A DNA stretch of 64,000 bases from Leucoraja ocellata (lineage: Eukaryota). Below are positions 1-64,000 of this stretch, piece after piece (position 1 is the first letter of the stretch; each line of letters begins with the position of its first letter). The notes under the pieces were generated by a model, which saw nothing but the letters and a program-made list of their open reading frames with translations, was not told the origin of the DNA and ran no database searches. The stretch is from contig JAWMAR010000508.1 of NCBI GenBank assembly GCA_036785375.1, forward strand, positions 992,001-1,056,000, in the 5' to 3' direction. The translations under genes were made by a program, and so were the position numbers.

Positions 1-285
1 TCTGAGACCTTTTATACCCAGAATTGGTTTCCGTAGTTTCGTCAATAGTCTAGGAGCTGATGTCAACCCATGGGGCAGAGCCATGCCATCCAGTTAAACT
101 TTACATATCTCCTGTTCTTAGTGAATAGACACCGAATGGTCTGCATCTTTGAGGTCGATGCATGCCATGTGACCATTTTATAGGAAGCTCCTATAGAACA
201 GTAGTTAGACCGTAACAAAAAATTGCTGTTCTGAAAGTCTGTACTGCACAAATGAGTTAAACCTGGATGAAGGTATTCCCTGCCA
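1..285 (-). mobile_element. DIRS-like RT fragment (paralog of 44842-45125)
   Basis: Sequence collinear with the 44.8-45.1 kb fragment. Confidence 0.6.
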
Positions 286-980
286 TTTACATGGTAAATG
301 GTAGGGAATTACATGGTAAATGGTAGGGAATTAAAGAATACAGTTGAACAGAGGGATCTGGGTATAACCGTGCATAGTTCCTTGAAGGTGGAATCTCATA
401 TAGGTATAGGTGGTAAAGAAAGCTTTTGGTATGCTAGCCTTTATAAATCGCCCAATTATAGGAAGGATGTCAACAAAATAGCGAGAGTACAGAGGAGATT
501 TACTAGAATGTTGCCTGGGTTTCAACAACTAAGTTACAGAGATAGGTTGAATAAGTTAGGTCTTTATTCTCTGGAGCGCAGAAGGTTAAGGGGGAACCTG
601 ATAGAGGTCTTTAAAATGATGAGAGGGATAGACAGAGTTGATGTGGACAAGCTTTTCCCTTTGAGAATAGGGAAGATTTAAACAAGAGGACATGACTTCA
701 GAATTAAGGGACAGAAGTTTAGGGGTAATATGAGGGGGAACTTCTTTACTCAGAGAGTGGTAGCGGTGTGGAATGAGCTTCCAGTGGAAGTGGTGGAGGC
801 AGGTTCATTGGTATCATTTAAAAATAAATGGATAGGCATATGGATGAGAAGGGAATGGAGGGTTATGGTATGAGTGCAGGCTGGTGGGACTAAGGGGAAA
901 ATAAATTTGTTCGGCACGGACTTGTAGGGCCAAGATGGCCTGTTTCCGTGCTGTAATTGTTATAAGGTTATATGGTTATA
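286..980 (+). mobile_element. CR1 LINE 3' fragment (family with (GGTTATAT)n tail)
   Basis: RVQRRFTRMLPG...LGLYSLERRRLRG and NFFTQRVV motifs, with an internal deletion. Confidence 0.9.
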
Positions 981-1180
981 AGTGACATCATCCATCTGTC
1001 ACCTGTCCTGGAAGGCAATCCTGCCCAAAATACTGGGCCTGCCTTGAAGACAATTCCAGTCCGAGTTCCAAGTCTGCTTGGAACCTCTGTATGTTGTGCA
1101 GTAAAAAATAATCACATGTTGTTATCTGTTTTTTAAAACCAGATCTGAAATTCATGTTATTGTCATTTTGAACAAAAACA

Positions 1181-1800
1181 CATTGAGTATAGAAGCTGGG
1201 ATGTAATGTTAAAATTGTACAAAGCATTGGTGAGACCAAATCTGGAGTATGGTGTACAATTTTGGTCGCCAAATTATAGGAAGGATGTCAACAAAATAGT
1301 GAGAGTACAGAGGAGATTTACTAGAATGTTGCCTGGGTTTCAACAACTAAGTTACAGAGATAGGTTGAATAAGTTAGGTCTTTATTCTCTGGAGCGCAGA
1401 AGGTTAAGGGGGGACCTGATAGAGGTCTTTAAAATGATGAGAGGGATAGACAGAGTTGATGTGGACAAGCTTTTCCCTTTGAGAATAGGGAAGATTCAAA
1501 CAAGAGGACATGACTTCAGAATTAAGGGACAGAAGTTTAGGGGTAATATGAGGGGGAACTTCTTTACGCAGAGAGTGGTGGCGGTGTGGAATGAGCTCCC
1601 AGTGGAAGTGGTGGAGGCAGGTTCATTGGTATCAGTTAAAAATAAATTGGATAGGCATATGGATGAGAAGGGAATGGAGGGTTATGGTACGAGTGCAGGC
1701 AGGTGGGACTAAGGGGAAAAAAATTGTTCGGCATGGACTTGTAGGGCCGAGATGGCCTGTTTCCGTGCTGTAATTGTTATATGGTTATATGGTTATATGG
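1181..1800 (+). mobile_element. CR1 LINE 3' fragment, specific to copy A
   Basis: ORF 1206-1712 is the CR1 ORF2 C-terminus. The site is empty at about 46090 in the paralog. Confidence 0.9.
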
Positions 1801-2258
1801 TTAAAAATTACCAACATGTAACTGGTCCACAATCCCTTGTTTCAGTAAACCCAGACCCACCTACCTCCATGGCTACCGGTGGTCTTGTGGTAAGCCCAAA
1901 GGCCCCTAATGCGAGTTCCTTTTCACTCCTTGATTGGGGAGTAGGACTGGTAGGTAGTGTGGATTCCATGTTTCTCCTGACCTCTGCTTGGGTCTTGGTC
2001 TGAAAACCTCATCATACTGAGCCTGCCTTGTCGGACAATTCTGGCCATAATTCTGAGTCTGCCTTGAAAGACGACTGATCATATTTCCGTGCCCAGCTTT
2101 CAAGTAAAGTCAAGTCAAGTCAAGTTTATTTGCCACATACACATACGAGATGTGCAGTGAAATGAAAGTGGCAATGCTCGCGGACTTTTGTGCAAAAAAA
2201 CAAACAACAAAACAACCAAACAAACTATAAACACAATCATAACACACATATTCTCTGC

Positions 2259-2600
2259 AAAGCAAGCGCTGTCTGCGGAGGGCGCTCAGCATCGCCAAGG
2301 ACTGCTCTCACCCCAACCATGGACTGTTTACCCTCCTACCACCCGGGAGGCGCTACAGGTCTCTCCGTTGCCGAACCAGCAGGTCGAGGAACAGCTTCTT
2401 TCCGGCGGCTGTCACTCTACTCAACAACGTACCTCGGTGACTGCCAATCACCACCTCCCCCCGGACACTTATTATTATTTATTCAAATCGTTTGCTATGT
2501 CGCTCTTCCAGGGAGATGCTAAATGCAGTTCGTTGTCTCTGTACTGTACACTGACAATGACAATTAAAATTGAATCTGAATCTGAATCTGAATCTGAATC
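2259..2600 (+). mobile_element. Rex1/Babar-like non-LTR 3' end with (GAATCT)n tail
   Basis: Inverted copy of 3390-3724, ending in aatgacaattaaaattgaatctgaatct. Confidence 0.75.
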
Positions 2601-3063
2601 GGTATTCTTTTACATAATAAATAATGGAAGGAAAAACGTTCAGTAGAGTTAGTCCCTGGAGAGATAGGCGTTTACAGTCCGAATTGCCTCTGGGAAGAAA
2701 CTCCTTCTCAACCTCTCCGTTCTCACCGCATGGCAACGGAGGCGTTTGCCTGACCGTAGCAGCTGGAACAGTCCGTTGCAGGGGTGGAAGGGGTCTCCCA
2801 TGATTTTGTTTGCTCTGGTGTTGCACCTCCTGTTGTATAGTTCCTGCAGGGGGGTGAGTGAAGTTCCCATAGTGCGTTCGGCCGAACGCACTACTCTCTG
2901 CAGAGCATTCTTGTCCTTGGCAGAGCAATTCCTAAACCAGATGGTAATGTTCCCGGACAAGATGCTTTCCACCGCCGCTGCGTAGAAGCACTGGAGGATC
3001 CTCGGAGACACTCTGAATTTCCTCAATTGCCTGAGGTGGTAAAGGCGCTGCCTTGCCTTATTC
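2600..3063 (-). mobile_element. Rex1/Babar-like RT C-terminal fragment
   Basis: KARQRLYHLRQLRKF...ESILSGNITIWF...LQRVVRSAER...SFFPEAIR. Confidence 0.8.
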
Positions 3064-3104
3064 ACCAGCTTCAGTGAACTGCTTACCCCCCTATGGAGGT
3101 GTGT

Positions 3105-3277
3105 TGTTGTAAAAAAAATTGAAAACCATGTATCATTTTCCTTCCACTTCACAAGTATGCGCCACTTTGTGTTGGTCTGTCACATAAAATCCCAATAAAA
3201 TACATTTACGTTTGTGGTTGCAACATGACGAAATGTGGAAAAGTTCAAGGGGTATGAATACTTTTGCAAGCCACTTT
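3105..3277 (+). mobile_element. Tc1/mariner terminal inverted repeat remnant
   Basis: Ends ...aagttcaaggggtatgaatacttttgcaagccact, the reverse complement of a Tc1-type CAGTG..TTGCAAAAGTATTCA.ACCCCTTGAAC terminus. Paralog at about 47405-47575. Confidence 0.7.
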
Positions 3278-3384
3278 AAATCTAACTCTCTTTTGAAAAC
3301 ACCCAGTGAATTGGCCTCCGCTGCATTCTGTGGCAGAGAATTCCATAGATTCACAACTCTGTGTGAAAAAGTGTTTCCTCATCA

Positions 3385-4706
3385 GATTCAGATTCAGATT
3401 CAATTTTAATTGTCATTGTCAGTGTACATTACAGAGACTACGAAATGCATTTAGCATCTCCCTGGAAGAGCGACATAGCAAACGATTTGAATAAATAATA
3501 ATAAGTGTCCGGGGGGGAGGGGGGGGGGGTGGTGATTGGCAGTCACCGAGGTACGTTGTTGAGTAGAGTGACAGCCGCCGGAAAGAAGCTGTTCCTCGAC
3601 CTGCTGGTTCGGCAACGGAGAGACATGTAGTGCCTCCCGGATGGTAGGAGGGTAAACAGTCCATGGTTGGGGTGAGAGCAGTCCTTGGCGATGCTGAGCG
3701 CCCTCCGCAGACAGCGCTTGCTTTGGACAGACTCAATGGAGGGGAGCGAGGAACCGGTGATGCGTTGGGCAATTTTCACCACCCTCTGCAATGCCTTCCG
3801 GTCGGAGACAGAGCAGTTGCCATACCATACTGTGATGCAGCTGGTAAGGATGCTCTCGATGGTGCAGCGGTAGAAGTTCACCAGGATCTGAGGAGACAGA
3901 TGGACCTTCTTCAGTCTCCTCAGGAAGAAGAGACGCTGATGAGCCTTCTTGATCAGAGTAGAGATATTGTGGGTCCAAGAGAGGTCATCGGAGATGTTGA
4001 CTCCCAGGAATCTGAAGCTAGAAACACGTTCCACCTCCGTCCCGTTAATGTGGATGGGGGTGTGCGTGCCGCCTCTGGACTTCCTGAAGTCTACAATGAG
4101 CTCCTTTTTTTTTTTTTTTTTTTTTTCCAAAAAATTTATTCAATTATTAAAAAATAATATTTACACTACAATAAAACAAGCCAGAACCCACCACGATAAA
4201 TACAATACAAACATATATCCATAATAAACTATTATACAATTATGATACAATCCTTATTGAGGATACATTCAACACCCTGCGGAGCCCAGCGGTCCCGAAA
4301 CTCCCTCAGGGTGCCCACAGACAGGGCGTATTCCCTTTCTAATCCCACCCGGGCACGGACGTAACCCCGGAAAAGGGGCAGGCAGCTGGCCCGGGTAGAG
4401 CCCTCCGCCGCCTGGCGCCGTGACTCGCGGATGGCCATCTTGGCCAGGCCCAGGAGCAACCCAACCAGGACATCTTCAGCCCTACCCTCTCCCCTACGCA
4501 CAGGGTGTCCAAAGATGAGGATGGTGGGTGAAAAGTGCAGCCAGAAGGCAAGGAGCAGCCCCTTTAGATATTCAAACAGGGGCTACAATGAGCTCCTTGG
4601 TCTTCTTGGAGTTAAGGGCCAGGTTTTTGTCAGCGCACCATGCTGCTAAGTGCTGGACCTCCTCCCTGTAGGCCAGCTCATCGTTGTTGCTTATGAGGCC
4701 AATCAT
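3385..4706 (-). mobile_element. Rex1/Babar-like non-LTR retrotransposon 3' part, interrupted by a Tx1 insertion
   Basis: KTKELIVDFRK...INGTEVERVSSFRFLG...KKAHQRLFFLRRLKK. It is uninterrupted in the paralog at 47680-48505. Confidence 0.85.
4107..4582 (-). mobile_element. 5'-truncated Tx1/L1-like insertion with poly(A) tail and 16-bp TSD
   Basis: TSD ctacaatgagctcctt at 4091-4106 and 4583-4598, a poly(T) run on the + strand, and an ORF ending LLLGLAKMAIRESRR...FRDRW typical of the Tx1 ORF2 C-terminus. Confidence 0.85.
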
Positions 4707-5262
4707 CAGCATCTCAGTCCTAAATGGCCGACCCCTTATTCTTAAATTGTGTGTGACCCCTGGTTCTGGACTCCGCCAACATCTCGAATATTTTTCCTGC
4801 ATCTAGCTTGTCCAATCCCTTCAGAATTTTATATATTTGTATAAGATGCCCTCTCATCCTTCTAAATTCCAGTGAATGCAAGCCCAGTTGAACCATTCTT
4901 TCATCATATGTCAGTCCCGCCATCCCGGGAATTAACCTGGTAAAAATGTGTAGGATAGGACTGCAGATGTTGATTTAAATTGAAGGTAGGCACAAAATGC
5001 TGGAGTAATTCAGCGGGACAGGCTGCATCTCTGGAGAGAAGGAATGGGTGATGTTTCGGGGCGAGACCCTTCTTCAGAGCTGGTGAACCTACTCTGCACT
5101 CCCTCAATAGCAAAAAAACTAAACAAACTCTCCAGAGATGCTGCCTGTCCTGCTGAGTTACTCCAGCACTTTGAGTCTATCTTCAGTGTAAACCAGCATC
5201 TGCAGTTACCTTAATACACAAAGTATTTCAGTGATCAGACTCTGTACAAATTCACAATTCAA

Positions 5263-5937
5263 TAACCATATAACATATAACCATATAACCATGTAACAAT
5301 TACAGCACGGAAACAGGCCACGTCGACCCTTCTAGTCCGTGCCGAACACATATTCTCCCCTAGTCCCATATACCTGCGCTCAGACCATAACCTTCCATTC
5401 CCTTCCCATCCATATAACTATCCAATTTATTTTTAAATGATAAAAACGAACCTGCCTCCACCACCTTCACTGGAAGCTCATTCCACACAGCCACCACTCT
5501 CTGAGTAAAGAAGTTCCCCCTCATGTTACCCCTAAACTTCAGTCCCTTAATTCTCAAGTCATGTCCCCTTGTTTGAATCTTCCCTACTCTCAGTGGGAAA
5601 AGCTTTTCCACGTCAACTCTGTCTATCCCTCTCATCATTTTAAAGACCTCTATCAAGTCCCCCCTTAACCTTCTGCGCTCCAAAGAATAAAGCCCTAACT
5701 TGTTCAACCTTTCTCTGTAACTTAGTTGCTGAAACCCAGGCAACATTCTGGTAAATCTCCTCTGTACTCGCTCTATTTTGTTGACATCCTTCCTATAATT
5801 AGGCGACCAAAATTGTACACCATACTCCAGAATTGGCCTCACCAATGCCTTGTACAATTTTAACATTACATCCCAACTTCTAGACTCAAGGCTCTGATTT
5901 ATAAAGGCCAGCACAACAAAAGCTTTCTTTACCACCC
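5263..5937 (-). mobile_element. CR1 LINE 3' fragment
   Basis: ORF 5360-5935 is the CR1 ORF2 C-terminus, with a microsatellite tail. Confidence 0.9.
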
Positions 5938-5972
5938 TAATAAACTGGTTATTGACTGACAGAATTACATAC

Positions 5973-6038
5973 CTGGGTTCTGTCCGCTACTAGTCTCTGG
6001 AATATTGACTGACAAACTCTTGTCCTCAGCTGCCGTCA
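5973..6038 (-). other. Small exon: either an orphaned cytoplasmic exon or the non-coding first exon of the next gene
   Basis: ttctccacacag| 66 nt |gtatgt. It is open in phase 1-1 as (V)TAAEDKSLSVNIPETSSGQNP, has no ATG, and lies in unique non-TE sequence. Confidence 0.55.
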
Positions 6039-6079
6039 CTGTGTGGAGAACACAAATGTGTAGAGGGGACAATTTACAT

Positions 6080-6110
6080 CAAGAAACGGAAATAAAATAA
6101 GGAAGTATTC
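6080..6110 (-). promoter_or_regulatory. Candidate IRF (GAAANNGAAA) plus Ets/PU.1 (AAGGAAGT) motif pair
   Basis: GAAACGGAAA at 6083-6092 and AAGGAAGT at 6099-6106, about 45-70 bp upstream of the small exon. Both are retained in the paralog (49880-49903). Motif match only. Confidence 0.3.
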
Positions 6111-6406
6111 TATTATCGGCAAATAGTTAACCCCTTTCATCCCTGCTGGGGCATGACTGATTTAGTGGAGGGAGTGCTGTAATGTGGGATGAGTCCCTCA
6201 CTATCTCTGCAAACCTACTCTGGCTCTGAAACTATTCCTGGTCTCTGTAACCCCCTCCCCACCGGCCCCTACTCCCCTCCCTGTCAAATTGGAGGTATTG
6301 AATCTAGCGAGTGTGACAGTCTCCTGTTCCACAGTGCTCATTTGAACAAGACTGCACTGATTCAAGAATTGTGTGGGGAAGAAATGTAGATACTGGTTTA
6401 AAGTGA

Positions 6407-7092
6407 AGTGCAGCAGGCAGTGAAGAAAGCGAATGGTATGTTACCTTTCATAGCAAAAGGATGTGAGTATAGGAGCAGGGAGGTTCTACTGCAGTTGTAC
6501 AGGGACTTGGTGAGACCACACCTGGAGTATTGCGTACAGTTTTGGTCTCCAAATCTGAGGAAGGACATTATTGTCATAGAGGGAGTGCAGAGAAGGTTCA
6601 CCAGACTGATTCCTGGGGTGTCAGGACTGTCTTATGAAGAAAGAATGGATAGACTTGGTTTATGCTCTCTAGAATTTAGGAGATTGAGAGGGGATCTTAT
6701 AGAAACTTACAACATTCTTAAGCGGTTCGACAGGCTAGATGCAGGAAGATTGCTCCCGATGTTGGGGACGTCTAGGACAAGGGGTCACAGCTTAAGGATA
6801 AGGGGGAAATCCTTTAAAACCGAGATGAGAAGAACTTTTTTCACACAGAGAGTGGTGAATCTCTGGAACTCTGCCACAGAGGGTAGTCGAGGCCACAGTT
6901 CATTGGCTATATTTAAGAGGGAGTTAGATGTGGCCCTTGTGGCTAAGGGTATCAGAGGGTATGGAGAGAAGGCGGGTACGGGATACTGAGTTGGATGACC
7001 AGCCATGATCATATTGAATGGCAAATGGTGCAGGCTCGAAGGGCCGAATGGCCTACTCCTGCACCTAATTTCTATGTTTCTATGTTTCTATG
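6407..7092 (+). mobile_element. CR1 LINE 3' fragment (family with (TTCTATGT)n tail)
   Basis: [14 protein letters not shown]...LRGDLIETY motifs and the tail. Confidence 0.9.
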
Positions 7093-7252
7093 TCTTTAGA
7101 ATGTGGGAGGAAACCGAAGATCTCGGAGAAAACCCACGCAGGTCACGGGGAGAACGTGTAAACTACGTACAGACAGCGCCCGTAGTCAGGATCGAACCCA
7201 GGTCTCTGGAACTGTGAGGCAGCGACTCTTATGCTGCACTACCGTGCCGCGG
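7093..7252 (-). mobile_element. tRNA-derived SINE (HE1/V-SINE-like)
   Basis: Minus strand reads gcggcacggtagtgcagc...gggttcgatcctgactacgggcgctgtctgtacgtagtt..., with A-box and B-box-like elements plus a V-SINE-like core. Confidence 0.7.
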
Positions 7253-10200
7253 CGTTCAGCTATCCCCCTCTGATCTTAATTTTCCCCCGTAGGTTGTTCC
7301 TAGTGTATGAGTAAGAGTCATGGAAACAATGAAGTTGCAGAGACTTCATAAGGAAGTGGACAGAAGTAGGAACAGGAAACTTAATGCAAAAAATCACGAT
7401 GTCCTTTATACAGAAGGGAAAATGTTTCGAACAGTTCCCCAAAGCTGAGGGTGCAGAACAGTCCTTTTATTCATCAAGAAAGCAAAGTGCTGGAGGAACT
7501 CAGCGGATCTGCGGATGGAGTGGACTAGTGTTTACACAAACAACATTTCAGATTGAGTCCCTTCTTCAGACTGGGGGAATAGAGGGTAGAAAATTGGAAA
7601 TGCAAAGTCATAGTCATAGAGTGATACAGGGTGGAAACAGGCCCTTCGGCCCAACTTGCCCACACTGGCAAACATGTCCCAGCTACACTAGTCCCACCTA
7701 CCCACGTTTGGTCCATATCCCTCCAAACCTGTCCTACACATATACATAGAAACAAAGAAAACATAGAAATTAGGTGCAGGAGTACGCCATTCGGCCCTTC
7801 GAGCCTGCACCGCCATTCAATATGATCATGGCTGAGCATCCAACTCAATATTCTGTACCTGCCTTCTCTCCATACCCCCTGATCCCCTTAGCCACATGGG
7901 CCACATCTAACTCCCTCTTAAATATAGCCAATGAACTGGCCTCAACTACCCTCTGTGGCAGAGAGTTCCAGAGATTCACCACTCTCTGTGTGAAAAAAGT
8001 TCTTCTCATCTCGGTTTTAAAGGATTCCCCCCTTATCCTTAAGCTGTGACCCCTTGTCCTGGACTTCCCCAACATCGGGAGCAATCTTCCTGCATCTAGC
8101 CTGTCCAACCCCTTAAGAATTTTGTAATTTTCTATAAGATCCCCTCTCAATCTCCTAAATTCTAGAGAGTATAAAATATAGAAAATTGGAAGTGCAAAGT
8201 CATAGTCATAGAGTGATACAGGGTGGAAACAGGCCCTTCGGCACAACTTGCCCACACTGGCAAACATGTCCCAGCTACACTAGTCCCACCTACCCACGTT
8301 TGGTCCATATCCATCCAAACCTGTCCTACCCATATACATAGAAACATAGAAAACATAGAAATTAGGTGCAGGAGTAGGTCATTCGGCCCTTCGAGCCTGC
8401 ACCGCCATTCAATATGATCATGGCTGATCACTACCTCTATGGCAAGAATGTCCTTTCTCAGATTTGGAGACCAAAACTGTATGCAATACTCCAGGTGTGG
8501 TCTCTCCAAGACCCTGTACAACTGCAGTAGAACCTCCCTGCTCCTATACTAAAATCCTTTTGCTATGAATATCCCTGTTTGTGTATAACAGCCCTATCGA
8601 AATATATGCTCGCATTGAGTTTGCTCTCTATATTAGCATTATCACTATAACTTATGAAGTGGCAGAAACTCGAGAGGCCCAAAGACCTCTTGATATATGA
8701 GGAAAAAGACAGAAGTTGTGACAGGAAATCTAGTGCTAAAAATGAAAATGTTCTTTCACAGAATGATGGGAAATGTATCGCAGAGTTCCCCAAAGCTGAG
8801 GGTGCATAACACTCCCTTTAATGCTTTTAATGTCTTTTAATTGTTAAATCTCTCCCTGCACGGGAGACCCGACCTTTTCTTGTCGGGTCTCCGTTGTGGT
8901 TGGGGCTGCAACGAGGAGCGGCCTCCAACAGGGAGACCGGGAGCTCTGGTGCCGACGACTCACCGTCGCAGGGCTGGCCGAGTCCAGAGCGGGTGGAGCG
9001 GTGGTGGAGCGCTGCTGCTGCTGCGGCCCGACCTCCGGAGGCTGCAACTGTGGGTCTGCCATGATCATATTGAATGGCGGTGCAGGCTCGAAGGGCCGAA
9101 TGGCCTCTACTCCTGCACCTAATTTCTATGTTTCTATGATCACCCGTTCACACTGATTTCAGGAAGGTCAGAGGGGGCAGACATACCCCCCATCCATATA
9201 AACGGGACTGAGGTGGAGCGCGTCTCCAACTACAAATTCCTCGGGGTACACATCTTGTTGTGGCAGGATGGTTCAGTTGCCTGATAACAGCCGGGAAGAA
9301 ACTCTCCCTGAATCTGGAGGTGTGCGTTCGTTTTCACACTTCTGTACCTCTTGCCCGATGGGAGAGGGGAGAAGAGGGAGTGGCCGGGGGTGAGACTGGT
9401 CCTTGATTTTGCTGCTGGCCTTGCCGAGGCAGCGTGAGGTGTAGGTGGAGGCGATGGAAGGGAGGTTGGTTCGTGTGTGATGGTCTGAGCTGCATCTCAG
9501 AGACCGTGATCTATACAGCAAGCTCAAGCCCAGCTACAAATGAGCCTCTGCTCAGCCCTTCTCTGTCCACTCTGCCCACTTTCTCTGACATTTCTCTCTG
9601 CCCATCTCCCTCGTTCCTTACTCTCTATAATCAATCTCCCAGTAAGAATGTTCCTGATGTTGGGGAAGTCCAGAACAAGGAGCCACACAGTTTAAGGATA
9701 AGGGGGAAATCTTTTAGGACGGAGATGAGAAAAACATTTTTCACACACAGAGAGTGGTGAATCTGTGGAATACCCTGCCACAGAAGCTAGTTGAAGCCCG
9801 TTCATTGGCTATATTTAAGAGGGAGTTAGATGTGGCCCTTGTGGCTAAATGGATCAGGGGGTATGCAGAGAAAGCAGGTACAGGAATTCTGAGTTGGGTG
9901 ATCAGCCGTGATCATATTGAATGGTGAATGGTGCAGGCACGAAGGGCCCAATGGCCTACTCCTGCACCTATTGTCTATGTTTCTATGTCTATGGATGAGA
10001 TAGAAACATCAGGTCCAGGATACTTGGGCAATCTGCCCTGCCCCTCTCCCAAACACAGTGGTAGCGGTGGGGTGGGGAGGGGGTTATGATTGGAGAGGGC
10101 CCTGATTTTAGGCTGACGCAGTGTGTACCTCCCCTCTTTCTCGTTCTGGTGAGTAAATGGCAGTGAAGACATTCGGACAGTTTCCAGATCATCCCGCACC

Positions 10201-10313
10201 TCATTTGTTGCGACAACACGCTGCCCAGACGATTACAGGAACTACGCCTATGAAGATGACGGCAAGAACGATCAGGGCCACGATGCATATCCAGGACCTT
10301 TCCGAGCCACGTG
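10201..10313 (-). CDS. Siglec-like cassette A, transmembrane exon ending in a stop
   Basis: (S)RGSERSWICIVALIVLAVIFIGVVPVIVWAACCRNK*. The TGA at 10203-10201 is followed immediately by a donor-like g|gtgcgg. Confidence 0.82.
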
Positions 10314-10392
10314 CTGAGGGGTGGAGAAAGCAGTCAATGTAAGCCCAGCTCTGAGAAACAGACACGACAACATAACCTCAACTCCAGCCCAG

Positions 10393-11250
10393 ACCGGCGC
10401 GACTCTCGTCAGCAGCGGCCTCTGCAGCCCGTCTGCGTTTTTATTATTTTTTGTCTATGTTTCTATGTAGTTTTTGTTATTTTTTGTTGGGGTGTGTGTG
10501 TGTGGGGGGGTGGGGGTGGGGTGGGAGGGAGGGGGTAACTTTTTAATCTCTCCCTGCACGGGAGACCCGACCTTTTCTTTATCGGGTCTCCGTTGTCGTT
10601 GGGGCTGCAACGAGGAGCGGCCTCCAACAGGAGAAGACCGGGGGCTCTGGTGCCGACGACTCGCCTCACCGTCGCGGAGCTGGCCGAGTCCGGAGCGGGT
10701 GGAGCGGTGGTCGAGCGCTGCTGCTGCTGCGGCGCGACCTCCGGAGATTCGGAGCCTGCAACTGCGGGTCTGGCGGACGGCGGCACCGGGAGCCCGCGGG
10801 TCCCTGGAGGGAGATCGCTTTTCAGGCTCCCGCAACGGCGACTTCTCCCGCCCGAGTTGCGGGGTTGAAGAGCTCCTGGAGCGGGGCCTTACATCAAAGC
10901 CCCGTGCGGCTTGGAATGGCCACGGGACTCTGCGAGTGCACGCCGGGGGCTCTAACATCAAGACCCGGTGTGCGACCTTGCATCAACCGGCGTGGCTTTA
11001 ATGGCCGCGGGACAATCGCCATCGCCAGCCGGGGGCTTTGACTTTGACTGTGACATCGGGGGGGGGGGGGGGGGGGGAGTGCAGTGGAGAAATAAGTTTT
11101 TTTGGCATTCCATCACAGCAATGTGATGGATGTTTATGTAAATTATGTTGTGTCTTGGGTCTATTTGTTTGTAATGTATGGCTGCAGAAACGGCATTTCG
11201 TTTGGACCTCAAGGGGTCCAAATGACAAACAAATTGAATCTTGATCTTGA
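10393..11250 (+). mobile_element. GC-rich non-autonomous retroposon (copies at 24765-25410, 28460-29327, 53014-53660, 56715-57578; fragment at 8845-9057)
   Basis: CpG-rich body with no coding domain, and a 3' end aatgacaaacaaattgaatcttgatcttgat resembling Rex1/L2-type tails. It occurs at several sites. Confidence 0.7.
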
Positions 11251-11357
11251 TTAGCAATAAGGAGTTTTAAGGGCACAGACGGGTTATGAAACCACCAAAA
11301 TGGATAACCTCACATTTATGATGTTTTGAGGGGATATGACAGTCTGTGTCTACTCAC

Positions 11358-11639
11358 ATTCTACAGTGAGGGTCACATCCCTCTCTGCTGTCCCGTGTTT
11401 ATTCTCTGCCACACACTGATAGACCCCAGCATCCTGCCATGTCAGCTGAGGGAACTCCATCCACAGCTCGTTGTTGGAACGTGTTGTGTTCAGCGTGACA
11501 CCGAGATGTCTCCACGTCAGGTTAGATGCTGGGAAACTCTGGACGGAGCAGAGGATCGCTGCAGAGTTTCCTTCCTTTACACTGACCCAGGAACTGTTCA
11601 CGTAATCGGGGGAAGTGATTGAGAGATTCCGCGGGGCAT
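11358..11639 (-). CDS. Siglec-like cassette A, Ig domain 4 exon
   Basis: 282-nt phase1-1 exon, a close paralog of the domain 3 exon, with canonical splice sites. Confidence 0.9.
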
Positions 11640-11692
11640 CTACAAACAGATAAAATTCAGCAATCAGTTTTGTGGCACTTCCATGATTAACA

Positions 11693-12722
11693 ATGTTACA
11701 AAATTTTGAGATTTAAAAAATCAAGTCTGTAATTTATCCCATCAGATAAAGCATACAAAGATGTTTAATTTGACACCTAATTCACTTTCATATCTCAAGT
11801 ATTTAAAAAGTTATGGCCATTTTCATACTCGGAAATTAGCATCTTGTTCCCTATTGATTTTCTATGGACATAACAAAAAAGCTGTGATCGCGTGCTGTCA
11901 AAAGGCCATAACCTTCTTAAAAATTAAGAGAACTGAATGAAATTTTCAGTTATCGTAGATTGAAGCATTCTGAAACAAATATAAAATAATCTTACTTGGA
12001 TGACCTGAAATTAAAACATATAATTAGTTAGTTACCCAAGTGTAGCAAATTTCAAACTTCAATTACTAGATCTAAACATCTATCCATTTCTTAATAAATG
12101 ATTAACATTTTTAAATAGCCCAAGTGTCCAAATAATATTCATAAATAATTCACAATACAATATGATTTTGAAATCTCATTTACATTAATTTATAGGCCAA
12201 ATGGAAGGAATTTAGTGTTCAATTGCTGCAAATTAAAGTCCATTTAAATCAGCTTTCTAGTGGGTTCCTGTGGAACGCGCTGGTTTAGAACGTTCACATT
12301 GCGCTGGATTTGTGCCTCAAATGCCCAGAAAAACACTGCGGGATATAAAGAGCCCAAAATGACCTACTCGCTATAGAAAACTTTGTATAAAGGGTTCTTA
12401 AGAAGCCCCTTTTTAATGTAAAAATAAGGTACATACCTTTAATTGTTTGCTTTATAAAACCCTGGGGCTGCGAGAGGTCGCGGGTTTAGTGAGTGATTTT
12501 TAAACTACTATAACTATTATACAAGGCCATAAAAACTAATAATACCTTTTGCGACGGGGTATTTCAGCGATTTTTCGTTAATGATTTACTAGGCTGAACA
12601 TTTTCGATTGGAACAGCCTAGTAAAAATCCGCTTTTAAACCCGCCCCCTCTAAACAGCGCCAAACTCTCACACACGGGCTGGGGCAGATTCTCAATGACG
12701 CTTCAGTTAGGTTTTGTAACAT
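11693..12722. mobile_element. About 1.03-kb AT-rich non-autonomous DNA element with 11-bp inverted repeats (copies at 29769-30778 and 58020-59047)
   Basis: ATGTTACAAAA at 11693-11703 and TTTTGTAACAT at 12712-12722. No ORF and no clear TSD. Confidence 0.6.
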
Positions 12723-13270
12723 ACCTACACAATAGTCTATGTTTAGGGAAATGAGAGATAGACAATGGTGTAGAGAGATAAAGAACAATGATTGAATGAT
12801 GAGCAAAAAAAGTAACCATGATAAAGGAAACAGGCCATTGTTCGCTGTTTGTTGGATGAGAACGAGAAGCTGGTGCGACTTGGGCGGGGGAGAGATAGAG
12901 AGATGGTGGCCGACTAGGAAAGAGTGAGATGCAGCGAGACCTGGGTGTCATGGTACATCAGTCATTGAAGGTAGGCATGCAGGTGCAGCAGGCAGTGAAG
13001 AAAGCGAATGGTATGTTAGCTTTCATAGCAAAAGGATTTGAGTATAGGAGCAGGGAGGTTCTACTGCAGTTGTACAGGGTCTTGGTGAGACCACACCTGG
13101 AGTATTGCGTACAGTTTTGGTCTCCAAATCTGAGGAAGGACATTATTGCCATAGAGGGAGTGCAGAGAAGGTTCACCAGACTGATTCCTGGGATGTCAGG
13201 ACTGTCTTATGAAGAAAGACTGGATAGACTTGGTTTATACGCTCTAGAATTTAGGAGATTGAGAGGGGAT

Positions 13271-15080
13271 CTTATAGAAACTTACAAAATTCTTAAGGGG
13301 TTGGACAAGCTAGATGCAGGAAGATTGCTCCCGATGTTGGGGAAGTCCAGGACAAGGGGTCACAGCTTAAGGATAAGGGGGAAATCCTTTAAAACCGAGA
13401 TGAGAAGAACTTTTTTCACACAGAGAGTGGTGAATCTCTGGAACTCTCTGCCACAGAGGGTAGTCGAGGCCACAGTTCATTGGCTATATTTAAGAGGGAG
13501 TTAGATGTGGCCCTTGTGGCTAAGGGGATCAGGGGGAATGGAGAGAAGGCAGGTACGGGATACTGAGTTGGATGATCAGCCATGATCATATTGAATGGCG
13601 GTGCAGGCACGAAGGGCCAAATGGCCTACTCCTGCACCTAATTTCTATGTTTCTATGTTTCTATGAAACGTCACCCTATTTCTACTCTCCAGAGATGCTG
13701 CCTGTCCCGCTGAGTTACTCCAGCTTTTTTGTGACTCTCTTCAGTTTAAACCAGCACCTGCAGTTCCTTCCTACACATTGTGGCTGCTGCACTGCGAAAT
13801 CTCCTCAAGGCATGTCTACTTTGAAGAAAATCTCCTCTTTCTGACAAGAGAGAGTCGTAGGGTGATAGTGTGGAAACAGGCCCTTAGGCCTAACTTGCCC
13901 ACACCGGCCAACATGTCCCAGATACACTAGTGCCACCTGCCCACATTGGCCCATATCCTACCAAACTTGTCGTATCCATATACCTGTCTAACTGTTTCTT
14001 AAACGTTGGGATAACTCCCTGACTTAACTACCTCCTCTGGCAGCTCATTCCATACACCAACTTCCCTTTGTGTGAACAAGTCACCCCTCAGGTTCCTATT
14101 AAATATTTTCCCTTCACCTTGAACTTATGTCTTATAGAAACTTACAAAATTCTTAAGGAGTTGGACAGGCTAGATGCAGGAAGATTGTTCCCGATGTTGG
14201 GGAAGTCCAGGACAAGGGGTCACAAATTAAGGATAAGGGGGAAATCCTTTAAAACCGAGATGAGAAGAACTTTTTTCACACACAGAGTGGTGAATCTCTG
14301 GAACTCTCTGCCACAGAGGGTAGTCGAGGCCACAGTTCATTGGCTATATTTAAGAGGGAGTTAGATGTGGCCCTTGTGGCTAAGGGGATCAGGGGGTATG
14401 GAGAGAAGGCAGGTACGGGATACTGAGTTGGATGATCAGCCATGATCATATTGAATGGCGGTGCAGGCACGAAGGGCCAAATGGCCTACTCCTGCACCTA
14501 ATTTCTATGTTTCTATGTTTCTATGAAACGTCACCCTATTTCTACTCTCCAGAGATGCTGCCTGTCCCGCTGAGTTACTCCAGCTTTTGTGTGACTCTCT
14601 TCAGTTTAAACCAGCACCTGCAGTTCCTTCCTACACATTGTGGCTGCTGCACTGCGAAATCTCCTCAAGGCATGTCTACTTTGAAGAAAATCTCCTCTTT
14701 CTGACAAGAGAGAGTCGTAGGGTGATAGTGTGGAAACAGGCCCTTAGGCCTAACTTGCCCACACCGGCCAACATGTCCCAGATACACTAGTGCCACCTGC
14801 CCACATTGGCCCATATCCTACCAAACTTGTCGTATCCATATACCTGTCTAACTGTTTCTTAAACGTTGGGATATCTCCCTGACTTAACTACCTCCTCTGG
14901 CAGCTCATTCCATACAACAACTTCCCTTTGTGTGAACAAGTCACCCCTCAGGTTCATATTAAATATTTTCCCTTCACCTTGAACTTATGTCTTATAGAAA
15001 CTTACAAAATTCTTAAGGAGTTGGACAGGCTAGATGCAGGAAGATTGTTCCCGATGTTGGGGAAGTCCAGGACAAGGGGT
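13271..15080 (+). repeat. 860-bp tandem duplication (CR1 3' end + SINE + CR1 pieces), about 2.1 copies
   Basis: ORFs at 13572/14432 and 14068/14928 recur at an exact 860-bp period. Also present in C (about 59.6-61.4 kb) and absent in B. Confidence 0.85.
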
Positions 15081-15775
15081 GAAGAAAGCGAATGGTATGT
15101 TAGCTTTCATAGCAAAAGGATTTCAGTATAGGAGCAGGGAGGCTCTACTGCAGTTGTACAGGGTCTTGGTGAGACCACACCTGGAGTATTGCGTACAGTT
15201 TTGGTGTCCAAATCTGAGGAAGGACATTATTGCCATAGAGGGAGTGCAGAGAAGGTTCACCAGACTGATTCCTGGGATGTCAGGACTGTCTTATGAAGAA
15301 AGATTGGATAGACTTGGTTTATACTCTCTAGAATTTAGGAGATTGAGAGGGGATCTTATAGAAACTTACAAAATTCTTAAGGGGTTGGACAGGCTAGATG
15401 CAGAATGATTGCTCCCGATGATGGGGAAGTCCAGGACAAGGGGTCACAGCTTAAGGATAAGGGGGAAATCCTTTAAAACCGAGATGAGAAGAACTTCTTT
15501 CACACAGAGAGTGGTGAATCTCTGGAACTCTCTGCCACAGAGGGTAGTTGAGGCCACAGTTCATTGGCTATATTTAAGAGGGAGTTAGATGTGGCCCTTG
15601 TGGCTAAGGGGATCAGTGGGTATGGAGAGAAGGCAGGTACGGGATACTTAGTTGGATGATCAGCCATGATCATATTGAATGGCGGTGCAGGCTCGAAGGG
15701 CCGAATGGCCTCTACTCCTGCACCTAATTTCTATGTTTCTATGTTTCTAGGACATGTCAGTGTGTGTCTACTCAC

Positions 15776-16057
15776 ATTCTACAGTGAGGGTCCCATTCCT
15801 CTCTGCTGTCCCGTGTTCATTCTCTGCCACACACTGATAGACCCCAGCGTCCTGCCATGTCAGCTGAGAGAACTCCATCCACAGTTCGTTGTTGGAACGT
15901 GTTGTGTTCAGCGTGGCACCGAGATGTCTCCACGTCAGGTTAGATGTTGGGAAACTGTGGACAGAGCAGAGGATCGCTGGAGAGTTTCCTTCATTTATAC
16001 TGACCCAGGAACTGTTCACGTCATCGGGGGAAGTGATTGATAGATTCTGGGGGGCGT
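15776..16057 (-). CDS. Siglec-like cassette A, Ig domain 3 exon
   Basis: 282-nt phase1-1 exon with the B-strand Cys, C-strand Trp and DAGVYQC motif, and canonical splice sites. Confidence 0.9.
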
Positions 16058-16718
16058 CTACAAACAGATAAAATTCAGCAATCAGTTTTGTGGCACTTAC
16101 ATAGAAACATAGAAATTAGGTGCATGAGTATGCCGTTCGGCCCTTCGAGCCTGCACCGCCATTCAATATGAACATGGCTGATCATCCAACTCAGTATCCA
16201 GTACCTGCCTTCTCTCCATACCCCCTGAGCCCCTTAGCCACAAGGGCCACATCTAACTCCCTCTTAAATATAGCCAATGAACTGTGGCCTCGACTACCCT
16301 CTGCGGCAGAGAGTTCCAGAGATTCACCACTCTCTGTGTGAAAAAACGTTCTTCTCATCTCGGTTTTAAAGGATTTCCCCCTTATTCTTAAGCTGTGACC
16401 CCTTGTCCTGGACTTCCCCAACATCGGGAGCAATCTTCCTGCATCTAGCCTATCCAACCCCTTAAGAATTTTGTAAGTTTCTATAAGATCCCCTCTCAAT
16501 TACCTAAATTCTAGAGAGTATAAACCAAGTCTATCCAGTCTTTCTTCATAAGACAGTCCTGACATCCCAGGAATCAGTCTGGTGAACCTTCTCTGCACTC
16601 CCTCTATGGCAAGAATGTCCTTCCTCAGATTTGGAGACCAAAACTGTACGCAATACTCCAGGTGTGGTCTCACCAAGACCCTGTACAACTGCAGTAGAAC
16701 CTCCCTGCTCCTATACTC

Positions 16719-17795
16719 CTATGGGAGAAGCCAGAGGGTAATGGTGGATGGCTGTTTTTCGGGTTGGAGGCAGTTGATTAGTGGGGTGCCTCGGGGACCT
16801 GTGTTGGGTCCTTTTTTGTTTGTCATGTACATCAATGATCTGGATGAAGGTGTGGTAAATTGGATTAGTAAGTATGCAGATGATACCAAGATAGGGGGAG
16901 TTGTGGATAATGAAGAGGATTTCCAAAGTCTACAGAGTGATTTAGGCCATTTGGAAAAATGGGCTGAAAGATGGCAGATGGAGTTTAATGCTGATAAATG
17001 TGAGGTGCTACACCTTGGCAGGACAAATCAAAATAGGACGTACATGGTAAATGGTATGGAATTGAAGAATACAGTTGAACAGAGGGATCTGGGTATAACC
17101 GTGCATAGTTCCTTGAAGGTGGAATCGCATATAGATAGGGTGGGAAAGAAAGCTTTTGGTATGCTAGCCTTTATAAATCAGAGCATTGAGTATAGAAGCT
17201 GGGATGTAATGTTAAAATTGTACAAGGCATTGGTGAGACCAAATCTGGAGTATGGTGTACAATTTTGGTCGCCCAATTATAGGAAGGATGTCAACAAAAT
17301 AGAGAGAGTACAGAGGAGATTTACTAGAACGTTGCCTGGGTTTCAACAACTAAGTTACAGAGATAGGTTGAATAAGTTAGGTCTTTATTCTCTGGAGCGC
17401 AGAAGGTTAAGGGGGGACCTGATAGAGGTCTTTAAAATGATGAGAGGGATAGACAGAGTTGATGTGGACAAGCTTTTCCCTTTGAGAATAGGGAAAATTC
17501 AAACAAGAGGACATGACTTCAGAATTAAGGGACAGAAGTTTAGGGGTAATATGAGGGGGAACTTCTTTACGCAGAGAGTGGTGGCGGTGTGGAATGAGCT
17601 CCCAGTGGAAGTGGTGGAGGCAGGTTCATTGGTATCATTTAAAAATAAATTGGATAGGCATATGGATGAGAAGGGAATGGAGGGTCATGGTATGAGTGCA
17701 GGCAGGTGGGACTAAGGGGAAAAAATTGTTCGGCATGGACTTGTACGGCCGAGATGGCCTGTTTCCGTGCTGTAATTGTTATATGGTTATATGGT
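16719..17795 (+). mobile_element. CR1 LINE with RT domain, nested inside a minus-strand CR1 (16098-17935)
   Basis: GVPRGPVLGPFLFVMYINDL...SKYADDTKIGG in an open frame. TSD-like tatactc at 16712-16718 and 17796-17802. Confidence 0.9.
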
Positions 17796-18112
17796 TATAC
17801 TCAAATCCTTTTGCTATGAAAGCTAACATACCATTCGCTTTCTTCACTGCCTGCTGCACCTGCATGTCTACTTTCAATGACTGGTGTACCATGACACCCA
17901 GGTCTCGCTGCATCACCCCTTTTCCTAGTCGGCCACCAGGTTATGGGGAGAAGGCAGGAGAAAGGGGTTAGGAGGGAGAAATAGATCAGCCGTGATTGAC
18001 TGGCGGAGTGGACTTGATGGCCTAGTTCTGCTCATATCGCCTATGACCTTGTATACCAGCACTGCTAATGGATTATTGCTGTTCCTCCACAATGAACGAT
18101 CTCCGTACTTAC

Positions 18113-18406
18113 ATTGAACAGCCATTGTGAGGATCTGCTCGGATGAGACTGCTGGGTATGCGACTCTGCAGGTGAGGTTTTGCCCGTGATGTTTGAGTGC
18201 TGGGGTCAGGTACAGAACAGAAGTATATGTCAGAGTGTCTCCCTGCTGAGTTACGCTGCGTGAGGCTAACGGCGGTTCATCAGCGGGGGTGACCCAGGTT
18301 AAGGTGGGGGCTGTTCCATCACACGTGGTGTAGAAGGAGCAGGTCATGTTCACAGGCCGACCTGCCACCATTTCAGCAGGGAATATCGTGGGTTTATCTG
18401 TGAAAT
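18113..18406 (-). CDS. Siglec-like cassette A, domain 2 (C2-set) exon
   Basis: 294-nt phase1-1 exon, (D)FTDKPTIFPAEMVAGRPVNMTCSFYTTCDGTAPTLTW...SVLYLTPALKHHGQNLTCRVAYP...VQ. The extra Cys after the B-strand Cys is typical of Siglec domain 2. Confidence 0.92.
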
Positions 18407-21346
18407 CTAACACACACAGAAACAGATACTGTTAGTTAAATATAACAAGATACCTCAGTTCACATGGTAATCCCAGTCCCGCACGAGGAAGAATGTTTTT
18501 ACAAGGTACAGAAGTGTGAAAACACACACCTCCAGATTATCAAGGACCAGTCTCACTTCCTCTCCCCTCCTCTCCCACCGGTCAAAAGGTACTAGAATGT
18601 TGCCTGGGTTTCAACAACTAAGTTACAGAGATAGGTTGAATAAGTTAGGTCTTTATTCTCTGGATCGCAGAAAGTTAAGGGGGGACTTGATAGAGGTCTT
18701 TAAAATGATGAGAGGGATAGACAGAGTTGATGTGGACAAGCTTTTCCCTTTGAGAATAGGGAAGATTCAAACAAGAGGACATGACTTCAGAATTAAGGGA
18801 CAGAAGTTTAGGGGTAATATGAGGGGGAACTTCTTTACTCAGAGAGTGGTAGCTGTGGAAAAAAAATGTTGGTGGCAAAAACAGGAAAGCAGACTATTAT
18901 CTAAATGGTGGCCGACTAGGAAAAGGGGAGATGCAGCGAGACCTGGGTGTCATGGTACACCAGTCATTGAAGGTAGGCATGCAGGTGCAGCAGGCAGTGA
19001 AGAAAGCGAATGGTATGTTAGCTTTCATAGCAAAAGGATTTCAGTATAGGAGCAGGGAGGTTCTACTGCAGTTGTACAGGGTCTTGGTGAGACCACATCT
19101 GGAGTATTGCGTACAGTTTTGGTGCCCAAATCTGAGGAAGGACATTATTGCCATAGAGGGAGTGCAGAGAAGGTTCACCAGACTGATTCCTGGGATGTCA
19201 GGACTGTCTTATGAAGAAAGACTGGATAGACTTGGTTTATACTCTCTAGAATTTAGGAGACTGAGAGGGGATCGTATAGAAACTTACAACACTCTTAAGG
19301 GGTTGGACAGGCTAGATGAAGGAAATTGCTCCCGATGTTGGGGAAGTCCAGGACAAGGGGTCACAGCTTAAGGATAAGGGGGAAATCCTTTAAAACCGAG
19401 ATGAGAAGAACTTTTTTTCACACAGAGAGTGGTGAATCTCTGGAACTCTCTGCCGCAGAGGGTAGTCGAGGCCAGTTCATTGGCTATATTTAAGAGGGAG
19501 TTAGATGTGGCCCTTGTGGCTAAGGGGATCAGAGGGTATGGAGAGAAGGCAGGTACGGGATACTGAGTTGGCTGATCAGCCATGATCATATTGAATGGCG
19601 AATGGTGCAGGCTCGAAGGGCCGAATGGCCTACTCCTGCACCTAATTTCTATGTTTCTATGTTTCTGTGTCTAAGACAATTCCCCATATCTCCGAGCCTG
19701 TCTCGAAGGCAAACCAGGCTAAAATACTGAACCTGGCTCAACACACTTCTGGCCAAATTCCAACCTTATTGGAATACTAGCAATGTCCAGTTTTACCTGG
19801 TTAAATTGCCTCCGACAATGTCTCAATTATTTGAGTATTGTACAGCCAATTGTAAATCTTAGCAACTTGTTCGTGGTCACTTAGTTGTAAAGTAACTCTG
19901 GTCAGCGTTCATGCTGATACCAGCTTCAGTGAACCGCTTACTGCCGATGAAGCCGTGGGGTGCGTTGTCCACGAAACTATGAAGCCTTCCTCGTCATTGA
20001 CCTAATTGGTCTAACAGTTTTGCTTCCTCCTTCAGGTTTTGCCTGTAGAATAGGTATTACCTGAATAGAAGATTCGGCAGGTGGCTGTAACGTCCCCTGA
20101 TAATGGTGTTCACTGCATTGTGTTGGGTGGCAACCTTACTGCCAGGAATCGTACCTCTGACACATGCCCTCCATCCCTTGAGGTATGCCCCACGCTATAC
20201 CCTCAGCCTCGGCATCAGATTTACACTGACCCGGCATGTTCTCCTCCTCCTCCATAAGGGAGACATTAAGCAGCCCTACTAAAAGGTGCAGCTGGCGCGG
20301 CCTCTCAAACAGGCCCACCCTTCAGGGTCAGAACTTAGAAACATAGAAACATAGAAATTAGGTGCAGGAGTAGGCCATTCGGCCCTTCGAGCCTGCACCG
20401 CCATTCAATATGATCATGGCTGATCATCCAACTCAGTATCCCGTACCTGCCTTCTCTCCATACCCTCTGATCCCCTTAGCCACAAGGGCCACATCTAACT
20501 CCCTCTTAAATATAGCCAATGAACTGTGGCCTCGACTACCCTCTGCGGCAGAGAGTTCCACAGATTCACCACTCTCTGTGTGAACAAAGTTCTTCTCATC
20601 TCGGTTTTAAAGGATTTCCCCCTTTAAGAGGGAGTTAGATGTGGCCCTTGTGGCTAAGGGGATCAGGGGGTACGGAGAGAAGGCAGGTACGGGATATTGA
20701 GTTGGATGATCAGCCATGATCATATTGAATGGCGAATGGTGCAGGCTCAAAGGGCCGAATGGCCTCTACTCCTGCACCTAATTTCTATGTATCTATGTTT
20801 CTATATAACCATATAACAATTACAGCACGGAAACAGGCCATCTCGACCCGTCTAGTCCGTGCTGAACACATATTCTCCCCTAGTCCCATATACCTGCGCT
20901 CAGACCATAACCTTCCATTCCCTTCCCGTCCATATAACTATCCAATTTATTTTTAAATGATAAAAACGAACCTGCCTCCACCACCTTCACTGGAAGCTCA
21001 TTCCACACTGCTACCACTCTCTGAGTAAAGAAGTTCCCCCTCATGTTACCCCTAAACTTCAGTCCCTTAATTCTCAAGTCATGTCCCCTTGTTTGAATCT
21101 ACCCTACTCTCAGTGGGAAAAGCTTTTCCACATCAACTCTGACTATCCCTCTCATCATTTCAAAGACCTCTATCGAGTCCCCCTTAACCTTCTGCGCTCC
21201 AAAGAATTAAGCCCTAACTTGTTCAACCTTTCTCTGTAACTTAGTTGCTGAAACCCAGGCAACATTCTAGTAAATCTCCTCTGTACTCTCTCTAACAGCT
21301 GGGAAGAAACTGTTGAGTGAATGAGTGAATTATACGGGACACTTAC

Positions 21347-21712
21347 CAATAACACGGAGCTGTGTTGGAGGGTGGTAGTTGTAACGATTTCCATCTCCAA
21401 AATCAACTCTGAAAAAATAAGGACCTGTATCTTGCTGCCTGACGTTGTCTATAACCAGGGAACAGTCCTTGTCTCTCAGGAATCCTGACAGCCGGGTCCG
21501 ATGCTGAAACTGTGTTGATATTACACTGGGATACCTGGAGTGGAAGGCTACAGACCGATGGTTCTGTGTCTCACTGTTATACCAGATTCCAGTCCGTGGT
21601 TTTTTATTTAGATACGACGGGTGCCTGTACTGACACGGAATCCGTGCACACAGGCCATTCTGCGCTGTCACATGTGGTGGATCCCACGGTCTCCACTGTC
21701 CCGACACCACGG
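21347..21712 (-). CDS. Siglec-like cassette A, V-set sialic acid-binding domain exon
   Basis: 366-nt phase1-1 exon. It has an N-terminal Trp, a B-strand C-x4-C (GLCARIPC), an E-strand Cys (DCSL), the F-strand YFFR arginine in place of the usual Ig F-strand Cys, and G-strand aromatics (RYNY). Confidence 0.93.
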
Positions 21713-21849
21713 CTGAGGAGAGAAGGAACAATCTTTAGCAGTGAACACCCTGTCAGTTCACTGGACTCACTCTCCACACATTTTATCCTGCGCTGTGGGC
21801 CTGGTGTGTACAGAGCGGGGAAGAGTGGCGTGGTGGTGTAGTGGTAGAG

Positions 21850-22670
21850 CCTCACTCCTCACCCCCCCCCCCCCTCACACAGTCCGTCACTCCCTCTTCA
21901 CCCCCCCCCCCTCACACAGTGTGTCACTTCCACCTCCCCCCCCACAGTGTGTGTCACTCCCTACAACAGTGCATCACTCCCTCCCACAGTATGTCACTCC
22001 TCACCACCCCCCCACAGTGCATCACTACCTCCCACAGTGCATCACTCCCTCCTCACTGCCCCCCCACAGTTCGTCACTCCCTCATCACTGCCCCTCCCAC
22101 AGTGTGTGTGTCACTCCCTACAACAGTGCATCACTCCCTCACACAGTGTGTCACTCCTCACTGCCCCCCCCCCACAGTGCGTCACGCGGCCCTCACCACC
22201 CCTCCCACAGTGCATCACTCCCTCCTCACCCCCCCCCCCCATAGTGTGTGTAACTCCATCCTCACCCCCTCCCACAGTGCGTCGCTCCCTCTTCACCGTC
22301 CCCCCCCCCACAGTGCGTTACTCCCTCTTCACTGCGCCTCCCACACTGCATCACTCCCTCCCACAGCGCATCACTCCCTCCCACACTGATCTCTCCTCCC
22401 ACAGTGCATCACTCCCTCCTCACCGCCCCTCCCACACTGCATCACTCCTCCCACAGTGCGTCACTCCCTCTCACAGTGCATCACTCCCTCCCACACTGCA
22501 TCACTCCTCTCACAATGCATCGCTCCCTCCTCACCCCCCCCCCCCCCCACAGTGCATCACTCCCTCCCACAGTGTCTCACTCCCTCATCACCGCCCCTCC
22601 CACAGTGCGTTACTCCCTCCCACAGTGCATCACTCCCTCCTCACCGCACCTTCCACAGTGCGTCACTCCC
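21850..22670. repeat. C-rich minisatellite (cacagtgcatcactccctcc-like units) in the intron 5' of the V exon
   Basis: Degenerate tandem array. A shorter version is at 37845-38465. Confidence 0.9.
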
Positions 22671-22915
22671 AGGGACAAGTAGAGTTTCCCTTGTGGCCAG
22701 GGCCCGGAGCGCAAGGAGCACCGCCACTCCACCTCGGGCCCATAGGGGGAGGAGTGACTCTGCTGTCAGCGACCGAAGGACTGGTGATGGGATCTAGGGA
22801 GTTGGCAGGGCCGAAGATGGCCTGGCTGGGTTGCTCCTGGGCCTGGCCAAGCTGGCCATCCGCGAGTCACGGTGCCAGGCGGAAGAGGGCTTTGCCTGAA
22901 CAGTTGCTTGCATCT
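22670..22915 (+). mobile_element. Tx1-like ORF2 C-terminal remnant (paralog at 38465-38712)
   Basis: EDGLAGLLLGLAKLAIRESRCQAEEG, homologous to the 4107-4582 element. Confidence 0.65.
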
Positions 22916-24389
22916 TTGCGGTGACCGATTAGGAAAAGAGGAGATGCAGCGAGACCTGGGTGTCATGGTACAACAGTCCTTGAAAGTAGGCATGCAGGTG
23001 CAGCAGGCAGTGAAGAAAGCGAATGGTATGTTAGCATTCATAGCAAAAGGATTTGAGTCTAGGAGCAGGGAGGTTCTACTGCAGTTGTACAGGGTCTTGG
23101 TCCCTTCTTCAGACTGGGGGAATAGAGGGTAGAAAATTGGAAATGCAAAGTCATAGTCATAGAGTGATACAGGGTGGAAACGGGCCCTTCGGCCCAACTT
23201 GCCCACACTGGCAAACATGTCCCAGCTACGCTAGTCCCACCTACCCAAGTTTGGTTCATATCCCTCCAAACCTGTCCTACCCATATACATAGAAACATAG
23301 AAAACATAGAAATTAGGTGCAGGAGTAGGCCATTCGGCCCTTCGAGCCTGCACCGTCATTCAATATGATCATGGCTGATCATCCATCTCAGTATCCTGTA
23401 CCTGCCTTCTCTCCATACCCCCTGATCCCCTTAGTCACAAGGGCCACATCTAACTCCCTCTTAAATATAGCCAATGAACTGGCCTCAACTACCCCTTGTG
23501 GCAGAGAGTTCCAGAGATTCACCACTCTCTGTGTGAAAAAAGTTCTTCTCATCTCGGTTTTAAAGGATTTCCCCCTTATCCTTAAGCTGTGACCCCTTGT
23601 CCTGGACTTCCCCAACATCGGGAGCAATCTTACTGCATCTAGCCTGTCCAACCCCTTAAGAATTTTGTAAGTTTCTATAAGATTCCCTCTCAGTCTCCTA
23701 AATTCTAGAGAGCATAAACCAAGTCTATCCAGTCTTTCTTCATAAGACAGTCCTGACATCCCAGGAATCAGTCTGGTGAACCTTCTCTGCACTCCCTCTA
23801 TGGCAAGAATGTCCTTCCTCAGATTTGGAGACCAAAACTGCAATACTCCAGGTGTGGTCTCACCAAGACCCTGTACAACTGCAGTAGTACCTCCCTGCTC
23901 CTATACTCAAATCATTTTGCTATGAATATCCCTGTCTGTGTATAACAGCCCTATCGAAATATATGCTCGCATTGAGTTTGCTCTCTATATTAGCATTATC
24001 ACTATAACTTATGAAGTGGCAGAAACTCGAGAGGCCCAACGACCTCTTGATATATGAGGAAATAGACAGAAGTTGTGACAGGAAATCTAGTGCTAAAAAT
24101 GAAAATGTTCTTTCACAGAATGATGGGAAATGTATCGCAGAGTTCCCCAAAGCTGAGGGTGCATAACACTCCCTTTAATGCTTTTAATGTATTTTAATTT
24201 TTAATTTAATGTAATTTAATTTAATTTAATAACACTCCCTTTAATGCTTTTAATGTCTTTTTAATTTTTACTGTTTTTATAGTCTTATGTGGTCTTAATG
24301 GTTTTAGTAGTTTGTAATAACTTTTTGTTGACTTCCCATGTACAGCACTTTGTGGTAACTGATGTTGTCTAAAAGCGCTTTATAAATAA

Positions 24390-24430
<41 letters not shown>

Positions 24431-27400
24431 TCGAGCAAACAAATGCTGGGGGAACTCGGCGGATCTGGGGGTGGTTAGACACAAAGGGCTGGAGTAACTC
24501 AACGGGATGGGCAGCATCTCTAGAGAGGAGGATTTCGTGTCGAGGGTGACATTTCAGACTGAGAGTCAGGGGAGAGGGAAATGAGAGATATGGACGGTGA
24601 TGTATATATAGAAGAAATGAATGAAATATGCAAAATAAGTAACAATGGTAAAGGAAACAGGCCGTTGTTAGCGATTTACTATGTGAGAACGAGAAGCTGG
24701 TGCAACTTGGGTGGGGGAGGGATGGAGAGAGGGGAAACGCAGGGGTTACTTGAAGTTACTTGAAGGCGGTAGGCAGCGCGACTCTCGTCAGCAGCGGCCT
24801 CTGCAGCCCGTCCGCGTTTTTTATTATTTTTGTCTATGTTTTTATGTAGTTTTGTTATTTTTTGTTGGGGTGTGTGTGTGGAGGAGGTGGGGGTGGGGTG
24901 GGAGGGAGGGGGTAACATTTAAATCTCTCCCTGCACGGGAGACCCGACCTTTTCTTTGTCGGGTCTCCGTTGTCGTTGGGGCTGCAACGAGGAGCGGCCT
25001 CCAACAGGAAGACCGGGGGCTCTGGTGCCGACGACTCACCTCACCGTCGAGTCCGTAGCGGGTGGAGCGGTGGTGGAGCGCTGCTGCTGCTGCGGCCCGA
25101 CCTCCGGAGAATCGGAGGCTGCAACTGCGGGTCTGGCGGACGGCGGCACTGGGAGCCCGCGGGTCCCTGGAGGGAGACCGCTTTTCAGGGCTCTCGCAAC
25201 GGCGACTTCTCCCGCCCGAGCTGCGGGGTCGAAGAGCTCCTGGAACGGGGCCTGACATCACCGCCCCGCGCGGCTTGGATTGGCCGCGGGACTCTGCGAG
25301 CGCACGCCGGGGTCTCCAACATCAAGAACCCGGTGTGCGACCTTGCATCACCCGGCGTGGCTTTACCCGGCGTGACATCGGGGGGGGGGGGAGTGCAGTG
25401 GAGAAATAAGTTTCATCAGTCTGAAGATGCATCAGTCTGAAGAAGGGTTTCGTCCCGAAACGTTGCCTATTTCCTTCGCTCCATAGATGCTGCTGCACCC
25501 GCTGAGTTTCTCCTGCAATTTTGTGTACCTAAAATCCTTAAGGGGTTGGACAGGCTAGATGCAGGAAGATTGCTCCCGATGTTGGGGAAGTCCAGGACAA
25601 GGGGTCACAGCTTAAGGATAATGGGGAAATCCTTTAAAACCGAGATGAGAAGAACTTTTTACACACAGGAAGTGGTGAATATCTGGAACTCTCTGCCACA
25701 GAGGGTAGTCGAGGCCAGTTCATTGGCTATATTTAAGAGGGAGTTAGATGTGGCTAAGGGGATCAGAGGGTATGGAGAGAAGGCAGGTACGGGATACTGA
25801 GTTGGATGATCAGCCATGATCATATTGAATGGCGGTGCAGGCTCGAAGGGCCGAATGGCCTACTCCTGCACCTAATTTATATGTTTCTATGTTTCTATGA
25901 AAAGAGCGCCCTTTAATTCTGAGGCTGTGCCCTCTGGTCTTAGACTCTCCCACCAGTGGAAACATCCTCTCCACATCCACTCTATCCAGGCCTTTCACTA
26001 TTCTGTACGTTTCAATGAGGTACTCCCCTCATCATTCTAAACTCCTGCGAGTACAGGCCCAGTGCCTCAAGCACTCATCATATGCTAACCCTCTCATTCC
26101 TGGGATCATTCTTGTAAACCTCCCCTGGACTCTCTCCAAGAAACAGGAAGGGGCTGGAGGGGAGGGAGTTCGAGCCCGGGGAGGGGTGGCGTGGGAGGGG
26201 GGTGGTATATGGGAGTGAATGGTGTTAGGTTAGGTAAGGGGGGAGGTGCAGCGAGACCTGGGTGTCCTTGTACACCGGTCACTGAAAGTTGGCGTGCAGG
26301 TACAGCGGGCAGTGAAGAAAGCTAATGGAATGTTGGCCTTCATAACAAGAGGATTTCAGTACAGGAGTAAAGAGGTTCTTCTGCAGTTGTATAGGGCTCT
26401 GGTGAGACCACATCTAGAGTATTGTGTACAGTTTTGGTCTCCTAATTTGAGGAAGGACATTCTTGTGATTGAGGCAGTGCAGCGTAGGTTCACGAGATTG
26501 ATCCCTGGGATGGCGGGACTGTCCTATGAGGAAGGATTGAAAAGACTATGCTTGTATTCACTGGAGGTTAGAAGGATGAGGGGGGAAAGCTTTTCCAACT
26601 GAGAGTAGGGAAGATTCAAACAAGGGGACATGACTTGAGAATTAAGGGACTGAAGTTTAGGGGTAACATGAGGGGGAACTTCTTTACTCAGAGAGTGGTG
26701 GCTGTGTGGAATGAACTTCCAGTGAAGGTGGTGGAGGCATGTTCGTTTTTACCATTTAAAAATAAATTGGATAGTTATATGGATGAGAAGGGAATGGAGG
26801 GTTATGGTATGAGTGCAGGCAGGTGGGACTAAGGGAAAAAAAGTTGTTCGGTACGGACTTGTAGGGCTGAGATGGCCTGTTTCCGTGCTGTAATTGTTAT
26901 ATGGTTATATGGTTATGAGTTCTCATGTACAGCACTTTGTGGCAACTGCAGTTGTTTAAAGTGCTTTATAAATAAAGTTATTATTATTATATGAAAGTCC
27001 TGCCATCCCAGGAATCAGTCTGGTGAACCTTCTCTGTACTCCCTCTATGGCAAGAATGTCTTTCCTCAGATTAGGAGACCAAAACTGTACGCAATTCTCC
27101 ACGTGTGGTCTCACCAAGACCCTGTACAACTGCAGTAGAACCTCCCTGCTCCTATACTCAAATCCTTTTGCTATGATCCTTTTGCCGCATCAGCAAAAAC
27201 GACATAATCTGCGAACAATCTCCGTGCTGTTACCAATCCTTCACTCCCACTGTCCCCACTCCACATGGACCAAAACTCCAACCCCAATCTATCTCAGTCC
27301 ACACTCCCATCTCCTCCCCATTCCCTCCCACCATGGAGCAAAACTCTCTCCCACTCCCCACACTGACTATAGACCCAATCACCTCCCCACTCTCTCCTCA

Positions 27401-28263
27401 CGGATCCAACCCCTTCCCACATGTCACAATAAACTAAAAAGTAACTAAACTCTACTCCATCCCAGCGTCGGGATGTCAGGGCTTTCATATGAAGAAAGAT
27501 TGGATAGACTCGGCTTGTACTCGCTAGAATTTAGAAGATTGAGGGGGGATCTTATAGAAACGTACGACATTCTTAAGGGGTTGGACAGGCTAGATGCAGC
27601 AAGATTGTTCCTGATGTTGGGGAAGTCCAGAACAAGGGGCCACACAGTTTAAGGATAAGGGGGAAATCTTTTAGGACAGAGATGAGAAAAGCATTTTTCA
27701 CACACAGAGAGTGGTGAATCTGTGGAATTCTCTGCCACAGAAGGTAGTTGAGGCCACAGTTCATTGGCTATATTTAAGAGGGAGTTAGATGTGGCCCTTG
27801 TGGCTAAGGGGATCAGGGGGTATGGAGAGAAGTCAGGTACAGGATACTGAGTTGGATGATCAGCCATGATCATATTGAATGGCGGTGCAGGCTCGAAAGG
27901 CCGAATGGCCTCTACTCCTGCACCTAAATTGAATGTTTCTATGTTTCTATGAAAGGTTCAGAGAGATATGGGCCAAATGGGACTTATTTAGATGGGACAC
28001 TTGGACGAGTTGGGCCGAATGGCACCTATTGTCTATGTTTCTATGTCTATGGATGAGATAGAAACATCAGGTCCAGGATACTTGGGCAATCTGCCCTGCC
28101 CCTCTCCCAGACACAGTGGTAGCGGTGGGGAGGGGGGGGGGGGGGGTTATGATTGGAGAGGGCCCTGATTTTAGGCTGACGCAGTGTCTACCTCCCCTCT
28201 TTCTCGTTCTGGTGAGTAAATGGCAGTGAAGACATTCGGACAGTTTCCAGATCATCCCGCACC

Positions 28264-28376
28264 TCATTTGTAGCTACAACACGCTGGCCAGACGATTACA
28301 GGGACTACGCCTATGAAGATGACGGCAAGAACGATCAGGGCCACGATGCATTTCCAGGACCTTTCCGAGCCACGTA
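28264..28376 (-). CDS. Siglec-like cassette B, transmembrane exon ending in a stop
   Basis: Acceptor ctccacccctcag| then (L)RGSERSWKCIVALIVLAVIFIGVVPVIVWPACCSYK*. Confidence 0.8.
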
Positions 28377-29433
28377 CTGAGGGGTGGAGAAAGCAGTCAA
28401 TGTGAGCCCAGCTCTGAGAAACAGACACGACAACATAACCTCAACTCCAGCCCAGACCGGGCGGTAGGCAGCGCGACTCTCGTCAGCAGCGGCCTCTGCA
28501 GCCCGTCTGCGTTTTTATTATTTTTTGTCTATGTTTTTATGTAGTTTTTGTTATTTTTTGTTGGGGTGTGTGGCGGGGGGTGGGGGTGGGGGTGGAAGGG
28601 AGGGGGTAACTTTTAAATCTCTCCCTGCACGGGAGACCCAACCTTGTCTTTGTCGGGTCTCCGTTGTCGTTGGGGCTGCAACGAGGAGCGGCCTCCAACA
28701 GGAGAAGACCGGGGGCTCTGGTGCCGACGACTCGCCTCACCGTCGCGGAGCTGGCCGAGTCCGGAGCGGGTGGAGCGGTGGTCGAGCGCTGCTGCTGCTG
28801 CGGCGCGACCTCCGGAGATTCGGAGCCTGCAACTGCGGGTCTGGCGGACGGCGGCACCGGGAGCCCGCGGGTCCCTGGAGGGAGATCGCTTTTCAGGCTC
28901 CCGCAACGGCGACTTCTCCCGCCCGAGTTGCGGGGTTGAAGAGCTCCTGGAGCGGGGCCTTACATCAAAGCCCCGTGCGGCTTGGAATGGCCACGGGACT
29001 CTGCGAGTGCACGCCGGGGGCTCTAACATCAAGACCCGGTGTGCGACCTTGCATCAACCGGCGTGGCTTTAATGGCCGCGGGACAATCGCCATCGCCAGC
29101 CGGGGGCTTTGACTTTGACTGTGACATCGGGGGGGGGGGGGGGGGGGGGGGGGAGTGCAGTGGAGAAATAAGTTTTTTTGGCCTTCCATCACAGCAATGT
29201 GATGGATGTTTAGGTAAATTATGTTGTGTCTTGGGTCTATTTGTTTGTAATGTATGGCTGCAGAAACGGCATTTCGTTTGGACCTCAAGGGGTCCAAATG
29301 ACAAACAAATTGAATCTTGATCTTGATTAGCAATAAGGAGTTTTAAGGGCACAGACGGGTTATGAAACCACCAAAATGGATAACCTCACATTTATGATGT
29401 ATTGAGGGGATATGACAGTCTGTGTCTACTCAC

Positions 29434-29715
29434 ATTCTACAGTGAGGGTCACATCCCTCTCTGCTGTCCCGTGTTTATTCTCTGCCACACACTGATAGAC
29501 CCCAGCATCCTGCCATGTCAGCTGAGGGAACTCCATCCACAGCTCGTTGTTGGAACGTGTTGTGTTCAGCGTGACACCGAGATGTCTCCACGTCAGGTTA
29601 GATGCTGGGAAACTCTGGACGGAGCAGAGGATCGCTGCAGAGTTTCCTTCCTTTACACTGACCCAGGAACTGTTCACGTAATCGGGGGAAGTGATTGAGA
29701 GATTCCGCGGGGCAT
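29434..29715 (-). CDS. Siglec-like cassette B, Ig domain 4 exon
   Basis: 282-nt phase1-1 exon, (Y)APRNLSI...ILCSVQSFP...DAGVYQCVAENKHG...LTVE, with canonical splice sites. Confidence 0.9.
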
Positions 29716-31752
29716 CTACAAACAGATAAAATTCAGCAATCAGTTTTGTGGCACTTCCATGATTAACAATGTTACAAAATTTTGAGATTTAAAAAATCAA
29801 GTCTGTAATTTATCCCATCAGATAAACCTAATTCACTTTCATATCTCAAGTATTTAAAAAGTTATGGCCATTTTCATACTCGGAAATTAGCATCTTGTTC
29901 CCTATTGATTTTCTATGGACATAACAAAAAAGCTGTGATCGCGTGCTGTCAAAAGGCCATAACCTTCTTAAAAATTAAGAGAACTGAATGAAATTTTCAG
30001 TTATCGTAGATTGAAGCATTCTGAAACAAATATAAAATAATCTTACTTGGATGACCTGAAATTAAAAACATATAATTAGTTAGTTACCCAAGTGTAGCAA
30101 ATTTCAAACTCAATTACTAGATCTAAACATCTATCCATTTCTTAATAAATGATTAACATTTTTAAATAGCCCAAGTGTCCAAATAATATTCATAAATAAT
30201 TCACAATACAATATGATTTTGAAATCTCATTTACATTAATTTATAGGCCAAATGGAAGGAATTTAGTGTTCAATTTGCTGCAAATTAAAGTCCATTTAAA
30301 TCAGCTTTCTAGTGGGTTCCTGTGGAACGCGCTGGTTTTAGAAACGTTCACATTGCGCTGGATTTGTGCCTCAAATGCCCAGAAAAAACACTGCGGGATA
30401 TAAAGAGCCAAAATGACCTACTCGCTATAGAAAACTTTGTATAAAGGGTTCTTAAGAAGCCCCTTTTTAATGTAAAAATAAGGTACATACCTTTAATTGT
30501 TTGCTTTATAAAACCCTGGGGGCTGCGAGAGGTCGCGGGTTTAGAGAGTGATTTTTAAACTACTATAACTATTATACAAGGCCATAAAAACTAATAATAC
30601 CTTTTGCGACGGGGTATTTCAGCGATTTTTCGTTAATGATTTACTAGGCTGAACATTTTCGATTGGAACAGCCTAGTAAAAATCCGCTTTTAAAACCCGC
30701 CCCCTCTAAACAGCGCCAAACTCTCACACACGGGCTGGGGCAGATTCTCAATGACGCTTCAGTTAGGTTTTGTAACATACCTACACAATAGTCTATGTTT
30801 AGGGAAATGAGAGATAGACAATGGTGTAGAGAGATAAAGAACAATGAATGAATGATGTGCAAAAAAAAGTAACCATGATAAAGGAAACAGGCCATTGTTC
30901 GCTGTTTGTTGGATGAGAACGAGAAGCTGGTGCGACTTGGGCGGGGGAGAGATAGAGAGGTGGTGGCCGACTAGGAAAGAGTGAGATGCAGCGAGACCTG
31001 GGTGTCATGGTACACCAGTCATTGAAGGTAGGCATGCAGGGTGCAGCAGGCAGTGAAGAAAGCGAATGGTATGTTAGCTTCCATAGCAAAAGGATTTCAG
31101 TATAGGAGCAGGGAGGCTCTACTGCAGTTGTACAGGGTCTTGGTGAGACCACACCTGGAGTATTGCGTACAGTTTTGGTCTCCAAATCTGAGGAAGGACA
31201 TTATTGCCATAGAGGGAGTGCAGAGAAGGTTCACCAGACTGATTCCTGGGATGTCAGGACTGTCTTATGAAGAAAGATTGGATAGACTTGGTTTATACTC
31301 TCTAGAATTTAGGAGATTGAGAGGGGATCTTATAGAAACTTACAAAATTCTTAAGGGGTTGGACAGGCTAGATGCAGAAAGATTGCTCCCGATGATGGGG
31401 AAGTCCAGGACAAGGGGTCACAGCTTAAGGATAAGGGGGAAATCCTTTAAAACCGAGATGAGAAGAACTTCTTTCAACACAGAGAGTGGTGAATCTCTGG
31501 AACTCTCTGCCACAGAGGGTAGTTGAGGCCACCAGTTCATTGGCTATATTTAAGAGGGAGTTAGATGTGGCCCTTGTGGGCTAAGGGGGATCAGTGGTAT
31601 GGAGAGAAGGCAGGTACGGGATACTTAGTTGGATGATCAGCCATGATCATATTGAATGGCGGTGCAGGCTCGAAGGGCCGAATGGCCTCTACTCCTGCAC
31701 CTAATTTCTATGTTTCTATGTTTCTAGGACATGTCAGTGTGTGTCTACTCAC

Positions 31753-32034
31753 ATTCTACAGTGAGGGTCCCATTCCTCTCTGCTGTCCCGTGTTCATTCT
31801 CTGCCACACACTGATAGACCCCAGCGTCCTGCCATGTCAGCTGAGAGAACTCCATCCACAGTTCGTTGTTGGAACGTGTTGTGTTCAGCGTGGCACCGAG
31901 ATGTCTCCACGTCAGGTTAGATGTTGGGAAACTGTGGACAGAGCAGAGGATCGCTGGAGAGTTTCCTTCCTTTATACTGACCCAGGAACTGTTCACGTCA
32001 TCGGGGGAAGTGATTGATAGATTCTGGGGGGCGT
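31753..32034 (-). CDS. Siglec-like cassette B, Ig domain 3 exon
   Basis: 282-nt phase1-1 exon, (Y)APQNLSI...ILCSVHSFP...W...DAGVYQCVAEN...LTVE, with tttgtag acceptor and gtgagt donor. Confidence 0.9.
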
Positions 32035-34104
32035 CTACAAACAGATAAAATTCAGCAATCAGTTTTGTGGCACTTACATAGAAACATAGAAATTAGGTGC
32101 AGGAGTATGCCGTTCGGCCCTTCGAGCCTGCACCGCCATTCAATATGAACATGGCTGATCATCCAACTCAGTATCCAGTACCTGCCTTCTCTCCATACCC
32201 CCTGAGCCCCTTAGCCACAAGGGCCACATCTAACTCCCTCTTAAATATAGCCAATGAACTGTGGCCTCGACTACCCTCTGCGGCAGAGAGTTCCAGAGAT
32301 TCACCACTCTCTGTGTGAAAAAAACGTTCTTCTCATCTCGGTTTTAAAGGATTTCCCCCTTATTCTTAAGCTGTGACCCCTTGTCCTGGACTTCCCCAAC
32401 ATCGGGAGCAATCTTCCCTGCATCTAGCCTATCCAACCCCTTAAGAATTTTGTAGTTTCTATAAGATCCCCTCTCAATTACCTAAATTCTAGAGAGTATA
32501 AACCAAGTCTATCCAGTCTTTCTTCATAAGACAGTCCTGACATCCCAGGAATCAGTCCTGGTGAACCTTCTCTGCACTCCCTCTATGGCAAGAATGTCCT
32601 TCCTCAGATTTGGAGACCAAAACTGTACGCAATACTCCAGGTGTGGTCTCACCAAGGACCCTGTACAACTGCAGTAGAACCTCCCTGCTCCTATACTCCT
32701 ATGGGAGAAGCCAGAGGGTAATGGTGGATGGCTGTTTTTCGGGTTGGAGGCAGTTGATTAGTGGGGGTGCCTCAGGGACCTGTGTTGGGTCCTTTGTTGT
32801 TTGTCATGTACAATCAATGATCTGGATGAAGGTGTGGTAAATTGGATTAGTAAGTATGCAGATGATACCAAGATAGGGGGGAGTTGTGGATAATGAAGAG
32901 GATTTCCAAGTCTACAGAGTGATTTAGGCCATTTGGAAAAATGGGCTGAAAGATGGCAGATGGAGTTTAAATGCTGATAAATGTGAGGTGCTACACCTTG
33001 GCAGGACAAATCAAAATAGGACGTACATGGTAAATGGTATGGAATTGAAGAATACAGTTGAACAGAGGGATCTGGGTATAACGTGCATAGTTCCTTGAAG
33101 GTGGAATCTCATATAGATAGGGTGGGAAAGTAAGCTTTTGGTATGCTAGCCTTTATAAATCAGAGCATTGAGTATAGAAGCTGGGATGTAATGTTAAAAT
33201 TGTACAAGGCATTGGTGAGACCAAATCTGGAGTATGGTGTACAATTTTGGTCGCCCAATTATAGGAAGGATGTCAACAAAATAGAGAGAGTACAGAGGAG
33301 ATTTACTAGAACGTTGCCTGGGTTTCAACAACTAAGTTACAGAGATAGGTTGAATAAGTTAGGTCTTTATTCTCTGGAGCGCAGAAGGTTAAGGGGGGGA
33401 CCCTGATAGAGGTCTTTAAAAATGATGAGAGGGATAGACAGAGTTGATGTGGACAAGCTTTTCCCTTTGAGAATAGGGAAGATTCAAACAAGAGGACATG
33501 ACTTCAGAATTAAGGGACAGAAGTTTAGGGGTAATATGAGGGGGAACTTCTTTACGCAGAGAGTGGTGGCGGTGTGTGGAATGAGCTCCCAGTGGAAGTG
33601 GTGGAGGCAGGTTCATTGGTATCATTTAAAAATAAATTGGATAGGCATAATGGATGAGAAGGGAATGGAGGGTCATGGTATGAGTGCAGGCAGGTGGGAC
33701 TAAGGGGAAAAAATTGTTCGGCATGGACTTGTACGGCCGAGATGGCCTGTTTCCGTGCTGTAATTGTTATATGGTTTATATGGTTATACTCAAATCCTTT
33801 TGCTATGAAAGCTAACATACCATTCGGTTTCTTCACTGCCTGCTGCACCTGCATGTCTACTTTCAATGACTGGTGTACCATGACACCCAGGTCTCGCTGC
33901 ATCACCCCCTTTTTCCTAGTCGGCCACCAGGTTATGGGGAGAAGGCAGGAGAAAGGGGGTTAGGAGGGAGAAATAGATCAGCCGTGATTGACTGGCGGAG
34001 TGGACTTGATGGCCTAGTTCTGCTCATATCGCCTATGACCTTGTATACCAGCACTGCTAATGGATTATTGCTGTTCCTCCACAATGAACGATCTCCGTAC
34101 TTAC

Positions 34105-34399
34105 ATTGAACAGCCATTGTGAGGATCTGCTCGGATGAGACTGTTGGGTATAGCGACTCTGCAGGTGAGGTTTTGCCCGTGATGTTTGAGTGCTGGGGTC
34201 AGGTACAGAACAGAAGTATATGTCAGAGTGTCTCCCTGCTGAGTTACGCTGCGTGAGGCTAACAGCGGTTCATCAGCGGGGGTGACCCAGGTTAAGGTGG
34301 GGGCTGTTCCATCACACGTGGTGTAGAAGGAGCAGGTCATGTTCACAGGCCGACCTGCCACCATTTCAGCAGGGAATATCGTGGGTTTATCTGTGAAAT
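34105..34399 (-). pseudogene. Siglec-like cassette B, domain 2 (C2-set) exon with a 1-nt insertion frameshift
   Basis: 295 nt versus 294 nt in cassette A. An extra base near 34152 (gggtatagcg vs gggtatgcg) shifts the frame after TCRVA. It lies in an indel-rich stretch, so it may be an assembly error. Confidence 0.8.
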
Positions 34400-37339
34400 C
34401 TAACACACACAGAAACAGATACAGTTAGTTAAATATAACAAGATACCTCAGTTCACATGGTAATCCCAGTCCCGCACGAGGAAGAATGTTTTTACAAGGT
34501 ACAGAAGTGTGAAAACACACACCTCCAGATTATCAAGGACCAGTCTCACTTCCTCTCCCCCTCCTCTCCCACCGGTCAAAAGGTACTAGAATGTTGCCTG
34601 GGTTTCAACAACTAAGTTACAGAGATAGGTTGAATAAGTTAGGTCTTTATTCTCTGGAGCGCAGAAGGTTAAGGGGGGACTTGATAGAGGTCTTTAAAAT
34701 GATGAGAGGGATAGACAGAGTTGATGTGGACAAGCTTTTCCCTTTGAGAATAGGGAAGATTCAAACAAGAGGACATGACTTCAGAATTAAGGGACAGAAG
34801 TTTAGGGGTAATATGAGGGGGAACTTCTTTACTCAGAGAGTGGTAGCTGTGGCAAAAAAATGTTGGTGGCAAAAACAGGAAAGCAGACTATTATCTAAAT
34901 GGTGGCCGACTAGGAAAAGGGGAGATGCAGCGAGACCTGGGTGTCATGGTACACCAGTCATTGAAGGTAGGCATGCAGGTGCAGCAGGCAGTGAAGAAAG
35001 CGAATGGTATGTTAGCTTTCATAGCAAAAGGATTTCAGTATAGGAGCAGGGAGGTTCTACTGCAGTTGTACAGGGTCTTGGTGAGACCACATCTGGAGTA
35101 TTGCGTACAGTTTTGGTGCCCAAATCTGAGGAAGGACATTATTGCCATAGAGGGAGTGCAGAGAAGGTTCACCAGACTGATTCCTGGGATGTCAGGACTG
35201 TCTTATGAAGAAAGACTGGATAGACTTGGTTTATACTCTCTAGAATTTAGGAGATTGAGAGGGGATCGTATAGAAACTTACAACACTCTTAAGGGGTTGG
35301 ACAGGCTAGATGCAGGAAGATTGCTCCCGATGTTGGGGAAGTCCAGGACAAGGGGTCACAGCTTAAGGATAAGGGGGAAATCCTTTAAAACCGAGATGAG
35401 AAGAACTTTTTTTTCACACAGAGAGTGGTGAATCTCTGGAACTCTCTGCCGCAGAGGGTAGTCGAGGCCAGTTCATTGGCTATATTTAAGAGGGAGTTAG
35501 ATGTGGCCCTTGTGGCTAAGGGGATCAGAGGGTATGGAGAGAAGGCAGGTACGGGATACTGAGTTGGCTGATCAGCCATGATCATATTGAATGGCGGTGC
35601 AAGCTCGAAGGGCCGAATGGCCTACTCCTGCACCTAATTTCTATGTTTCTATGTTTCTATGTCTAAGACAATTCCCCATATCTCCGAGCCTGTCTCGAAG
35701 GCAAACCAGGCTAAAATACTGAACCTGGCTCAACACACTTCTGGCCAAATCCCAACCTTATTGGAATACTAGCAATGTCCAGTTTTACCTGGTTAAATTG
35801 CCTCCGACAATGTCTCAATCATTTGAGTATTGTACAGCCAATTGTAAATCTTAGCAACTTGTTCGTGGTCACTTAGTTGTAAAGTAACTCTGGTCAGCTT
35901 TCATGCTGATACCAGCTTCAGTGAACCGCTTACTGCCGATGAAGCCGTGGGGTGCGTTGTCCACGAAACTATGAAGCCTTCCTCGTCATTGACCTAATTG
36001 GTCTAACAGTTTTGCTTCCTCCTTCAGGTTTTGCCTGTAGAATAGGTATTACCTGAATAGAAGATTCGGCAGGTGGCTGTAACGTCCCCTGATAATGGTC
36101 TTCACTGCATTGTGTTGGGTGGCAACCTTACTGCCAGGAATCGTACCTCTGACACATGCCCTCCATCCCTTGAGGTATGCCCCACGCTATACCCTCAGCC
36201 TCGGCATCAGATTTACACTGACCCGGCATGTTCTCCTCCTCCTCCATAAGGGAGACATTAAGCAGCCCTACTAAAAGGTGCAGCTGGCGCGGCCTCTCAA
36301 ACAGGCCCACCCTTCAGGGTCAGAACTTAGAAACATAGAAACATATAAATTAGGTGCAGGAGTAGGCCATTCGGCCCTTCGAGCCTGCACCGCCATTCAA
36401 TATGATCATGGCTGATCATCCAACTCAGTATCCCGTACCTGCCTTCTCTCCATACCCTCTGATCCCCTTAGCCACAAGGGCCACATCTAACTCCCTCTTA
36501 AATATAGCCAATGAACTGTGGCCTCGACTACACTCTGCGGCAGAGAGTTCCACAGATTCACCACTCTCTGTGTGAACAAAGTTCTTCTCATCTCGGTTTT
36601 AAAGGATTTCCCCCTTTAAGAGGGAGTTAGATGTGGCCCTTGTGGCTAAGGGGATCAGGGGGTATGGAGAGAAGGCAGGTACGGGATATTGAGTTGGATG
36701 ATCAGCCATGATCATTTTGAATGGCGAATGGTGCAGGCTCAAAGGGCCGAATGGCCTCTACTCCTGCACCTAATTTCTATGTATCTATGTTTCTATATAA
36801 CCATATAACAATTACAGCACGGAAACAGGCCATCTCGACCCGTCTAGTCCGTGCTGAACACATATTCTACCCTAGTCCCATATACCTGCGCTCAGACCAT
36901 AACCTTCCATTCCCTTCCCGTCCATATAACTATCCAATTTATTTTTAAATGATAAAAACGAACCTGCCTCCACCACCTTCACTGGAAGCTCATTCCACAC
37001 TGCTACCACTCTCTGAGTAAAGAAGTTCCCCCTCATGTTACCCCTAAACTTCAGTCCCTTAATTCTCAGGTCATGTCCCCTTGTTTGAATCTACCCTACT
37101 CTCAGTGGGAAAAGCTTTTCCACATCAACTCTGACTATCCCTCTCATCATTTCAAAGACCTCTATCGAGTCCCCCCTTAACCTTCTGCGCTCCAAAGAAT
37201 TAAGCCCTAACTTGTTCAACCTTTCTCTGTAACTTAGTTGCTGAAACCCAGGCAACATTCTAGTAAATCTCCTCTGTACTCTCTCTAACAGCTGGGAAGA
37301 AACTGTTGAGTGAATGAGTGAATTATACGGGACACTTAC

Positions 37340-37705
37340 CAATAACACGGAGCTGTGTTGGAGGGTGGTAGTTGTAACGATTTCCATCTCCAAAATCAAC
37401 TCTGAAAAAATAAGGACCTGTATCTTGCTGCCTGACGTTGTCTATAACCAGGGAACAGTCCTTGTCTCTCAGGAATCCTGACAGCCGGGTCCGATGCTGA
37501 AACTGTGTTGATATTACACTGGGATACCTGGAGTGGAAGGCTACAGACCGATGGTTCTGTGTCTCACTGTTATACCAGATTCCAGTCCGTGGTTTTTTAT
37601 TTAGATACGACGGGTGCCTGTACTGACACGGAATCCGTGCACACAGGCCATTCTGCGCTGTCACATGTGGTGGATCCCACGGTCTCCACTGTCCCGACAC
37701 CACGG
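37340..37705 (-). CDS. Siglec-like cassette B, V-set sialic acid-binding domain exon
   Basis: 366-nt phase1-1 exon (ctcctcag| ... |gtaagt) encoding GLCARIPC, RTRLSGFLRDKDCSL, DTGPYFFRVD, NRYNY. Protein is identical to cassette A. Confidence 0.92.
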
Positions 37706-39468
37706 CTGAGGAGAGAAGGAACAATCTTTAGCAGTGAACACCCTGTCAGTTCACTGGACTCACTCTCCACACATTTTATCCTGCGCTGTGGGCCTGGTGT
37801 GTACAGAGCGGGGAAGAGTGGCGTGGTGGTGTAGTGGTAGAGCCTCACTCCTCACCCCCCCCCCCCCCCTCACACAGTCCGTCACTCCCTCTTCACCCCC
37901 CCCCCCTCACACAGTGTGTCACTTCCACCTCCCCCCCACAGTGTGTGTCACTCCCTACAACAGTGCATCACTCCCTCCCACAGTATGTCACTCCTCAACA
38001 CCCCCCCACAGTGCATCACTCCATCCTCACCCCCTCCCACAGTGCGTCGCTCCCTCTTCACCGTCCCCTCCCCCACAGTGCGTTACTCCCTCTTCACTGC
38101 GCCTCCCACACTGCATCACTCCCTCCCACAGCGCATCACTCCCTCCCACACTGATCTCTCCTCCCACAGTGCATCACTCCCTCCTCACCGCCCCTCCCAC
38201 ACTGCATCACTCCTCTCACAGTGTCTCACTCCCTCCTCACCCCCCCTCCCACAGTGCGTCACTCCCTCTCACAGTGCATCACTCCCTCCCACACTGCATC
38301 ACTCCTCTCACAATGCATCGCTCCCTCCTCACCCCCCCCCTCCCACAGTGCATCACTCCCTCCCACAGTGTCTCACTCCCTCCTCACCGCCCCTCCCACA
38401 GTGCGTTACTCCCTCCCACAGTGCATCACTCCCTCCTCACCGCACCTTCCACAGTGCGTCACTCCCAGGGACCAGTAGAGTTTCCCTTGTGGCCAGGGCC
38501 CGGAGCGCAAGGAGCACCGCCACTCCACCTCGGGCCCATAGGGGGAGGAGTGACTCTGCTGTCAGCGACCGAAGGACTGGTGATGGGATCTAGGGAGTTG
38601 GCAGGGCCGAAGATGGCCTGGCTGGGTTGCTCCTGGGCCTGGCCAAGCTGGCCATCCGCGAGTCACGGTGCCAGGCGGAAGAGGGCTTTGCCTGAACAGT
38701 TGCTTGCATCTTTGCGGTGACCGATTAGGAAAAGAGGAGATGCAGCGAGACCTGGGTGTCATGGTACAACAGTCCTTGAAAGTAGGCATGCAGGTGCAGC
38801 AGGCAGTGAAGAAAGCGAATGGTATGTTAGCATTCATAGCAAAAGGATTTGAGTCTAGGAGCAGGGAGGTTCTACTGCAGTTGTACAGGGTCTTGGTGAG
38901 ACCACACCTGGAGTATAGCGTACAGTTTTGGCCTCCTAATCTGAGGAAAGACATTCTTGCCATAGAGGGAGTGCAGAGAAGGTTCATCAGACTGATTCCT
39001 GGGATGTCAGGACTTTCATATGAAGAAAGACTGGATAGACTGGGCTTTAGAATTTAGAAGATTGAGGGGGGATCTAATAGGAACTTACAAAATTCTTAAG
39101 GGGTTGGACAGGCTAGATGCAGGAAGATTGTTCCCGATGTTGCGGAAGTCCAGGACAGGAGGGTCACAGTTTAAGAATAAAGGATAAATCTTTAAGGATA
39201 TGGGATGATGTTCCTCCAATTTGCATTTAGCCCCACTCTGACAGTAGAGGAGACCTAGGACAGAAAGGTCATTGTGAGAATGGGACGGGTGATTAAAGTG
39301 TTTGGCAACCGGGAGATCAGGTAGGTCCAGGCAGACTGAGCGAAGGTGTTCAGCGAAATGATCATAGCAGCCCCAGAACCGACCCCTGCGGAACTCCGCT
39401 AGTCACTGGCAGCCAACCACTAAAAGCCTCCTTGCCCGTAAACACTTCCGAGTTGCTGCTGGTGGTAC

Positions 39469-39508
39469 CTTGGAGAAGGGAGAGGAGGAAGAACGATCGC
39501 CCGATCAT
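39469..39508 (-). CDS. Siglec-like gene, signal peptide (leader) exon, coding part
   Basis: Minus strand reads tactttctcttccag|atcggg...ATG ATC GGG CGA TCG TTC TTC CTC CTC TCC CTT CTC CAA G|gtacca = MIGRSFFLLSLLQ plus a phase-1 G. Splicing to the V exon gives MIGRSFFLLSLLQAVVSG-QW, a typical signal peptide. The full exon including 5'UTR is 39469-39542. Confidence 0.85.
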
Positions 39509-39993
39509 TGTCCGATCCCCGATATCCCGTCAGTTACCCGATCTGGAAGAGAAAGTAATTGCAGTCAAACTCCAGCGACCAATATACATAAAACGAAACC
39601 GATGTAATGCTGAGGTTCTACAAGGCAGTGGTCAGGCCACATTTGGAATATTGTGTGCAATTTTGAGCCCCATATCAGATGAAGCACGTGCAGGCTCTGG
39701 ATGGGATCAGAGGAGGTTTATAGCAATGAGTGGGTTTACATACGATGAGCGTTTGACGGCACTGGGCCTTTACTCACTGGAGTTTAGAAGAATGAGGGGG
39801 GGACCTCAATGAAACTTACCGAACAGTGAAAGGCTTGGAGAGTGTGGATGTGGAGAGGATATTTCCACTAGTGGGAGAGGTCATAGTCTCAGAATTAAAG
39901 GATGTTCTTTTAGGAAGGGAATGACGTGGAATTTCTTTAGTCAGACGGTGGTGAATCTGTGGAATTCTTTGCCGCAGACGGCAGTGGAGGCCA

Positions 39994-41503
39994 ATTCAAA
40001 CTTTCAAGGTCAGTTTATTGTCTCATGTACCATTTAAGGTACTGTGAAGTTCGAATAACCAACAAAAAGCAACAAGAGACACAACTACATAAAAGTCACC
40101 ATAAACACCCACCACAGCGGACTCCCCACGATCCTCACCGGGACCGAAGGCAATAAAGTCCAAACCGCTTCTTCCTCTTTTATTCTCCCATGGTCGGGGC
40201 AATCGAACTATCCGCAGTCGGGAGGATTGGAGCTCCCGCAGCCGGCAGTGGAAGACCCCGTGTCGGGGCGATCGAAGACCTCGCGTCGAGGCGGTGGAAG
40301 ACCCCGCGTCCGGGCGATCGAAGACCCCGCGTCGGGGCGGTGGAAGACCCTGCGTCGGGGCGATCGAAGACCCCTCGTCGGGGCGGTGGAAGACCCCGCG
40401 TTGGGGCGACCGAAGACCCCGCGTCGGGGCGGTGGAAGACCCCGCATCGGGGCGATGGAAGACCCCGCATTGGGGCGGTGGAAGACCCCGCGTTGGGGCG
40501 ATCGAAGACCCCGCATCGGGGCGGTGGAAGACCCCACGTCGGGGCGGTGGAAGACCCCACGTCGGGGCGGTGGAAGACCCCGCGTCGGGGCGGTGGAAGA
40601 CCCCACGTCGGGGCGGTGGAAGACCCCACGTCGGGGCGATCGAAGACCCCAAGTCGGGGCGGTGGAAGACCCCGTGTCGGGGCGGTGGAGGACCCCGCGT
40701 CGGGGCGATCGAATACCCCACGTCGGGGCGATGGAAGACCCCGCGTCGGGGCGATGGAAGACCCCGTGTCGGGGCGGTGGAAGACCCCGCGTCGGGGCGA
40801 CCGAAGACCCCAAGTCGGGGCGGTGGAAGACCCCGCGTCGGGGCGATGGAAGACCCCGCGTCGGGGCGATGGAAGACCCCGCGTCGGGGCGGTGGAAGAC
40901 CCCGTGTCGGGGCGGTGGAAGACCCCGTGTCGGGGCGGTGGAAGACCCCGTGTCGGGGCGGTGGAAGACCCCGTGTCGGGGCGGTGGAAGACCCCGTGTC
41001 GGGCCGGTGGAAGACCCCGTGTCAGGGCGGTGGAAGACCCCGTGTCGGAGCGGTGGAAGACCCTGTGTCGGGGCGATCGAAGCTCCTGCGGTTTGGAGTT
41101 TCCCGAAGTCGGTCTCTAACCAGCGAGCACAAGCTCCACAATGTTAAAGTCCACAGGCACCCATGGGTGGATCCCCAAACTTGACCCCGACAGGGATCGT
41201 AAGCTCCGTGATGGTAAGTCCTGCAGACACCCGGGGTACAGCTCTCCAAGTCGGTCTCATGCAAATGCCACCAACTCCTCGATGTTAGACCGCAGTGCGG
41301 ACGGAAATGTGATACGGAAGAAAATCGCATCTCCGTTGAGGTAAGTGATTATAAAAAGTTTCCCACAACTCCCGCCCACTCCATACATAAAACAAGCTAA
41401 AGAACACTAAAAACATACATTTAACACACACAAACAGACAACAAAACAGGAAGGGACAGACAGAGTGTTGGCGAGGCAGCCATTGCTAGCACCGCCTGGT
41501 GGT
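39994..41503 (-). mobile_element. GC-rich non-autonomous retroposon with an internal minisatellite, inserted in a CR1
   Basis: The CR1 is split between 39993 and 41504. The minus-strand tail has gacaataaac...ttgaa, and the head is ggcggtgctagcaatggctgcctcgcc. Confidence 0.65.
40244..41082. repeat. 23-bp GC-rich minisatellite (gtcggggcggtggaagaccccgc), about 36 copies
   Basis: Direct tandem units with no spacers. It explains the long Pro/Arg/Gly ORFs in all frames. Confidence 0.92.
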
Positions 41504-41761
41504 TAAGCCAGTGGATATTTTTAAGGCTGAGATAGAAAGATTATGAATTAGTACAGATGTCAGGGGTTATGGGGAGAAGGCAGGAGAATGGGGTTAAGAG
41601 GGATTGATAGATCAGCCATGATTGAATGGGGGAGTAGACTTGATGGGTTAAATGGCCTAATTCTACTATCACTTATGACCTCCTGAGCAATCTATATGCC
41701 TTCTTTTGGTTTTTAAAAGCTTCCCAATCGTTAGACCTCCTGCTAATCTTTGCCAAGTTAC

Positions 41762-42140
41762 ATGATGGCGCATGGTGGCGCAGCGGTAGAGACCCGACTT
41801 TGATCCTGACTACAGGTGCTGTCTGTACGGAGTTTGCACTGTTCTCTCTGTGATCTGCGTGGATTTTCTCCGGGGTATCTGGTTTCCTTCCACGCTCCAA
41901 AGATGTATGGGTTTGTAGGTTAATTAGACTTCGGTAAAACAAAAATTATTTGTCCGAAGTGTGTGTGTGTAGGATAGCGTTGGTCACTGGTCAGCATGGG
42001 CCGAAGGGCCTGTTTCTGCACAGTATCACTAAACTAAACACTGAAATTGTTTGTGAACGGGTGATCGATTGTCGGTGTGGACTCGATGGGCTGAAGGGCC
42101 TGTTTCCGCGCTGTGTCTCTAAACTTGAAAACTAAACTCA
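41762..42140 (+). mobile_element. tRNA-derived SINE (HE1/V-SINE-like)
   Basis: ggtggcgcagcggtagag...gatcctgactacaggtgctgtctgtacggagtttg...gggccgaagggcctgtttc...ctaaactaaa tail. Confidence 0.7.
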
Positions 42141-42359
42141 ACTGACATGAACGGCTACTGTTCTGCCATGTGGCTACCTCCCACAAGGTGCCTGGTTCAT
42201 GAATTAGGGAAGGTATCTGAGGAACAGCTTAGGGTTGGTTCTAAGCTGATCATTGCTAAAGTTGAAGTAAGAGGCTATTCATACAGAGGTTGATAAGGGG
42301 TTGTGTGGATATGTGGAACAAGCTGCCAGAGGAAGTAGTTGAGGCAAGTACAATAACAA

Positions 42360-43240
42360 CAAAATAACTGTGGACTTCAGGAAGAAACAGACAACACACA
42401 CCACACTCACCATCAATGGCAGTGCAGTGGAGTCTGTGAAAAGCACCAGGTTCCTGGGAGTGCACATCACAGATGATCAGACATGGTCCACCAACACCAT
42501 CTCCCTAGTCAAAAGGCACAGCAACGCCTCCACTTCCTTCGACGGATGAGGAGAGCTGACCTCCCCCCTTCTGCCCTCACGACTTTTTACAGGGGTGCCA
42601 TTGAGAGCATTCTTACCAGCATCCTCTCAGTCTGGTATGGCAGTTGCTCTGCTGCTGACCAGAATGCCCTACAGAGAGTGGTGAGGACAGCGGAGAAGAT
42701 CACCAGATCACCCCAATCAGCAATCCAGTACCTATGCCCTTCTCGCTGTCGCAAGAGAGCAAGCAATATCATCAAAGACACCACCCACCCAGCACACAAA
42801 CTGTTCACCCTCCTACCTTCCGGTAAGCGCTACCGCAGCATGCAGAGCAAAACCACCAGATTCAAAAACAGCTTTTTACCTCAGGCCATCAGACTACTCA
42901 ACACATTTAAGAAAATTCCATGAACAGTACCCAAACAAAGACAACAAACTGTGAAAATAACTTTGGCTCAATGTCTCCAGTACGAAATTTGCACTTTTTC
43001 TATATTGCACCTTTCATTGTTGCACCCTGTTTAAAATACCTCAAAGGTTTTGCGACATTTTGGCATACAGTGAATATTTTAATATTTGAAATAATGTATG
43101 TCTATTGTCTATTTTTATTGATATGTTGTCTGTCTGTGTTTTTAATATTACTTGCACATTTGGAGTATGGGGAAACGTAATTTCAATCCTCTGTGTAACT
43201 ACTGTTGCATAATTGAATTGACAATAAAGTTTACTTTAGT
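42360..43240 (+). mobile_element. Rex1/Babar-like RT C-terminal fragment
   Basis: KAQQRLHFLRRMRR...ESILTS...LQRVVRTAEKI...SFLPQAIRLLN. Confidence 0.8.
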
Positions 43241-44479
43241 AACATATAATTTAGTTCAGTTCAGTTTAGAGATACAGAGCGAATACAGGCCTTCAGCCCA
43301 TCGAGTCCACGCTGACTATCGATCACCCGTTCACACACTAGTTCTCTCTTTAGTCAGTGGGTGGTGAATCTGTGGAATTATTTGCCATAGCAGGCTGTGG
43401 AGAGCAAGTCAGTGGATATTTCTAAGGCTGAGATAGATAGATTGTTGATTAGAAACATAGAAACATAGAAATTAGGTGCAGGAGTAGGCCATTCGGACCT
43501 TCGAGCCTGCACCGCCATTCAATATGATCATGGCTGATCATCCAACTCAGTATCCCGTACCTGCCTTCTCTCCATACCCTCTGATCCCCTTAGCCACAAG
43601 GGCCACATCTAACTCCCTCTTAAATATAGCCAATGAACTGTGGCCTCAACTATCCTATGTGGCAGAGAGTTCCAGAGATTCGCCACTCTCTGTGTGAAAA
43701 AAGTTCTTCTCATCTCGGTTTTAAAGGATTTTCCCGTTATCCTTAAGCTGTGACCCCTTGTCCTGGACTTCCCCAACATCAGGAGCAATCTTCCTGCATC
43801 TAGCCTGTCCAACCCCTTAAGAATTTTGTAAGTTTTGTAAGGAGCAGGGAGGTTCTACTGCAGTTGTACAGGGTCTTGGTGAGACCACACCTGGAGTATT
43901 GTGTGCAGTTTTGGCCTGTTGGCCTTCATAACAAGAGGAGTTGAGTATAGGAGCAAAGAGGTCCTTCTGCAGTTGTACAGGGTCTTGGTGAGACCACACC
44001 TGGTGTATTGCGTACAATTTTGGTCTCCAAATCTGAGGAAGGACATTACTGCCATAGAGGGAGTGCAGAGAAGGTTCACCAGACTGATTCCTGGGATGCC
44101 AGGACTGTCTTATGAAGAAAGACTGGATAGACTTGGTTTATACTCTCTAGAATTTATCTCGAAGGGCCGAATGGCCTCTACTCCTGCACCTAATTTCTAT
44201 GTTTCTTGTTGAGGTACAATACAGAAACACGACATAGAAACATAGACAATATGTGCAGGAGTAGAGGCCATTCGGCCCTTCAAGCCTGCACTAATCGCCA
44301 TTCATTATGATCAGGGCTGATCATCCAACTCAGTATCCTGTACCTGCCTTCTCTCCATACCCCCTGATCCCTTTAGCCACAAGGGCCACATCTAACTCCC
44401 TCTTAAGTACAGCCAATGAACTGGCCTCAACTACCTTCTGTGGCAGAGAATTCCAGAGGTTCACCACTCTCTGCATGTA

Positions 44480-45120
44480 ATCTGAGTGTTCGTTCCTTTG
44501 CTTGCTGTAAGTTCTGGTAATGCAAAGGCCCGTACTGCTGGGAATGCAGCTACTATTTGCAAATTACACTCGCTGTTTGCCTGATAGATGGCTAGAATTT
44601 GACTATCAGGTCATTGCAGGCTTAATTAAATATTGTTGTTTGCCCCTAGGCAAAGTCACCAACGTATTTACTGTTTTCGATAGTAAATTCTAGGTAATCA
44701 ATTACCCTTGCAGGTGTCAATTTTGATTTAACTGGATGGATGAGGTAACCAAGTCTTTCAAACAGGGTTTTGATTTGCTTCTGCCAATTCTTGGTGACTC
44801 CAAAATGAAAATGTCCTCCAAATATGCCATTACTATGTGGTTCTGAGACCTTTGTAGACCCAGAATTGGTTTCCGTAGTTTCGTCAATAGTCTAGGAGCT
44901 GATGTCAACCCATGGGGCAGAGCCATGCCATCCAGTTAAACTTCAAATATCTCCTGTTCTTAGTGAATAGACACCGAATAGTATGCATCTTTGAGATCGA
45001 TGCATGCCACGTGACCATTTTATAGTAAGCTCCTATAAAACAGTAGTTAGACCGTAACAAAAATTGCTGTTCTGAAAGTCTGTACCGCACAAATGAGTTA
45101 AACCTGGATGAAGGTATTCC
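44480..45120 (-). mobile_element. Degenerate DIRS-like (tyrosine recombinase) retrotransposon RT fragment
   Basis: ALPHGLTSAPRLLTKLRKPILGLQRSQNHIVMAYLEDIFIL resembles the DIRS RT LPFGL.SAPR.FTK...YLDD motif. It is frameshifted. Confidence 0.7.
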
Positions 45121-48100
45121 CTACCATTTACATGGTAAATGGTAGGGAATTAAAGAATACAGTTGAACAGAGGGATCTGGGTATAACTGTGCATAGTTCC
45201 TTGAAGGTGGAATCTCATATAGATAGGGTGGTAAAGAAAGCTTTTGGTATGCTAGCCTTTATAAATCAGAGCATTGAGTATAGAAGCTGGGATGTAATGT
45301 TAAAATTGTACAAGGCATTGGTGAGACCAAATCTGGAGTATGCTGTACAATTTTGGTCGCCCAATTATAGGAAGGATGTCAACAAAATAGAGAGAGTACA
45401 GAGGAGATTTACTAGAATGTTGCCTGGGTTTCAACAACTAAGTTACAGAGATAGGTTGAATAAGTTAGGTCTTTATTCTCTGGAGCGCAGAAGGTTAAGG
45501 GGGGACCTGATAGAGGTCTTTAAAATGATGAGAGGGATAGACAGAGTTGATGTGGACAAGCTTCTCCCTTTGAGAATAGGGAAGATTCAAACAAGAGGAC
45601 ATGACTTCAGAATTAAGGGCAGAAGTTTAGGGGTAATATGAGGGGGAACTTCTTTACTCAGAGAGTGGTAGCGGTGTGGAATGAGCTTCCAGTGGAAGTG
45701 GTGGAGGCAGGTTGATTGGTATCATTTAAAAATAAATTGGATAGGCATATGTATGAGAAGGGAATGGAGGGTTATGGTATGAGTGCAGGCAGGTGGGACT
45801 AAGGGGGGGGGGAAAGTTGTTCGGCACGGACTTGTAGGGCCGAGATGGCCTGTTTTCGTGCTGTAATTGTTATATTGTTATATGGTTATAAGTGACATCA
45901 TCCATCTGTCACCTGTCCTGGAAGGCAATCCTGCCCAAAATACTGGGCCTGCCTTGAAGACAATTCCAGTCCGAGTTCCAAGTCTGCTTGGAATCTCTGT
46001 ATGTTGTGCAGTAAAAAATAATCACATGTTGTTATCTGTTTTTTAAAACCAGATCTGAAATTCATGTTATTGTCATTTTGAACAAAAACACAAGAGTAAA
46101 ATTACCAACATGTAACTGGTCCACAATCCCTTGTTTCAGTAAACCCAGACCCACCTACCTCCATGGCTACCGGTGGTCTTGTGGTAAGCCCAAAGGCCCC
46201 TGATGCAGGTTCCTTTTCTCTCCTTCATTGGGCAGTAGGACTGGTAGGAAATGTGGATTCCATGTTTCTCCTGACCTCTGCTTGGGTCTTGGTCTGAAAA
46301 CCTCATCATACTGAGCCTGCCTTGTCGGACAATTCTGGCCATAATTCTGAGTCTGCCTTGAAAGACGACTCTGATCATATTTCCGTGCCCAGCTTTCAAG
46401 TCAAGTCAAGTCAAGTCAAGTTTATTTGTCACATACACATACGAGATGTGCGGTGAAATGAAAGTGGCAATGCTCGCGGACTTTTGTGCAAAAGACAAAC
46501 AACAAAACAACCAAACAAACTATAAACACAATCATAACACACATATTCTGTCCAAAGCAAGCGCTGTCTGCGGAGGGCGCTCAGCATCGCCAAGGACTGC
46601 TCTCACCCCAACCATGGACTGTTTACCCTCCTACCATCCGGGAGGCGCTACAGGTCTCTCCGTTGCCGAACCAGCAGGTCGAGGAACAGCTTCTTTCCGG
46701 CGGCTGTCACTCTACTCAACAACGTACCTCGGTGACTGCCAATCACCCCCCCCCCCCCCGGACACTTATTATTATTTATTCAAATCGTTTGCTATGTCGC
46801 TCTTCCAGGGAGATGCTAAATGCATTTCGTTGTCTCTGTACTGTACACTGACAATGACAATTAAAATTGAATCTGAATCTGAATCTGAATCTGAATCGGT
46901 ATTCTTTTACATAATAAATAATGGAAGGAAAAACGTTCAGTAGAGTTAGTCCCCTGGTGAGATAGGCGTTTACAGTCCGAATTGCCTCTGGGAAGAAACT
47001 CCTTCTCAACCTCTCCGTTCTCACCGCATGGCAACGGAGGCGTTTGCCTGACCGTAGCAGCTGGAACAGTCCGTTCCAGGGGTGGAAGGGGTCTCCCATG
47101 ATTTTGTTTGCTCTGGAGTTGCACCTCCTGTTGTATAGTTCCTGCAGGGGGGTGAATGAAGTTCCCATAGTGCATTCGGCCGAACGCACTACTCTCTGCA
47201 GAGCCTTCTTGTCCTTGGCAGAGCAATTCCCAAACCAGATGGTAATGTTCCCGGACAAGATGCTTTCCACCGCCGCTGCGTAGAAGCACTGGAGGATCCT
47301 CGGAGACACTCTGAATTTCCTCAATTGCCTGAGGTGGTAAAGGCGCTGCCTTGCCTTACTCACCAGCTTCAGTGAACTGCTTACCCCCTATGGAGGTGTG
47401 TTGTTGTAAACAAATTTGAAAACCATGTATCATTTTCCTTCCACTTCACAAGTATGCGCCACTTTGTGTTGGTCTATCACATAAAATCCCAATAAAATAC
47501 ATTTACGTTTGTGGTTGCAACGTGACAAAATGTGGAAATGTTCAAGGGGTATGAATACTTTTGCAAGCCACTTTAAATCTAACTCTCTTTTGAAAACACC
47601 CAGTGAATTGGCCTCCACTGCATTCTGTGGCAGAGAATTCCATAGATTCACAACTCTGTGTGAAAAAGTGTTTCCTCATCAGATTCAGATTCTGATTCAA
47701 TTTTAATTGTCATTGTCAGTGTACAGTACAGAGACAACGAAATGCATTTAGCATCTCCCTGGAAGAGCGACATAGCAACCGATTTGAATAAATCATAATA
47801 AGTGTCCGGGGGGGGGGGTGGTGATTGGCAGTCACCGAGGTACGTTGTTGAGTAGAGTGACAGCCGCCGGAAAGAAGCTGTTCCTCGACCTGCTGGTTCG
47901 GCAACGGAGAGACCTGTAGTGCCTCCCGGATGGTACGAGGGTAAACAGTCCATGGTTGGGGTGAGAGCAGTCCTTGGCGATGCTGAGCGCCCTCCGCAGA
48001 CAGCGCTTGCTTTGGACAGACTCAATGGAGGGGAGCGAGGAACCGGTGATGCGTTGGGCAATTTTCACCACCCTCTGCAATGCCTTCCGGTCGGAGACAG

Positions 48101-49769
48101 AGCAGTTGCCATACCATACTGTGATGCAGCTGGTAAGGATGCTCTCGATGGTGCAGCGGTAGAAGTTCACCAGGATCTGAGGAGACAGATGGACCTTCTT
48201 CAGTCTCCTCAGGAAGAAGAGACGCTGGTGAGCCTTCTTGATCAGAGTTGAGGTATTGTGGGTCCAAGAGAGGTCATCGGAGATGTTGACTCCCAGGAAT
48301 CTGAAGCTAGAAACACGTTCCACCTCCGTCCCGTTAATGTGGATGGGGGTGTGCGTGCCGCATCTGGACTTCCTGAAGTCTACAATGAGCTCCTTGGTCT
48401 TCTTGGAGTTAAGGGCCAGGTTGTTGTCAGCGCACCATGCTGCTAAGTGCTGGACCTCCTCCCTGTAGGCCAGCTCATCGTTGTTGCTGATGAGGCCAAT
48501 CATCAGCATCTCAGTCCTAAATGGCCGACCCCTTATTCTTAAATTGTGTGTGACCCCTGGTTCTGGACTCCGCCAACATCTCGAATATTTTTCCTGCATC
48601 TAGCTTGTCCAATCCCTTCAGAATTTTATATATTTGTGTAAGATGCCCTCTCATCCTTCTAAATTCCAGTGAATGCAAGCCCAGTTGACCCATTCTTTCA
48701 TCATATGTCAGTCCCGCCATCCCGGGAATTAACCTGGTAAAAATGTGTAGGATAGGACTGCAGATGCTGATTTAAATTGAAGGTAGGCACAAAATGCTGG
48801 AGTAATTCAGCGGGACAGGCTGCATCTCTGGAGAGAAGGAATGGGTGATGTTTCGGGGCGAGACCCTTCTTCAGAGCTGGTGAACCTACTCTGCACTCCC
48901 TCAATAGCCAAAAAACTAAACAAACTTTCCAGAGATGCTGCCTGTCCTGCTGAGTTACTCCAGCACTTTGAGTCTATCTTCAGTGTAAACCAGCATCAGC
49001 AGTTACCTTAATACACAAAGTATTTCAGTGATCAGACTCTGTACAAATTCACAATTCAATAACCATATAACATATAACCATATAACCATGTAACAATTAC
49101 AGCACGGAAACAGGCCACCTCGACCCTTCTAGTCCGTGCCGAACACATATTCTCCACTAGTCCCATATACCTGCGCTCAGACCATAACCTTCCATTCCCT
49201 TCCCATCCATATAACTATCCAATTTATTTTTAAATGATAAAAACGAACCTGCCTCCACCACCTTCACTGGAAGCTCATTCCAAACAGCCACCACTCTCTG
49301 AGTAAAGAAGTTCCCCCTCATGTTACACCTAAGCTTCAGTCCCTTAATTCTCATGTCATGTCCCCTTGTTTGAATCTTCCCTACTCTCAGTGGGAAAAGC
49401 TTTTCCACGTCAACTCTGTCTATCCCTCTCATCATTTAAAAAACCCCTATCAAGTCCCCCCTTAACCTTCTGCGCTCCAAAGAATAAAGCCCTAACTTGT
49501 TCAACCTTTCTCTGTAACTTAGTTGCTGAAACCCAGGCAACATTCTAGTAAATCTCCTCTGTACTCGCTCTATTTTGTTGACATCCTTCCTATAATTAGG
49601 CGACCAAAATTGTACACCATACTCCAGAATTGGCCTCACCAATGCCTTGTACAATTTTAACATTACATCCCAACTTCTATACTCAATGCTCTGATTTATA
49701 AAGGCCAGCACACCAAAAGCTTTCTTTACCACCCTAATAAACTGGTTATTGACTGACAGAATTACATAC

Positions 49770-49835
49770 CTGGGTTCTGTCCGCTACTAGTCTCTGGAAT
49801 ATCGACTGACAAACTCTTGTCCTCAGCTGCCGTCA
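49770..49835 (-). other. Paralog of the 5973-6038 small exon
   Basis: Same acceptor, donor and length, with one substitution (N to D in the open frame). Confidence 0.55.
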
Positions 49836-52640
49836 CTGTGTGGAGAACACACATGTGTAGAGGGGACAATTTACATCAAGAAACAGAAATAAAATAAGGA
49901 AGTATTCTATTATCGGCAAATAGTTAACCCCTTTCATCCCTGATGGGGCATGACTGATTTAGTGGAGGGAGTGCTGTAATGTGGGATGAGTCCCTCACTA
50001 TCTCTGCAAACCTACTTTGGCTCTGAAACTATTCCTGGTCTCTGTAACCCCCTCCCCACCGGCCCCTACTCCCCTCCCTGTCAAATTGGAGGTATTGAAT
50101 CTAGCAGTGTGACAGTCTCCTGTTCCACAATGCTCATTTGAACAAGACTGCACTGATTCAAGAATTGTGTGGGGAAGACCTGTAGATACTGGTTTAAAGT
50201 GAAGTGCAGCAGGCAGTGAAGAAAGCGAATGGTATGTTAGCTTTCATAGCAAAATGATTTGAGTCTAGGAGCAGGGAGGTTCTACTGCAGTTGTACAGGG
50301 TCTTGGTGAGACCACACCTGGAGTATTGCGTACAGTTTTGGTCTCCAAATCTGAGGAAGGACATTATTGCCATAGAGGGAGTGCAGAGAAGGTTCACCAG
50401 ACTGATTCCTGGGATGTCAGGACTGTCTTATGAAGAAAGACTGGATAGACTTGGTTTATACTCTCTAGAATTTAGGAGATTGAGAGGGGATCTTACAGAA
50501 ACTTACAAAATTCTTAAGGGGTTGGACAGGCTAGATGCAGGAAGATTGTTCCCAATGTTGGGGAAGTCCAGAACAAGGGGTCACAGCTTAAGGATAAGGG
50601 GGGAATCCTTTAAAACCGAGATGAGAAGAACTTTTTTCACACAGAGAGTGGTGAATCTCTGGAACTCTCTGCCACAGAGGGTAGTCGAGGCCACAGTTCA
50701 TTGGCTATATTTAAGAGGGAGTTAGATGTGGCCCTTGTGGCTAAGGGGATCAGAGGGTATGGAGAGAAGGCAGGTACGGGATACTGAGTTGGATGATCAG
50801 CCATGATCATATTGAATGGCGATTGGTGCAGGCTCGAAGGGCCGAATGGCATCTACTCCTGCACCTAATTTCTATGTTTCTATGTTTCTATGTCTTAGAA
50901 TGTGGGAGGAAACCGAAGATCTATGAGAAAACCCACGCAGGTCACGGGGAGAACGTGTAAATTCCGTACAGACAGCGCCCGTAGTCAGGATCGAACCCAG
51001 GTCTCTGGAGCTGTGAGGCAGCAACTCTAACGCTGCACTACAGTGCCGCGGCTTTCAGCTATCCCCCTCTGATCTTAATTTCCCCCCGTAGGTTGTTCCT
51101 AGTGTATGAGTAAGAGTCATGGAAACAATGAAGTTGCAGAGACTTAATAAGGAAGTCGACAGAAGTAGGAACAGGAAACTTAATGCAAAAAATCACGATG
51201 TCCTTTATATAGAAGGGAAAATGTTTCGAACAGTTCCCCAAAGCTGAGGGTGCAGAACAGTCCTTTTATTCATCAAGAAAGCAAAGTGCTGGAGGAACTC
51301 AGCGGATCTGCGGATGGAGTGGACTAGTGCTTACACAAACAACATTTCAGATTGAGTCCCTTCTTTAGACTGGGGAATAGAGGGTAGAAAATTGGAAATG
51401 CAAAGTCATAGTCATAGAGTGATACAGGGTGGAAACGGGCCCTTCGGCCCAACTTGCCCACACTGCAAACATGTCCCAGCTACACTAGTCCCACCTACCC
51501 AAGTTTGGTTCATATCCCTCCAAACCTGTCCTACCCATATACATAGAAACATAGAAAACATAGAAATTAGGTGCAGGAGTAGGCCATTCGGCCCTTCGAG
51601 CCTGCACCGTCATTCAATATGATCATGGCTGATCATCCATCTCAGTATCCTGTACCTGCCTTCTCTCCATACCCCCTGATCCCCTTAGTCACAAGGGCCA
51701 CATCTAACTCCCTCTTAAATATAGCCAATGAACTGGCCTCAACTACCCCTTGTGGCAGAGAGTTCCAGAGATTCACCACTCTCTGTGTGAAAAAAGTTCT
51801 TCTCATCTCGGTTTCAAGGATTTCCCCTTATCCTTAAGCTGTGACCCCTTGTCCTGGACTTCCCCAACATCGGGAGCAATCTTCCTGCATCTAGCCTGTC
51901 CAACCCCTTAAGAATTTTGTAAGTTTCTATAAGATTCCCTCTCAGTCTCCTAAATTCTAGAGAGCATAAACCAAGTCTATCCAGTCTTTCTTCATAAGAC
52001 AGTCCTGACATCCCAGGAATCAGTCTGGTGAACCTTCTCTGCACTCCCTCTATGGCAAGAATGTCCTTCCTCAGATTTGGAGACCAAAACTGCAATACTC
52101 CAGGTGTGGTCTCACCAAGACTCTGTACAACTGCAGTAGTACCTCCCTGCTCCTATACTCAAATCATTTTCTATGAATATCCCTGTCTGTGTATAACAGC
52201 CCTATCGAAATATATGCTCGCATTGAGTTTGCTCTCTATATTAGCATTATCACTATAACTTATGAAGTGGCAGAAACTCGAGAGGCCCAACGACCTCTTG
52301 ATATATGAGGAAATAGACAGAAGTTGTGACAGGAAATCTAGTGCTAAAAATGAAAATGTTCTTTCACAGAATGATGGGAAATGTATCGCAGAGTTCCCCA
52401 AAGCTGAGGGTGCATAACACTCCCTTTAATGCTTTTAATGTATTTTAATTTTTAATTTAATGTAATTTAATTTAATTTAATAACACCCCCTTTAATGCTT
52501 TTAATGTCTTTTTAATTTTTACTGTTTTTATAGTCTTATGTGGTCTTAATGGTTTTAGTAGTTTGTAATAACTTTTTGTTGACTTCCCATGTACAGCTCT
52601 TTGTGGTAACTGATGTTGTCTAAAAGCGCTTTATAAATAA

Positions 52641-52681
<41 letters not shown>

Positions 52682-55600
52682 TCGAGCAAACAAATGCTGG
52701 GGGAACTCGGCGGATCTGGGGGTGGTTAGACACAAAGGGCTGGAGTAACTCAACGGGATGGGCAGCATCTCTAGAGAGGAGGATTTCGTGTCGAGGGTGA
52801 CATTTCAGACTGAGAGTCAGGGGAGAGGAAATGAGAGATATGGACGGTGATGTATATATAGAAGAAATGAATGAAATATGCAAAATAAGTAACAATGGTA
52901 AAGGAAACAGGCCGTTGTTAGCGATTTACTATGTGAGAACGAGAAGCTGGTGCAACTTGGGTGGGGGAGGGATGGAGAGAGGGGAAACGCAGGGGTTACT
53001 TGAAGTTACTTGAAGGCGGTAGGCAGCGCGACTCTCGTCAGCAGCGGCCTCTGCAGCCCGTCCGCGTTTTTTATTATTTTTGTCTATGTTTTTATGTAGT
53101 TTTGTTATTTTTTGTTGGGGTGTGTGTGTGGAGGAGGTGGGGTGGGGTGGGAGGGAGGGGGTAACATTTAAATCTCTCCCTGCACGGGAGACCCGACCTT
53201 TTCTTTGTCGGGTCTCCGTTGACGTTGGGGCTGCAACGAGGAGCGGCCTCCAACAGGAAGACCGGGGGCTCTGGTGCCGACGACTCACCTCACCGTCGAG
53301 TCCGTAGCGGGTGGAGCGGTGGTGGAGCGCTGCTGCTGCTGCGGCCCGACCTCCGGAGAATCGGAGGCTGCAACTGCGGGTCTGGCGGACGGCGGCACTG
53401 GGAGCCCGCGGGTCCCTGGAGGGAGACCGCTTTTCAGGGCTCTCGCAACGGCGACTTCTCCCGCCCGAGCTGCGGGGTCGAAGAGCTCCTGGAACGGGGC
53501 CTGACATCACCGCCCCGCGCGGCTTGGATTGGCCGCGGGACTCTGCGAGCGCACGCCGGGGTCTCCAACATCAAGAACCCGGTGTGCGACCTTGCATCAC
53601 CCGGCGTGGCTTTACCCGGCGTGACATCGGGGGGGGGGGGAGTGCAGTGGAGAAATAAGTTTCATCAGTCTGAAGATGCATCAGTCTGAAGAAGGGTTTC
53701 GTCCCGAAACGTTGCCTATTTCCTTCGCTCCATAGATGCTGCTGCACCCGCTGAGTTTCTCCTGCAATTTTGTGTACCTAAAATCCTTAAGGGGTTGGAC
53801 AGGCTAGATGCAGGAAGATTGCTCCCGATGTTGGGGAAGTCCAGGACAAGGGGTCACAGCTTAAGGATAATGGGGAAATCCTTTAAAACCGAGATGAGAA
53901 GAACTTTTTACACACAGGAAGTGGTGAATATCTGGAACTCTCTGCCACAGAGGGTAGTCGAGGCCAGTTCATTGGCTATATTTAAGAGGGAGTTAGATGT
54001 GGCTAAGGGGATCAGAGGGTATGGAGAGAAGGCAGGTACGGGATACTGAGTTGGATGATCAGCCATGATCATATTGAATGGCGGTGCAGGCTCGAAGGGC
54101 CGAATGGCCTACTCCTGCACCTAATTTATATGTTTCTATGTTTCTATGAAAAGAGCGCCCTTTAATTCTGAGGCTGTGCCCTCTGGTCTTAGACTCTCCC
54201 ACCAGTGGAAACATCCTCTCCACATCCACTCTATCCAGGCCTTTCACTATTCTGTACGTTTCAATGAGGTACTCCCCTCATCATTCTAAACTCCTGCGAG
54301 TACAGGCCCAGTGCCTCAAGCACTCATCATATGCTAACCCTCTCATTCCTGGGATCATTCTTGTAAACCTCCCCTGGACTCTCTCCAAGAAACAGGAAGG
54401 GGCTGGAGGGGAGGGAGTTCGAGCCCGGGGAGGGGTGGCGTGGGAGGGGGGTGGTATATGGGAGTGAATGGTGTTAGGTTAGGTAAGGGGGGAGGTGCAG
54501 CGAGACCTGGGTGTCCTTGTACACCGGTCACTGAAAGTTGGCGTGCAGGTACAGCGGGCAGTGAAGAAAGCTAATGGAATGTTGGCCTTCATAACAAGAG
54601 GATTTCAGTACAGGAGTAAAGAGGTTCTTCTGCAGTTGTATAGGGCTCTGGTGAGACCACATCTAGAGTATTGTGTACAGTTTTGGTCTCCTAATTTGAG
54701 GAAGGACATTCTTGTGATTGAGGCAGTGCAGCGTAGGTTCACGAGATTGATCCCTGGGATGGCGGGACTGTCCTATGAGGAAGGATTGAAAAGACTATGC
54801 TTGTATTCACTGGAGGTTAGAAGGATGAGGGGGGAAAGCTTTTCCAACTGAGAGTAGGGAAGATTCAAACAAGGGGACATGACTTGAGAATTAAGGGACT
54901 GAAGTTTAGGGGTAACATGAGGGGGAACTTCTTTACTCAGAGAGTGGTGGCTGTGTGGAATGAACTTCCAGTGAAGGTGGTGGAGGCATGTTCGTTTTTA
55001 CCATTTAAAAATAAATTGGATAGTTATATGGATGAGAAGGGAATGGAGGGTTATGGTATGAGTGCAGGCAGGTGGGACTAAGGGAAAAAAAGTTGTTCGG
55101 TACGGACTTGTAGGGCTGAGATGGCCTGTTTCCGTGCTGTAATTGTTATATGGTTATATGGTTATGAGTTCTCATGTACAAGCACTTTGTGGCAACTGCA
55201 GTTGTTTAAAGTGCTTTATAAATAAAGTTATTATTATTATATGAAAGTCCTGCCATCCCAGGAATCAGTCTGGTGAAACCTTCTCTGTACTCCCTCTATG
55301 GCAAGAATGTCTTTCCTCAGATTAGGAGACCAAAACTGTACGCAATTCTCCACGTGTGGTCTCACCAAGACCCTGTACAACTGCAGTAGGAACCTCCCTG
55401 CCTCCTATACTCAAATCCTTTTGCTATGATCCTTTTGCCGGCATCAGCAAAAACGACATAATCTGCGAACAATCTCCGTGCTGTTACCAATCCTTCACTC
55501 CCACTGTCCCCACTCCACATGGACCAAAACTCCAACCCCCATCTATCTCAGTCCACACTCCCATCTCCTCCCCCATTCCCTCCCACCATGGAGCAAAACT

Positions 55601-56443
55601 CTCTCCCACTCCCCACACTGACTATAGACCCAATCACCTCCCCACTCTCTCCTCACGGATCCAACCCCTTCCCACATGTCACAATAAACTAAAAAGTAAC
55701 TAAACTCTACCCCATCCCAGCGTCGGGATGTCAGGGCTTTCATATGAAGAAAGATTGGATAGACTCGGCTTGTACTCGCTAGAATTTAGAAGATTGAGGG
55801 GGGATCTTATAGAAACGTACGACATTCTTAAGGGGTTTGGACAGGCTAGATGCAGCAAGATTGTTCCTGATGTTGGGGAAGTCCAGAACAAGGGGCCACA
55901 CAGTTTAAGGATAAGGGGGAAATCTTTTAGGACAGAGATGAGAAAAGCATTTTTCACACACAGAGAGTGGTGAATCTGTGGAATTCTCTGCCACAGAAGG
56001 TAGTTGAGGCCACAGTTCATTGGCTATATTTAAGAGGGAGTTAGATGTGGCCCTTGTGGCTAAGGGGATCAGGGGGTATGGAGAGAAGTCAGGTACAGGA
56101 TACTGAGTTGGATGATCAGCCATGATCATATTGAATGGCGGTGCAGGCTCGAAAGGCCGAATGGCCTCTACTCCTGCACCTAAATTGAATGTTTCTATGT
56201 TTCTATGAAAGGTTCAGAGAGATATGGGCCAAATGGGACTTATTTAGATGGGACACTTGGACGAGTTGGGCCGAATGGCACCTATTGTCTATGTTTCTAT
56301 GTCTATGGATGAGATAGAAACATCAGGTCCAGGATACTTGGGCAATCTGCCCTGCCCCTCTCCCAGACACAGTGGTAGCGGTGGGGAGGGGGGGGGGGGG
56401 GGTTATGATTGGAGAGGGCCCTGATTTTAGGCTGACGCAGTGT

Positions 56444-56631
56444 CTACCTCCCCTCTTTCTCGTTCTGGTGAGTAAATGGCAGTGAAGACATTCGGACAGT
56501 TTCCAGATCATCCCGCACCTCATTTGTAGCTACACACGCTGGCCAGACGATTACAGGGACTACGCCTATGAAGATGACGGCAAGAACGATCAGGGCCACG
56601 ATGCATTTCCAGGACCTTTCCGAGCCACGTA
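56444..56631 (-). pseudogene. Siglec-like paralog C, transmembrane exon with a 1-nt deletion
   Basis: Same TM as B, but tgttgtagc becomes tgtgtagc. This bypasses the TGA and gives ...WPACVATNEVRDDLETVRMSSLPFTHQNEKEGR*. Confidence 0.7.
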
Positions 56632-57684
56632 CTGAGGGGTGGAGAAAGCAGTCAATGTGAGCCCAGCTCTGAGAAACAGACACGACAACATAACCTCAAC
56701 TCCAGCCCAGACCGGGCGGTAGGCAGCGCGACTCTCGTCAGCAGCGGCCTCTGCAGCCCGTCTGCGTTTTTATTATTTTTTGTCTATGTTTTTATGTAGT
56801 TTTTGTTATTTTTTGTTGGGGTGTGTGGCGGGGGGTGGGGGTGGGGGGTGGAAGGGAGGGGTAACTTTTAAATCTCTCCCTGCACGGGAGACCCAACCTT
56901 GTCTTTGTCGGGTCTCCGTTGTCGTTGGGGCTGCAACGAGGTGCGGCCTCCAACAGGAGAAGACAGGGGGCTCTGGTGCCGACGACTCACCTCACCGTCG
57001 CGGAGCTGGCCGAGTCCGGAGCGGGTGGGCCGGTGGTGGAGCGCTGCTGCTGCTGCGGCCCGACCTCCGGAGATTCGGAGGCTGCAACTGCGGGTCTGGC
57101 GGATGGCGGCACCGGGAGCCCGCGGGTCCCTGGAGGGAGATCGCTTTTCAGGCTCCCGCAACGGAGACTTCTCCCGCCCGAGTTGCGGGTTGAAGAGCTC
57201 CTGGAGCGGGGCCTTACATCAAAGCCCCGTGCGGCTTGGAATGGCCACGGGACTCTGCGAGTGCACGCCGGGGGCTCTAACATCAAGACCCGGTGTGCGA
57301 CCTTGCATCAACCGGCGTGGCTTTAATGGCCGCGGGACAATCGCCATCGCCAGCCGGGGGCTTTGACTTTAACTGTGACATCGGGGGGGGGGGGGTAGGG
57401 GGGGAGTGCAGTGGAGAAATAAGTTTTTTTGGCATTCCATCACAGCAATGTGATGGATGTTTATGTAAATTATGTTGTGTCTTGGATCTATTTGTTTGTA
57501 ATGTATGGCTGCAGAAACGGCATTTCGTTTGGACCTCAAGGGGTCCAAATGACAAACAAATTGAATCTTGATCTTGATTAGCAATAAGGAGTTTTAAGGG
57601 CACAGACGGGTTATGAAACCACCAAAATGGATAACCTCACATTTATGATGTTTTGAGGGGATATGACAGTCTGTGTCTACTCAC

Positions 57685-57966
57685 ATTCTACAGTGAGGGT
57701 CACATTCCTCTCTGCTGTCCCGTGTTTATTCTCTGCCACACAATGTTAGACCCCAGCATCTTGCCATGTCAGCTGAGGGAACTCCATCCACAGCTCGTTG
57801 TTGGAACGTGTTGTGTTCAGCGTGACACCGAGATGTCTCCACGTCAGGTTAGATGCTGGGAAACTCTGGACGGAGCAGAGGATCGCTGTAGAGTTTCCTT
57901 CCTTTACACTGACCCAGGAACTGTTCACGTCATCGGGGGAAGTGATTGAGAGATTCCGCGGGGCAT
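57685..57966 (-). pseudogene. Siglec-like paralog C, Ig domain 4 exon with a nonsense codon
   Basis: GGG GTC TAT CAG TGT (GVYQC) in A and B is GGG GTC TAA CAT TGT here. The stop is at 57748-57746. Confidence 0.85.
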
Positions 57967-60900
57967 CTACAAACAGATAAAATTCAGCAATCAGTTTTGT
58001 GGCACTTCCATGATTAACAATGTTACAAAATTTTGAGATTTATAAAATCAAGTCTGTAATTTATCCCATCAGATAAAGCATACAAAGATGTTTAATTTGA
58101 CACCTAATTCACTTTCATATCTCAAGTATTTAAACAGTTATGACCATTTTCATACTCGGAAATTAGCATCTTGTTCCCTATTGATTTTCTATGGACATAA
58201 CAAAAAAGCTGTGATCGCGTGCTGTCAAAAGGCCATAACCTTCTTAAAAATTAAGAGAACTGAATGAATTTTTCAGTTATCGTAGATTGAAGCATTCTGA
58301 AACAAATATAAAATAATCTTACTTGGATGACCTGAAATTAAAACATATAATTAGTTAGTTACCCAAGTGTAGCAAATTTCAAACTTCAATTACTAGATCT
58401 AAACATCTATCCATTTCTTAATAAATGATTAACATTTTTAAATAGCCCAAGTGTCCAAATAATATTCATAAATAATTCACAATAAAATATGATTTTGAAA
58501 TCTCATTTACATTAATTTATAGGCCAAATGGAAGGAATTTAGTGTTCAATTGCTGCAAATTAAAGTCCATTTAAATCAGCTTTCTAGTGGGTTCCTGTGG
58601 AACGCGCTGGTTTAGAACGTTCACATTGCGCTGGATTTGTGCCTCAAATGCCCAGAAAAACACTGCGGGATATAAAGAGCCCAAAATGACCTACTCGCTA
58701 TAGAAAACTTTGTATAAAGGGTATTTAAGAAGCCCCTTTTTAATGTAAAAATAAGGTACATACCTTTAATTGTTTGCTTTATAAAACCCTGGGGCTGCGA
58801 GAGGTCGCGGGTTTAGAGAGTGATTTTTAAACTACTATAACTATTATACAAGGCCATAAAAACTAATAATACCTTTTGCGACGGGGTATTTCAGCGATTT
58901 TCGTTAATGATTTACTAGGCTGAATATTTTCGATTGGAACAGCCTAGTAGAAATCCGCTTTTAAACCCGCCCCCTCTAAACAGCGCCAAAATCACACACA
59001 CGGGCTGGGGCAGATTCTCAATGACGCTTCAGTTAGTTTTGTAACATACCTACACAATAGTCTATGTTTAGGGAAATGAGAGATAGACAATGGTGTAGAG
59101 AGATAAAGAACAATGAATGAATGATGTGCAAAAAAAGTAACCATGATAAAGGAAACAGGCCATTGTTCGCTGTTTGTTGGATGAGAACGAGAAGCTGGTG
59201 CGACTTGGGCGGGGGAGAGATTGAGAGATGGTGGCCGACTAGGAAAGAGTGAGATGCAGCGAGAACTGGGTGTCATGGTACACCAGTCATTGAAGGTAGG
59301 CATGCAGGTGCAGCAGGCAGTGAAGAAAGCGAATGGTATGTTAGCTTTCATAGCAAAAGGATTTGAGTATAGGAGCAGGGAGGTTCTACTGCAGTTGTAC
59401 AGGGTCTTGGTGAGACCACACCTGGAGTATTGCGTACAGTTTTGGTCTCCAAATCTGAGGAAGGACATTATTGCCATAGAGGGAGTGCAGAGAAGGTTCA
59501 CCAGACTGATTCCTGGGATGTCAGGACTGTCTTATGAAGAAAGACTGGATAGACTTGGTTTATACGCTCTAGAATTTAGGAGATTGAGAGGGGATCTTAT
59601 AGAAACTTACACAATTCTTAAGGGGTTGGACAGGCTAGATGCAGGAAGATTGCTCCCGATGTTGGGGAAGTCCAGGACAAGGGGTCACAGCTTAAGGATA
59701 AGGGGGAATCCTTTAAAACCGAGATGAGAAGAACTTTTTTCACACAGAGAGTGGTGAATCTCTGGAACTCTCTGCCACAGAGGGTAGTCGAGGCCACAGT
59801 TCATTGGCTATATTTAAGAGGGAGTTAGATGTGGCCCTTGTGGCTAAGGGGATCAGGGGGTATGGAGAGAAGGCAGGTACGGGATACTGAGTTGGATGAT
59901 CAGCCATGATCATATTGAATGGCGGTGCAGGCACGAAGGGCCAACTGGCCTACTCCTGCACCTAATTTCTATTTTCTATGTTTCTATGAAACGTCACCCT
60001 ATTTCTACTCTCCAGAGATGCTGCCTGTCCCGCTGAGTTACTCCAGCTTTTTTGTGACTCTCTTCAGTTTAAACCAGCACCTGCAGTTCCTTCCTTCACA
60101 TTGTGGCTGCTGCACTGCGAAATCTCCTCAAGGCATGTCTACTTTGAAGAAAATCTCCTCTTTCTGACAAGAGAGAGTCGTAGGGTGATAGTGTGGAAAC
60201 AGGCCCTTAGGCCTAACTTGCCCACGCCGGCCAACATGTCCCAGATACACTAGTGCCACCTGCCCACATTGGCCCATATCCTACCAAACTTGTCGTATCC
60301 ATATACCTGTCTAACTGTTTCTTAAACGTTGGGATAACTCCCTGACTTAACTACCTCCTCTGGCAGCTCATTCCATACACCAACTTCCCTTTGTGTGAAC
60401 AAGTCACCCCTCAGGTTCCTATTAAATATTTTCCCTTCACCTTGAACTTATGTCTTATAGAAACTTACAAAATTCTTAAGGAGTTGGACAGGCTAGATGC
60501 AGGAAGATTGTTCCCGATGTTGGGGAAGGTCCAGGACAAGGGGTCACAACTTAAGGATAAGGGGGAAATCCTTTAAAACCGAGATGAGAAGAACTTTTTC
60601 ACACAGAGAGTGGTGAATCTCTGGAACTCTCTGCCACAGAGGGTAGTCGAGGCCACAGTTCATTGGCTATATTTAAGAGGGAGTTAGATGTGGCCCTTGT
60701 GGCTAAGGGGATCAGGGGGTATGGAGAGAAGGCAGGTACGGGATACTGAGTTGGATGATCAGCCATGATCATATTGAATGGCGGTGCAGGCACGAAGGGC
60801 CAAATGGCCTACTCCTGCACCTAATTTCTATGTTTCTATGTTTCTATGAAACGTCACCCTATTTCTACTCTCCAGAGATGCTGCCTGTCCCGCTGAGTTA

Positions 60901-61520
60901 CTCCAGCTTTTGTGTGACTCTCTTCAGTTTAAACCAGCACCTGCAGTTCCTTCCTACACATTGTGGCTGCTGCACTGCGAAATCTCCTCAAGGCATGTCT
61001 ACTTTGAAGAAAATCTCCTCTTTCTGACAAGAGAGAGTCGTAGGGTGATAGTGTGGAAACAGGCCCTTAGGCCTAACTTGCCCACACCGGCCAACATGTC
61101 CCAGATACACTAGTGCCACCTGCCCACATTGGCCCATATCCTACCAAACTTGTCGTATCCATATACCTGTCTAACTGTTTCTTAAACGTTGGGATAACTC
61201 CCTGACTTAACTACCTCCTCTGGCAGCTCATTCCATACACCAACTTCCCTTTGTGTGAACAAGTCACCCCTCAGGTTCATATTAAATATTTTCCCTTCAC
61301 CTTGAACTTATGTCTTATAGAAACTTACAAAATTCTTAAGGAGTTGGACAGGCTAGATGCAGGAAGATTGTTCCCGATGTTGGGGAAGTCCAGGACAAGG
61401 GGTGAAGAAAGCGAATGGTATGTTAGCTTTCATAGCAAAAGGATTTCAGTATAGGAGCAGGGAGGCTCTACTGCAGTTGTACAGGGTCTTGGTGAGACCA
61501 CACCTGGAGTATTGCGTACA

Positions 61521-62672
61521 ATTAGATAGATAGATCCTTTATTGTCATTCAGACCTTACGGTCTGAACGAAACTATGTTGCCTGCAGTCATACACAGAAT
61601 CAATAATAACAAAACATACAATAAACACCAATTAAACATCCACCACAGTGAGTTCACCAAGCACATCCTCACTGTGATGGAGGCAAAGTCTTAGTTTCCA
61701 TCTCTTCCCTCCTTGTTCTCCCTCTGCGCTGAGGCGATCGATCCAGGCCGGAGATGCCGCTCTCCAGTCCAGCGGACCTCCGTGGTGATGTCGCCGCTGC
61801 CGATAGCCGGAACGCCATCCCCGCTCCGAGACGGCCCGCCACAGCATCAGCTCCGGGCCGCCGCCCCAGCTCCAGGTCGATGCCCCAGCTCCAGATCCGG
61901 CAGTCTCCGCACCGGGCCGCTGCCCCAGCTCCAGGTCGATGCCCCAGCTCCAGGTCGCCGCCCCAGCTCCAGATCCTGCAGTCTCCGCACCGGGCCGCTG
62001 CCCCAGCTCCAGGTCGATGCCCCAGCTCCAGGTCGCTGCCCCAGCTCCAGATCCGGCAGTCTCCGCACCGGGCCGCTGCCCCAGCTCCAGGTCGATGCCC
62101 CAGCTCCAGGTCGCCGCCCCCAGCTCCAGATCCTGCAGTCTCCGCACCGGGCCGCTGCCCCAGCTCCAGGTCGATGCCCCAGCTCCAGGTCGCTGCCCCA
62201 GCTCCAGGCCGCCGCGCCAGCTTCTGGTCCCGCAGTCGCTGCTCCAGGTCCCGCCGTCTCCGCTCTGGGCCGCTGCCCCAGCTCCAGATCCTGCAGTCTC
62301 CGCTCTGGGCCGCTGCCCCAGCTCCGGGCCGCTGCCCCAGCTCCGGGCCCCGCTGCATCAGCCCCAGGCCGCCGCCGAAAGTCAGAACGCCGCACCAGCA
62401 AGTCGGGCCACCGCTGCTCAGCCCCGAAGACGGCCAGCCTCTCGTTGGTAAGTCCTGGCTGGCTCTGCCTCCGGAGCCTCGGGGTCGGTCACAGGCTGGA
62501 GGCCGCCAGCTCCGCCATTAGGCCTCAGCGCAGACGGAGGCAGAGAAGGGGGATACGACATGAAAAAGTCGCATTCCCCCGAAGGAAGAGACAGAGAACA
62601 TGTTCCACCCCCTCTAACACAACCCAACAAACTAAAACTTAACCAAAACAAGACAAAAAAAACAACAGAAAA
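61521..62672 (-). mobile_element. GC-rich non-autonomous retroposon, specific to paralog C, inserted in a CR1
   Basis: Splits gcgtaca|ttttggtgtccaaat, which is contiguous in A at about 15198. The minus-strand 3' end is aatgacaataaaggatctatctatcta. It contains a minisatellite at 61835-62370. Confidence 0.75.
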
Positions 62673-63249
62673 TTTTGGTGTCCAAATCTGAGGAAGGACA
62701 TTATTGCCATAGAGGGAGTGCAGAGAAGGTTCACCAGACTGATTCCTGGGATGTCAGGACTGTCTTATGAAGAAAGATTGGGTAGACTTGGTTTATACTC
62801 TCTAGAATTTAGGAGATTGAGAGGGGATCTTATAGAAACTTACAAAATTCTTAAGGGGTTGGACAGGCTAGATGCAGGAAGATTGCTCCCGATGATGGGG
62901 AAGTCCAGGACAAGGGGTCACAGCTTAAGGATAAGGGGGAAATCCTTTAAAACCGAGATGAGAAGAACTTGTTTCACACAGAGAGTGGTGAATCTCTGGA
63001 ACTCTCTGCCACAGAGGGTAGTTGAGGCCACAGTTCATTGGCTATATTTAAGAGGGAGTTAGATGTGGCCCTTGTGGCTAAGGGGATCAGAGGGTATGGA
63101 GAGAAGGCAGGTACGGGATACTGAGTTGGATGATCAGCCATGATCATATTGAATGGCGGTGCAGGCTCGAAGGGCCGAATGGCCTCTACTCATGCACCTA
63201 ATTTCTATGTTTCTATGTTTCTAGGACATGTCAGTGTGTGTCTACTCAC

Positions 63250-63531
63250 ATTCTACAGTGAGGGTCCCATTCCTCTCTGCTGTCCCGTGTTCATTCTCTG
63301 CCACACACTGATAGACCCCAGCGTCCTGCCATGTCAGCTGAGAGAACTCCATCCACAGTTCGTTGTTGGAACGTGTTGTGTTCAGCGTGGCACCGAGATG
63401 TCTCCACGTCAGGTTAGATGTTGGGAAACTGTGGACGGAGCAGAGGATCGCTGGAGAGTTTCCTTCCTTTATACTGACCCAGGAACTGTTCACGTCATCG
63501 GGGGAAGTGATTGATAGATTCTGGGGGGCGT
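63250..63531 (-). CDS. Siglec-like paralog C, Ig domain 3 exon
   Basis: 282-nt intact exon nearly identical to domain 3 of A and B. Its upstream exons lie beyond the window. Confidence 0.88.
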
Positions 63532-64000
63532 CTACAAACAGATAAAATTCAGCAATCAGTTTTGTGGCACTTACATAGAAACATAGAAATTAGGTGCAGG
63601 AGTATGCCGTTCGGCCCTTCGAGCCTGCACCGCCATTCAATATGAACATGGCTGATCATCCAACTCAGTATCCAGTACCTGCCTTCTCTCCATACCCCCT
63701 GATCCCCTTAGCCACAAGGGCCACATCTAACTCCCTCTTAAATATAGCCAATGAACTGTGGCCTCGACTACCCTCTGCGGCAGAGAGTTCCAGAGATTCA
63801 CCACTCTCTGTGTGAAAAAACGTTCTTCTCATCTCGGTTTTAAAGGATTTCCCCCTTATTCTTAAGCTGTGACCCCTTGTCCTGGACTTCCCCAACATCG
63901 GGAGCAATCTTCCTGCATCTAGCCTGTCCAACCCCTTAAGAATTTTGTAAGTTTCTATAAGATCCCCTCTCAATTACCTAAATTCTAGAGAGTATAAACC

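Follow-up and report, generated by a model that had tools for sequence, protein, structure and literature searches.

The question raised by this locus is what becomes of a Siglec-type receptor whose transmembrane (TM) exon carries a stop codon one base before its splice donor, that is, which cytoplasmic tail has been lost, when it was lost, and what a receptor with just three cytosolic residues might still do. The window analyzed here is a stretch of 64,000 nucleotides from the skate Leucoraja ocellata (GCA_036785375.1 JAWMAR010000508.1:992001-1056000), in which such a gene occurs in three copies, A, B, and C, on the minus strand. A preliminary description had taken them for tail-less Siglec genes that may have lost an inhibitory (ITIM/ITSM) tail through an Arg-to-stop mutation. 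In what follows, retrieved proteins carry P numbers, sequencing runs carry X numbers, and papers are cited by PMC number for the part of their text that was available.

The exons upstream of the TM exon encode a V-set and three C2-type domains (Pfam V-set, Ig_CD22, and C2-set_2) of a type I transmembrane protein, and the V domain finds its best PDB matches in MAG (E 4e-16), sialoadhesin, Siglec-5, and CD33. The arginine of the F strand, which lies in YFFRV and aligns with YYFRG of MAG and YNFRF of sialoadhesin, is present in all seven tail-less rows of the alignment. The RefSeq names of the relatives are automatic and mixed, and the family is called Siglec-type here from its V domain and architecture. 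Two features of known Siglecs are absent: there is no cytoplasmic ITIM or ITSM of the inhibitory kind, the homologous tail exon being of the ITAM type, and neither Lys nor Arg occurs within the TM segment of A, B, or the other tail-less proteins, so that neither the coupling to DAP12 nor the adaptor pairing in general that had been suggested for these receptors finds support.

In copy A the protein encoded by the TM exon ends in WAACCRNK, with an uncharged hydrophobic stretch of 25 residues followed by RNK and the stop, and both borders of the exon coincide with joints of an RNA-type contig (X1 record 4, discussed below). The placement of the TGA one base before a donor-like site in A and B, as previously described, is confirmed at 10203-10198 and in the exon at 28376-28263 (Table 1). 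For C the description was half right, in that the same TGAGGTGCGG is present at 56522; the loss of 1 nt a few codons before it, which went unmentioned, shifts the frame. On a rough donor-scoring matrix, the GT at 10199 is the sole positive scorer among 15 GT sites in 10150-10313 (3.1 bits, against 4.7-5.1 bits for the four Ig-exon donors of copy A on the same matrix); an alternative donor upstream of the stop was rejected, the other 14 sites all scoring below zero. The stop site is unchanged in record 12 of DNA run X10, where three differences over 256 nt all lie upstream and TGA-G-GT is kept. The TM exon of B and C (28263-28275) and the old last exon (9532-9544) have in common, at their ends, a 13-nt stretch that closes with TGAG. 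This match, at which A and the other skates differ, may reflect chance or conversion.

Table 1. Features of the window, with positions counted from its first nucleotide
Feature	Position	Strand	Remarks
Two opposed LINE reverse-transcriptase fragments	9152-9255; 9256-9495	plus; minus	Very high depth in all runs
Old terminal tail exon	9487..9621	plus	ITAM second half; coding 9487-9543, followed by 3′ UTR; orientation opposite to that of copy A
Start of the intron, homologous to the one following the ITAM-type Rhinoraja TM exon (P0042)	10150..10199	minus	12/18 identical
Splice donor GTGCGG, copy A	10194..10199	minus	1 base past the stop
TGA, copy A	10201..10203	minus	Where ITAM-tailed paralogs have the last Arg codon of this exon; TGA 10203-10201, G 10200, GT 10199-10198
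TM exon, copy A	10200..10313	minus	114 nt; phase 1 at both ends; acceptor ...CCCCTCAG
Last Ig C2-type exon, copy A	11358..11639	minus	Spliced to TM exon
Ig C2-type exon, copy A	15776..16057	minus	Pfam and exon map
First C2-set exon, copy A	18113..18406	minus	Intact
Siglec-type V-set exon, copy A	21347..21712	minus	F-strand Arg (YFFRV) conserved; no own leader exon upstream
TM exon, copy B	28263..28376	minus	Same stop and donor; end WPACCSYK-TGA-G/GTGCGG
First C2-set exon, copy B	34105..34399	minus	1-nt insertion; lesion or assembly error
V-set exon, copy B	37340..37705	minus	Identical to that of A (0/366 differences)
Leader exon, sole one in window	39470..39508	minus	Upstream of B
TM exon, copy C	56519..56631	minus	1-nt deletion; TGA out of frame
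Last Ig exon, copy C	57685..57966	minus	In-frame TAA

The relatives of this gene show that truncation is one of several outcomes in the family. A search with the V exon gave 84 candidates from skates, rays, sawfish, and sharks, 58 of them longer proteins, together with two Logan proteins, and cluster look-ups and later searches brought the total set to 82. A TM segment is present in 52 of the 82: 10 of these continue into a canonical ITAM (D/E-xx-YxxL-x(6-8)-YxxL), eight carry no more than 10 residues beyond the membrane, and the long tails of the remaining 34 are of other kinds, most having two Tyr motifs and being ITIM-like by a rough pattern (23/71), and three belonging to ITAM-type models whose tails are partial or mis-spliced. 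The ITAM tails belong to nine Rhinoraja proteins (P0026, P0031, P0035, P0062, P0063, P0065, P0066, P0068, and P0072) and one from the sawfish Pristis (P0058), and they are reached through an Arg and read YQEL, seven residues, then YSDL or YSEL. Tail-less ends are found in P0004 (Leucoraja), P0025 (Amblyraja, Rajidae), P0023 (Rhinoraja, Arhynchobatidae), and P0011, P0059, and P0060 (Logan contigs of 1378-1550 nt), and the TM exon of the window is common to six of the eight short-tailed proteins. No charged residue occurs in the best TM window of any of the 18 ITAM and short-tailed proteins. The nearest named protein is P0004, a complete model with a 91% identical V domain and the same tail-less end, and paired forms exist, since ITIM-tailed P0061 and ITAM-tailed P0026 of Rhinoraja are 94% identical over 312 ectodomain residues. 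The idea that the whole family is tail-less therefore falls, given its ITIM-like and ITAM members, and so does a constant palmitoylatable Cys pair: a membrane-adjacent Cys is kept in all tail-less proteins, and P0023 and P0025 have a single one.

Several further observations concern the variety of these proteins. Where the ITAM type has cysteines in its extracellular stalk (CGC/CGQ), all tail-less proteins read RGS/RGW, a change that may remove a disulfide dimer. Two stingray proteins, P0017 (Hemitrygon, XP_072918331.1) and P0080 (Hypanus, XP_059813423.1), end in ...YIQK where ITIM-type paralogs go on KR/D; they stop at the equivalent Arg of an ITIM-type TM exon, probably as a parallel event seen in RefSeq models. 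P0070 and P0071 (XP_078287855.1) of Rhinoraja join two ITAM tail exons to unrelated upstream sequence and are probably orphan tail exons, and P0002 and P0081 (Mobula) show yet another kind of TM segment and tail, with three Tyr motifs, in a Siglec-like protein that has several V domains.

That the stop replaces an arginine, as had been surmised for the Arg codon closing a phase-1 TM exon, is borne out by the tailed paralogs, which read RCRGKR/E at the site where the tail-less ones end in RNK or RSK, as well as by use of the donor in a paralog contig. In a read-through model from Rhinoraja, P0042, 12 of 18 residues equal those translated from the window beyond the TGA, and an Arg stands opposite the stop (score 61, whereas 20,000 stretches drawn at random from the window reached 21 at most), from which it follows that the TGA replaces this Arg and that the intron is homologous. 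Comparison of TM exons among relatives, which the preliminary description had proposed, thus gave the sense Arg it anticipated, followed by a two-exon tail in Rhinoraja and Pristis at the protein level, the tailed paralogs being known as protein sequences and the stops in other skates from RefSeq models rather than codons. Its expectation that the stop predates expansion of the cluster was also right, the tail-less end being common to Rajidae and Arhynchobatidae (Leucoraja, Amblyraja, and Rhinoraja). A CGA-to-TGA change is the likeliest route, judging from CpG mutability. In a V-domain tree of 67 rows, restricted to cartilaginous-fish sequences, with five of 71 proteins left out as short or without a V match and the V domain of the window added, all seven tail-less rows fall into one clade with two TM-less Amblyraja models (97/77; the SH-aLRT of 77 is not starred), and P0023, P0025, and P0011 group at 100/99. 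The direction of change, to judge by these sequences, is from ITAM to tail-less, because the outgroup sawfish has the ITAM and because the donor and the last exon persist. P0004 and P0011 form a mosaic (V 71%, first C2 99%, last C2 73%, and TM 95% identity), so the lineage of the window may have obtained its tail-less exon by conversion instead of descent.

As to what was lost, an ITIM or ITSM tail, as first supposed, does not fit, since paralogs with the same TM type splice to a two-exon ITAM tail in Rhinoraja and Pristis; on the evidence of these paralogs, the lost tail is an ITAM. Pfam recognizes the ITAM in P0058 (E 0.0023) and P0031 (E 0.011), both under the curated cut-off, and in the PDB the ITAM tail comes closest to CD3 epsilon (E 0.0018) and to 7q5w, an ITAM peptide of DAP12 (13/19 identical, E 0.057-0.17). 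The exon border falls within the first YxxL, in that P0067 ends in YQ, P0024 has an insertion at this point, and the exon in the window starts with EL, with which P0070 agrees. Classical ITAM subunits have an exon border inside the first YxxL (PMC4536121), and the ITAM of ITAM-bearing CEACAMs is likewise split within its first YxxL (PMC2110893 and PMC2832619). A DAP12 origin of the tail drew no hit among three candidates in a search with the P0058 tail, and the P0031 tail gave hits in two of 14, both Rhinoraja orphan tail-exon models. A phmmer search with P0070 against 1.84 billion representatives returned three hits, all from Rhinoraja and none of them TYROBP; a PDB search with the P0058 tail gave a single unrelated hit, and two Atlas searches gave leads under 0.9 only, with no TYROBP among them. 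All these PDB matches of the ITAM tail are weak (E 0.002-0.2), with the score of CD3 epsilon equal to or above that of DAP12. A resemblance of the TM and tail module as a whole to DAP12 would be no more than a lead, which the searches just listed did not bear out. The gene of the window has no translated ITAM: its stop precedes the donor, and its last exon is inverted and, in the spliced form, out of frame.

Part of the old tail is still to be found in the window. On the plus strand, 9487-9543 reaches a profile score of 50.6 across all six frames, against 20.0 for the next best (z 8.5), and 12 of its 18 residues equal those of P0024, with the stop in place and the YxxL still open. The claim that the minus strand holds no ITIM- or ITSM-encoding exon stands, and neither tblastn nor a motif search found ITIM-type tail exons in the window; the ITAM tail exon on the plus strand had been overlooked. 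This exon lacks an AG acceptor and occurs once in the window, no last tail exon having been found in the window behind B or C, and none at all between the TM exon of B and the start of A. One LINE fragment (9256-9495) covers about the first 10 nt of the inverted exon, and because of this overlap of its first bases with the LINE the sequence suggests that the exon was flipped by an inversion at a short inverted match, the inversion being seen in the assembly alone, with no piece from DNA run X10 listed across the LINE-exon junction. DNA depth in X10 is 237-268 over the old last exon (9491-9621) and 71-123 over the tail-less TM exon, a 2-4 fold difference that hints at extra copies in the organism of X10. 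The middle tail exon, 65 nt by protein length, was not found: the best score of a profile scan of the window was 20.6, which is background level, and a back-translated pattern allowing up to three mismatches gave 15 matches, none with fewer than three, of which 12 are near-identical copies of one repeated sequence.

How the donor is used can be read from four of the 24 runs listed, which were compared over 9139-11750, the RNA status of X1 and X3 being a guess. In record 4 of X1, a 1004-nt contig of depth 6.8, the last Ig exon is followed by the TM exon as far as the donor and then by 9488-9621 of the opposite strand; the joints are the predicted exon borders, and the 65-nt middle exon is absent. 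X1 and X3 have zero depth across the intron at 10019-10194, and record 20 of X3 begins at 9487. Differing from the window at three positions of the TM exon and 42 of the Ig exon, the X1 contig fits a P0011-type paralog of another organism and not the gene of the window, so that use of the donor is shown in the lineage and not in copy A. A raw RNA run, X17, of which 5% was read, had no reads on the TM exon and is too shallow to inform. The distance from the stop to the last junction is 1 nt without the middle exon and 66 nt with it, and the limit for escape from nonsense-mediated decay (NMD) is 50-55 nt (PMC5716581); the spliced form without the middle exon would thus escape NMD, and loss of the 65-nt exon may have rescued the mRNA. 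Selenocysteine insertion or stop read-through was considered and rejected, since in the spliced form it would add just a few residues without restoring an ITAM.

The state of the copies bears on how much weight they can carry. A, B, and C lie in duplicated blocks that are 96.8-98.4% identical over 3.7-8.7 kb, with 14-49 gap openings per block, and they therefore count as one observation rather than as independent evidence. Contrary to the preliminary description, they are not three complete genes, since the 64 kb hold one leader and one last exon. The five exons of A are intact, with good splice sites, and its duplicated block stops short of the leader exon of B, leaving A without a leader; barring errors or splicing from the leader of B to A, none of the copies in the window amounts to an undamaged gene from end to end. 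Together, B and A resemble either a single gene in which a segment has been tandemly duplicated or a false duplication, and the breakpoint (window 22900-23300) lies within LINE sequence. A tandem duplication of about 860-950 nt occurs in an intron of A (13270-15080) and C (59595-61403) and is unmatched in B. Minisatellite-like tandem arrays and low-complexity repeats with long open frames are present at 40023-41184, 21850-22670, 37845-38466, and 61632-62642, the array at 40-41 kb having a unit of about 23 nt. The deletion in C would restore the frame of the old last exon, with a single YxxL; C itself has the upstream TAA and no last exon behind it.

Taken together, the retained binding arginine, the lack of a Tyr motif, and the lack of a charged TM residue lead us to propose, as the reading that is on balance probable, that the gene encodes a membrane-anchored, non-signaling decoy derived from an activating Siglec-like receptor. 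Its origin would lie in a family whose forms are ITIM-like, ITAM-bearing, or tail-less, the TM exon of the tail-less form being of the ITAM type. The Arg that has given way to a stop in proteins of three skate genera from two families would have been lost by a single CGA-to-TGA transition before those families split. The donor would then have joined the old last ITAM exon, now 3′ UTR, with the middle exon skipped, as in the one paralog contig, and the position of the stop 1 nt (not 66 nt) from the last junction would spare the mRNA from NMD. The tail-less protein would bind sialylated ligands or pathogens in competition with its ITIM and ITAM relatives, and would do so without signaling; no ITAM-tailed member was found among the fetched proteins of Rajidae, and the competing partner may consequently be of the ITIM type only. 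Finally, the last exon, now non-coding, which is inverted downstream of A and missing after B and C, would be in the course of being lost, and these three copies may either have their 3′ end elsewhere or be in decay.

The possibility of decay leads to the most serious rival, namely that the three copies are pseudogenes or haplotype duplicates that received their tail-less exon as a copy from a single functional gene of the tail-less kind. We consider this unlikely, though it accounts for a good deal: three TM exons are served by one leader and one inverted, acceptor-less last exon, B has a frameshift, C has a stop and a frameshift, each block has 14-49 gap openings, and the X10 contigs covering 10289, 10313, and 10341 all show the letter of B and C at these positions. 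Against it stand the five intact exons of A and the complete model P0004, with its 91% identical V domain and the same end, and decay would concern the copies of the window, leaving a conserved tail-less lineage. The lesions accordingly lower confidence that these copies work, though not that the lineage works. A tail-less receptor might also signal or be internalized through a partner or lipid rafts, as proposed for Siglec-1, by way of its juxtamembrane Cys, which is kept in all tail-less proteins seen; with an uncharged TM segment, just three cytosolic residues, and an unconserved double Cys, this appears distinctly improbable.

Two other routes would give the truncated exon a different product, and both seem to us very improbable. 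The stop could have turned the TM exon into a GPI-anchor signal, for which the hydrophobic C-terminus speaks and for which there is precedent, TM-exon stops having repeatedly yielded GPI signals in CEACAMs (PMC2832619). By inspection, however, the skate stop follows basic R-x-K stop-transfer residues that are kept in three genera, and the likeliest attachment residue is Leu in every tail-less protein except A; moreover, the GPI exons of CEACAMs arose from ITIM-type TM exons, with stops within the hydrophobic stretch. Marginally fainter still is the prospect that a minor tailed isoform persists, either by read-through with the middle exon or from a C-like frameshifted allele restoring the last exon as a single YxxL. 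The last exon is indeed open, with its YxxL and stop, in the frame that the deletion of C would set, but no middle exon was found in the window, read-through of the spliced form adds few residues and no Tyr motif, and C has its upstream stop and lacks a last exon behind it.

If the decoy reading is extended to batoids at large, a three-way Siglec-like system may be envisaged, made up of inhibitory receptors, self-sufficient activating receptors with their own adaptor-type ITAM (possibly a captured DAP12 module minus the charged TM residue), and decoys, in which the last Arg codon of the TM exon would act as a recurrent one-base off-switch, once in the skate ITAM class and again in the stingray ITIM class, and loss of the middle exon would let the truncated mRNA escape NMD. 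We offer this larger scheme tentatively, as one with somewhat less than an even chance of holding. Skates and rays do possess a Siglec-like family that is expanded and paired and in which an ITAM is built in, as it is in CEACAM3, and the tail-less branch would record how an activating receptor can become a decoy through two small changes still legible in DNA and RNA. No principle is overturned, truncated members of paired-receptor families being already known. Neither Siglecs with a built-in ITAM nor the skate and ray family itself were found in the literature searched, in which coverage of subscription journals is partial, and the available part of PMC4079198 holds nothing on a skate or ray Siglec-like family; in fish, only four conserved Siglecs without a CD33-related expansion have been described (available text of PMC7226832).

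Among known systems, the Siglec family (MAG/Siglec-4, sialoadhesin/Siglec-1, and the CD33-related members) shares with the skate gene a V-set domain with conserved Arg, C2-type domains, a TM segment, and an expanded cluster with paired forms. Activating mammalian Siglecs pair with DAP12 through a positively charged TM residue (PMC6288428 and PMC13358205; the latter once says loosely that they "contain ITAMs" and then states the adaptor route), whereas the activating form of skates and sawfish has the ITAM in its own tail and the tail-less form has neither. Siglec-1 resembles the skate gene in having no ITIM or ITAM and an uncharged TM segment; the skate gene differs from it in its four Ig domains, its three-residue tail, and its secondary derivation from an ITAM receptor. 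DAP12/TYROBP and CD3 epsilon provide the best PDB matches to the ancestral skate tail and have the same exon split, and the skate TM segment differs in lacking an acidic residue. In the CEACAMs, among which CEACAM1-S was also compared, the ITAM is split by a phase-0 intron and tail exons have been exchanged as a block (PMC2110893); CEACAM3 has its own ITAM, like the tailed skate and sawfish paralogs, and human CEACAM21 and dog CEACAM29, like the skate gene, combine an ITAM-class TM exon with a premature stop or a lost donor, according to the available text of the same paper. The stop of CEACAM21 lies at the end of the second cytoplasmic exon, whereas the skate gene has its stop already in the TM exon and lacks the middle exon in the mRNA seen, and the ectodomains of CEACAM21, CEACAM29, and CEACAM3 are of the CEACAM type whereas that of the skate gene is of the Siglec type. 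CEACAM21 and CEACAM29 beside the ITAM-bearing CEACAM3 are the closest precedent for the tail-less skate receptor beside its ITAM-tailed relatives.

Follow-up and report, generated by a model that had tools for sequence, protein, structure and literature searches.

Locus organization

The window, meaning the whole 64,000-nucleotide stretch of DNA analysed here, holds three related exon cassettes in 64 kb, one of which (C) is partial and is absent from the initial annotation of this DNA. Read along the minus strand, a single leader exon is followed by cassette B and then by cassette A, each composed of V, C2, Ig, Ig, and transmembrane (TM) exons. The features are as follows.

56278-64000, minus strand: partial cassette C, running off the window (TM at ~56520-56631, Ig4 at 57685-57966, Ig3 at 63250-63531)
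39469-39508, minus strand: leader (signal-peptide) exon, 40 nt, ATG at 39508, encoding MIGRSFFLLSLLQ plus 1 base, donor CAAG/gtacc at 39469
37340-37705, minus strand: V-set exon of cassette B, 366 nt, phase 1-1 (matching Pfam V-set at 5.7e-11, plus Ig_CD22)
34105-34399, minus strand: C2-set exon of cassette B, 295 nt, thrown out of frame by a single additional base at 34152
31753-32034, minus strand: Ig3 exon of cassette B, 282 nt, differing from A by a single substitution
29434-29715, minus strand: Ig4 exon of cassette B, 282 nt, identical to A
28264-28376, minus strand: TM exon of cassette B, 113 nt, ending in ...CCSYK then TGA, 6 differences from A
23102-28022, minus strand: copy-2 spacer of the duplication, separating TM-B from the junction, made up of LINE fragments, 98.5% identical to 51352-56278
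23100-23103 (break at 23101/23102), no strand: tandem-duplication junction, an intron-1 LINE fragment joined to spacer with 2-nt microhomology
21347-21712, minus strand: V-set exon of cassette A, the same 366-nt exon as in B
18113-18406, minus strand: C2-set exon of cassette A, 294 nt, with an unbroken reading frame (best solved relatives, CD33 and MAG domain 2)
15776-16057, minus strand: Ig3 exon of cassette A, AG/GT borders, phase 1-1 (Ig domain by Pfam)
11358-11639, minus strand: Ig4 exon of cassette A (top solved relatives include MAG domain 3 and contactins)
10201-10313, minus strand: TM exon of cassette A, ending in ...AACCRNK then TGA, with a three-residue tail
7559-9964, minus strand: spacer of duplication copy 1, downstream of TM-A, shorter than copy 2

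Every internal exon of A and B has an AG acceptor, a GT donor, and phase 1-1; exon borders, splice sites, and phases thus agree with the initial annotation of this DNA, which had described a leader exon followed by B and then A and a uniform phase 1-1. It had also given 458 amino acids for leader+A and 866 amino acids for an eight-domain product if the B frameshift is an error, sizes reproduced by exon lengths that were added up, not taken from a joined sequence (40+366+294+282+282+113 = 1377 nt, or 458 codons plus stop, and 2601 nt, respectively). Searches of the whole window with tblastn yielded no family exons beyond cassettes A, B, and C.

Three tests show this leader to be the sole one in the window, in line with the earlier view that cassette A lacks a leader. 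The leader exon returned only its self match with blastn (word size 7), and a family-leader peptide motif, searched in six frames, matched once, at the leader itself. A generic leader scan (ATG, hydrophobic stretch, and phase-1 donor) over 21713-28263, between V-A and TM-B, where a separate leader would have contradicted that view, found a single chance-level site; the window-wide rate of 33 such sites in 128 kb predicts 1.7.

The TM exon of cassette C carries a 1-nt deletion, and its frame stays open through a donor-like GAG/GTGCGG. Cassette C as the ancestral form with downstream cytoplasmic exons was rejected because the deletion is private to C, homologs end at the stop of A, and tblastn revealed no further family exons in the window.

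Family membership

Siglecs are defined by V-set cysteines, two near strand B and one in strand E, and by an extra cysteine in domain 2. Here, GLCARIPC and DCSLVI, with the three V-set cysteines, align with MAG GTCVSIPC and NCTLLL, and the C2 cysteines (MTCS, TTCD, and LTCRV) align to CD33 domain 2, including the extra one. The best solved relatives of the V exon were MAG (1.7e-17), sialoadhesin, Siglec-5, and CD33, and the best 18 of its 31 PDB matches were all Siglecs. The F-strand arginine, a predicted sialic-acid contact, is aligned (YFFR here, YYFR in MAG). Further Pfam assignments were Ig_CD22 for the V exon (4.4e-07), C2-set_2 for the C2 exon (6.5e-10), and Ig_3/I-set for both Ig exons. 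A single hydrophobic TM stretch, WICIVALIVLAVIFIGVVPVIVWAA, follows the Ig exons in the layout of a type I membrane protein. Judged by the V-set arginine, the cysteine pattern, and the C2, Ig, and TM exons, the locus is a Siglec-type gene, as originally called.

Neither ITIM or ITIM-like motifs nor a basic TM residue was found in A or B; the TM segment is free of Lys, Arg, and Asp, and only RNK (A) or SYK (B) precedes the stop. The CCRNK-type end of A recurs in P0163, P0210, and P0205, which makes the absence of a tail a conserved trait in skates. P0163, an NCBI gene model for a 458-aa L. erinacea "myelin-associated glycoprotein-like" protein, also begins with the identical leader peptide MIGRSFFLLSLLQ and shares the V, C2, Ig, Ig, TM order and the exon-junction residues, which validates the exon model initially proposed. 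Per-exon identity to the locus was 91% (V), 93% (C2), 89-98% (Ig), and 97% (TM); P0163 differs in being a paralog or ortholog from another assembly, on a 30.7-kb contig.

MAG (Siglec-4) was the top solved relative of V and among the best for C2 and Ig4. However, MAG is a conserved single-copy gene with five Ig domains and a cytoplasmic tail, whereas here four Ig domains are combined with a tail of three residues, and tandem copies are numerous; orthology to MAG was ruled out on the four Ig exons per cassette, the missing tail, and the three cassettes in 64 kb. Mammalian CD33-related Siglecs form fast-evolving tandem arrays with partial duplicates, gene conversion, and pseudogenes, and signal via ITIM tails or via DAP12, with which a charged TM residue pairs. 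The locus resembles these clusters as a rapidly evolving tandem cluster with partial duplicates but, having neither ITIM tail nor charged (including basic) TM residue, is unlike their members, and a CD33-related signalling Siglec was rejected.

Duplication and divergence

Cassette A matches B up to ...CTTGGT (23101) and then matches the sequence following 7558, downstream of cassette A, with only GT (2 nt) shared at the junction as assembled. The A-B and spacer comparisons therefore place the break at 23101/23102, within a base or so of the breakpoint first assigned to the leader-V intron (23100). The copies are colinear on both sides of the junction, the copy-2 spacer being colinear with 7559-9964, which carries deletions (4.9 versus 2.4 kb). 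A block of ~1.4 kb in A (13673-15079) is common to C and absent from B. The window contains no N bases.

Between Ig3 and the junction, 40 of 7783 positions carry A-B substitutions (0.51%); in the 3' block, the count is 55/3680 (1.49%), and in the spacer parts of the two copies, 22/617 (3.6%). Because the spacers differ by 3.6%, the duplication may be older than 0.5% implies, the cassette bodies having been homogenised later. The V exons are identical at 366/366 bases, and the V-A acceptor and upstream intron differ from those of B at 1 of 310 aligned bases. Bases specific to A relative to B, given for the minus strand, lie in C2 (C at 18271 against T at 34264 in B, and G at 18152 against A at 34144), in Ig3 (T at 15993 against G at 31970), and in TM (six). 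Exons showed no conservation beyond chance relative to introns, and purifying selection on A, as suggested by V and Ig4 being identical to B, was rejected, since at a background of only 0.5% some 1.9 differences were expected in V (0 seen). With A-B divergence of only ~0.5%, the intact state of A is uninformative on its use.

The extra base at 34152 in C2-B, relative to C2-A, leads the shifted frame into a stop early in Ig3-B. Private small indels number 18 insertions and 4 deletions in B, 1 and 4 in A, and 0 and 6 in C; private substitutions are comparable (A, 30; B, 35; C, 46). A LINE ORF that is intact in A (16582-17715; 377 aa) is broken in B by 11 indel events, and the extra base falls within this indel-rich stretch. 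The base is missing from 3/3 X1 DNA contigs at the site (depth, 171.3/171.3), which could derive from cassette A or paralogs, contigs also dropping rare variants. Given the insertion excess of B, an error in the assembly consensus is the most likely source of the frameshift. The region of B at 30.0 to 34.6 kb is likely an assembly-quality problem that creates a false pseudogene signal, and the claim that leader+A is the only lesion-free product probably rests on this error. With the frameshift read as an error, leader+B would be the ordinary product.

Expression and transcript processing

Two oligo-dT RNA runs of unspecified tissue (~12.9 million reads per run, ~5% of each; species match inferred from DNA contigs 98-99% alike) covered V at a depth of 0 and the leader and C2 at 0-0.2, with no joints at exon borders. 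Transcript-size Logan contigs, 1378-1550 nt long, carry the coding sequence of a three-Ig paralog of 365 aa whose leader and end are those seen here, so the family type is expressed somewhere. Neither AATAAA nor ATTAAA occurs within 1.3 kb past either stop, with weak variants only, at 386-499 nt, and read-through from B into A could therefore take place.

Interpretation

We favour, with a probability of about 0.6, a canonical tail-less Siglec-like gene and its leaderless partial duplicate in a tandem array, with leader+B as the product and A silent. The window would cover a portion of an array in which tail-less, skate-type Siglec-like genes stand in tandem, each with leader, V, C2, Ig, Ig, and TM exons and a 458-aa product; one member would have undergone a head-to-tail duplication of ~15.5-15.8 kb reaching from the intergenic spacer to inside intron 1. 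This event would have left cassette A downstream of B, with neither promoter nor leader. Leader+B, which we infer from exon position alone, would be the ordinary product of the gene, the C2-B frameshift being an assembly error. Cassette A would then be a silent, still-intact partial duplicate, kept similar by its youth or by gene conversion, and would serve as birth-and-death raw material, not as a designed alternative cassette. A tandem copy of all but the signal-peptide exon resembles the ordinary turnover of an immune gene family that is growing.

It is unlikely that one promoter and leader serve both cassettes, TM-B being read through and the leader or Ig4-B donor joined to the V-A acceptor, the products being leader+A (458 aa), an eight-Ig receptor that carries two lectin domains, or both. 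The exon phases are compatible with such joints, but phase 1-1 is a general property of Ig-superfamily exons; cassette A is intact, but a divergence of 0.5% predicts as much. The acceptor of V-A and the intron upstream of it match those of B (1 mismatch in 310), and the TM-B stop is followed by 1.3 kb free of strong poly(A) hexamers, yet V-B as the nearest acceptor and TM-B as a terminal exon should take most transcripts, and in both runs the leader, V, and C2 had RNA depths at or close to zero. Merged V-C2-Ig-Ig-V-C2-Ig models are annotated in other vertebrates, but these are computer predictions in which neighbouring genes may have been fused. Less likely still is the specific outcome in which weak polyadenylation after TM-B yields leader+A and, with TM-B skipped, an eight-Ig receptor with two V domains. 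Were it true, a single duplication would have produced a naturally length-variable lectin with two sialic-acid-binding V domains, and read-through splicing would have created a new multi-lectin receptor in one step. The initial annotation had pictured such a cassette-switching or length-variable receptor, a proposal not borne out by an intact state expected at 0.5%, a generic phase, and null RNA depth in two runs.

That annotation had further regarded two V-set domains as unusual, which stands for mammals, where Siglec-12 carries two (PMC6288428), but fails among elasmobranch gene models, in which V-V, V-V-V, and V-V-V-V arrangements are frequent. The V-sets of Siglec-12 are adjacent, whereas those of the locus would sit three Ig domains apart. 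Computational models from other loci include V-V-V-V-C2-TM in Hypanus sabinus (P0001) and V-V-V-C2... in Scyliorhinus canicula (P0002), and cassettes are also merged in other vertebrates, as V-C2-Ig-Ig-V-C2-Ig in a turtle (P0036) and V-C2-Ig-V-C2-Ig in a rodent (P0051).

A false duplication, in which the assembler placed two haplotypes or two read sets of a single cassette in tandem as A and B, is improbable. The small-insertion excess of B would fit a thinly supported consensus, and 0.5% substitutions is within the allelic range for an immune gene cluster. The published little skate assembly drew on noisy CLR reads, with Racon and a single Illumina round (PMC10115646), a point that counts only if the window comes from that assembly. 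Against this, the junction shares just 2 nt, leaving no repeat overlap to mislead an assembler, and the window has no N; the copies also differ in structure (the ~1.4-kb block at 13673-15079, in A and C but not B, and spacers of 2.4 versus 4.9 kb) and by 3.6% between spacer parts. It is very improbable that cassette A is an independent gene with its own promoter and leader in the spacer, e.g., from an ATG at 23307 to a donor after 23241, because this one candidate, despite its hydrophobic start and phase-1 GT donor, reflects a count at chance (1 versus 1.7 expected), lies inside a repeated element found at three other places, and bears no likeness to the family leader.

Read as a gene with a leaderless partial duplicate, the locus would document the growth of a large Siglec-like family in skates and rays, the leader having been lost from one copy by non-homologous tandem duplication, with concerted evolution then acting among array members. 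Among the papers listed on Siglecs in cartilaginous fish, L. erinacea, and sharks, one on the whale shark included, none was found to treat elasmobranch Siglec gene structure. Searches with P0011 and P0163 returned no relative closer than P0163 in the 252-801 aa range (a product of ~866 aa lies outside it). The elasmobranch family comprises well over 100 relatives, and a V-exon search of short proteins gave 1 match among 2 candidates, a partial model from Amblyraja radiata (68%).

The most economical reading of the locus, to which we give a probability of about 0.6, is a canonical tail-less Siglec-like gene whose ordinary product would be leader+B (458 aa), with cassette A a putative leaderless partial duplicate downstream of B in a birth-and-death array. 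The initial annotation's layout of one leader exon followed by cassettes B and A (tandem sets of V, C2, Ig3, Ig4, and TM exons), with internal exons in phase 1-1, was confirmed in its exon borders, acceptors, and donors; no N occurred in the whole 64-kb window.

Exons of the leader and cassettes B and A (every V, C2, Ig3, and Ig4 exon has an AG acceptor, a GT donor, and phase 1-1)
39508-39469, minus strand: leader exon, 40 nt, ATG at 39508, end at 39469, donor CAAG/gtacc
37705-37340, minus strand: V, cassette B
34399-34105, minus strand: C2, cassette B, extra base at 34152
32034-31753, minus strand: Ig3, cassette B
29715-29434, minus strand: Ig4, cassette B
28376-28264, minus strand: TM, cassette B
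21712-21347, minus strand: V, cassette A
18406-18113, minus strand: C2, cassette A
16057-15776, minus strand: Ig3, cassette A
11639-11358, minus strand: Ig4, cassette A
10313-10201, minus strand: TM, cassette A

A tblastn search with five exon peptides placed two V, two C2, three Ig3, three Ig4, and three TM exons in the window and no further family exons; the third Ig3/Ig4/TM set is a partial cassette C (56.3-64 kb), cut by the window edge. Homology searches were run exon by exon, and product lengths were obtained by arithmetic on exons, which reproduced the proposed leader+A (1377 nt, 458 aa) and the eight-domain product of leader, B without its TM, and A (2601 nt, 866 aa, with the extra base in C2-B discounted). 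The TM segment carries no charged residue. Within one cassette, Ig3 and Ig4 share 87% protein identity (11358-11639 and 15776-16057; same exons in B and C), indicating exon duplication within the gene.

The V exon matched Pfam V-set and Ig_CD22, with MAG (1.7e-17), sialoadhesin, Siglec-5, CD33, and Siglec-10, -8, -7, and -15 as best solved relatives, and its YFFR aligned with the YYFR arginine of MAG. The nearest solved relatives of the C2 exon were domain 2 of CD33 and MAG, and the Ig exons resembled I-set domains, their best matches including MAG domain 3. A V-exon search of 1.84 billion representatives returned 891 relatives (E<=0.001), headed by elasmobranch gene models named Siglec-8, -10, -12, -13, or MAG-like. 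The nearest, P0163 (an annotated Leucoraja erinacea "myelin-associated glycoprotein-like" protein of 458 aa; N terminus MIGRSFFLLSLLQAVVSGQW, C terminus AACCRNK), was 91% (V), 93% (C2), 89-98% (Ig), and 97% (TM) identical to the window exons, which validates the leader, all splice junctions (the inner TM acceptor among them), and the stop. Three Logan contigs (1378-1550 nt) encoded a 365-aa paralog that has three Ig domains and shares this leader and end, so tail-less mRNAs of this type exist; the same end in the Amblyraja radiata model P0205, another relative from the searches, indicates that the tail-less state is conserved in skates.

Two V-sets had been called unusual among Siglecs. This held for mammals, where they are rare and Siglec-12 is the case (an extract of PMC6288428), but not among the 263 of 274 relatives giving a qualifying match in a domain-architecture tally, in which adjacent multi-V models were frequent (V-V, 22; V-V-C2, 15; V-V-C2-Ig, 7; V-V-V-C2, 6; V-V-V-V-C2, 3). 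Merged computational models such as V-C2-Ig-Ig-V-C2-Ig occurred in turtle, rodent, frog, and teleost annotations.

No second leader was found in the window, in agreement with the initial annotation, in which cassette A lacks one of its own. Leader DNA matched only its own position in the whole window, a degenerate family-leader peptide motif matched only at 39508 in six frames, and no separate leader emerged between 21712 and 28264, where a generic scan (21713-28263) gave one site (ATG 23307, donor after 23241, in a repeated element) against 1.7 expected by chance.

Repeat relations were taken from DNA self-comparison of the window. The A region (9964-23101) resembled the B region (28022-38897), the spacer at 23097-28022 matched 51352-56278, downstream of C, at 98.5%, and 1804-8175 resembled 46098-51970. 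A tracked B as far as ...CTTGGT (23101) and then matched the sequence following 7558, with GT as the only microhomology, so that the breakpoint proposed near 23100 in the leader-V intron could be placed between 23101 and 23102. This structure implies a head-to-tail duplication that extends from intergenic spacer as far as an intron-1 LINE fragment, with units 7559-23101 (copy 1, bearing A) and 23102-38897 (copy 2, bearing B); the two spacers are colinear and diverge by 3.6%, that of copy 1 being the shorter. Between Ig3 and the junction, 40 of 7783 aligned bases carried A-B substitutions (0.51%; V exon, 0 differences, ~1.9 expected), as did 55 of 3680 (1.49%) in the 3' block, mostly around the TM exon. 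The 3' part of A and the spacer of B were each nearer to C than to their A/B counterparts, a pattern that points to exchange among array members, so that the age of the duplication may exceed what 0.5% implies, with homogenisation following later.

TM was the most divergent exon between A (10201-10313) and B (28264-28376; 6/113 nt) and was mosaic relative to P0163, A having its C-terminal AACCRNK and B its N-terminal L..WK, which suggests gene conversion among paralogs. A and B also differed structurally by a tandem ~950-nt LINE-derived block in the Ig3-Ig4 intron of A (13270-15080) and C (59595-61403), missing from B. Most A-B gap columns came from a C-rich minisatellite of the leader-V intron (~20 nt, unit CCTCCCACAGTGCATCACTC), of different lengths at 22014-22670 and 38072-38466.

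The initial annotation proposed that one leader could serve both cassettes by alternative splicing, which we consider unlikely. No canonical poly(A) hexamer lay within 1.3 kb of either TM stop, leaving room for read-through. Intact A exons are expected at so low an A-B divergence, whatever the duplication age, and are uninformative on use. Two oligo-dT RNA runs from one organism (12.9 million reads each, ~5% of each run; tissue unstated) and two DNA runs were compared with 34000-39600 (leader, V-B, C2-B). RNA coverage there was confined to LINE fragments, no exon-border joints were listed, and depth (both V bins, 0; leader bin, 0-0.21; C2 bins, 0-0.2) gave a null result that speaks neither for nor against any splicing pattern. 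DNA contigs of that organism matched unique parts at 98-99% (e.g., a 117-nt stretch over the leader border with a single difference), so its species is probably right or very close. That A and B are a false duplication was judged very unlikely.

Leader+B, the preferred product, carries the extra base at 34152 as assembled, and the shifted frame (f1) meets a stop early in Ig3-B; by sequence comparison, this frameshift is probably not real. The base is missing from all homologs and from 3/3 contigs there in X1, one DNA sequencing run (contig depth, 171.3/171.3; contigs may derive from A or paralogs). In three-way A/B/C alignments, private substitutions were similar (A, 30; B, 35; C, 46), and private small insertions/deletions numbered 18/4 in B, 1/4 in A, and 0/6 in C. 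The 22 indels to 35 substitutions in B, with insertions dominant, are unusual for evolution and look like consensus error; they cluster at ~30.0-34.6 kb, an interval that includes 34152, and the assembly consensus over 30000-34600 is likely poor. Private insertions there were of 1-2 nt, mostly at short homopolymers. A LINE ORF intact over 377 aa in A (16582-17715) was broken in B by 11 events, so the B states are derived. If the window belongs to the published little skate assembly, its consensus was made from noisy CLR reads with two rounds of Racon and one of Illumina (an extract of PMC10115646).

Summed X1 contig depth on leader, V, and C2 reached hundreds to thousands, against 17-60 for single pieces, which points to tens of closely related copies of the family in that genome; the X1 leader carries a synonymous change at 39499. 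Ig4 of C differed from that of A at 5/93 residues, although flanking DNA was 98% alike. The TM exon of C (56520-56631) has a private 1-nt deletion, by which the conserved stop is lost and the frame runs through a donor-like GAG/GTGCGG, either a real longer-tail variant or another consensus error. Upstream of the leader, ~750 nt from its ATG, lies a minisatellite (40244-41082; 23-nt GC-rich unit, 36.5 copies, 89% matches).

What the first reader, a model, noticed from the sequence alone, without database searches (positions are those of the whole stretch)
21347..21712. V-set domain keeps the full sialic-acid-binding signature
Seen: an N-terminal Trp (QWRPW), GLCARIPC, an E-strand Cys (KDCSL), DTGPYFFRVD with Arg on the F strand, RYNY on the G strand, and an extra Cys in domain 2 (TCSFYTTC). 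Established: these match the Siglec intra-sheet B-E disulfide, the domain 1-domain 2 disulfide and the essential arginine (equivalent to sialoadhesin R97 and MAG R118). Inference: this is a functional lectin. Its architecture (V + 3 Ig) and tandem clustering do not fit the conserved Siglec-1, CD22, MAG or Siglec-15 orthologues. It suggests a lineage-specific chondrichthyan expansion analogous to mammalian CD33-related Siglecs.
Basis: partly seen in the sequence, partly recalled or inferred. Interest (0 to 1): 0.75.

Follow-up and report, generated by a model that had tools for sequence, protein, structure and literature searches.

The report
Leaderless copy of tail-less skate Siglec
This is the sugar-binding exon of a skate sialic-acid receptor (Siglec) from a large shark-and-ray gene family; its binding residues are intact, but this copy has no start exon of its own and its subfamily has lost the signalling tail, so it is probably a silent duplicate rather than a working lectin gene.

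Summary
Observation confirmed. 21347-21712 (minus strand) is one intact V-set exon. Its Trp, three Cys, Arg and G-strand Tyr align with sialoadhesin W2/R97/W106 and MAG R118. This is the family default: Arg is kept in 154 of 168 related V domains.

The family reading largely holds. 130 relatives come from 21 shark and ray species, expand order by order, and include ITIM-type tails and Arg-transmembrane forms. No named MAG, CD22, Siglec-1, Siglec-15 or CD33-related sequence could be put in a tree.

"Functional lectin" is not supported for this copy:
- The window holds one leader exon (39469-39508). It belongs to an identical V copy at 37340-37705, whose next exon is frameshifted.
- The flagged exon lies in a leaderless intragenic duplicate (junction about 23100).
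- The transmembrane exon stops six residues past the membrane, at the same place as in three other skate genera.
- A remnant of the last tail exon lies inverted nearby.
- 27 of 32 differences from the Leucoraja counterpart arose on this lineage, which suggests decay.

Verdict: a new member of a known family, of moderate interest; the family is more interesting than the exon.

The parts
21347..21712 (-). V-set exon, copy A (the finding); intact, no leader exon of its own
18113..18406 (-). C2-set exon (domain 2), copy A; intact, carries the extra Cys
15776..16057 (-). Ig domain 3 exon, copy A; intact
11358..11639 (-). Ig domain 4 exon, copy A; intact
10200..10313 (-). Transmembrane exon, copy A; uncharged helix, ends WAACCRNK then TGA one base before the old splice donor
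9487..9543 (+). Remnant of the last cytoplasmic exon (Tyr motif), on the strand opposite to the gene, i.e. inverted
   Evidence: (12 of 18 identical to Rhinoraja P0024, E=9e-7)
23097..23101 (.). Duplication junction: 3'-flank DNA (as at about 51352) joined to intron-1 DNA (as at about 38897), 2-bp shared sequence
39469..39508 (-). The only leader (signal peptide) exon found in the window, MIGRSFFLLSLLQ
37340..37705 (-). V-set exon, copy B; identical to copy A (551 of 551 bases with flanks)
34105..34399 (-). C2-set exon, copy B; one extra base, frameshift (stop after 245 aa when spliced in order)
31753..32034 (-). Ig domain 3 exon, copy B
29434..29715 (-). Ig domain 4 exon, copy B
28263..28376 (-). 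Transmembrane exon, copy B; same early stop
63250..63531 (-). Ig domain 3 exon, copy C (5' part lies outside the window)
57685..57966 (-). Ig domain 4 exon, copy C; in-frame stop
56519..56631 (-). Transmembrane exon, copy C; one base short

Best explanation
The exon encodes the lectin domain of a skate Siglec of a tail-less subfamily. The intact gene type (seen in Leucoraja, 458 aa) makes a type I membrane protein: leader, V-set, C2, two further Ig domains, an uncharged transmembrane helix and a six-residue stub. It most likely binds sialylated glycans through an Arg-carboxylate salt bridge, as other Siglecs do (inferred from residue alignment and fold). With no Tyr motif and no charged membrane residue it cannot signal by the ITIM or adaptor routes. 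It would work as a capture, adhesion or decoy receptor beside its inhibitory paralogues (inferred). The tail was lost by an Arg-to-stop change before Rajidae and Arhynchobatidae separated (stop shown here; shared end position shown; single origin inferred from the tree). The flagged copy arose by a recent intragenic tandem duplication that copied V to TM but not the leader exon (shown). With the leader-bearing copy frameshifted, the third copy stopped, and an excess of lineage-specific changes, this locus is most likely a decaying member of a birth-and-death cluster, and the flagged exon is probably not expressed as a gene of its own.
For: One leader exon in 64 kb, searched with 8 relatives' leaders. 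Clean junction between 3' flank and intron 1 at about 23100. V copies identical. Frameshift in copy B and stop in copy C. TGA where tailed relatives read K-R-E, and the intron read-through matches that of Rhinoraja P0042. The same end in P0005 (Leucoraja), P0022 (Amblyraja), P0023 (Rhinoraja) and unnamed P0011. These four plus the window gene and two TM-less models form one clade, SH-aLRT 91. P0011 holds leader, V, C2, C and TM on a 1,467-base contig, which implies a spliced transcript of the tail-less type (inference). Last tail exon inverted; the middle tail exon was not found. 27 of 32 differences from P0005 are window-derived, 13 of them to residues seen in no relative (binomial p=1.1e-4).
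Against: All five copy-A exons are intact with canonical splice sites, and leader + copy A gives an open 458-aa frame, the same length as P0005. The assembly looks noisy: 21 of 23 one-base indels between copies A and B lie in homopolymer runs, so the frameshifts in B and C may be errors, although the copy-B insertion is not in a run. The ends of the database proteins are gene models whose DNA I could not see. The polarity call rests on the majority residue among skate relatives. Support of 91 for the tail-less clade is below the tool's 95 mark. No expression or binding data exist for this locus.
Confidence: 0.62

Rival explanations
1. Cassette rescue: the single leader (alone or with the identical V exon of copy B) splices across the broken copy B onto copy A, so the flagged cassette is the working part of one composite gene and makes a 458-aa tail-less lectin.
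For: All Ig exons are phase 1-1. Leader + copy A, and leader + V(B) + rest of copy A, both give 458 aa; skipping only the frameshifted exon gives 360 aa. Copy A is the only complete intact set in the window, and its TM exon is closest to the Leucoraja one.
Against: Splicing would have to skip up to 17.8 kb with several strong exons, including a TM exon with a stop. The excess of lineage-specific changes fits relaxed selection better. No transcript evidence.
Confidence: 0.15
2. Assembly artefact: copies A and B are two haplotypes or read sets of one intact gene stacked in tandem, and the frameshifts are consensus errors. The real locus is one normal tail-less Siglec gene.
For: V exons identical; 0.52% substitutions between A and B over 6,714 bases; 28 indel events against 35 substitutions, mostly one base in homopolymers.
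Against: The junction shares only 2 bases, not the long repeat that a collapsed or misjoined overlap would usually need. A and B differ at 4 residues in the TM exon and have different 3' flanks, B's matching copy C.
Confidence: 0.15
3. It is MAG or a MAG co-orthologue rather than a CD33-related-like receptor.
For: MAG is the best PDB sequence match. The exon has WxxW at the position of MAG W22-W25, a motif that PMC5150538 describes as kept in MAG orthologues and absent from other Siglecs. 12 of 130 relatives have the five-domain MAG layout, and the last domain aligns with MAG Ig5.
Against: WxxW is in 0 of 168 related V domains, the 90%-identical Leucoraja one included, so it is a recent private change. 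Identity of the model is about equal to MAG (31-34%), CD33 (31-32%) and sialoadhesin (29-31%). Scores are about equal for MAG Ig1-3 and Siglec-8: 146.9 against 137.4 bits, 155.9 against 156.7. Up to 14 family clusters per species in the sample does not fit a single-copy orthologue. Descent of the whole family from a MAG-like ancestor is not excluded.
Confidence: 0.05
4. The residues are kept for folding or by recent descent, and the domain does not bind sialic acid.
For: The window V domain carries changes seen in no relative right after the first Trp (A22P, D23W, N24D). In MAG a modified Trp at that site lowers ganglioside binding (PMC5150538, passages). Residue presence does not prove binding.
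Against: Arg, the first Trp and the G-strand Tyr are all in place, and Arg is kept in 154 of 168 relatives while the loops around it vary widely, the pattern of a constrained binding site.
Confidence: 0.1

Closest known systems
Siglec family (I-type lectins): sialoadhesin/Siglec-1 V-set domain
   Same: Fold (Foldseek rank 1, TM 0.81); W2, R97, R105 and an aromatic at W106 align. Like Siglec-1 it has no signalling motif (PMC13358205, passage).
   Different: About 30% identity; 4 Ig domains against 17 (recalled); member of a multicopy family.
MAG (Siglec-4)
   Same: Best sequence match in the PDB; Ig1-Ig2 Cys pair, R118 and Y127 equivalents; WxxW at the same place; relatives have an Ig5-like domain.
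   Different: 31-34% identity; no Ig5 exon and no tail in this gene; Asn where MAG has T128; WxxW is private to this gene; multicopy and fast-changing.
Mammalian CD33-related Siglecs (CD33, Siglec-5, -7, -8, -10, -14)
   Same: Lineage-specific expansion, variable Ig number, broken copies, variable CC' and FG loops, proximal plus distal Tyr motifs such as LLYANI...TEYAQI in shark members, short-tailed Arg-TM members.
   Different: 25-33% identity; common descent not tested; this gene has neither a tail nor a charged TM residue; many shark models carry 2-6 tandem V domains.
[quoted passage not shown] Leucoraja erinacea P0005
   Same: Same exon layout and length (458 aa), 426 of 458 residues identical, same stop after the membrane.
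   Different: Here the locus is internally duplicated and partly broken. The database names are automatic labels, not tested assignments.

Membership tests
Siglec | N-terminal V-set domain followed by a C2-set domain, type I membrane protein | tested here: met
   (leader only through the exon at 39469)
Siglec | Essential Arg on the F strand | tested here: met
   aligns with sialoadhesin R97 and MAG R118; in strand E96-103 of the model
Siglec | B-E intra-sheet Cys pair in place of the B-F pair, and domain 1-domain 2 Cys pair | tested here: met
   Cys 35, 40, 97 and 164 present and aligned with MAG; Phe at the F-strand position in 165 of 168 relatives; the bonds themselves were not observed
Siglec | Aromatic residues on the A and G strands | tested here: met
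   Trp aligns with sialoadhesin W2, Tyr with W106
Siglec | Arg-dependent sialic acid binding | not testable with these tools
   needs a binding assay
Functional gene (this copy) | Own start codon and leader exon | tested here: not met
   one leader exon in the window, upstream of copy B; junction at about 23100
MAG orthologue | Five Ig domains and a cytoplasmic tail | tested here: not met
   four Ig exons, stop after TM
MAG orthologue | Much closer to MAG than to other Siglecs | tested here: not met
   about equal scores and identities for MAG, Siglec-8, CD33 and sialoadhesin
MAG orthologue | WxxW C-mannosylation motif | tested here: inconclusive
   present here but in 0 of 168 relatives
MAG orthologue | Placement in the MAG clade and conserved synteny | not testable with these tools
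   no named MAG sequence obtained; no vertebrate genome collection; no neighbouring gene found among 53 other ORFs scanned
CD22, Siglec-1, Siglec-15 orthologues | 7, 17 and 2 Ig domains (recalled); Tyr-motif tail in CD22; TM Lys in Siglec-15 | tested here: not met
   4 Ig exons, no tail, uncharged TM; CD22 scores 56-62 bits against 147 for MAG Ig1-3; Siglec-15 E=5e-7
CD33-related Siglecs | Rapid lineage-specific expansion in a cluster | tested here: met
   27 skate rows form one clade (98) and 24 shark rows another (98); same pattern
CD33-related Siglecs | Proximal ITIM plus distal ITIM-like motif, or a charged TM residue | tested here: not met
   absent from this gene; present in relatives
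CD33-related Siglecs | Common descent with the mammalian cluster (tree, synteny) | not testable with these tools

The most novel reading that the evidence does not exclude
Sharks and rays have a full paired-receptor Siglec system: inhibitory members with an ITIM plus a TEYxxI motif, short-tailed activating members with a membrane Arg, tail-less decoys (this skate subfamily), and receptors with 2-6 tandem lectin domains. It shares its ancestry with mammalian CD33-related Siglecs, which would move their origin back to the ancestor of jawed vertebrates, against the statement in PMC7226832 that fish genomes lack inhibitory CD33-related Siglecs. In the boldest form, the duplicated cassette here is live and one leader exon serves two alternative V-to-TM cassettes.
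Probability: 0.4. Interest if true: 0.7.

Novelty: new member of a known kind. Interest (0 to 1): 0.4.

Why it matters
The exon alone is ordinary: most of its relatives keep the same residues, and databases already label them Siglec-like. The family matters more. The papers I could see treat CD33-related inhibitory Siglecs as absent from fish (PMC7226832) or list the Siglec family under tetrapods (PMC13262535, one table row). The data here show a large, order-specific shark and ray repertoire with inhibitory-type, activating-type and tail-less forms. That makes the origin of sialic-acid self-recognition receptors testable in the oldest living jawed lineage. The tail-less skate subfamily, kept across two skate families, is a candidate natural decoy or capture receptor. 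The locus also shows how such clusters turn over: intragenic duplication, loss of the leader, inversion of a tail exon, decay.

Tried and rejected
A tree against named MAG, CD22, Siglec-1, Siglec-15 and CD33-related sequences could not be built. The 120 listed of 253 hits of the profile search were all elasmobranch or skate-like. The whole-library search returns no names, the name look-up could not be made, and a search from one mid-distance hit found nothing among 1,035 candidates. 126 of the 136 new unnamed hits were left unused, so the range of the family outside sharks and rays stays unchecked. The unnamed outgroup rows are long branches and did not form one side of the tree, so its root is unreliable.

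Synteny: 53 other ORFs were scanned (52 of the 67 low-copy ORFs listed, plus one LINE ORF). They gave only a reverse transcriptase hit and five ALKBH8_N hits, which I read as LINE fragments (recalled); no neighbouring gene was found.

A second leader exon was searched for and not found. The middle cytoplasmic exon was not found. Poly(A) hexamers downstream of the TM exons are weak or distant and settle nothing.

WxxW as a sign of MAG orthology was rejected because no relative has it. Intragenic [V-C2-C-C] repeats as the source of multi-V relatives were rejected: 27 of 28 such models have adjacent V domains instead. The ESM Atlas gave only generic V-set and CD33-like clusters. One search used a wrong frame for the C2 seed (its architecture counts are superseded); one search crashed and was repeated.

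Literature: nine searches (siglec with cartilaginous fish, shark, Callorhinchus, elasmobranch, chondrichthy-, skate, teleost, amphibian terms) listed no paper devoted to elasmobranch Siglecs. Subscription papers are mostly missing; Cao et al. 2009 on fish CD33-related clusters is not held and is recalled only. No supplements were read; those of PMC8455134 (gene family tables) may bear on the family's size.

Full report
Observation. The region 21347-21712 on the minus strand is one 366-nt exon with canonical splice sites and an open frame. Pfam calls it a V-set domain (E=8e-11) and the next exon a C2-set domain. The best PDB sequence matches are MAG, sialoadhesin, Siglec-5 and CD33. In those alignments the Arg of YFFRVD pairs with sialoadhesin R97 and MAG R118, the first Trp with W2/W22, and RY with R105-W106. 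An AlphaFold2 model from a 45-row alignment (pLDDT 87.4) has sialoadhesin and MAG as its top nine Foldseek matches (TM 0.78-0.81). PMC5150538 (passages) gives R118 as the carboxylate partner and C37-C165 as the Ig1-Ig2 bond; the matching Cys residues are present. The signature is real but expected: among 168 V domains from 126 of 130 related proteins, 154 keep the Arg and 112 keep all six positions tested.

Gene structure. Fourteen exons were mapped, all on the minus strand. They form copy C (domain 3, domain 4 with a stop, TM one base short; 5' part outside the window), one leader exon at 39469-39508, copy B (V, C2 with one extra base, two Ig exons, TM) and copy A (V, C2, two Ig exons, TM, all intact). 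The flagged exon is V of copy A and is identical to V of copy B over 551 of 551 bases. A search with eight relatives' leaders found only the one exon. At about 23100, DNA that matches the 3' flank of copy C is joined to DNA that matches intron 1 of copy B, with two shared bases. Copy A is therefore an intragenic duplicate that begins inside intron 1 and has no leader or start codon; the leader lies 17.8 kb upstream. Spliced in order, leader + copy B stops after 245 aa. Leader + copy A would give 458 aa, the length of Leucoraja erinacea P0005, from which it differs at 32 positions. The copies differ by 0.5-1.5% substitutions over the Ig and TM regions. One-base indels are frequent and mostly in homopolymers (21 of 23 between A and B), so the assembly is noisy and single frameshifts are uncertain.

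No tail. The TM exon has no charged residue and ends AAA TGA G|GT. Tailed relatives read K-R-E here, and a Rhinoraja model that runs into the intron matches the window's intron translation, so the TGA replaces an Arg codon. P0005 (Leucoraja), P0022 (Amblyraja, Rajidae), P0023 (Rhinoraja, Arhynchobatidae) and the unnamed P0011 end at the same residue. With the window gene and two TM-less models they form one clade in a domain 1-2 tree (SH-aLRT 91; 69 rows: 68 chosen from 126 plus the window). P0011 sits on a 1,467-base contig, which implies a spliced transcript (inference). A sawfish relative and several Rhinoraja paralogues keep a tail with Tyr motifs. In the window the last tail exon survives at 9487-9543 on the opposite strand (12 of 18 identical, E=9e-7), and the middle tail exon was not found.

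Decay. Of the 32 differences from P0005, 27 are derived on the window's lineage and 5 on Leucoraja's; 13 give residues seen in no relative, and one removes a glycosylation site kept in 117 of 130 relatives (p=1.1e-4 against equal rates). Relaxed selection is the simplest reading. Positive selection or shared consensus errors are not excluded. One of these changes creates WxxW at the position of the MAG C-mannosylation motif, which PMC5150538 describes as MAG-specific; none of 168 relatives has it.

Family. Two searches gave 130 proteins: 128 named models from 21 shark and ray species and 2 unnamed (only 120 of 253 hits were listed). The sample is seeded from a skate query and is biased towards it. 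Skate, stingray and shark sequences form largely separate clades: 27 skate rows at support 98 with 3 skate rows outside, and 24 shark rows at 98. By a hydropathy rule, 35 of 130 models lack a TM segment, 74 have a tail with a Yxx[ILV] motif, 12 a tail without one, and 9 a short stub. 24 of 130 have TEYxx[ILV] and 4 have an Arg early in the TM segment. The likeness of LLYANI...TEYAQI to mammalian CD33-related tails, and of Arg-TM forms to activating receptors, is recalled knowledge. Architectures run from V-C2 to ten extra Ig domains; 16 have this gene's layout, 12 add a domain that aligns with MAG Ig5, and 28 have more than one V domain. Variation concentrates in the loops around a fixed core.

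Orthology. Similarity does not single out one conserved Siglec. Identities are 29-31% to sialoadhesin, 31-34% to MAG, 31-32% to CD33 and 28% to Siglec-15. Scores for MAG Ig1-3 and Siglec-8 are close and CD22 is far lower. With up to 14 clusters per species, one-to-one orthology is unlikely. Whether the family descends from a MAG-like gene, shares an ancestor with the mammalian CD33-related cluster, or arose apart was not tested, because no named outgroup sequence could be obtained and synteny is out of reach.

Mechanism. Shown: residues, fold, exon layout, missing leader, early stop, inverted tail exon, order-level expansion. Inferred: sialic acid binding through the Arg; a non-signalling capture or decoy role for the tail-less type; silence of this copy. 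I put the best explanation at 0.62, cassette rescue and assembly artefact at 0.15 each, and MAG orthology at 0.05; loss of binding (0.1) can overlap with these.

Literature seen. PMC5150538: passages. PMC7226832: passages and Introduction; it states that fish genomes lack inhibitory CD33-related Siglecs and does not mention sharks or cartilaginous fish. PMC13358205: passages (two Siglec groups, essential Arg, Siglec-1 without a signalling domain). PMC8455134: one passage (Siglecs among Ig families of the jawed ancestor). PMC13262535: passages (Siglec family listed under Tetrapoda). PMC3628338: passages, not informative here. Nine searches listed no study of elasmobranch Siglecs; the library lacks most subscription papers. 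I recall that Cao et al. 2009 reported CD33-related clusters in bony fish (not held), which would lower the novelty of the family claim.

Verdict. Observation confirmed; interpretation partly supported. A new member of the Siglec family from an automatically annotated but apparently little-studied elasmobranch expansion. The flagged copy is probably non-functional on its own. Interest 0.4; the family-level reading would deserve 0.7 at a probability of about 0.4.

Noticed in passing
P0002, P0003, P0056, P0059, P0064 and others: 27 of 130 related gene models have 2-6 adjacent V-set domains; later V domains keep the Arg in 35 of 42 cases. If real, these are multivalent Siglecs; they may also be model fusions.
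   Followed up: partly
P0056, P0083, P0125, P0040: Four relatives have an Arg early in the transmembrane segment, three of them with short tails: candidate activating paired receptors.
   Followed up: partly
window 21684-21695 (-): WRPW recreates the WxxW C-mannosylation motif of MAG at the same position; 0 of 168 relatives have it. Four adjacent codons differ from Leucoraja, possibly from one local event.
   Followed up: partly
window 9487-9543 (+): Inverted remnant of the last cytoplasmic exon, about 660 bases from the TM exon of copy A, in single-copy sequence between repeat fragments; not found beside copies B and C.
   Followed up: yes
window 40244-41082: GC-rich minisatellite, 23-bp unit, 36.5 copies, about 740 bases upstream of the leader ATG.
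   Followed up: no
window 13270-15080 and 59595-61403: An 860-bp-period tandem duplication in the intron between domains 3 and 4 of copies A and C. Copy B shares its TM and 3' flank with C but its 5' part with A, so the copies are mosaics.
   Followed up: partly
window 21852-22670 and 37845-38466; 61848-62376: C-rich minisatellite in intron 1 of both V copies, and a 78-bp array in an intron of copy C.
   Followed up: no
window 16552-17715 (+) and throughout: LINE fragments (reverse transcriptase, E=2e-10); 51% of the window has five or more self-matches. Five ALKBH8_N Pfam hits are probably LINE ends, not ALKBH8 genes (recalled).
   Followed up: partly
P0182, P0200, P0204, P0223: Unnamed Siglec-like proteins outside the elasmobranch family at 43-45% V-domain identity, with the Arg; the one tested matches MAG best. 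They look bony-fish-like (impression only) and could be the sister group.
   Followed up: partly
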